The notes: a model not told the origin generated them from the letters alone. A stretch of DNA of 32,000 nucleotides from Candidatus Scalindua sp. (GCA_031316235.1 JALDRA010000001.1:3540001-3572000), one strand, 5' to 3'. Counted from the first letter of the stretch, positions 1-32,000 are shown. Translations and numbers: made by a program.

Positions 1-4557
<4,557 letters not shown>

Positions 4558-4696
4558 CAGAACAGCAGGATTCAAATTAGTTATATATTTTATATAGCAT
4601 TATATATTGTGTGTAAAAACCAGAAAAATACTATATAGAGTGAATTGTTTCAATAATTGCAAATACAATTGATGTGATTTATCGGGGAGAAAAATT
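4558..4696. other. AT-rich flank of the array (candidate leader or trailer)
   Basis: About 140 nt of very AT-rich, TATATA-rich sequence directly abuts a perfect terminal repeat. On the minus strand there is a weak promoter-like TTTACA (4612-4617 reverse complement), 17 nt, TATAAA (4589-4594 reverse complement) pointing into the array. Chance matches are likely in AT-rich DNA. Confidence 0.3.
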
Positions 4697-4725
4697 TTGA
4701 CAAGCCGTACCTTTTGGGGTACACT
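4697..4725 (+). promoter_or_regulatory. sigma70-type promoter of toxin-antitoxin cassette 1
   Basis: TTGACA (4697-4702), 17-nt spacer, TACACT (4720-4725). It lies about 20 nt upstream of ATG 4744, with GAGG at 4735-4738. Confidence 0.55.
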
Positions 4726-4743
4726 GTATCTTGTGAGGTTCAT

Positions 4744-5103
4744 ATGAGAGATAGTCTAAAACGGATTATAGTCCGATTTTATTGTACTGATTCAGGAAAT
4801 GAACCGGTTCGAAAATGGCTTAAAAGCCTTACGCCTGAAGACCGTAAGGATATCGGTACAGATTTGCAAACCCTTGAATTTGGCTGGCCTATCGGTATAC
4901 CTTTATGCCGCTCGCTAAGCTCTCACAAGGGATTGTGGGAAGTAAGGAGCAATTTAACTGGTGGCAGAATAGCAAGGGTTTTGTTCTGCGTTAAAAAAGA
5001 AGAGTTAATTTTATTGCATGGTTTTATCAAGAAAACGCAGAAAACGCCAGACCAGGCAATCGCTATAGCTGTTAAACGTATGAAAGGAGAAGATCATGGT
5101 TAA
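4744..5103 (+). CDS. RelE/ParE-superfamily toxin, phage Gp49-like/HigB-like
   Basis: Track ORF 4714..5103. I prefer ATG 4744 because it is downstream of the -10 box and has an RBS. The segment GLWEVRSNLTGGRIARVLFCV..ELILLHGFIKKTQKTP looks like Gp49/HigB-type toxins (recognised by eye). There is an 8-nt overlap with a downstream HTH gene. Confidence 0.78.
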   Translation: MRDSLKRIIVRFYCTDSGNEPVRKWLKSLTPEDRKDIGTDLQTLEFGWPIGIPLCRSLSSHKGLWEVRSNLTGGRIARVLFCVKKEELILLHGFIKKTQKTPDQAIAIAVKRMKGEDHG

Positions 5104-5380
5104 AGAAAAAAATATTGGCTCTACTCTTGAAAGTTTTCTTAAAGAAGAAGGGAACTATGATGAGACTCAGGCCACAGCGATCAAACGCGTTATTTCATGG
5201 CAACTTCAAGAAACTATGAAAAAACAACATATCAGCAAATCAGAAATGGCGCGGAGGATGAAAACGAGCCGTGCTCACCTTGACCGTTTACTTGATCCTG
5301 GAAATGACAAGGTACAGCTCGACACGCTCTATAAGGCGGCTTCTGCTGTTGGTAAACAACTCCATTTTGAACTTGTATAG
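5096..5380 (+). CDS. XRE-family HTH antitoxin (HigA-like partner)
   Basis: 94 aa with HTH-like segment ISKSEMARRMKTSRAHLDRLL. The start codon overlaps the toxin stop (ATGGTTAA), which is typical type II TA architecture. Confidence 0.75.
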   Translation: MVKEKNIGSTLESFLKEEGNYDETQATAIKRVISWQLQETMKKQHISKSEMARRMKTSRAHLDRLLDPGNDKVQLDTLYKAASAVGKQLHFELV

Positions 5381-5543
5381 CTTTAAAGCACCGTATTCCA
5401 TTTATTGGAGACGCCCGCTATTTCCCGTAAGATACAATATCAGTTTTCCATTCCACGGCCAATATTATTTGAATTGTTCGTACGTCGGTCGTCAGCTGCA
5501 TCTGGCAATGTCAAAAAGACAACGAAAACAAATGACTAGAAAA

Positions 5544-5590
5544 CCGATAAATCTCTAGTTTGGAAAATCCAGCATTTTCCAATTTATCGG
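5544..5590. other. Nested inverted repeat (long imperfect hairpin) between TA cassette 1 and the DUF3768-like gene
   Basis: The outer arms are CCGATAAAT (5544-5552) and ATTTATCGG (5582-5590). The inner arms are TTGGAAAAT (5560-5568) and ATTTTCCAA (5574-5582), with loop CCAGC. No T-run follows, so it is not a canonical terminator. Confidence 0.4.
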
Positions 5591-5649
5591 AAGGATTATA
5601 AGAGCCCTTCATGACTGTTAGTTAATTATGAAAGACCAATTAAATATAG

Positions 5650-6084
5650 ATGACATTTGCTCCCAAAAGGGATGAAAGAGTTAATGTTCATGAAGGTAAA
5701 CCTAAGATGTATAACTTTGCAGGTATTACATGCGGTCTTGTCCAGACATTCGGTGTAAATGCCTTACCGGTTGAAGAACAATCTAAAACCCGTGAAAAAA
5801 TTAAACTGCTCAACGATTTTAACAAGGAAAACGATCCTTACGGAGAGCATGATTTCGGGGCAATCGTTCATAACGGAGAGAAAATTTACTGGAAGATCGA
5901 TTACTACGATACTGATCTTAAATATGGTAGTAAAGATCCTGCCGATATGATAGAAAATTTTCTAATCCGAAATTTAAGCCCAAGTTCCGGCCCAGAAAAA
6001 GAAGATTTTCAAAGCCGAAGCGTTGATTTTTCCGTTTCAGAAACTTTAAGAATTGACAATACTACGGCATTGCCGTATAATTAA
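5650..6084 (+). CDS. DUF3768-like protein, probably truncated or divergent at the C-terminus
   Basis: The core NDPYGEHDFGAIVHNGEKIYWKIDYYDTDLKYGSKDPAD matches my recollection of the DUF3768 signature (NDP.GEHDFG ... WKIDYYD ... DPAD). The recognisable similarity ends near nt 5944 and the expected ...RVLTIML..EY tail is absent. The alternative start is ATG 5707. Confidence 0.5.
   Translation: MTFAPKRDERVNVHEGKPKMYNFAGITCGLVQTFGVNALPVEEQSKTREKIKLLNDFNKENDPYGEHDFGAIVHNGEKIYWKIDYYDTDLKYGSKDPADMIENFLIRNLSPSSGPEKEDFQSRSVDFSVSETLRIDNTTALPYN
6053..6081 (+). promoter_or_regulatory. Consensus sigma70 promoter of toxin-antitoxin cassette 2
   Basis: TTGACA (6053-6058), 17-nt spacer, TATAAT (6076-6081). 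The -10 box ends only 10 nt before ATG 6092. The promoter lies inside the 3' end of the DUF3768-like ORF. Confidence 0.6.
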
Positions 6085-6091
6085 AGATACG

Positions 6092-6439
6092 ATGCAAACT
6101 GTTGTAGAAACGCCGGAATTTATACGTTGTGCCAAAAAATTAGATTTATCTGACGATGGACGCGAAAGCATTGTTGATCTGATAGCATCTAATCCGGAGG
6201 CTGGTAACGAAATATCCGGTACAAGCGGAATGCGTAAGGTTCGCATTGCTGGAAAAGGTAAAGGAAAAAGCGGTGGATACCGCGTTATTACCTTCTTTAC
6301 CGGTTCGGATATGCCTGTTTTTTTGATTACCGTATATGGGAAAGGTCAAAAAGGAAATATTACTGCAGCAGAGAAAAAGGCAATGAAAATGTTATCTAAT
6401 GCCATTGTTGAAATTTACAGGAGTAAAAAAGATGAGTGA
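6092..6439 (+). CDS. RelE-like addiction-module toxin (COG4737-type)
   Basis: Track ORF 6053..6439. I prefer ATG 6092 (MQTVVETPEF...) because the ORF's first 39 nt are the promoter. The pattern SGGYRVITFFTGSDMPVFLITVYGKGQKGNITAAEKKAM fits RelE-like toxins of this type (by eye). Confidence 0.75.
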   Translation: MQTVVETPEFIRCAKKLDLSDDGRESIVDLIASNPEAGNEISGTSGMRKVRIAGKGKGKSGGYRVITFFTGSDMPVFLITVYGKGQKGNITAAEKKAMKMLSNAIVEIYRSKKDE

Positions 6440-6728
6440 TTTAGGCGAAAGTATTATTAAAGGAATGGAAGAAGCTTTGGCTTTTTCAAAAGGAGAAAAA
6501 ACAAAAGCTGTTGTTCACATTCCCGAAGAAATAAACGTCCGGCGTATTCGCAAAAAATTAAAGATGAGCCAGAATAATTTTGCTGATTATTTCGGTTTTA
6601 AAGTTGCAACTATCAGGGATTGGGAACAAGGCCGCCGTGTACCCACAGGACCAGCCCGTAATTTTCTTTTTGTTATAGACCAGGAACCGGATGCAGTACG
6701 CCGCGCTTTAGTGACAGAACCTTCATAA
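6432..6728 (+). CDS. HTH antitoxin (XRE/MqsA-C-terminal-like, COG2944-type)
   Basis: I prefer ATG 6432 (MSDLGESII...), which overlaps the toxin stop by 8 nt. The segment MSQNNFADYFGFKVATIRDWEQGRRVPTGPARNFL is the typical HTH of partners of COG4737 toxins. Confidence 0.75.
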   Translation: MSDLGESIIKGMEEALAFSKGEKTKAVVHIPEEINVRRIRKKLKMSQNNFADYFGFKVATIRDWEQGRRVPTGPARNFLFVIDQEPDAVRRALVTEPS

Positions 6729-7081
6729 AGTTTCCATTAAAATCGTTGAACGATAATAACCATTGTGGAAAATAAAAAAGCTCCAATAATTCCTTCTTAT
6801 TTGAAGCAGCTAAGTATACATTCCCAGAATATAAACAACAGTATGGATAAAAAACATGTGCTCAGAAAAGGAGCCTATTATATTAAGAGAAAGGTTAAGG
6901 AACTTTCTCTCGATACTTAAGAAACAATACACTAGAACAGTTTAGACAAAAACTCAGCATAGGTTTTTCAAGGAAAGATGAACGGCAAATCGAGCAAACG
7001 CTACATTCTTTCGCTTGTCTCGTAATCCTGTACTCCAATATAGATTATTTGAGCGCATTTGCATCCAAGAAACATGCTAAT

Positions 7082-9094
7082 CTAGCGTGAGTTTATTACG
7101 AAAGTGATAGTGTTTTAAGGTGTGTATGCTGTAACCAGTTACAACGTAATTTGTTACAGTTTTTTTGTATCAATATTTAATGTATACACTGAATATAATA
7201 TTATTAATACTTGCTTAACATTCAATATGTAGTATAATTACTGCTTTATTACAACATATGTATACACTAAGTCAGGAGGATGCTATCGCCACCATTCAAT
7301 CAAAAACCTCAAGAGGCTACAAATACTGGTATATAGTTGAATCCAGACGCGTAAACGGAAAACCAAGACCAATCGTATTGGCATATCTTGGTAAAGCCAA
7401 TGACCTGTTGAGAAGGCTACAGGGCCTTACAGAAGGGTTACGGTTAAAATCATATTCGCATGGCGCTGTGGCAGCACTACTCAATGTCGCCCATAAATTA
7501 GATGTCACTACTATAATAAACAAACATATAAACGCTCAAAGGCCTTATATGTCCGAAAAACCTACAAGAAACAATCTGACAGCAGGGATTACCTTTTTGT
7601 TGGGATCAATAGGACGGATTTGCATGCCTACCAGTAAAAGAGACTGGTGGAACTGGGCAAAGACAACTACCTGCGAATACTTGCTCAGGTGCAGTTTGAG
7701 CAAAATAGATAGCCAGCATTATTGGGATTTGATGGACGCTCTGCCTGTAGAATCAATACCAGAAATTGAACACGAGTTGCTCGATAATGCTTTCAATACA
7801 TATGGCCTGAAGAGTGATACTCTTTTTTTTGACACGACAAATTTCTTTACCTACATTGATAGCACAAATATGAGGTGCGCGATTGCACAGCGAGGCAAAA
7901 ACAAACAAAAGAGATGCGACCTTAGACAGGTAGGGCTGGCTATGGTGGTTACGCGAGAAGATATGATTCCTGTGTTTCATCATGCTTATGAAGGCAACAT
8001 GAACGATACGAAAGTTTTTAAAATCGTTATAGAAAAGATAAAGGGCAGAATAAAAGAATCAGGCTTGAATACAAAGATGCACACGGTTGTCTTTGACCGT
8101 GGAAACAATTCCAAGGTGAACCTGGTAATTGTGAAAAAACTGCAACTGCATTATGTTGGTGCGCTCACCCCTTATCATCACAAGGAGTTGGTAAATGATG
8201 CTATGGAGAATTTCCAGGAGCTTGAAGTTGATGGTAAGAATATATGGATTTACCGGGACAAACGAATTATTTGGCAAGAAGAGAGGGCCGTTATTGTTTT
8301 TATCTCAGAGAGATTAAAGAGTGGGCAGATAAGGGGAATATATCAATCACTGGGAAAGGCAGAAAAACAGTTACAGCAATTGCAGGAATCTTTGTCTAAA
8401 CCAAAGGCAAAGAAGCGGGACAGGAAACAATTGGAAGATAAAATAACAAATATCGTTAAAGGGCAATTTATAAAAGATATTATTGATTGGTCGTTAAATG
8501 GGACATCAGAAGGCAAGTTTTGTTTAGAGTTTACAATCAATCAAGCAAGACTTGGTGAAATAGAGAAGAAATTGGGATTCAGGATTCTCATGACAGACCG
8601 TCATGAATGGGAAACTGTTGAAATTATAAAAACTTACTATGGACAATCTATGATTGAACAATCTTTTAAGAACCTTAAAAATCCTTACCACCTTGCACTT
8701 AGACCTCAGTTCCATTGGACAGATCAGAAAATCAAGGTGCATTTCTTTATTTGTGTACTCGGGTATCTCCTTGCCACAATAGTGTGGAGAGAGGCGAGGA
8801 CGAAGGCTCAATTCAGGGGGACTTTAGATAGATTGATTGACACCCTGAACAATGTGAGGCTTGCTGCAATACTGGAAGACTCAAAGACAAGGGGAAGAGT
8901 CAAAGCGGCATATAAGTTGGAAGAAATGTCTGATGCGGAAGAAGTGATAATTAAAGCACTGGAGGTTAAAGATGCACACAATAATCGAATAAAGTTTAAG
9001 GGTGTTAGTGTATACAATTAGGGCCACACTTAACCATAGTAATATACTTATCTTACGGTAGATCAGCCTTGCGTTCGTAATAAACTCACGCTAG
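7082..9094 (+). mobile_element. IS1634-family insertion sequence, element 1 (2013 bp)
   Basis: Perfect 21-bp terminal inverted repeats: CTAGCGTGAGTTTATTACGAA at 7082-7102 and its reverse complement at 9074-9094. They enclose a single 587-aa transposase ORF. Confidence 0.88.
7258..9021 (+). CDS. IS1634-family (IS4-superfamily DDE) transposase
   Basis: The N-terminal segment GYKYWYIVESRRVNGKPRPIVLAYLG is typical of IS1634 transposases. Other motifs are FDTTNFFTYID, VFDRGNNS, YYGQSMIEQSFKNLK and HWTDQK (recognised by eye). Confidence 0.9.
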   Translation: MYTLSQEDAIATIQSKTSRGYKYWYIVESRRVNGKPRPIVLAYLGKANDLLRRLQGLTEGLRLKSYSHGAVAALLNVAHKLDVTTIINKHINAQRPYMSEKPTRNNLTAGITFLLGSIGRICMPTSKRDWWNWAKTTTCEYLLRCSLSKIDSQHYWDLMDALPVESIPEIEHELLDNAFNTYGLKSDTLFFDTTNFFTYIDSTNMRCAIAQRGKNKQKRCDLRQVGLAMVVTREDMIPVFHHAYEGNMNDTKVFKIVIEKIKGRIKESGLNTKMHTVVFDRGNNSKVNLVIVKKLQLHYVGALTPYHHKELVNDAMENFQELEVDGKNIWIYRDKRIIWQEERAVIVFISERLKSGQIRGIYQSLGKAEKQLQQLQESLSKPKAKKRDRKQLEDKITNIVKGQFIKDIIDWSLNGTSEGKFCLEFTINQARLGEIEKKLGFRILMTDRHEWETVEIIKTYYGQSMIEQSFKNLKNPYHLALRPQFHWTDQKIKVHFFICVLGYLLATIVWREARTKAQFRGTLDRLIDTLNNVRLAAILEDSKTRGRVKAAYKLEEMSDAEEVIIKALEVKDAHNNRIKFKGVSVYN

Positions 9095-9160
9095 TCATCG
9101 GCTTATCTATCAGATGGCGTAAAATCTGCCCTACGGCATGGATTTACAGATGTTGTTATG

Positions 9161-11237
9161 CTAGCCCCAGTTTACAAGTTATGTCCGAAGTTTAGCAATA
9201 ATTGTTCGTAACTTGTTGCATCGCAATATATTACAACATTTGGCACAAGTATTACCCTACTGCAATGCATTTATCTCCTTGAATTACCTTCTGGCAAACC
9301 TCTTCTAATCATGATATAGTCAAGTAATACTCCTTTTTTTATTGACAAACAATACTGCAATTTCTATTATACGTATTACCCTACTGTAGCATTGTAGTCA
9401 AGAGGAAGATGATATGGCTTCTTTAATCAAAAAATTAAAAAAAGGAATCCCTTATTATTACGTTGTTGAGTGCAAACGAATAAACGGAAATCCTAGAATT
9501 GTAGAACAGCATTATCTTGGTACTGCTGAGAAAATCTTCAAGACCTGTCAAAGAAAATCCGCTCCTGTAGCCAAGGAGGTTGCCCTTACGCGTATAGGCC
9601 CTTTGGCTTTATGGGAGGTTGCCTGTTCTACAAAGTTGCCGGAAATGATTGATGCTGCATTTCCCAAAAGAGACCAAGGCGCATCCGTATCACAATATCT
9701 CCTGTTGGCCGCTTTAGGCAGAGCATTTCACCCGTGCAGTAAATCAAAAACCAGCCAATGGTACGAGGAAACAGCTCTTAAACGAGAGTGGGGGTTACGC
9801 TCTGAGTTATTTACCAGTCAACACTTCTGGAATGCAATGGATCGTATTGATCTGGGCAGACTAACTGAACTGGAAAAAGACATCTCTTTGCACATTGCGA
9901 AGGAAGAGAATTTATCTCCACAAGCCCTCCTTTATGACTGCACAAATTATTTTACTTACATCGACACACTTAATGACCGTAATACTGAAGCACGGCGAGG
10001 GCGTAATAAACAAGGTCGCCACAACCTTCGACAGCTAGGCCTTGCCGTTGCTGTTACACCGGATTTCCCTATTCCCCTATTCCATTCCCTTTACCCTGGC
10101 AATCTAAACGATATTACTCAATTTAAAGACACTCACTTACTCCTTACAGAGCGCATTAAAGATCTTTCAGGAAATCCAAACGATATCACCCTGGTTTTTG
10201 ATAAAGGCAACACATCCGAAGATATCTTATATTCTTTACAAGACACCAATATCTTTTGCATTGCTTCTGCTCCATCGTTCCGTTATCCAGAAATGGCTGC
10301 GATTGATTTAAAGAAATTCCAAAAAGCTGACGATGCGAATTTGCCAGGCGTTATGGCCTTCAGGGGCAAAAAAGAAATACTCGGTGATGAATGGACTGCT
10401 GTTTTGCAGCACTCTGCAAGTTTTGCGGCTAAACAAATCCAATCTGTTGTTACCTCTCAGGCCAAAGCCATTGTCAAATTAGAAGCCTTATCTAAAAAAC
10501 TTAAACGGGGCGAACTACCAAAAGCAACCTTATCATCTGTTAAAAAAAAAGTATCGGATATAGTATCCCCGCAACATCTGAAAAAAATTATATCTACCGA
10601 TACTACCCTTAAAGACAATCGACCAATTCTTACTTATTTTCTCAATCGAGATGCATTGCAGGAATTGATTGATTGTCACTTTGGACGAACCCTTCTTTTT
10701 ACAAATCGACATGGCTGGAGCAATGCCGAGATTATATTGGGCTATCACGGACAATCTGAAGTTGAGAGATACTTCCAGGACAGCAAAGACCGAGAGCACC
10801 TCTCCTTTCAACCTCCCTATCACTGGACAGATCAGAAGCTGCATGTTCATGCTTTTTATTGTAATTTAAGCATGCTCTTGACAGGGCTGCTTCGTCGACG
10901 CCTCGCATTAAAAGGCTTGCTTTTACCCCCAGATGTTTTATTGGAAAAGCTCAATGATCTACAAGAAGCAACTCTCCTTTATCCACAGGAAAAAGCGGCC
11001 CCGCCACAATTATCTTATTGTTTGGTGCGTCAAGATAGAACACAAAAACAATTATTTAAATTATTAAATTTATCACAATATACAAAAACAAAAGAAAATC
11101 CTTCAAAATCCACGGAAACAGCTCCTTTATAGCCTAAAAATTAGCCAAAAAGAGGGTAATACATTTGCATTGTCATAAGCCAAACAAACATAAGGAGTTG
11201 TATCAATTTTTTCATATAACTTGTAAACTGGGGCTAG
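9161..11237 (+). mobile_element. IS1634-family insertion sequence, element 2 (2077 bp), distinct from element 1
   Basis: Perfect 22-bp terminal inverted repeats: CTAGCCCCAGTTTACAAGTTAT at 9161-9182 and its reverse complement at 11216-11237. They enclose a 572-aa transposase ORF. It has the same orientation as element 1 and lies 66 bp from it. Confidence 0.88.
9414..11132 (+). CDS. IS1634-family (IS4-superfamily DDE) transposase
   Basis: The N-terminal segment is GIPYYYVVECKRINGNPRIVEQHYLG. Other motifs are YDCTNYFTYID, VFDKGNTS, YHGQSEVERYFQDSKD and HWTDQK. It is a diverged paralogue of the 7258..9021 protein. Confidence 0.9.
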   Translation: MASLIKKLKKGIPYYYVVECKRINGNPRIVEQHYLGTAEKIFKTCQRKSAPVAKEVALTRIGPLALWEVACSTKLPEMIDAAFPKRDQGASVSQYLLLAALGRAFHPCSKSKTSQWYEETALKREWGLRSELFTSQHFWNAMDRIDLGRLTELEKDISLHIAKEENLSPQALLYDCTNYFTYIDTLNDRNTEARRGRNKQGRHNLRQLGLAVAVTPDFPIPLFHSLYPGNLNDITQFKDTHLLLTERIKDLSGNPNDITLVFDKGNTSEDILYSLQDTNIFCIASAPSFRYPEMAAIDLKKFQKADDANLPGVMAFRGKKEILGDEWTAVLQHSASFAAKQIQSVVTSQAKAIVKLEALSKKLKRGELPKATLSSVKKKVSDIVSPQHLKKIISTDTTLKDNRPILTYFLNRDALQELIDCHFGRTLLFTNRHGWSNAEIILGYHGQSEVERYFQDSKDREHLSFQPPYHWTDQKLHVHAFYCNLSMLLTGLLRRRLALKGLLLPPDVLLEKLNDLQEATLLYPQEKAAPPQLSYCLVRQDRTQKQLFKLLNLSQYTKTKENPSKSTETAPL

Positions 11238-11291
11238 GACTTCGTTGGATGGGCTTTTAAGGCGGGTAAGTATTCAATAGGATGGGCAGTT

Positions 11292-11606
11292 TTGGAAAGG
11301 TCTATCTATGCTCTCACAACCCTTGCCCTTGCCGAAGGTACGGATATGGATATTAACCTCCTTAAAAGTACTCTAACCAGACGTTTAGAGGAAGAAACAG
11401 GCCTTAATCAGGAAGAAAGAGACCGCACTGCCAGAAATATCAGGAGGCGTGCCGCTAATTTGTATAGAGAAGGACATTGGGCGTCGAAGATAGAAATGGC
11501 CATGTCTCAACAAAACCAAAATAAGTTGAAACCGCTACTGGAAGATATTGCCAATATTTTGTCCCCTGATACGGCTGCTGAACCTGTAAATGTCAGAGTG
11601 ATGTGA
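11292..11606 (+). CDS. Hypothetical protein (possibly a gene remnant)
   Basis: Only an open frame of 104 codons, with a non-ATG start in the track (first ATG at 11346). There is no recognisable family. It lies in the scar region between IS element 2 and the RND gene. Confidence 0.3.
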   Translation: MERSIYALTTLALAEGTDMDINLLKSTLTRRLEEETGLNQEERDRTARNIRRRAANLYREGHWASKIEMAMSQQNQNKLKPLLEDIANILSPDTAAEPVNVRVM

Positions 11607-11898
11607 AGTGTTCCAATTCTCGATTAATTGGCTGCTTCTTGGTTTTCTCGAATGTAGCTATAAAGCGTAGGTTTTGAAATTCGCATCGGTTCGCAATTTT
11701 GCCAACGGTCATTACAAAAGCTGCAAACGAGATCACACAGGGAACAATGGGGAAAACAGGGGAGATCTCAAAAATGCTGCAGGCTGTTACGCGTGAGGTG
11801 AACAACTCTGCAACCTGCAACCCCGCAATTGTTCAGCTCTGCACCTCAATCATGCAATGGGTAATTAAGGCAGTGATTGAGCGGTAATACTTTTATGT

Positions 11899-14800
11899 TT
11901 ATTCTGTAAGAACTGAATGCCTTTTGTATTTTTTCATAAATTTCTGTTTTATCTCTTCAGCAATGATATAGACACACGGGATTAGGATCAGGATCAAAGA
12001 GGTGGAAAATATCATTCCCCAGACAAAGGTATTGGCGAGCGGCGCCCACAAAGGACTTTTCCCGCCGATTCCAATGGCCATAGGCAGCATACCGACTACG
12101 GTTGTAATCGTAGTAAGGAAGATTGGCCGAAACCTCGTAAGTGATGCCCTGATTATAGGAAAGTACGGTTTCCCTTTTGCTCCCTTTTTTTTCAAATCGT
12201 TGCTGAAAGAGATAAGCACAATGGAATCATTTACTATGACGCCTGCCAGGCCGACGATTCCAATCATGGTGGGAAACGTAAAATAACTCCCGCTCACAAT
12301 AAGCCCGAATACTACACCAATAGTTCCAAAAGGGATTGCAAGCATGACAATGACGGGCTGAATAAATGAGTTGAACTGTGTGGAGAGAATCAGAAATATT
12401 AAAAACAGGGCGAGCAAAAAAGAGAGGACAACTTCCCGGACAGACTTTTGCGTTTTTTCATATTCTCCTCCAAAATGAACTGATACTTCCGGGTATCCGG
12501 GCAGAATCTCTTCATTGATTATTGTCTTCATTTCTCTATTTACCCTGGAAGAGTTCGTAATTTCACTGTTTACTTCCGAGCTTATGGTTATGGCCCTTTT
12601 TCTGTTAAAGTGCATGAACTGAAAAGTTGTGGGTTCTATGTCAAGATAGGCAACTTCCTTTAAGGGTATTGTTTGTCCATCCTGTGTTGCAACACTGAGG
12701 TTCAGTATAGATCCAAAGTCCTTTCGGTATTCCTTGCTTAACCGTACATAGACGTCAATTTCTTCATTCTCTTCATGATACACTGAAGCCTTTATTCCCT
12801 CAAAGGCTGTCTGTACAGCGGCTGAAAGTTCCTGCTGTGTGATACCATACCGTTTTGCCTTAATCGGTTTCAGTTTTACACGGAGCTCTTTCATGTTTTT
12901 CTTATAATTACTGCTTACGTCGATGGTTCCCTTTATCTCCTTTAATTTCTCTCTTACTTCAAGAGATGCCTGCTCAAGCGTGTCCCAATTGTCTCCGATT
13001 ACTCTTATTTCTACCGGTGGTCCTGAAGGAGGGCCTTCCTTTAATCTCTGAACCTTAAATTCTTCAATTCCATTAATTTTTTTCAGGATGTCCCTTGTTG
13101 CGGCTGCCAGCGATTCAATAGACCTTGATCTTTTCTTTGCCGGTTTCAAGACTACGTTTATTGTCCCCAGATGTTCGGCAGTAGTAACCATGTACTCAAT
13201 CTCTACGAAACCTGCCACTGAGATCAGGGAATCAATCTCTTCCTTAAATGCGATATCGAGAAGAGTGTTTATCTCTTCCAGCTTCTCTTCCGTTGTATCG
13301 AGTCTCGTTCCTACCGGCAGCCAGACCTTTACATCAAACCTCGGATAGGCATCATTTGATGGAAATAATTCAACTCCTATTTTTGGAATAGCTGATAAAC
13401 TGAGCGTTAAAACAAGGATAAAGATTCCAACGACAAGGTAGCGGCGTCTCATGCAGAAGATAATGATCTTCCGATAAAATCTTTTTATACTCTTTAAAGA
13501 AGGCAGTTGAGTCCTCCACCTGCCTATCCCGGCCCTCTCCTTGATTTTCCTTTTTGCAGATGACCGGGTAAATTCCATGATATGAGAGGGCATCATGAAA
13601 AGCACCTCAAAAAGAGACGCAATAAGGGCGAAAATAATGGTCTTTGGGATAATACTGACAAATTTGCCCATTATACCGCTTATGAGAAATAACGGTGCAA
13701 AAGCTGCCATTGAAGTGAGAACAGCGGAAATGAGCGGCCACTTTACTTCTTCAACACCCTTGATAATTGCATCTTTTTTCTTCATACCCGTTTCTAAGTA
13801 ACGATGTATGTTTTCAAGGACAATAATTGCATCATCAACAATCATTCCCAGAACGAGAACCAGGGCAAAAAGGGATATACCATTGATGGAAAGGCCGAAG
13901 ATTTTCATCAAAATAAACGTAAGAAAGAAACAGACAGGAATTCCCAGAAACGCAAAAATCGCCTGCCGTCTTCCCAGGAATAAAGCAAGCGATACAAATA
14001 CCAATATCATGCCGATACCTGCATTCTTTTGAAGCACTCCTATTCTATCCCGTATTTCAAGCGAAGTATTATTGAACAGGGTTATCTCCAGATTTTGTAA
14101 ACTCCTTTCCTGATACCGCTGTGCTGTCTCCTTGATTTTATCTATAATTTTGATTACATTACTCTTTTTCTTTCTTTTTACCTGAAGTATGATAGCCGGT
14201 TTACCCTTGAGTTTAGTAAGTGTAGTAGCGTCCTCATGACCAGTCTCTATGGAGGCAAAGTCTTCAAGGAGGACGACACCATCTGATTCTTCGTTAATAA
14301 AAACAAGCTTTTTGAATTCTTCTACATCGGTATATTTTCCCATTACCCTGATACCGATTGTATGATCTCCTATGACTATATGTCCACTCGTAACGTTTTT
14401 GTTTCTTTCATGAATTTCCTGAACTACGGTATTCATCGTAAGGCCATAAGATTCGAGTTTTCTCGGGTCTACATTGATGTATACCCGTCTTTCACGTTTG
14501 CCGAGTGCTGTTACTTCGGAAATGCCTTTGATATCTTCCAGTTCGTCGGCAAGCTCTTGAGCTTTTTCAAACAATTGATCTGTCGTTAACTCTCCACCCA
14601 ATGCGATGAGGCAGATTGGGAAAAAAGCTGTGTCAAGAGGTTTTATGATGGGTTTTTCGGTGTCGTCCGGGAAATTATCAATCTTGTCTACTTCATTTCT
14701 GAGGTCCTGAATCTTCGGATTCATCTCTTTGATCTCATCATCGAATTCTACATCGATTTTTGAGAAATTAGTGGATGAAGAGGAGATCATCTTTTTTATT

Positions 14801-15027
14801 CCTGAAATGTCTTTTATCTCTTTCTCAATTGATGAGGTGATAAATTTTTCAACATCTTCGGGGGCAAGGTTCTTGTGGGTGGTCGTAATGATTGCCTGGT
14901 TAAAATTTAAGTCAGGATCAAGGTATTTCGGCATCGAGTTGTAGCAATAGATTCCTGAGAAAACAATCAAGATGAAGATCAGCCTGACGAGGATAGGTTT
15001 ATTAAGACCGAGTTTTGTGATATGCAT
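11899..15027 (-). CDS. RND efflux transporter permease (AcrB/AcrD/AcrF family)
   Basis: 1042 aa with two large soluble loops and clusters of hydrophobic helices. The family-typical segments are GMIVDDAIIVLENI and GVIVNDSIVLISF. It sits downstream of a membrane-fusion protein gene. Confidence 0.93.
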   Translation of the reverse strand: MHITKLGLNKPILVRLIFILIVFSGIYCYNSMPKYLDPDLNFNQAIITTTHKNLAPEDVEKFITSSIEKEIKDISGIKKMISSSSTNFSKIDVEFDDEIKEMNPKIQDLRNEVDKIDNFPDDTEKPIIKPLDTAFFPICLIALGGELTTDQLFEKAQELADELEDIKGISEVTALGKRERRVYINVDPRKLESYGLTMNTVVQEIHERNKNVTSGHIVIGDHTIGIRVMGKYTDVEEFKKLVFINEESDGVVLLEDFASIETGHEDATTLTKLKGKPAIILQVKRKKKSNVIKIIDKIKETAQRYQERSLQNLEITLFNNTSLEIRDRIGVLQKNAGIGMILVFVSLALFLGRRQAIFAFLGIPVCFFLTFILMKIFGLSINGISLFALVLVLGMIVDDAIIVLENIHRYLETGMKKKDAIIKGVEEVKWPLISAVLTSMAAFAPLFLISGIMGKFVSIIPKTIIFALIASLFEVLFMMPSHIMEFTRSSAKRKIKERAGIGRWRTQLPSLKSIKRFYRKIIIFCMRRRYLVVGIFILVLTLSLSAIPKIGVELFPSNDAYPRFDVKVWLPVGTRLDTTEEKLEEINTLLDIAFKEEIDSLISVAGFVEIEYMVTTAEHLGTINVVLKPAKKRSRSIESLAAATRDILKKINGIEEFKVQRLKEGPPSGPPVEIRVIGDNWDTLEQASLEVREKLKEIKGTIDVSSNYKKNMKELRVKLKPIKAKRYGITQQELSAAVQTAFEGIKASVYHEENEEIDVYVRLSKEYRKDFGSILNLSVATQDGQTIPLKEVAYLDIEPTTFQFMHFNRKRAITISSEVNSEITNSSRVNREMKTIINEEILPGYPEVSVHFGGEYEKTQKSVREVVLSFLLALFLIFLILSTQFNSFIQPVIVMLAIPFGTIGVVFGLIVSGSYFTFPTMIGIVGLAGVIVNDSIVLISFSNDLKKKGAKGKPYFPIIRASLTRFRPIFLTTITTVVGMLPMAIGIGGKSPLWAPLANTFVWGMIFSTSLILILIPCVYIIAEEIKQKFMKKYKRHSVLTE

Positions 15028-15153
15028 TAATAATTGTGAGCTTAGGGTTCACGAAAAAATACCAGGTTGTTTATTCCTGAACTCGTTGCTGTTGTTTTGT
15101 GTCAATTGTGTCTCTGTGTGCGGCTCTTTTGACCTTCAGGAAACCTGTAACAG

Positions 15154-15292
15154 CATACTCATCGTATAATGGTTTTCGGATAAAATCCGGGAAAAAATGG
15201 AGCGAGTAAAGTCCTCGGCGATTTTTGTCCGGGGATACCTTCACCAATATCTGGTTTCCAGAAAAACCGAAAACCAAATCGGTTTTAGTATA
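15154..15292 (-). repeat. Structured intergenic repeat (MITE-like), copy A, long variant
   Basis: 139 nt. Its reverse complement aligns along its length with copy C (18495-18637) and shares termini and both hairpins with copies D, E and F. It lies in the 339-nt gap between the MFP and RND genes. Confidence 0.85.
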
Positions 15293-15366
15293 CATAAGTA
15301 CATCCCGGGTAAAGGATGAGGACACCTTGAATCTGGACAGTTCCGGTCCCGCCACAGGGTGTGTGT

Positions 15367-16557
15367 TCAGTCATTAATTAGTTCTCCCGGGAGCAGTTTC
15401 TGGGAAGAAAAGATAATGATCTTGTCTCCTTCTTCAAGACCTTCAAAGAGAAATATCTCTTTTGCCAGATAGTTTTCCTGATTGACAGGGATGAATTTTA
15501 CTCGATTGTTTGACAGGGTAAATACTCCAAGGTTGTTATCGTTAAATCTCAACCAGTCAGCTCTTATTGGATATGCTTCGATACTGTTTGTGGCCAGGCG
15601 GATTGTCGCAGTCATTCCCGGGTATATGTCTCTCTTCTCATTCGAAACAATAAGTTCAATATTGAATAGATGCGTTTTGGGATCTGCTACCGGGGAGATA
15701 AACCTTACTTTACCTGAAATATTCTTTCTGATTGCGGGAATCGTAACTTCAACCTCATGGCCAATAAAAAGATAGGAGAGCTCCTGTTCGGAGACGGCAA
15801 AGGTGATTTTCAGCGGGTCCAGGACCACAATTTCAAGGAGCTTTTGACCGATTCCAACGAACTCTCCTTCTTCGGCATACTTACTGGAAACGACACCTTC
15901 GACTACCGATACAATTCTTGTTTTCCGGAAATTATTTTCCGCGATATCAAGATTTTTTTTGGCAATCAGGACTTCGTTTTCAGCCGATTCGATCTCTTCG
16001 TCCCGGGAGCCATCATTTGCAATTTCCAGATCTTTTTTTGCTATTTCCAGAGTCGTCAAAGCAACCTGATATTTCGTATCAGCATCATCACGTTCTTCTT
16101 CAGAAACGTGTCCTTCCGAAAAAAGCTTTGAAATCCGCTTATAAGCATTCTCTTCATGTTTTTTGTTTTCTTCAAATTTTTCTACCTGCAGACGGAAGAC
16201 TTTTATCTCATCGTCACGGTAAGGATTTTCAACGAGTTTTTTATTCACGACTGCTTTGTTATAACGGGTATGTGCTGCCTCGACCTGCAGAAAGGAGGAA
16301 TGACGGTCAACGTCTGCAAGAATCATCTCTTTTGTAACCTGATCACCTTTGTCGACATTTAAGTGTTCGAGAAGGCCGCTGATTTCTGATGAAACTTTGA
16401 TACTCTTCCAGGGAATAACAGTACCCGTCTTTTCAATCGTTTTTGTGAGGTGCTGTTTTTCCACAGCTATAGTCTTGATCTTACGGTCTTTTGCTGCATC
16501 TGCTGCTGTGAATTGACAGGAAAGAAATAATACGAGAAAGATGATTGTTCTCTTCAT
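15367..16557 (-). CDS. RND efflux periplasmic adaptor (membrane-fusion protein, HlyD family)
   Basis: 396 aa with a signal-like N-terminus, a long charged coiled-coil centre (EEERDDADTKYQVALTTLEIAKKDLEIA...) and a beta-rich C-terminus. It is upstream of the RND permease on the same strand. Confidence 0.88.
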   Translation of the reverse strand: MKRTIIFLVLFLSCQFTAADAAKDRKIKTIAVEKQHLTKTIEKTGTVIPWKSIKVSSEISGLLEHLNVDKGDQVTKEMILADVDRHSSFLQVEAAHTRYNKAVVNKKLVENPYRDDEIKVFRLQVEKFEENKKHEENAYKRISKLFSEGHVSEEERDDADTKYQVALTTLEIAKKDLEIANDGSRDEEIESAENEVLIAKKNLDIAENNFRKTRIVSVVEGVVSSKYAEEGEFVGIGQKLLEIVVLDPLKITFAVSEQELSYLFIGHEVEVTIPAIRKNISGKVRFISPVADPKTHLFNIELIVSNEKRDIYPGMTATIRLATNSIEAYPIRADWLRFNDNNLGVFTLSNNRVKFIPVNQENYLAKEIFLFEGLEEGDKIIIFSSQKLLPGELIND

Positions 16558-16633
16558 ATGATTTTCTTAGATTACAGATCTACACAACCTGGTCAGTGAG
16601 TAAAGAGTATTAAAAAAATCCTGCAGAGTCTTA

Positions 16634-16808
16634 TATACTGAAACCGATCTGGTTTTAGATTTTTCTAAAAACCAAGGCCTGGTTGCTGGTAGCCCAGGAC
16701 AAAATCCGCATCTGAGTATTCCTGAGGTTCTGGTTTTGTTCAATCGAAAAACCGAAATTTCATGCAGACTCATGTCCTGAGATTCAAAAATTATTTTACC
16801 ATGAGTAC
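16634..16808 (+). repeat. Structured intergenic repeat, copy B (shortened module A at 16634-16720 plus module B at 16721-16808)
   Basis: It starts TATACTGAAACCGATCTGGTTTTAGATTTTTCTAAAAACC, like copy C. The second part aligns at about 75-80% by eye with 28215-28299. Confidence 0.75.
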
Positions 16809-17025
16809 AGGAAACGGCATCCTCAAGTATTTTTTTTGAACCGGCTGAAAATATACCGGAGAACCAAGGGCCAAGGAAAGAATAACTTTGTGTTTTTTCC
16901 TGCACCCTGAGGAATAAGAGACGTGGGAGAGTCTATCACATACAGCAAAGGAGTGCAAGAGTCATATTGTTTCGGTCTCAATGGTTTGCAGCTCTTGTTT
17001 ACTGCAAAATCATTGATTTTTCAAT

Positions 17026-17058
17026 CGGCATATTCCGCATAGTGTGTGGAATATGCCG
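17026..17058. other. Perfect 11-bp inverted repeat upstream of the MFS gene
   Basis: CGGCATATTCC (17026-17036), an 11-nt loop, then GGAATATGCCG (17048-17058). It lies about 100 nt upstream of ATG 17160, and no T-run follows. Confidence 0.4.
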
Positions 17059-17159
17059 GCACCCGGTCCCGAGTGTTTCAATCAGGCAAAAGGCATGAAT
17101 AGAGAGGTAAATTGTTCTTGATATTTTCATGGCTATTGAAGGCTGCGGGTTATAAAATC

Positions 17160-18476
17160 ATGCAGATGAAAGAGGAAAAAGAGAGGAATATTTCTGCATG
17201 GTGCATCTATGATTGGGCGAACTCAGCCTTTGCGACGACCGTAATTGCAGGTATTTTACCCCTGTACTTTGCTACCGTAATTGTTCCATCAGGTGGATGG
17301 GAATTGAAATTATATGGTGTGAGTATGGTTACCAATGCTGCGACGATGTGGGCTTTCCTGTCAGGATTAACAGCACTTTTTGTCTTTATAACAATGCCTG
17401 CCCTGGGCGCTGTTGCTGATTATTGCGGAACAAAAAAAAAGTTCTTAATGGTGTTTTGTTACGGGGGAAGTCTGTTTACGGGGCTCATGTATTTTTGTGG
17501 TAGCGGTGATGTATGGATGACGATGATATTATTTTTCCTTGCTAATGCCGCTTTTACGAGTGCAAACATCTTTTACGATGCATTTCTCCCGGAGATTGTC
17601 TCTGGAAATGAAATTGACCGAGTTTCCGGGAAGGGGTATGCTTATGGGTATCTTGGCGGTGGCCTTCAATTCCTCATCTGTCTCGCTTTGATTTTTGCAC
17701 ACGAAAAGATAGGCATGAGTAAGGAGTCGGCGGTACGCATAAGTCTGCTGTTTTCGGGAATCTGGTGGGCAGGCTTTGCGACAATTACCTTTCTTGGATT
17801 GCGTGAAAGTAAGGTAAACCGATCACCTGGTAAAGATCAGCATACGTTCATGCTGTGGTATCATATTCATCAGGGGATTTCGCAGACGTTGAGCACCGTC
17901 TGCAGTATCAAACGATATAAGGACCAGGTTTTGTTTCTTATTGCCTTTATGTTTTACAATGACGGTATCTACACGGTTATCAGGATGGCCACAATCTTTG
18001 GTAAGGATGAACTTGACCTGAGAGATGAAATCCTGCTCGGTACACTTTTGCTGGTGCAGTTTATTGGAATCGGGGGGGCAGTGCTGTTCAGTCGCGTTGC
18101 AGGGGCATTCGGTGCGAAGAAGGTGCTGATTTTTGTACTGTTTCTCTGGTCAGGTATACTTTGCTACGCGTACTTTATCAATAGTCCGGTCGATTTTTTA
18201 CTTCTGGGAACAGCGGTAGGCCTCGTCCTTGGAGGGTCTCAATCTTTAAGCAGATCGCTGTACGCCGCTATGGTTCCCAGAGAGTCTGCCGCAGAGTTTT
18301 TTGGTTTTTATTCGGTATCTGAGAAGTTTTCTGCAATATGGGGGCCCTTTGTATTCGGAATTATCCGTCAGGTGACAGGGTCTTCCCGGCTTTCAATCCT
18401 GTCTCTCGTTGGTTTTTTTATTACGGGAATTGTGATGTTATGGTTAGTTGAGGAAAGGCGAGACAGCACAGCGTGA
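17160..18476 (+). CDS. MFS transporter, UMF1 (Atg22-like) family
   Basis: Track ORF 17112..18476. I prefer ATG 17160 (MQMKEEKERNISAWCIYDWANSAFATT), whose WC.YDWANSAF segment is the usual N-terminus of this family. There are about 12 hydrophobic segments. Confidence 0.88.
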   Translation: MQMKEEKERNISAWCIYDWANSAFATTVIAGILPLYFATVIVPSGGWELKLYGVSMVTNAATMWAFLSGLTALFVFITMPALGAVADYCGTKKKFLMVFCYGGSLFTGLMYFCGSGDVWMTMILFFLANAAFTSANIFYDAFLPEIVSGNEIDRVSGKGYAYGYLGGGLQFLICLALIFAHEKIGMSKESAVRISLLFSGIWWAGFATITFLGLRESKVNRSPGKDQHTFMLWYHIHQGISQTLSTVCSIKRYKDQVLFLIAFMFYNDGIYTVIRMATIFGKDELDLRDEILLGTLLLVQFIGIGGAVLFSRVAGAFGAKKVLIFVLFLWSGILCYAYFINSPVDFLLLGTAVGLVLGGSQSLSRSLYAAMVPRESAAEFFGFYSVSEKFSAIWGPFVFGIIRQVTGSSRLSILSLVGFFITGIVMLWLVEERRDSTA

Positions 18477-18494
18477 AACAAAACTCTTTGAAGG

Positions 18495-18637
18495 TATGCG
18501 AAAACCGATCTGGTTTTAGATTTTTCTAAAAACCAAAGCGTGGTTAATGGTATCCCCGGACAAAACCAGGCGCCGAGGACTTTACCCGCTCCGCTTTATC
18601 CCGGATTTTATCCGAAAACCATCAGGAGATGAGTACA
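18495..18637 (+). repeat. Structured intergenic repeat, copy C, long variant
   Basis: 143 nt. It begins 19 nt after the MFS stop and ends 1 nt before the stop of the convergent 18639..19520 gene. It contains the GGTTTTAGA/TCTAAAAACC hairpin and the CGGATTTTATCCG hairpin. Confidence 0.85.
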
Positions 18638-18638
18638 T

Positions 18639-19520
18639 TCAGGTTAGTTTCAGATATTCTTTAATATTTGATTTCTTGTTTATAACAGGTTTGATCTTCC
18701 CTTTTGCTGAGGTTAAGACCGTCATAACGCCTGGACCGTGACCTGCAATGACGCAATCTGAATGTACGATAATACCAATTGAGACAGCACCTGTTTTGTA
18801 GATTCTTCCATAGGAGTGGTCAGCATCGGTTATGGCCACAAAGTCTCCAAAACGAAGTGTACCTAGCCCGTATTTCTTGACAATCTGTTCATCAAACATC
18901 TGTATGTCATAGTCTCCGGAGTAGCTGTGACTTGAGCCAAGTCCTGATCCCATTATTGCGGCGGGTACAAGATGGGTTACCGGAAAGTCGAGGACTCCTT
19001 TCGTCTCTTTCAGCGGAATTTTCAAAAGGAGGTCTGGTGAGATGTTCATGACGAGGATCTCCGGAAAATAATCTGTGAGGGCCAGACCTGTTCCGTAAGC
19101 CTTTATCTGCATCTTATCTCCCACTGCCATTTTTTCAAGTGTTTCTGAAGGGAAGTCTATCAAAACGTGTTCAATACCTCCGTGTTTTCCAAATACTATG
19201 CCTTCTGCACCTTTCGCGTCACCGGATATGACCTTTGCCTTATTTCCTGCGCAGGCTAATGTATTGAGACCGGCATTTGGGGACCAGCTACCGATGGATT
19301 TTTCAGTATTTGTAATACTGACCCCTGGTTCAACATGATCGGCAGCCCATCCGACAGCTGCGTCACCAACACGTATATTATAGGTTATACCGCCAACGCT
19401 TGGGAGGACAAGAGGCCTGCCATCGGCACTGATAACATAAGGATTCCTTGAAAAAGTGGGACTCGATATCTGCCCAACTACTGATTGGATTACTAGTTTG
19501 TTTTTATTTGTCTTGATCAC
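18639..19520 (-). CDS. Conserved hypothetical protein, DUF4438-like
   Basis: A 293-aa uninterrupted ORF with globular composition. The DUF4438 assignment is from recollection only (no search), so the function is unknown. Confidence 0.75.
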   Translation of the reverse strand: MIKTNKNKLVIQSVVGQISSPTFSRNPYVISADGRPLVLPSVGGITYNIRVGDAAVGWAADHVEPGVSITNTEKSIGSWSPNAGLNTLACAGNKAKVISGDAKGAEGIVFGKHGGIEHVLIDFPSETLEKMAVGDKMQIKAYGTGLALTDYFPEILVMNISPDLLLKIPLKETKGVLDFPVTHLVPAAIMGSGLGSSHSYSGDYDIQMFDEQIVKKYGLGTLRFGDFVAITDADHSYGRIYKTGAVSIGIIVHSDCVIAGHGPGVMTVLTSAKGKIKPVINKKSNIKEYLKLT

Positions 19521-19596
19521 TTTCCCATTTCCCCCCCACGTGATAATGATATAAATAACATCCAGCCCTGCTGAGCCAGAACCAATCAGGGGTTAA

Positions 19597-19709
19597 TATA
19601 CTAAAACCGATCTGGTTTTCGGTTTTACCGGAAACCAGATCCTGGTTGCTGGTATACTTGCTCAAATTTATCTCGGATTTTATCCGAAATCCAGTATGAG
19701 ATGAGTATA
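19597..19709 (+). repeat. Structured intergenic repeat, copy D, standard 113-nt form
   Basis: It runs from TATACTAAAACC to GAGATGAGTATA. Hairpin 1 is GATCTGGTTTTCGG (19609-19622) paired with CCGGAAACCAGATC (19628-19641). Hairpin 2 is TCGGATTTTATCCGA (19673-19687). It is about 88% identical by eye to the reverse complement of 28300-28411. Confidence 0.88.
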
Positions 19710-19881
19710 TTTTTCTCATTGGTCAGCAATTTACCATATTTGTTGACTTTGTGCCAAGTGAATTCCATCAATATACTCTTGATTAATATTGTCTGTTTAG
19801 GTATATTCTCTAACCTCTCCTTGTAACTGATAGTTACGCATTATTTTACTCTAATGTATGAATAGTTCTATCCTCTACTAA

Positions 19882-21294
19882 ATGGAAACCTATAAAGACA
19901 AACTGGCTCCATGGGAACTAAGAAACAGTTATTATCAGAAAATACAGCTCGGCCAGAATATCGGGTCGGTCAAGGGTATGCTGAAAGATCAAACTTTTGA
20001 AATGATAAAGTCTCGGGTTGCTGCAGCAAATGCCATGATTGCAGACCCGAAAATTGATGAAAGTTCAATTCTTGCATTTGGATATGATTTAAAGAGTTTT
20101 GGAAATGGAATGAACGGACTAAAGGCTGCGTTTGAGTGGGGTATTTCAGATGTAGTCTGGCAGATAGAGTTAAACAGCGGATTTTTAAATGAGTTCACGG
20201 ACGATTTTTATAAAACTTTCAAACCTCAGGTGCGAACTCTATACACTGATGCGAAAGCCGCTTACGGAGATGGCAGTGTAGGGGAGGCTCTGGAGAAGTT
20301 TTTGGAGTTGGATGCTGAGATCTGTTTCGATTTTACCGCTCACATAACAATAGGTATCATCTATTTATTTCATGAGATAAATAAAAAAAAGGCTGCTGAA
20401 TATTTTTATAAGGCCCTGAACTATGTGAGATCGGCTTCCCCTTATTACACAGGGTATGCACTCTTATATACTGCGTTGATAAAACGAGATTATGGTTGCA
20501 TTGAAGAAGCTGAAAGCTGTACGAGGAAAGCCATGGAAATCTGCTCAAATTATACCGAGGCGATGTATCAGAATGCACAGTATAACGCACTCCTCAACAA
20601 GCCGGACATTGCAATTCCGCTCCTGAAAAAGGTGATTAACAGTGATATTGTCTATTATCTGAAAATCAACAGCGAGCAGGATTTTGAAGGGATAAGAACA
20701 GACATTAATAAACTATTTGAGGAGATGAGGGATGGGCACAATAAAGAAGTTGCCAGTGGGTTAAAAGAGTTGAAAAAAAAGGTAGTATCATTTCATGAAA
20801 GTGTGGGCAGGATTGAAAAGTTAGGCTATGATTTACCCGGGACATTTTCTCTTGAATTTCTCCGTGGTCATACCAGTGAAGTGGAGATACTGATAAGCAG
20901 GAATACCATTTTTGACGCATCCACCGCAAAACAGTTTCTTCTGCAGACAGATAAGAGTCTGCAGAAGAAAAAACTTGCACTGAAGGAGAAATGCAACAAG
21001 CTGATAAATGATCTTGAAAACAAAGCAGACAATATGGGGAGTCAATTGGTTGAAGAGAATAAAAGAAGTCCGTTTTTCCGGTTTTTCCTTTATTTCTTTT
21101 CCGGTCAATTCGTTGCTGTTCCAGTTGGTATTTCGTTCGGTATCCCGGTTGGTATATATGCAGCAGAATCTGTTCTCTTTGTTTTGTGTTTTTTTCTGAA
21201 TTTCAGGCGTTCACAAAACGCGTGGAAAGAGGTCATGGCTCTTGAGGAAAAAAAAGAGAATCTGCTTGTGATCATGAGAAAAATCAAGATCTGA
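19882..21294 (+). CDS. Hypothetical TPR-like protein with coiled-coil and C-terminal membrane anchor
   Basis: 470-aa ORF. A TPR-like stretch runs AEYFYKALNYVRSASPYYTGYALLYTALIKRDYGCIEEAESCTRKAMEICSNYTEAMYQNAQYN. The hydrophobic C-terminal segments are FFRFFLYFFSGQFVAVPVGISFGIPVGIYAAESVLFVLCFFL. Confidence 0.7.
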   Translation: METYKDKLAPWELRNSYYQKIQLGQNIGSVKGMLKDQTFEMIKSRVAAANAMIADPKIDESSILAFGYDLKSFGNGMNGLKAAFEWGISDVVWQIELNSGFLNEFTDDFYKTFKPQVRTLYTDAKAAYGDGSVGEALEKFLELDAEICFDFTAHITIGIIYLFHEINKKKAAEYFYKALNYVRSASPYYTGYALLYTALIKRDYGCIEEAESCTRKAMEICSNYTEAMYQNAQYNALLNKPDIAIPLLKKVINSDIVYYLKINSEQDFEGIRTDINKLFEEMRDGHNKEVASGLKELKKKVVSFHESVGRIEKLGYDLPGTFSLEFLRGHTSEVEILISRNTIFDASTAKQFLLQTDKSLQKKKLALKEKCNKLINDLENKADNMGSQLVEENKRSPFFRFFLYFFSGQFVAVPVGISFGIPVGIYAAESVLFVLCFFLNFRRSQNAWKEVMALEEKKENLLVIMRKIKI

Positions 21295-21342
21295 AGTTGC
21301 TCTTTGCAGGCTGGTCTTGAACAGCTCACTGCCCACAGTGCC

Positions 21343-21885
21343 CTATTTCGTGATAGTATCAGATTCCTTTGGCTTTATCCACATTTCGTAAATAGGCAGA
21401 GTGATAAGACAGACGAAACAGGAACCGAGGATATAATATGACGCTATGAGAGAGTGTGAAAATGCATCGGATTTGAACCGTATTAACCAGGGGCCGGATA
21501 AATTTAACAGATTCCCGGTAAAAGCGAGGCTGTATATCGAGATCTTAATCCACTCCCGTGTTAGGGTCATTGAAAAAATACGGGACATAACGAAGGTGAC
21601 AAGGGGGATAGCAAATGCATGAACATGGGTTATTTCAAGGATTTCTCTGTATGTCTTGGGAAAAAGAAAACCCTCCTGTAAAAGCACATCGTTCTGTTCG
21701 TATTCTGACTCCTCGTCATAGACTCCCTCATTGCCGCTATAGTGGTGAAACGTCTTTCTCTGACTAAAGCTTGTTCTTTCGTAAAAGTTCGCACAGGATA
21801 TAAAGAAGGCACATCCCATCATTACGAGAAAAAATGTTATGAACAACTTGTTACTTACAGGTGATTTTGAAAGTCCTCTTGCCAT
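21343..21885 (-). CDS. Hypothetical integral membrane protein
   Basis: 180-aa ORF with about 4 hydrophobic segments and an acidic loop (YDEESEYEQND). I do not recognise a family. Confidence 0.6.
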   Translation of the reverse strand: MARGLSKSPVSNKLFITFFLVMMGCAFFISCANFYERTSFSQRKTFHHYSGNEGVYDEESEYEQNDVLLQEGFLFPKTYREILEITHVHAFAIPLVTFVMSRIFSMTLTREWIKISIYSLAFTGNLLNLSGPWLIRFKSDAFSHSLIASYYILGSCFVCLITLPIYEMWIKPKESDTITK

Positions 21886-21995
21886 ATTTCAGTGAGAGTG
21901 AATAGTAAAACATAAAGAAAAATAGTGCCATCGAGATTATAAACAAATGTATCTTTAAAACAAAGAACAAAAAGTTTTTGTACTCATCTCATTCA

Positions 21996-23615
21996 TTACT
22001 GTTTTTTCTTTAAGATACTTGTGTAGAGGTATTTCAATTCTTCTGACCGTAAGAGTAACGAGACGGCAAGGTATGTAACAACAGCCACAGCCAGAGGTGC
22101 AAAAAGTCTGAGGGATTTAGTCTGTATGCTGCCGTCTCCCGCCGGGAGTTTTGAGAGCACAATCCAACATACAAGAGACATGATGAGGGTCGAAATGGCA
22201 GTTTTCAGTAGTGAGATAAGAATATGTTTCGTGCCTGTGATGTTGAATTTTCTCTGAAAAACAGTGAAGAGGATGATTGTCTGGATTATTGCGCTTATGG
22301 CAGTTGCCAATGCAAGACCTCCTTCCTGAAGAAACCAGATGAGAGTTGTGTTAAGGATAAGGTTGAGCAATACCATGCCGGCGCCAACCTTAACAGGTGT
22401 CTTTGTGTCCTGTATGGAATAAAAGGCTCTTACAATCACGTGTAAAACAGAGTATGCCCATATACCCAGGGCGTAAAATGCGATCACCGTAGCTGTTCGA
22501 TATGTGGATTCAGCCGTAAACGCATTTCTCTCATAAAAGAGTGATACCAAAGGTTTTCGCAGTAGTATTAATCCTATTGATGCCGGAATTCCGATAAAGA
22601 GTATGCCCCTTATTGCCTGGTTGTATGTAAGGGCTAAATTTTTCCAATCTTTCCGGGCAGCGTGGGTAGAAAAATAGGGAAACACTGCTGTAGCCATTGC
22701 TATCCCGAACACCCCCAGCGGGAACTGTATTAACCGGTCACCATAATAGAGGACTGATACGGCTCCTGTTTCCAGGGGATAAGGGATGGATAAGCTGCCG
22801 ATAAGAAAGTTTTCGGTTCCACCGGGGGGTTTTGAAAAGGTCATGGCAATAACACTATCCAATAATACGTTAATCTGAACAGCAGCCAGTCCGAAAATAA
22901 TTGGCAGCATGAGTGCTACAACACGCCTGAAACCCGGATGCGAGAAGTAGAGAGAAGGCCTGAAGCCTACTCCCAGTTTTTTCAATATGGGTAATTGGAT
23001 TCCCAATTGAATGAAACCTCCGAAGAGGATGGCAACGGCGACACCAAAAATCTTTTTTTCTAATGTCTCTCCAAACAGGGGTGTGAACATGAATACCCCG
23101 ATAATCCAACAGATATTTAGCGCAATAGGTGCAATTGCAGGCATGAGAAAATGCTTAAGTGAATTTAAGACAGCCATAGCAAATGCCACCATGCATATGA
23201 ATAAAACATAAGGGAACGTTATCATGAGCAGGTTCAAGACTAATTCCCACTTATGATTGAGTGAAGTTATGTGGGGTACTGTCACAAATGAAATTTCTGA
23301 AAAAACAATAATGATGGAAAGAACAATAAGAAGAGCTGTCCCGGTTACGTTTACAAGTTCCATGGCGCTTTTTTTCTCTTTTGTTTCAAGATATTCAGTA
23401 AATACAGGGATAAAGGCAGCACTTAAGGCGCCTTCACCAAAGAGACGGCGGAAAAGATTTGGTATCTTGAAGGCAATTACAAAGGCGTCCCAGGCAATAC
23501 CGGTACCAAAAAAACTTGCACAGATGATGTCCCTGACCAGGCCGAGAATTCTGCTCAACAGGGTGCAGAGACTGATGGTCTTGGCAGAACGCAAAAAATG
23601 TTTTTTCTCACTCAT
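21996..23615 (-). CDS. murJ: Lipid II flippase MurJ (MviN)
   Basis: 539 aa. The N-terminus SLCTLLSRILGLVRDIICASFFGTGIAWDAFVIAFKIPNLFRRLFGEGALSAAFIPVF is the canonical MurJ signature, and the protein is polytopic. Confidence 0.92.
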   Translation of the reverse strand: MSEKKHFLRSAKTISLCTLLSRILGLVRDIICASFFGTGIAWDAFVIAFKIPNLFRRLFGEGALSAAFIPVFTEYLETKEKKSAMELVNVTGTALLIVLSIIIVFSEISFVTVPHITSLNHKWELVLNLLMITFPYVLFICMVAFAMAVLNSLKHFLMPAIAPIALNICWIIGVFMFTPLFGETLEKKIFGVAVAILFGGFIQLGIQLPILKKLGVGFRPSLYFSHPGFRRVVALMLPIIFGLAAVQINVLLDSVIAMTFSKPPGGTENFLIGSLSIPYPLETGAVSVLYYGDRLIQFPLGVFGIAMATAVFPYFSTHAARKDWKNLALTYNQAIRGILFIGIPASIGLILLRKPLVSLFYERNAFTAESTYRTATVIAFYALGIWAYSVLHVIVRAFYSIQDTKTPVKVGAGMVLLNLILNTTLIWFLQEGGLALATAISAIIQTIILFTVFQRKFNITGTKHILISLLKTAISTLIMSLVCWIVLSKLPAGDGSIQTKSLRLFAPLAVAVVTYLAVSLLLRSEELKYLYTSILKKKQ

Positions 23616-23700
23616 GATAAGACAGAGATGGTAAAGGTGGTTTTGTTTCTCCCCTGCCGTCCCGGGGAGGAAGGAGAAAGGGCGATCCCACAGATATACA

Positions 23701-24342
23701 TTAAATAGTAAGAGAAGTTAATTTCTGTTTGAATTTCCTCGTAGAGATAAAAATGTCTTCTGTGCTTATAATGGCTGAGCACACGGCAACCCTTGAAGCA
23801 CCAGCCTTGAGGATCTGGTCTAGATTGGAGAGGTTTATTGCACCTATGGCAATAAAGGGGATGCTTATCTCCTTTATGACTTCTTGAATAAGGCCAAGAC
23901 CAACGGGAGGTTCCATGGTCTTCGTTTTTGTAGGGAATATGGGGCCTACAGCTATGTAATCAGCGCCATGTTTCTGCGCCAGAATTGCCTGTGAAATATT
24001 GTGTGTTGACACTCCGACAATCTTTTCCGTACCGAGGCTGTTTTTTGCCTCGGCGACACTGCTGTCGAGTTGCCCCAGGTGAATGCCGTCGGCATTCACC
24101 TCCCTGGCAACGTTAATCCGGTCATTGATGATAAGCAATGTATCCGATTGCTCTGTTAACTCACGTATTTCTCCTGCGAGTGAGATAAATTTATCATCGG
24201 ATAGTGTTTTTTCACGTAACTGTATAGCGTCAGCACCACCGAGAATGGCAAGTTCTGCTGTTTCTTTAACAGATCTTGCAGCAATGTTACTGCTGATCAA
24301 TACATAAACTCTTATCTTCGATACAGCGTCCTTTATCGACAT
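23701..24342 (-). CDS. thiE: Thiamine-phosphate synthase
   Basis: 213 aa with the motifs GGADAIQLREK, LLIINDRINVAREVNADGIHLGQLD, GVSTHN, GADYIAVGPIFPTKTK and IPFIAIGAI. Confidence 0.9.
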   Translation of the reverse strand: MSIKDAVSKIRVYVLISSNIAARSVKETAELAILGGADAIQLREKTLSDDKFISLAGEIRELTEQSDTLLIINDRINVAREVNADGIHLGQLDSSVAEAKNSLGTEKIVGVSTHNISQAILAQKHGADYIAVGPIFPTKTKTMEPPVGLGLIQEVIKEISIPFIAIGAINLSNLDQILKAGASRVAVCSAIISTEDIFISTRKFKQKLTSLTI

Positions 24343-24655
24343 GGTGGTTTGTGGTTAAAAAGCCGGACATTTTTGTTCCGTGACCGTGAGACATTTTACT
24401 AGAGTTCATTGTCAACATCAAAAGGATTCTGCTGAAAAAGGTAAATTTCGGGGCTGAAATGTCGATTCCGGCGGAAAAGTTGAAACAGAGTTGCGAGGAG
24501 GGTTTCATGACGACATGTACGGGTGTATATGAATAGAAAACGAAGACAACGGAAACACAATTACATATCAGTTCAGTCAAGTGATAAGAAGTTTGCATTT
24601 TATCATTATCTATCTGCTTGACATGGGTGCAATGAACACGCCTTTTTGATTTGTG

Positions 24656-24683
24656 TTGACACATATAGGTGTCTTGTTATAAT
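24656..24683 (+). promoter_or_regulatory. sigma70-type promoter of purF-purM
   Basis: TTGACA (24656-24661), 16-nt spacer, TATAAT (24678-24683), about 30 nt upstream of the purF start. The -35 box overlaps a small palindrome GACAC-N6-GTGTC (24658-24673). Confidence 0.55.
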
Positions 24684-24714
24684 TTTCAGCTGACAGAATT
24701 GGGTAAAAAAGGAT

Positions 24715-26139
24715 TTGGTTTTGAAAAAAGCAAAAGAATATTGTGGTTTATTTGGGATTTTTGACTGTAAGAATGCGGTAGAAAAGGTCTATTACGGGCT
24801 CTATTCTTTACAGCACCGTGGTGAAGAGAGTGCGGGGATAGCTTCTTCGGATAGCAGGGGAATTGTCCACCATAAAGGACTTGGTTTGGTGAACGATGTA
24901 TTTACCCCTCAGATTCTGAAAGATTTGGACAGGCCCAATGCCATAGGGCATGTTCGATATTCTACTTTTGGTACAAGTGATTATGATAATGCGCAACCCC
25001 TGGTTGTGACCTATTCAAAAGGAGAGGTGGCAATTGCACACAACGGTCAATTGCTTGATGCAGGTAAGCTTCGTGAAGATTATGAGCAGCATGGATCAAT
25101 CTTTCACACTACTTCGGATACGGAAGTTATCGTGCATCTCATGGCGAAACCAAGCCATGTGAAAAAAAAGAATCTCTCCCATGTCCTCAACCACCTGAAA
25201 GGTGCTTTTTCACTCCTGTTTTTGACTAAAGATGAGATGGTTGGTGTGAGGGATCCTTATGGTTTTCGCCCGCTTTCATTGGGAAAAATTGATGGCAGCC
25301 ATGTAATTGCGTCTGAGACCTGTGCACTGGATCAAATAGGTGCGGAGTTCATTAGAGATATAGAACCCGGTGAGGTTGTTTATATCAATAAATATGGATT
25401 GAAAAGCGAGATATATTGTTCTCCCAGGAAGATTCGTCCTTCATACTGTATCTTTGAAATGATCTATTTTTCCCGCCCTGATAGTGTAATATTCGGGGAG
25501 AGCGTTCATATGTTTCGTAAGAAACTCGGGATGCGTCTGGCTGAAGAATTTCCTGTTGATGCTGATATCGTAATATCTGTTCCTGAGGGTGGAAACTCTG
25601 CGGCGTTAGGTTACTCTCACTCTTCCGGTATACCTTTTGAGCGGGGATTTATCAGGAATCACTATGTGGGAAGAACGTTTATTCAACCTGACCAGGGAAA
25701 AAGAGATAAAAAGGTAGAGTTGAAACTGAACGCAATCACGGATGTTGTAAAGGGCAAAAAAGTAGTGGTTGTCGATGACTCTATTGTCCGGGGAACTACC
25801 TCAAGATCAAGATTCAGTCTTTTGCGCAAGGCCGGCGCAAAGGAAATACATGTCAGGATCAGCTGTTCTCCGCTTCGTTTCCCCTGTCATTATGGCATTG
25901 ATTTTCAGATCAAGGATGAATTGATTGCTGCCAATCACTCTATCGAAGAGATAAGAAAATTTCTGGAGGTTGACAGCCTGGCTTATTTGGGTATTGAGGC
26001 AATGCTCGGTTGTACTTCATTGAAAGAGAGTCATTACTGCAATGCCTGCTTTTCTGGAGATTATCCTGTGCCTGTCGGTGATAAGGAGAAGAAAAACAAC
26101 AAAACAGCATCAAAACAGAAAAAGAAGGGTAAGAAATAG
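24715..26139 (+). CDS. purF: Amidophosphoribosyltransferase
   Basis: 474 aa. It has a propeptide followed by catalytic CGLFGIF, then HRGEESAGIA, the PRPP loop VVVVDDSIVRGTTS, and Fe-S cysteines (CHYGID, CNACFSGDYP). It has a TTG start in the track, and an alternative TTG lies at 24721. Confidence 0.93.
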   Translation: MVLKKAKEYCGLFGIFDCKNAVEKVYYGLYSLQHRGEESAGIASSDSRGIVHHKGLGLVNDVFTPQILKDLDRPNAIGHVRYSTFGTSDYDNAQPLVVTYSKGEVAIAHNGQLLDAGKLREDYEQHGSIFHTTSDTEVIVHLMAKPSHVKKKNLSHVLNHLKGAFSLLFLTKDEMVGVRDPYGFRPLSLGKIDGSHVIASETCALDQIGAEFIRDIEPGEVVYINKYGLKSEIYCSPRKIRPSYCIFEMIYFSRPDSVIFGESVHMFRKKLGMRLAEEFPVDADIVISVPEGGNSAALGYSHSSGIPFERGFIRNHYVGRTFIQPDQGKRDKKVELKLNAITDVVKGKKVVVVDDSIVRGTTSRSRFSLLRKAGAKEIHVRISCSPLRFPCHYGIDFQIKDELIAANHSIEEIRKFLEVDSLAYLGIEAMLGCTSLKESHYCNACFSGDYPVPVGDKEKKNNKTASKQKKKGKK

Positions 26140-26141
26140 GG

Positions 26142-27203
26142 ATGGTAGAGTCAACGTATAAAGATGCAGGGGTTGATATCGAAACAAAGAGTAGATTTAC
26201 CCGGGATATCTATGGACAGATGCGCAGGACCTTTGGCCCGAGAGTAATTGAAAATCCAGGGGGATTTGCAGGGCTGTTTTCATTAAACTACCGGTCTGAG
26301 CAATTTTCGAGAAGCTACAAGGAACCGGTTTTAATTGCTTCTACAGACGGTGTTGGTACAAAGTTGAAGATTGCCTTCATGATGGGCAGGCACAATACGA
26401 TAGGTATAGATTTAGTGGCAATGTGTGTGAATGACCTGCTGGTTCTTGGCGGCGAACCTCTTTTTTTTCTGGATTATTTGGCCAGCAGCAGTCTGGTTCC
26501 GGAAAAGTTGAAGGAAGTTGTTGAGGGAATTGCGGAAGGTTGCTGCGAATCCGGCTGCTCCCTTATCGGTGGGGAAACACCTGAGTTGCCGGGCTTTTAT
26601 CATAAGGGTGAATATGATCTTGCAGGTTTTGCTGTAGGTGTAGTTGAAAAAGACAGGATAATACGAGGTGATAAAATTTCACCTGGAGATGTGGTGATTG
26701 GACTGAGGTCAAGCGGACTTCATAGTAACGGCTTCTCTCTGGTACGAAAGGTTCTATTTGAAAAAGCCAAATTGAACATTCACAGCAAAGTTGACCAGAT
26801 AAACGGCAACGTTGGTGATGAGCTTCTTATTCCTACAAGAATCTATGTTCAACCAATTATGAGTCTGTTACGCCAATATAAGATGAAGCAGGTAGTGAAG
26901 GGAATGGCTCATATTACCGGAGGCGGCTTGCTGGAAAATATTCCGAGGATTTTACCCTCCGGTTGTTCAGTTCGGATTAACAAAGGTGCCTGGCCTGTTC
27001 ACAGGATATTTCATGTGATACAGGAGAAGGGAGAGGTTACTGAAGAGGAAATGTACCGTGTTTTTAATATGGGGGTTGGGTATATTCTTGTCGTTTCAAA
27101 GTTTTTTGTGTCTTCTGTTTTAAAAAAACTGGAGAAGATGAAAGAGGAAGCCTTTGTCATTGGAAAGGTTGTCAAGGGAGACAGGAGAGTAGAGATAGGT
27201 TAA
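26142..27203 (+). CDS. purM: Phosphoribosylformylglycinamidine cyclo-ligase (AIR synthetase)
   Basis: 353 aa with the motifs YKDAGVDI, DGVGTK, DLVAMCVNDLLV and GGETPELPG. It starts 2 nt after the purF stop. Confidence 0.93.
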   Translation: MVESTYKDAGVDIETKSRFTRDIYGQMRRTFGPRVIENPGGFAGLFSLNYRSEQFSRSYKEPVLIASTDGVGTKLKIAFMMGRHNTIGIDLVAMCVNDLLVLGGEPLFFLDYLASSSLVPEKLKEVVEGIAEGCCESGCSLIGGETPELPGFYHKGEYDLAGFAVGVVEKDRIIRGDKISPGDVVIGLRSSGLHSNGFSLVRKVLFEKAKLNIHSKVDQINGNVGDELLIPTRIYVQPIMSLLRQYKMKQVVKGMAHITGGGLLENIPRILPSGCSVRINKGAWPVHRIFHVIQEKGEVTEEEMYRVFNMGVGYILVVSKFFVSSVLKKLEKMKEEAFVIGKVVKGDRRVEIG

Positions 27204-27208
27204 ATTTT

Positions 27209-27964
27209 TCAGGAGGCCTGGATAATTCTATTCCTGAAGATACCATGATTGCCTATGATGATATAGACACAAAAACCTAACGGGAGCATGATACTGGGAT
27301 ACATTATAAACAGCACAAGGAGGGTGAGGAATATTCCTGTTATGGTAAATAAAGCAGCAGGGCCGTGTTTCTTCTTCACAACATCAATAACTTTAATGTA
27401 TTGAATCTTGCTTAACATTAATATGCCTAAGACGAAGGTGGCGCTGGGAAGGCATGTTGCAACAGTTTGAATATTCAGATTTACCTTAAGATAGGAATCT
27501 AACAAGATCAAGGATGCAACGGTACCTCCAGCCAGGGTTGATGGTAAGCCTGTAAAATATTTGCTTCTGACGTTTTCAGTCGTGATTTCTGCTTCGAACT
27601 TTGACAGTCTGATCACGGCACACAATGTGTAAAAGAAGCAAACAAACCATATAGCCACATGTGTGTCGAAAGCATCTATGCTGCCAAGGAGGAACGCAGG
27701 CACCAACCCAAACGTGATCATATCTGCAAATGAATCGAAATGCCCTCCCCAGGCTACATTTGATTTGAGTAGCCGTGCGAGCTGCCCATCAAGACCGTCA
27801 AATACCATTGCTGCAATGACAAGCCAGGCTGCGGAAGAGACCTCTTTATGCATGAGTAAGACAATTGCTCCAAAACCACACGCTAAATTACCGGCAGTTA
27901 CAACGGAAGGCAGATAGTTTTTTAATTTCATTTTTAACATAAATTTAACCGAAAATTTTCTCAC
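27209..27964 (-). CDS. pssA: CDP-diacylglycerol--serine O-phosphatidyltransferase (CDP-alcohol phosphatidyltransferase family)
   Basis: The motif DGLDGQLARL...GGHFDSFADMITFG matches D-x2-DG-x2-AR-x8-G-x3-D-x3-D. It is a polytopic membrane protein of 251 aa, and internal ATG starts are possible. Confidence 0.85.
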   Translation of the reverse strand: MRKFSVKFMLKMKLKNYLPSVVTAGNLACGFGAIVLLMHKEVSSAAWLVIAAMVFDGLDGQLARLLKSNVAWGGHFDSFADMITFGLVPAFLLGSIDAFDTHVAIWFVCFFYTLCAVIRLSKFEAEITTENVRSKYFTGLPSTLAGGTVASLILLDSYLKVNLNIQTVATCLPSATFVLGILMLSKIQYIKVIDVVKKKHGPAALFTITGIFLTLLVLFIMYPSIMLPLGFCVYIIIGNHGIFRNRIIQAS

Positions 27965-28199
27965 AAAGGTTGTTTTAGATAGATCGTTTTAATATGAGCT
28001 AAATTCATGCCAAAAATGATATTCAGCAGGAGCAAATATCCTGAATTATTGTAAGTACCTTTTCTTTATCTGGTTAGTGACAGAATAAGATCCTGAATTT
28101 ACTTTACTGGAATCTTTTCCATGCAGTTGATGCAGGAAAAATACTGCACAAAATCAGGGTGTGTACTGCACATACGGATTGAGCCCCTGCTGGGAGAAT

Positions 28200-28411
28200 G
28201 GGTACTCTCTCATTTTGGTATTACTGAGCTTCTGATTTTGTGCAATCGAAAAATCAGGATTTTACGCAGATTCATGCCCTGAAATTTCAAAAGCCGTTTT
28301 ATACTCACTGCATAGTGGTTTTCGGATAAAATCCGAGATAAAATTGAGCGAGTATACCTTCACCAAGATCTGGTTTCCGGTAAAACCGAAAACCAGATCA
28401 GTTTTAGTATA
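28200..28411 (-). repeat. Structured intergenic repeat, copy E (module B at 28215-28299 plus inverted module A at 28300-28411)
   Basis: 28300-28411 is the reverse complement of the copy D sequence type, from TATACTCACTG to GTTTTAGTATA. 28215-28299 aligns with 16721-16808 in the same absolute orientation. The copy ends 38 nt before the nth start. Confidence 0.82.
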
Positions 28412-28449
28412 CAATGAACAGAGAGTTCAAAATTTAATTCGACTGAAAA

Positions 28450-29097
28450 ATGGAAAACATAGACGTCATTATACAGATTCTTGAAAAGGAAACTAAGAGT
28501 TATATTGTACCAATTGTTACGAAAATATCAAAGGCGAGAAATCCGTTTAAGGTGCTTATCTCATGTCTACTCAGTTTAAGGACCAAGGATCAGGTAACAG
28601 CAGAAGCTTCAGTGAAATTGTTTCTTCTTGCTGACACTCCCGAGAAAATGCAGAAGCTGAGTGCTGCACATATTGAAAAGGCTATTTATCCCGTTGGATT
28701 TTATAAGACAAAAGCGAAACGGATAAAGGAAATATGTCGTACATTGACAGAAATTTACGGGGGGAATACACCGGATGAAATTGATGAGCTTTTAAAATTA
28801 AAGGGGGTAGGCCGTAAAACTGCGAATTTAGTAGTTACATTAGGATATGGGAAACTTGGAATATGTGTCGATACTCATGTCCACAGGATCTCAAACAGAT
28901 TAGGTTTTATAAAGACGAAGACCCCTGAGCAGACAGAATTTGCTTTAAGAAAGATATTACCAGAAAAATACTGGATAATCTACAATGATCTTTTAGTATC
29001 TTATGGTCAAAATGTATGCAGGCCTATTTCACCAAAGTGCAGTAATTGCAAATTATTCAAGTATTGCAGGAGAGTGGGAGTTGAGAAGTTTCGGTGA
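28450..29097 (+). CDS. nth: Endonuclease III (HhH-GPD DNA glycosylase with a 4Fe-4S cluster)
   Basis: The motifs are LISCLLSLRTKD, the HhH segment LKLKGVGRKTANLVV, VDTHVHRISNRLG, and the C-terminal cluster C-x6-C-x2-C-x5-C (CRPISPKCSNCKLFKYC). Confidence 0.9.
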   Translation: MENIDVIIQILEKETKSYIVPIVTKISKARNPFKVLISCLLSLRTKDQVTAEASVKLFLLADTPEKMQKLSAAHIEKAIYPVGFYKTKAKRIKEICRTLTEIYGGNTPDEIDELLKLKGVGRKTANLVVTLGYGKLGICVDTHVHRISNRLGFIKTKTPEQTEFALRKILPEKYWIIYNDLLVSYGQNVCRPISPKCSNCKLFKYCRRVGVEKFR

Positions 29098-30064
29098 TAT
29101 GCCTGTCTTCCGCTGCTAAGCGATTACCAACAGCAGCTTGCACCCTTTCACCGGTAAGTTTTTCGCAAGCTTCCAAGTATTTGTTTGATGTGATATCAAT
29201 GATTTCATCAGGAAGCGAAGGGGGAGGGGAGTTTTTGTCCCAACCGCTGGTATCCAAATAGTCTCTCACGAATTGTTTGTCAAAAGATGGCTGCGACCTG
29301 CCGGGCTCGTAATCCTCCAGCGGCCAGAAACGGGATGAATCAGGTGTTAATATCTCATCGATCAATATTAATCTGTTGTTATACATGCCCCATTCAAATT
29401 TTGTATCGCTGATAATTATACCTTTTGTTCGCGCGTAAGCACTTGCTTTTTTATACATCTCTATACTTTTCTGTTTTAATTCCTTAGCAAGCCTTTTCCC
29501 TGTAATTTCAACGGTCTCTGCATAAGAAATGTTCTCATCATGACCGGAAGCTGACTTTCTTGCAGGGGTGAAGACAGGTTCCGGCAATTGTTCACACTCC
29601 TGGAGTTTTGGTGGTAATTTTATTTTGCACACGGTGCCATTTTCCTGGTATTCTTTCCACCCTGATCCCGCTAAATAACCTCGCACCACACATTCAACAG
29701 GGATAACGTTAACTTTTTTTACGAGCATGGACCTGTCCCGTAACATCTCCCTGTCTTCATCCTTTAAGAGGTGAATAGTATCAATTTCCGTTGTAATCAG
29801 ATGGTTTTCAGTCAGCTCACTCATGAACTGAAACCAGAATTCTGATAGATGTGTAAGCACTTTACCTTTACAGGGTATACCGTTTGGTATGACTGAGTCA
29901 AAGGCGGAGATCCTGTCGGTCGCTATAAGGAGCAAATTATCACCTATTTCATAGATATCTCTAACCTTTCCATGGTTATGAAGCGTTAGATAGTTGATGT
30001 TGGTTTTCAGTACTATACCGCTTTTGTCTGTTTTCATGGGTCTAAAATGATAAAACTCCTGCAT
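29057..30064 (-). CDS. purC: Phosphoribosylaminoimidazole-succinocarboxamide (SAICAR) synthase, long form
   Basis: The motifs are HNHGKVRDIYEIGDNLLLIATDRISAFD, VKKVNVIPVECVVRGYLAGSGW, IIISDTKFEWG and LIDEILTPDSSRFW. The alternative start is ATG 30037. The roughly 25-aa C-terminal tail overlaps nth. Confidence 0.9.
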   Translation of the reverse strand: MQEFYHFRPMKTDKSGIVLKTNINYLTLHNHGKVRDIYEIGDNLLLIATDRISAFDSVIPNGIPCKGKVLTHLSEFWFQFMSELTENHLITTEIDTIHLLKDEDREMLRDRSMLVKKVNVIPVECVVRGYLAGSGWKEYQENGTVCKIKLPPKLQECEQLPEPVFTPARKSASGHDENISYAETVEITGKRLAKELKQKSIEMYKKASAYARTKGIIISDTKFEWGMYNNRLILIDEILTPDSSRFWPLEDYEPGRSQPSFDKQFVRDYLDTSGWDKNSPPPSLPDEIIDITSNKYLEACEKLTGERVQAAVGNRLAAEDRHITETSQLPLSCNT

Positions 30065-30233
30065 CTGCTGCGTAGTGTTTACCAGCTACAATATACTGTT
30101 GTCCTTTTTTGCGATTCAGTGATGGATGCATAAAAACAGCACCATTTATGAGTTGATATTTCCCTGACAGATTTTTGCGTACCTATCCATCTGCTATGGG
30201 GTAAATGCCGGGTGATGTGCCTGATTACAGGTT

Positions 30234-31175
30234 TTAACTGGAGGCCTCTGCATACTGAAAAGGGGCAAACTTATGTAAAATGTTTTTTTGTAAAAAATGG
30301 TCGTGTAACTTTTTACGCAGTTTTTGTGTGCCCTTCAGGTTAGGACAGAGTGACAGGGCCTTATTAAAATTTACCATTGATCCGTTCCAGTCACCAAGGG
30401 TTAAATAACAATCTGCAATTTTTTTATATATCAGAGCCTCCTCGTTTTTATTGAGTCCAAGGGCAAAAACCTTCTTAAAATAGGTAATTGCTGCGCTGGG
30501 TTGTATTGTTTTGAACAGTTTCTTGCATGACAATCGAATTATACGCTCCTTTATCTCCTGGCGGAGATGTCTGCGGTCAGGGTTTTTCTGGGCATTTGTG
30601 TAAACGTGCTCGTACCATTTGAATGAAAGCTCATAGGCTCCCTGCCTTTCATACTCCTCTGCAAGAAGAAATATGCAATCTACATAATCTTTGATACCTA
30701 ATAAGACCAGAAGATCGCACTCCTTGTTCTCAGCTCTCAAGCGTTCATAACTTTTGATAGCCTGTGATCCATGTTTGTTTAAAAGATCACTTAAGATCTG
30801 TTTTACCTGAAACTTTATGCTGGAAGTATCATTCTTCGGAGCAAATCTGTCATTATCGACTCTTGCAGCCCTGTCTACCTGGAGTAATCTATCATAATGA
30901 TCTCTTTTTTCAGCGTCTGTCAATGTCTTGTAGGCCTGGATCAGTAACTTGATCTGACCATCTGCGGAGACTCCATTGGTCTTATGCCTGTCAGGATGGT
31001 ATTGTTTTACAAGCTTTCGAAAAGAGTTCTTGATTACTTCGTCTTTTGCCCCTTCTTCTATTTGTAAAACATGGTAATAGTTAATCAGCTTTGATACCTC
31101 TTTCTCTATAAAGATTGAAACTTCTCTGCACGAGTCAAGTATATTGCACACATGAAACATGATGTTGAAATTCAT
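30234..31175 (-). CDS. J-domain (DnaJ-like) protein with a TPR-like C-terminal region
   Basis: The segment NYYHVLQIEEGAKDEVIKNSFRKLVKQYHPDRH contains the HPD motif. TPR-like helices follow (AEEYERQGAYELSFKWYEHVY, IADCYLTLGDWNGSMVNFNKALSLCPN). The start is uncertain (31175 or 31160). Confidence 0.82.
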   Translation of the reverse strand: MNFNIMFHVCNILDSCREVSIFIEKEVSKLINYYHVLQIEEGAKDEVIKNSFRKLVKQYHPDRHKTNGVSADGQIKLLIQAYKTLTDAEKRDHYDRLLQVDRAARVDNDRFAPKNDTSSIKFQVKQILSDLLNKHGSQAIKSYERLRAENKECDLLVLLGIKDYVDCIFLLAEEYERQGAYELSFKWYEHVYTNAQKNPDRRHLRQEIKERIIRLSCKKLFKTIQPSAAITYFKKVFALGLNKNEEALIYKKIADCYLTLGDWNGSMVNFNKALSLCPNLKGTQKLRKKLHDHFLQKNILHKFAPFQYAEASS

Positions 31176-31188
31176 GTTTTATGAATGA

Positions 31189-31245
31189 TATACTCATCTC
31201 ATAATGGTTTCCGGTGAAACCGGAAACCAGATCGGTTTTAGTATA
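31189..31245 (-). repeat. Structured intergenic repeat, copy F, 57-nt minimal form
   Basis: TATACTCATCTCATAATGGTTTCCGGTGAAACCGGAAACCAGATCGGTTTTAGTATA. It keeps both termini and a perfect 10-bp hairpin GGTTTCCGGT/ACCGGAAACC, and it lies 14 nt upstream of the J-domain gene start. Confidence 0.8.
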
Positions 31246-31389
31246 GAATGGTAGCATTCGCATGAGGACAAGTCAACGATTTTCATGGTGTGTGTCAAGT
31301 TGGTGGTAAGCAGTATAACGACCCTGAAAGGAGAATGCATTGAACGCATAAGTGGAATTGAAACAAGCGGTACGGGCAAACGGTTTCAG

Positions 31390-32000
31390 CTACGTTGTTT
31401 TCATAATTACCGTGCCTTGGGTGATACCGTACTGTTCTATCTTAATATTAAGGCTTGCACGACTCATTCCCAAATTACGGGCAGAGATGGTTTTGTTCCA
31501 TTTTGACTTGTTCAGCTCGTTTTCAATTATCTCTTTTTCAACAGATCTTATTATATTTTTCAGCTTTGAATTGTGAAGACCCTTTTTTATTAATAAACCG
31601 GGAAAAGAGGTAATCTTTAATTGTGTACTGAGAAGATCGGCCTTTAGAGAACGTTCCTCGCCAGACATAATGACTAATCGCTCAACCACATTTTTTAGTT
31701 CCCGGATATTTCCCGGCCAATCATATGCTACGAGCATTCTGAATACATCCTGGTCTATCTCCTTTGTTTGTAAGTTCTGCATTTTTATATAAGATTCTAA
31801 AAAATGATAGACCAGTGGAATGATATCTTCCTTCCTGTTTCTCAGAGGAGGTACAAAGATCGGCAATGTGTTAATCCTGTAATAGAGGTCTTTGCGGAAC
31901 AAACCCTGTTTAACCATATCCTCCAGTTTCCTGTTAGTTGCTGCAATAATACGGACATTTACCTTTACTAATTTTGTTCCACCTAATCGATAAAAAGAAC
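31390..32000 (-). CDS. Sigma-54-dependent Fis-family transcriptional activator, 3' part (5' end beyond the window)
   Basis: The track ORF starts at an internal Met. The frame stays open to nt 32000 (...GGTKLVKVNVRIIAATNRKLEDMVKQGLFRKDLYYRIN...). The motifs are DWPGNIRELKNVVERL and the C-terminal Fis-type HTH ISARNLGMSRASLNIKIEQYGI. Confidence 0.9.
   Translation of the reverse strand, partial: SFYRLGGTKLVKVNVRIIAATNRKLEDMVKQGLFRKDLYYRINTLPIFVPPLRNRKEDIIPLVYHFLESYIKMQNLQTKEIDQDVFRMLVAYDWPGNIRELKNVVERLVIMSGEERSLKADLLSTQLKITSFPGLLIKKGLHNSKLKNIIRSVEKEIIENELNKSKWNKTISARNLGMSRASLNIKIEQYGITQGTVIMKTT

Follow-up and report, generated by a model that had tools for sequence, protein, structure and literature searches.

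What is the family of repeats, bounded by TATACT...AGTATA, that recurs six times within 16 kb of this Candidatus Scalindua DNA? A preliminary description of the window (the whole 32,000-nt stretch analysed) had named six intergenic copies, A to F, and had proposed a nonautonomous transposon, a REP-like or terminator element, or a small-RNA family. We found all six copies at the coordinates and on the strands given below, and the repeat family is real. The sequence AAACCGATCTGGTTT, with two mismatches or fewer, matched the window six times versus 0.10 expected, and a 34-nt degenerate core, AAACYGATYTGGTTTNNGNTTTNNCNNNAAACCA, matched exactly the six copies versus 0.00 expected. nhmmer likewise matched only these six, none before position 15154, as had been claimed for the accessory first 15 kb.

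The high density in the window, six copies in 16 kb, would fit a local duplication, or a chance similarity, restricted to this stretch. However, hundreds of copies occur in unrelated contexts, spread over metagenomes and at least seven species-level genomes; the flanks of the copies are unrelated to one another, and the number expected by chance is 0. The core pattern was present in at least 118 non-overlapping 8-kb blocks from seven Scalinduaceae MAGs. In a search of 185,579 species genomes, the blocks listed all came from Scalindua, Scalinduaceae, or Anammoxibacter MAGs. In about 0.96 Mb, nhmmer produced 203 hits, corresponding to 177 non-overlapping elements, and 136 of the hits spanned the full model. 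Copies were also found in metagenomes, including those of a divergent sublineage. The family is genome-wide and lineage-wide in Scalinduaceae, and the core-pattern statistics together with these matches refute local duplication or chance, whose probability we regard as negligible. The elements avoid genes: 160 of the 177 (about 90%) lay outside ORFs, versus an ORF fraction of 74% (p about 4e-73). The ORFs that do cross copies are short (91 to 138 aa) and look spurious.

The canonical form is copy D (19597..19709, plus strand), which is 113 nt long and has TA on both sides (nhmmer E=1.8e-29). This form consists of two palindromic units of about 57 to 60 nt each, with one TATA in common (19653-19656 in copy D). 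The left inverted repeat of copy D spans 19597-19622, and the right one spans 19684-19709. Both hairpins of the preliminary description were borne out. Hairpin 1 has 14 bp, with 19609-19622 pairing with 19628-19641, and hairpin 2 is TCGGAT-TTT-ATCCGA at 19673-19687. The RNA fold of copy D has a predicted energy of -46.5 kcal/mol (z=-7.0). The termini had also been described correctly, as TATACT... and ...GAGTATA. The information content reaches 1.7 to 2.0 bits across the termini (TATACT...GAGTATA) and drops below 0.4 bits outside them, and in at least 96% of 135 copies both the first two and the last two positions are TA. The element proper is TACT...AGTA. Its inverted repeat of about 24 nt is imperfect and reads TACT, N10, TGGTTTTCGG, with the two ends of the main family matching at 16/24 positions. 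TGGTTTTCGG lies at positions 15-24 from each end, at an equal distance on both sides.

The family falls into size classes of 57, about 112, about 139, and 165-235 nt. The commonest is the 116-145-nt class with a GC-rich module (72 of 177 elements). In the larger variants, insertions are confined to the hairpin loops or the unit junction, and hairpin 1 is flipped in one copy. GC-rich mini-palindromes (CCYGTCYG...CRGGCRGG) were also seen in hairpin loops, directly after TTTTA and with no visible duplication. Copy A (15154..15292, minus strand) is a 139-nt form with a full-length nhmmer match (E=2.5e-42), and it lies between HlyD-like and AcrB-like genes of one operon. Its flanking dinucleotides are TA and TG, so one copy of its target-site duplication is degenerate. 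Alignments placed its GC-rich mini-hairpin module (15209..15235, minus strand; 27 nt, TCCCCGGACAAAAATCGCCGAGGACTT) precisely where the two units meet, with TA on either side. Copy C (18495..18637, plus strand; nhmmer E=4.1e-36) is a 143-nt form in the convergent gap between an MFS gene and a DUF4438 gene. It has a variant hairpin 1 (GGTTTTAGA/TCTAAAAACC) and degenerate termini, TATGCG...GAGTACA. The GC-rich insert reported for A and C is indeed in both, at roughly 27-30 nt, and forms of about 139 nt such as these would result from a GC-rich module placed at the unit junction.

The 57-nt minimal form is copy F (31189..31245, minus strand), in whose sequence a loop separates the left inverted repeat from the right one and the stem has 11 bp, in line with the earlier claim. 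It lies 13 nt upstream of the predicted start of a DnaJ/TPR gene, and its fold (-20.7 kcal/mol, z=-4.7) is equal on both strands. Fifteen elements shorter than 70 nt were present in about 0.96 Mb, and some are comparable to copy F. The minimal form may have arisen by recombination or deletion between copies of the repeated inner motif.

Copies B and E had been called composite. Both are indeed not simple, and their makeup can now be specified. Copy B (16634..16808, plus strand) is a hybrid of the main family and a sibling family, M2. Its main-family part (16634-16715) matched nhmmer model positions 1-82 and extends from the left end through a variant hairpin 1 into the GC module, of which it has half. 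Its right part (16699-16812) is M2 and ends CATGAGTACA (M2 profile E=3.6e-32). Copy E proper (28300..28411, minus strand) is a 112-nt form with TA on both sides (nhmmer E=1.8e-28), and it is 96% complementary to copy D across 50 nt. It adjoins an M2 fragment (28196..28299, plus strand; M2 profile E=2.1e-29), into which it appears to have inserted. M2 carries the same terminus at both ends, which match each other at 23/26 positions; in the family alignment it reads TATACTCATCGCAAATTGGTTTTCGG...GCGATGAGTATA. Seven further M2 copies, beyond that of copy B, were found at other loci. A sibling with a common terminus accounts for the composite copies, which would have formed by recombination with, or nesting in, this sibling MITE. 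Moreover, a terminus common to two families points to recognition by one common transposase.

The preliminary description had also noted that the repeats often lie in a TA context. The TA flanks were confirmed, and filled and empty sites refine them to a TA target-site duplication. In five comparisons, the site had one TA when empty and read TA[TACT...AGTA]TA when filled. In four cases the copy had landed within another dispersed repeat (L004, L075, L012, and L071/L032), and the remaining members of that repeat served as empty sites; L075 is an exception in that the repeat copies used as empty sites carry CA, not TA. For copy C, an orthologous empty site was present in two relatives, L129 and L132. 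The empty site is TGA-ATA-CCTT, and the filled site is TGAA-TG[TACTCATC...CGCA]TA-CCTT. These sites suggest insertion at TA with duplication of the TA, and they would equally fit an element that has a TA of its own and inserts beside another. Flanking bases show only a weak preference, about equal on the two sides, with at most 0.39 bits per position in the left flank (-10 to -1).

Empty sites in relatives, a check that the preliminary description had proposed, were readily found. L129, whose flanking genes have 87 to 91% nucleotide identity, lacks copies A, B, and C. The copy A site corresponds to intergenic regions of 132 nt in L129 and 97 nt in L130 that lack the element. The copy B site is empty in L129, with a different copy in that intergenic region. 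L130 and L132 have orthologous intergenic regions without copy D, and their orthologous HhH-GPD/CDP-OH-transferase intergenic regions gave no match for copy E. L130 has one copy where the window has none, and other syntenic pairs likewise differ in presence and absence. The absence of A, B, and C from a close relative is a sign of recent mobility.

The repeats combine multicopy dispersal, sharp ends, an inverted repeat, presence/absence differences, and an intergenic bias. According to the published profile, bacterial MITEs are shorter than 200 bp, noncoding, and A+T rich, with terminal inverted repeats, 5'-TA-3' termini, and a target-site duplication (PMC2229807). The Scalinduaceae element agrees with this profile (PMC2229807). 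It is small and noncoding, has terminal inverted repeats and filled versus empty TA sites, and occurs as dispersed copies with insertion polymorphism. We consider it likely that the repeats are a Scalinduaceae-specific MITE, a noncoding, nonautonomous DNA transposon that is most likely moved by a DDE transposase. This supports the MITE-like reading of the preliminary description, which had asked for further copies genome-wide; these exist, also in related genomes. The element would be mobilised in trans, by a DDE transposase making a 2-bp staggered cut at TA, with the Tc1/mariner/IS630 superfamily as the prime candidate. Judging from the TA target site alone, the transposase is probably IS630/Tc1-mariner-like. 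The tip nucleotides would serve for cleavage, and the inner 10-mer TGGTTTTCGG is the putative transposase binding site.

We looked for the autonomous partner, including a transposase gene with ends beginning TATACT, as had been suggested; none was found in the sequence examined. In about 1.08 Mb of loci, no transposase lay between paired family ends, and the multicopy ORFs of the examined loci included none. Of two metagenome scans for the terminus with a non-MITE interior behind it, one gave 0 hits, and the 9 hits of the other were all MITEs of the divergent sublineage. No IS630-family element with matching ends was found in these loci and scans.

Among known families, RUP of Streptococcus pneumoniae is a MITE thought to be mobilised by IS630-Spn1, and this candidate parent IS has matching ends. 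Like RUP, the Scalinduaceae element is about 107-113 nt long, noncoding, and intergenic, occurs in roughly 100 or more copies, has terminal inverted repeats, and inserts at TA and into other mobile elements (PMC2229807). Unlike RUP, to which it appears unrelated in sequence, it has a two-unit modular build with GC-rich modules in the loops, and no parent IS was found for it. With the Correia elements (CREE/NEMIS) of Neisseria it shares a TA duplication and an inverted repeat of about 24-26 bp starting with TATA (PMC2229807). However, it belongs to another phylum, its sequence appears to differ, and its inverted repeat is more degenerate (16/24); the IHF site and the documented promoter and RNase III effects of Correia have no counterpart shown for the Scalinduaceae family. 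Correia elements come in several size classes of 100-155 nt and give transcripts that fold into long hairpins, as in the Scalinduaceae family. They begin TATAGCGGATTA..., and the termini of the two families appear to differ. To our knowledge, no cognate transposase has been identified for Correia. Our best reading is that the Scalinduaceae repeats are of the Correia/RUP kind, a resemblance in kind and not a claim of membership by sequence. ERIC/IRU elements of enterobacteria (about 127 nt) are likewise imperfect palindromes with TA termini, an inverted repeat, and a target duplication (PMC2229807). They appear unrelated in sequence, and they are reported mostly from transcribed regions, whereas the Scalinduaceae family has no orientation bias relative to genes. 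The larger ERIC variants have insertions at fixed internal sites, as in the Scalinduaceae family. The kind of element is well known, and the Scalinduaceae family itself appears to be undescribed.

Palindromic repeats can also be moved as single-stranded DNA. In this scenario, the element would be REP/REPIN- or PATE-like and owe its mobility to an HUH (Y1) transposase (a RAYT or an IS200/IS605-type TnpA); it would insert on the 3' side of a short target ending in TA, with no true duplication. The subterminal hairpins near both ends and the copy with a flipped hairpin 1 are consistent with this, and a TA duplication looks the same in sequence as an element that owns one TA. In addition, GC-rich palindromes have inserted after TTTTA without visible duplication in the same genomes, which may therefore have an active HUH-type system. 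However, the ends are mutually inverted (16/24 in the main family, 23/26 in the sibling), and we know of no IS200/IS605 elements with terminal inverted repeats. The weak, symmetric flank preference shows no conserved 4-5-nt target on the left, and a nonexhaustive search of 20 locus ORFs found no Y1-transposase domain. Membership of the IS200/IS605-type PATEs was rejected on the inverted-repeat ends and on a left flank of 0.39 bits or less per position. REPs are 20-40 nt long, with a conserved tetranucleotide head, no target duplication, and an associated RAYT gene. Like REP, BIME, and REPIN sequences, the Scalinduaceae repeats are short, intergenic, palindromic, numerous, possibly mosaic, and conserved within a lineage. 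Unlike REPs, they have units of 57-140 nt, inverted-repeat ends (TATACT/AGTATA), a TA gained on insertion, no visible GTAG-type head, and no RAYT in the examined sequence. We rejected REP/REPIN membership on these features. The REP-like role first suggested lacks support as the main explanation, and we regard HUH mobilisation as very improbable.

A different question is whether the hairpins, rather than the inverted repeats, are what is conserved. The repeats could be a functional RNA or DNA module kept by host selection, such as a protein-binding site or a hairpin involved in mRNA stability or processing, for which mobility is only the means of spread. The folds of D and F are very stable, and the insertions of larger variants spare everything but the loops and the junction. 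G.U pairs in hairpin 1 are restricted to the TATACT-> strand (83 and 76 of 106 copies). Double changes preserve the pairing of this hairpin in three sublineages, with C-G pairs in the main form, A-T pairs in the B/C type (TTTTAGA..TCTAAAA), and T-A pairs in the lineage from metagenomes. Between genomes that share 75 to 88% identity in syntenic DNA, mostly coding, the consensus differs at only 1-9 of 112 nt. Selection on the hairpins would explain this near-identical consensus and the compensatory changes, which could reflect selection beyond transposition. However, copies are oriented without bias relative to co-directional genes (42 sense, 40 antisense), and no conserved promoter or terminator was found in them. 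Rfam, which the preliminary description had named as a check, gave no hits for the whole window at gathering thresholds or for positions 15000-20000 at E<=1. Over the whole alignment, covariation rose scarcely above the controls: 4 pairs had double changes, and slid controls had the same number or more. Variability per column is nearly uniform, and copies turn over quickly between close relatives, unlike conserved regulatory sites. Overall, we think a host-selected module unlikely. The unbiased orientation also speaks against the two roles proposed earlier, a terminator, for which the T-run is not conserved, and a small-RNA family, for which promoter and terminator are not conserved and covariation statistics are weak.

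As a MITE, the family may still affect its hosts. The element is palindromic, so any read-through transcript would carry very stable hairpins, and effects on neighbouring genes are possible. Such effects would be by-products and not the reason for the family's existence. There is also a small chance that a modular mobile unit kept by selection, together with the GC-rich mini-palindromes landing in it, forms a nested two-tier system with a host-level role. If so, selection would act on the hairpins as RNA or as DNA, single-stranded or cruciform, and the element would be where a second, unrelated class, the GC-rich mini-palindromes, preferentially inserts.

A full-length alignment of the six copies in the window, A (15154-15292, minus strand), B (16634-16808, plus), C (18495-18637, plus), D (19597-19709, plus), E (28200-28411, minus; E proper, 28300-28411) and F (31189-31245, minus), agreed with the coordinates and strands of the preliminary description, and the hairpins and size variants reported there were all found. 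Every copy had been placed between genes and none in the first 15 kb. By ORF and Pfam context all six are indeed intergenic, and a profile search of the window found nothing below 15154 and no copy beyond the six. Copy A is inside an efflux operon, between HlyD-like and AcrB-like genes. Copies B, D and E are in divergent gaps, copy C fills a convergent gap, and copy F is 13 nt upstream of the predicted start codon of a DnaJ/TPR ORF. The 15-mer AAACCGATCTGGTTT, with up to two mismatches, matched the window six times against 0.10 expected, and a 34-nt degenerate core matched six times against 0.00 expected. These counts, together with further blocks in other Scalinduaceae genomes, rule out chance or a local repeat.

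In a scan of 185,579 species, each represented by a single genome, the 34-nt core was found in at least 118 non-overlapping 8-kb blocks; among the blocks listed, all were from Candidatus Scalindua, Scalinduaceae or Anammoxibacter MAGs. Searching these blocks and the window with nhmmer in two rounds gave 203 hits, 136 of them covering the full model; the 203 resolved into 177 non-overlapping elements. Element sizes cluster at about 112 nt, about 138 to 139 nt and 165 to 176 nt, and 15 elements are shorter than 70 nt. One MAG carries at least 99 elements in its 66 sampled blocks. Rfam gave zero matches, both at gathering thresholds and at E<=1, and a literature search found no paper tying Scalindua or anammox bacteria to MITEs (short for miniature inverted-repeat transposable elements) or other transposable elements.

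The element has sharp boundaries. In 135 full-length copies with flanks, information content was 1.7 to 2.0 bits over TATACT...GAGTATA, whereas it was at most 0.39 bits in the flanks. The left end, TACTAAAACCGATTTGGTTTTCGG, and the reverse complement of the right end, TACTCATCTCATAATGGTTTTCGG, form an imperfect inverted repeat in which 16 of 24 positions agree. Agreement falls in the TACT tip and in the 10-mer TGGTTTTCGG, equidistant from each end. The left stem-loop, hairpin 1, is made of the left 10-mer and its inverted copy. Copy F has the minimal arrangement, end-loop-end. The fold of the 113-nt form is a pair of palindromic units, each about 57 to 60 nt long, with a common TATA, and the 139-nt form has a 26- to 30-nt GC-rich mini-hairpin precisely at the unit junction. 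In one copy (5708-5878 of L007, one of the L-numbered sampled loci), the hairpin-1 segment is inverted relative to every other copy (GGTTTCCAGTAAAACCGAAAACC), a flip that recombination inside a DNA palindrome would be expected to give.

Other members of the dispersed repeat families that host nested MITE copies served as empty sites. Four nested copies were examined (L004:7587-7695, L075:545-674, L012:4498-4608 and L071:3582-3720, the last identical to L032:5565), and all four fit a single TA becoming TA[TACT...AGTA]TA; for L075, the repeat copies serving as empty sites have CA. We also compared the window with L129, L130 and L132, the syntenic loci of relatives. The L129 flanks are 87 to 91% identical to the window. 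The copy C site is empty in L132 (TGA-ATA-CCTT) and L129 (TGA-ATA-GCCTT), and in the window the filled site reads TGAA-TG[ TACTCATC...CGCA]TA-CCTT. Judged from these junction sequences, copy C is an insertion at that TA, one TA duplicate having mutated later. Copies A, D and E are missing from orthologous intergenic regions among the three relatives. At the copy B site L129 has no element; a different copy is present at another place in that intergenic region. L130 has one copy at a position where the window has none. Further syntenic MAG pairs also differ by presence or absence of copies, as do L029/L097 and L019/L022, where divergence of the intergenic DNA prevents the junctions from being read to the base. 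Such differences among close relatives indicate that the main family has been mobile since their split. L012:4498-4608 and L076:6827-6938, from two species, share their host repeat and look orthologous, with about 98% identity between them against 81 to 84% for the neighbouring genes.

The published profile of bacterial MITEs is an element of less than 200 bp, non-coding and A+T-rich, with terminal inverted repeats, 5'-TA-3' termini and a target-site duplication (PMC2229807), and the main-family element fits it. The element works in like manner to RUP and the Correia element. It falls outside the definitions of REP/RAYT and IS200/IS605, because its ends are inverted repeats, a TA is gained on insertion, and there is no conserved one-sided target. 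We conclude with good confidence that the main family is a TA-duplicating non-autonomous transposon. The MITE-like reading in the preliminary description thus held up. The family is real and abundant, its mobility is recent, it is specific to its lineage, and one or more sibling families have the same terminus.

A 2-bp TA duplication is the hallmark of the Tc1/mariner/IS630 superfamily, of which ISY100 is reportedly an example. For this reason we favor, more cautiously, an IS630/Tc1-like mobilizing enzyme. In an IS630-type model, the parent transposase gene would be flanked by TA-TACTCATC(N4)AWTGGTTTTCGG in inverted orientation. Neither the loci nor the metagenome and viral-contig scans yielded an autonomous element with these ends. 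Where left and right ends lie 260 to 3500 nt apart in the loci, the intervals hold housekeeping genes (RRF, amino-acid kinase, FKBP, carbonic anhydrase, G6PD and others), and there were no transposases among the multi-copy ORFs of the loci. Scanning metagenomes for a non-MITE interior after the left terminus gave no matches. A second scan, with the shared R-type terminus in its place, gave nine, all of them a divergent MITE sublineage. Two viral-contig scans had no matches, and no annotated IS630-family copy was found on the Synechocystis plasmid pSYSG for use as a seed protein. The window itself has two adjacent IS copies (7082-9094 and 9161-11237), each with a 570- to 590-aa ORF that weakly matches DDE_Tnp_1 (the second below the Pfam cut-off) and its own perfect 21- to 22-nt inverted repeat starting CTAGC. 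We rejected both as the partner, along with an IS5-like gene in L130, since none has ends related to the MITE termini.

The extra sequence in copy B and beside copy E is a separate sibling family, M2, of about 205 nt, with seven further copies in other loci. Both M2 ends are the R-type terminus of the main family's right end, TATACTCATCGCAAATTGGTTTTCGG ... GCGATGAGTATA, with 23 of 26 positions matching. M2 matches are at 16699-16812 and 28196-28300 of the window and at L106:506-612, L085:5417-5527, L021:2910-3018, L050:1641-1748 and L031:4316-4423. M2 accounts for both composite forms: copy B is a hybrid of it and the main family, and copy E appears to lie nested within a fragment of it.

Variants of 146 to 235 nt contain GC-rich palindromes, CCYGTCYG...CRGGCRGG, of 27 to 53 nt, in the loop of hairpin 1 or of hairpin 2 (the right stem-loop), nearly always right after TTTTA. 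Among 35 matches (L103:5877-5914, L016:6604-6633, L084:1693-1719, L019:6328-6360 and 6606-6638, L037:466-505 and others), 18 are right after TTTTA and 23 are within main-MITE hairpin loops; none is in the window. The palindromes also stand alone or follow AATTA in other repeat families, some hold further nested hairpins, and no target duplication is visible at their insertions. They look like an independent, nested REP- or PATE-like invader. Two other repeats were seen. A dispersed repeat of about 160 nt, TAGTGTTTGAACGAAAACTACCCATCTACGGCGTTGCTGCAACAAT...GGTTCAAACACT, with inverted ends of its own, is host to nested main-MITE copies (L115:6613-6761, L085:5598-5732, L065:7407-7559, L055, L104, L057 and many other loci). 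A further family, ...CCAGAACCAAACAGGGGTTAA|TAAAATTACAAATCTCAATTTACAAA..., is at L076:5836-6076, L073:4564-4673, L037:~450-560 and window 19560-19596. L071, L032 and window copy D share one position of the main MITE, the TA that follows GGGGTTAA, which suggests a hot spot or side-by-side TA-targeting elements.

Folds are very stable, as expected of a palindromic element (copy D, z=-7.0). In a 106-copy alignment, 93.6% of cells in the four helices were paired. Covariation was scarcely above controls, with double changes in 4 pairs and similar numbers in slid controls, because copies are about 90 to 95% pairwise identical and MAFFT misaligned the variant hairpin. Qualitatively, hairpin 1 stays paired by double changes in the main form, in the B/C type (GGTTTTAGA/TCTAAAAACC, represented by 11 copies from several genomes) and in a divergent metagenome lineage (GGTTTTTGG/CAAAAAACC), three sublineages in all. 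Variability per column is near uniform. Per-genome consensus sequences differ at only 1 to 9 of 112 positions, and copy identity between genomes (0.90 to 0.93) equals that within genomes; the syntenic, mostly coding DNA of the same genomes is 75 to 88% identical. Selection or gene conversion may lie behind this likeness, and the element could be a structure-constrained module with a host role and a landing pad for a second mini-element. We consider such a module improbable. Given the rapid turnover, recent bursts are favored, their source elements being well conserved or spreading laterally.

By greedy ORF calls made for this analysis, 160 of 177 elements are outside ORFs, although ORFs make up 74% of the sampled DNA (p about 4e-73), and most of the 17 overlaps are with 91- to 138-aa ORFs crossing the element. 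Divergent gaps contain 33 elements and convergent gaps 18. Between co-directional genes, 42 elements are sense and 40 antisense (p=0.91), and this lack of orientation bias counters a strand-specific RNA function and argues against a terminator or riboswitch-like role as the family's reason to exist. In a promoter and terminator scan of the copies, totals equaled the shuffled expectation. The only recurring match was the TATACT end as an inward-pointing -10 box, in two copies; copy F has one terminator-like match on its antisense side.

The window has several other features. Positions 1-4600 hold at least 63 copies of the 32-nt CRISPR repeat GTCGCTCCCCGTGCGGGAGCGTGGATTGAAAC, spaced mostly at about 65 to 67 nt and at about 70 to 79 nt in roughly 830-2230, which indicates a single array with two spacer-length classes; L052 (Scalindua RBC_AMX3) has a similar array. 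In the accessory part, a Gp49/HigB-like toxin ORF (4714-5103) overlaps a small downstream ORF (5096-5380), probably a toxin-antitoxin pair, and a DUF3768 ORF is at 5650-6084. The DUF4438 protein encoded between copies C and D finds its best matches in Scalindua MAGs (91 to 95% identity), so the window derives from a Scalindua-like anammox planctomycete. A 470-aa ORF without a Pfam match (19882-21294) keeps its synteny in Scalindua sp. AMX11 and a CBDCUS MAG and is missing from the closest relative, L129.

Anammox Scalindua are uncultured and ecologically important, and to our knowledge their mobile-element content is poorly described. Since elements of this kind are already well known, the finding is not a surprise but is of use. 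Annotation and assembly gain from having a MITE family that is abundant and defined, with sibling families and other small repeats, since copies can yield spurious 91- to 138-aa ORFs and break assemblies. The stable hairpins beside many genes are worth testing, for example copy F near its start codon and copy A in its operon. The insertion polymorphisms are strain-level markers, as genomes with about 89% identity in the flanking DNA differ in their copies.
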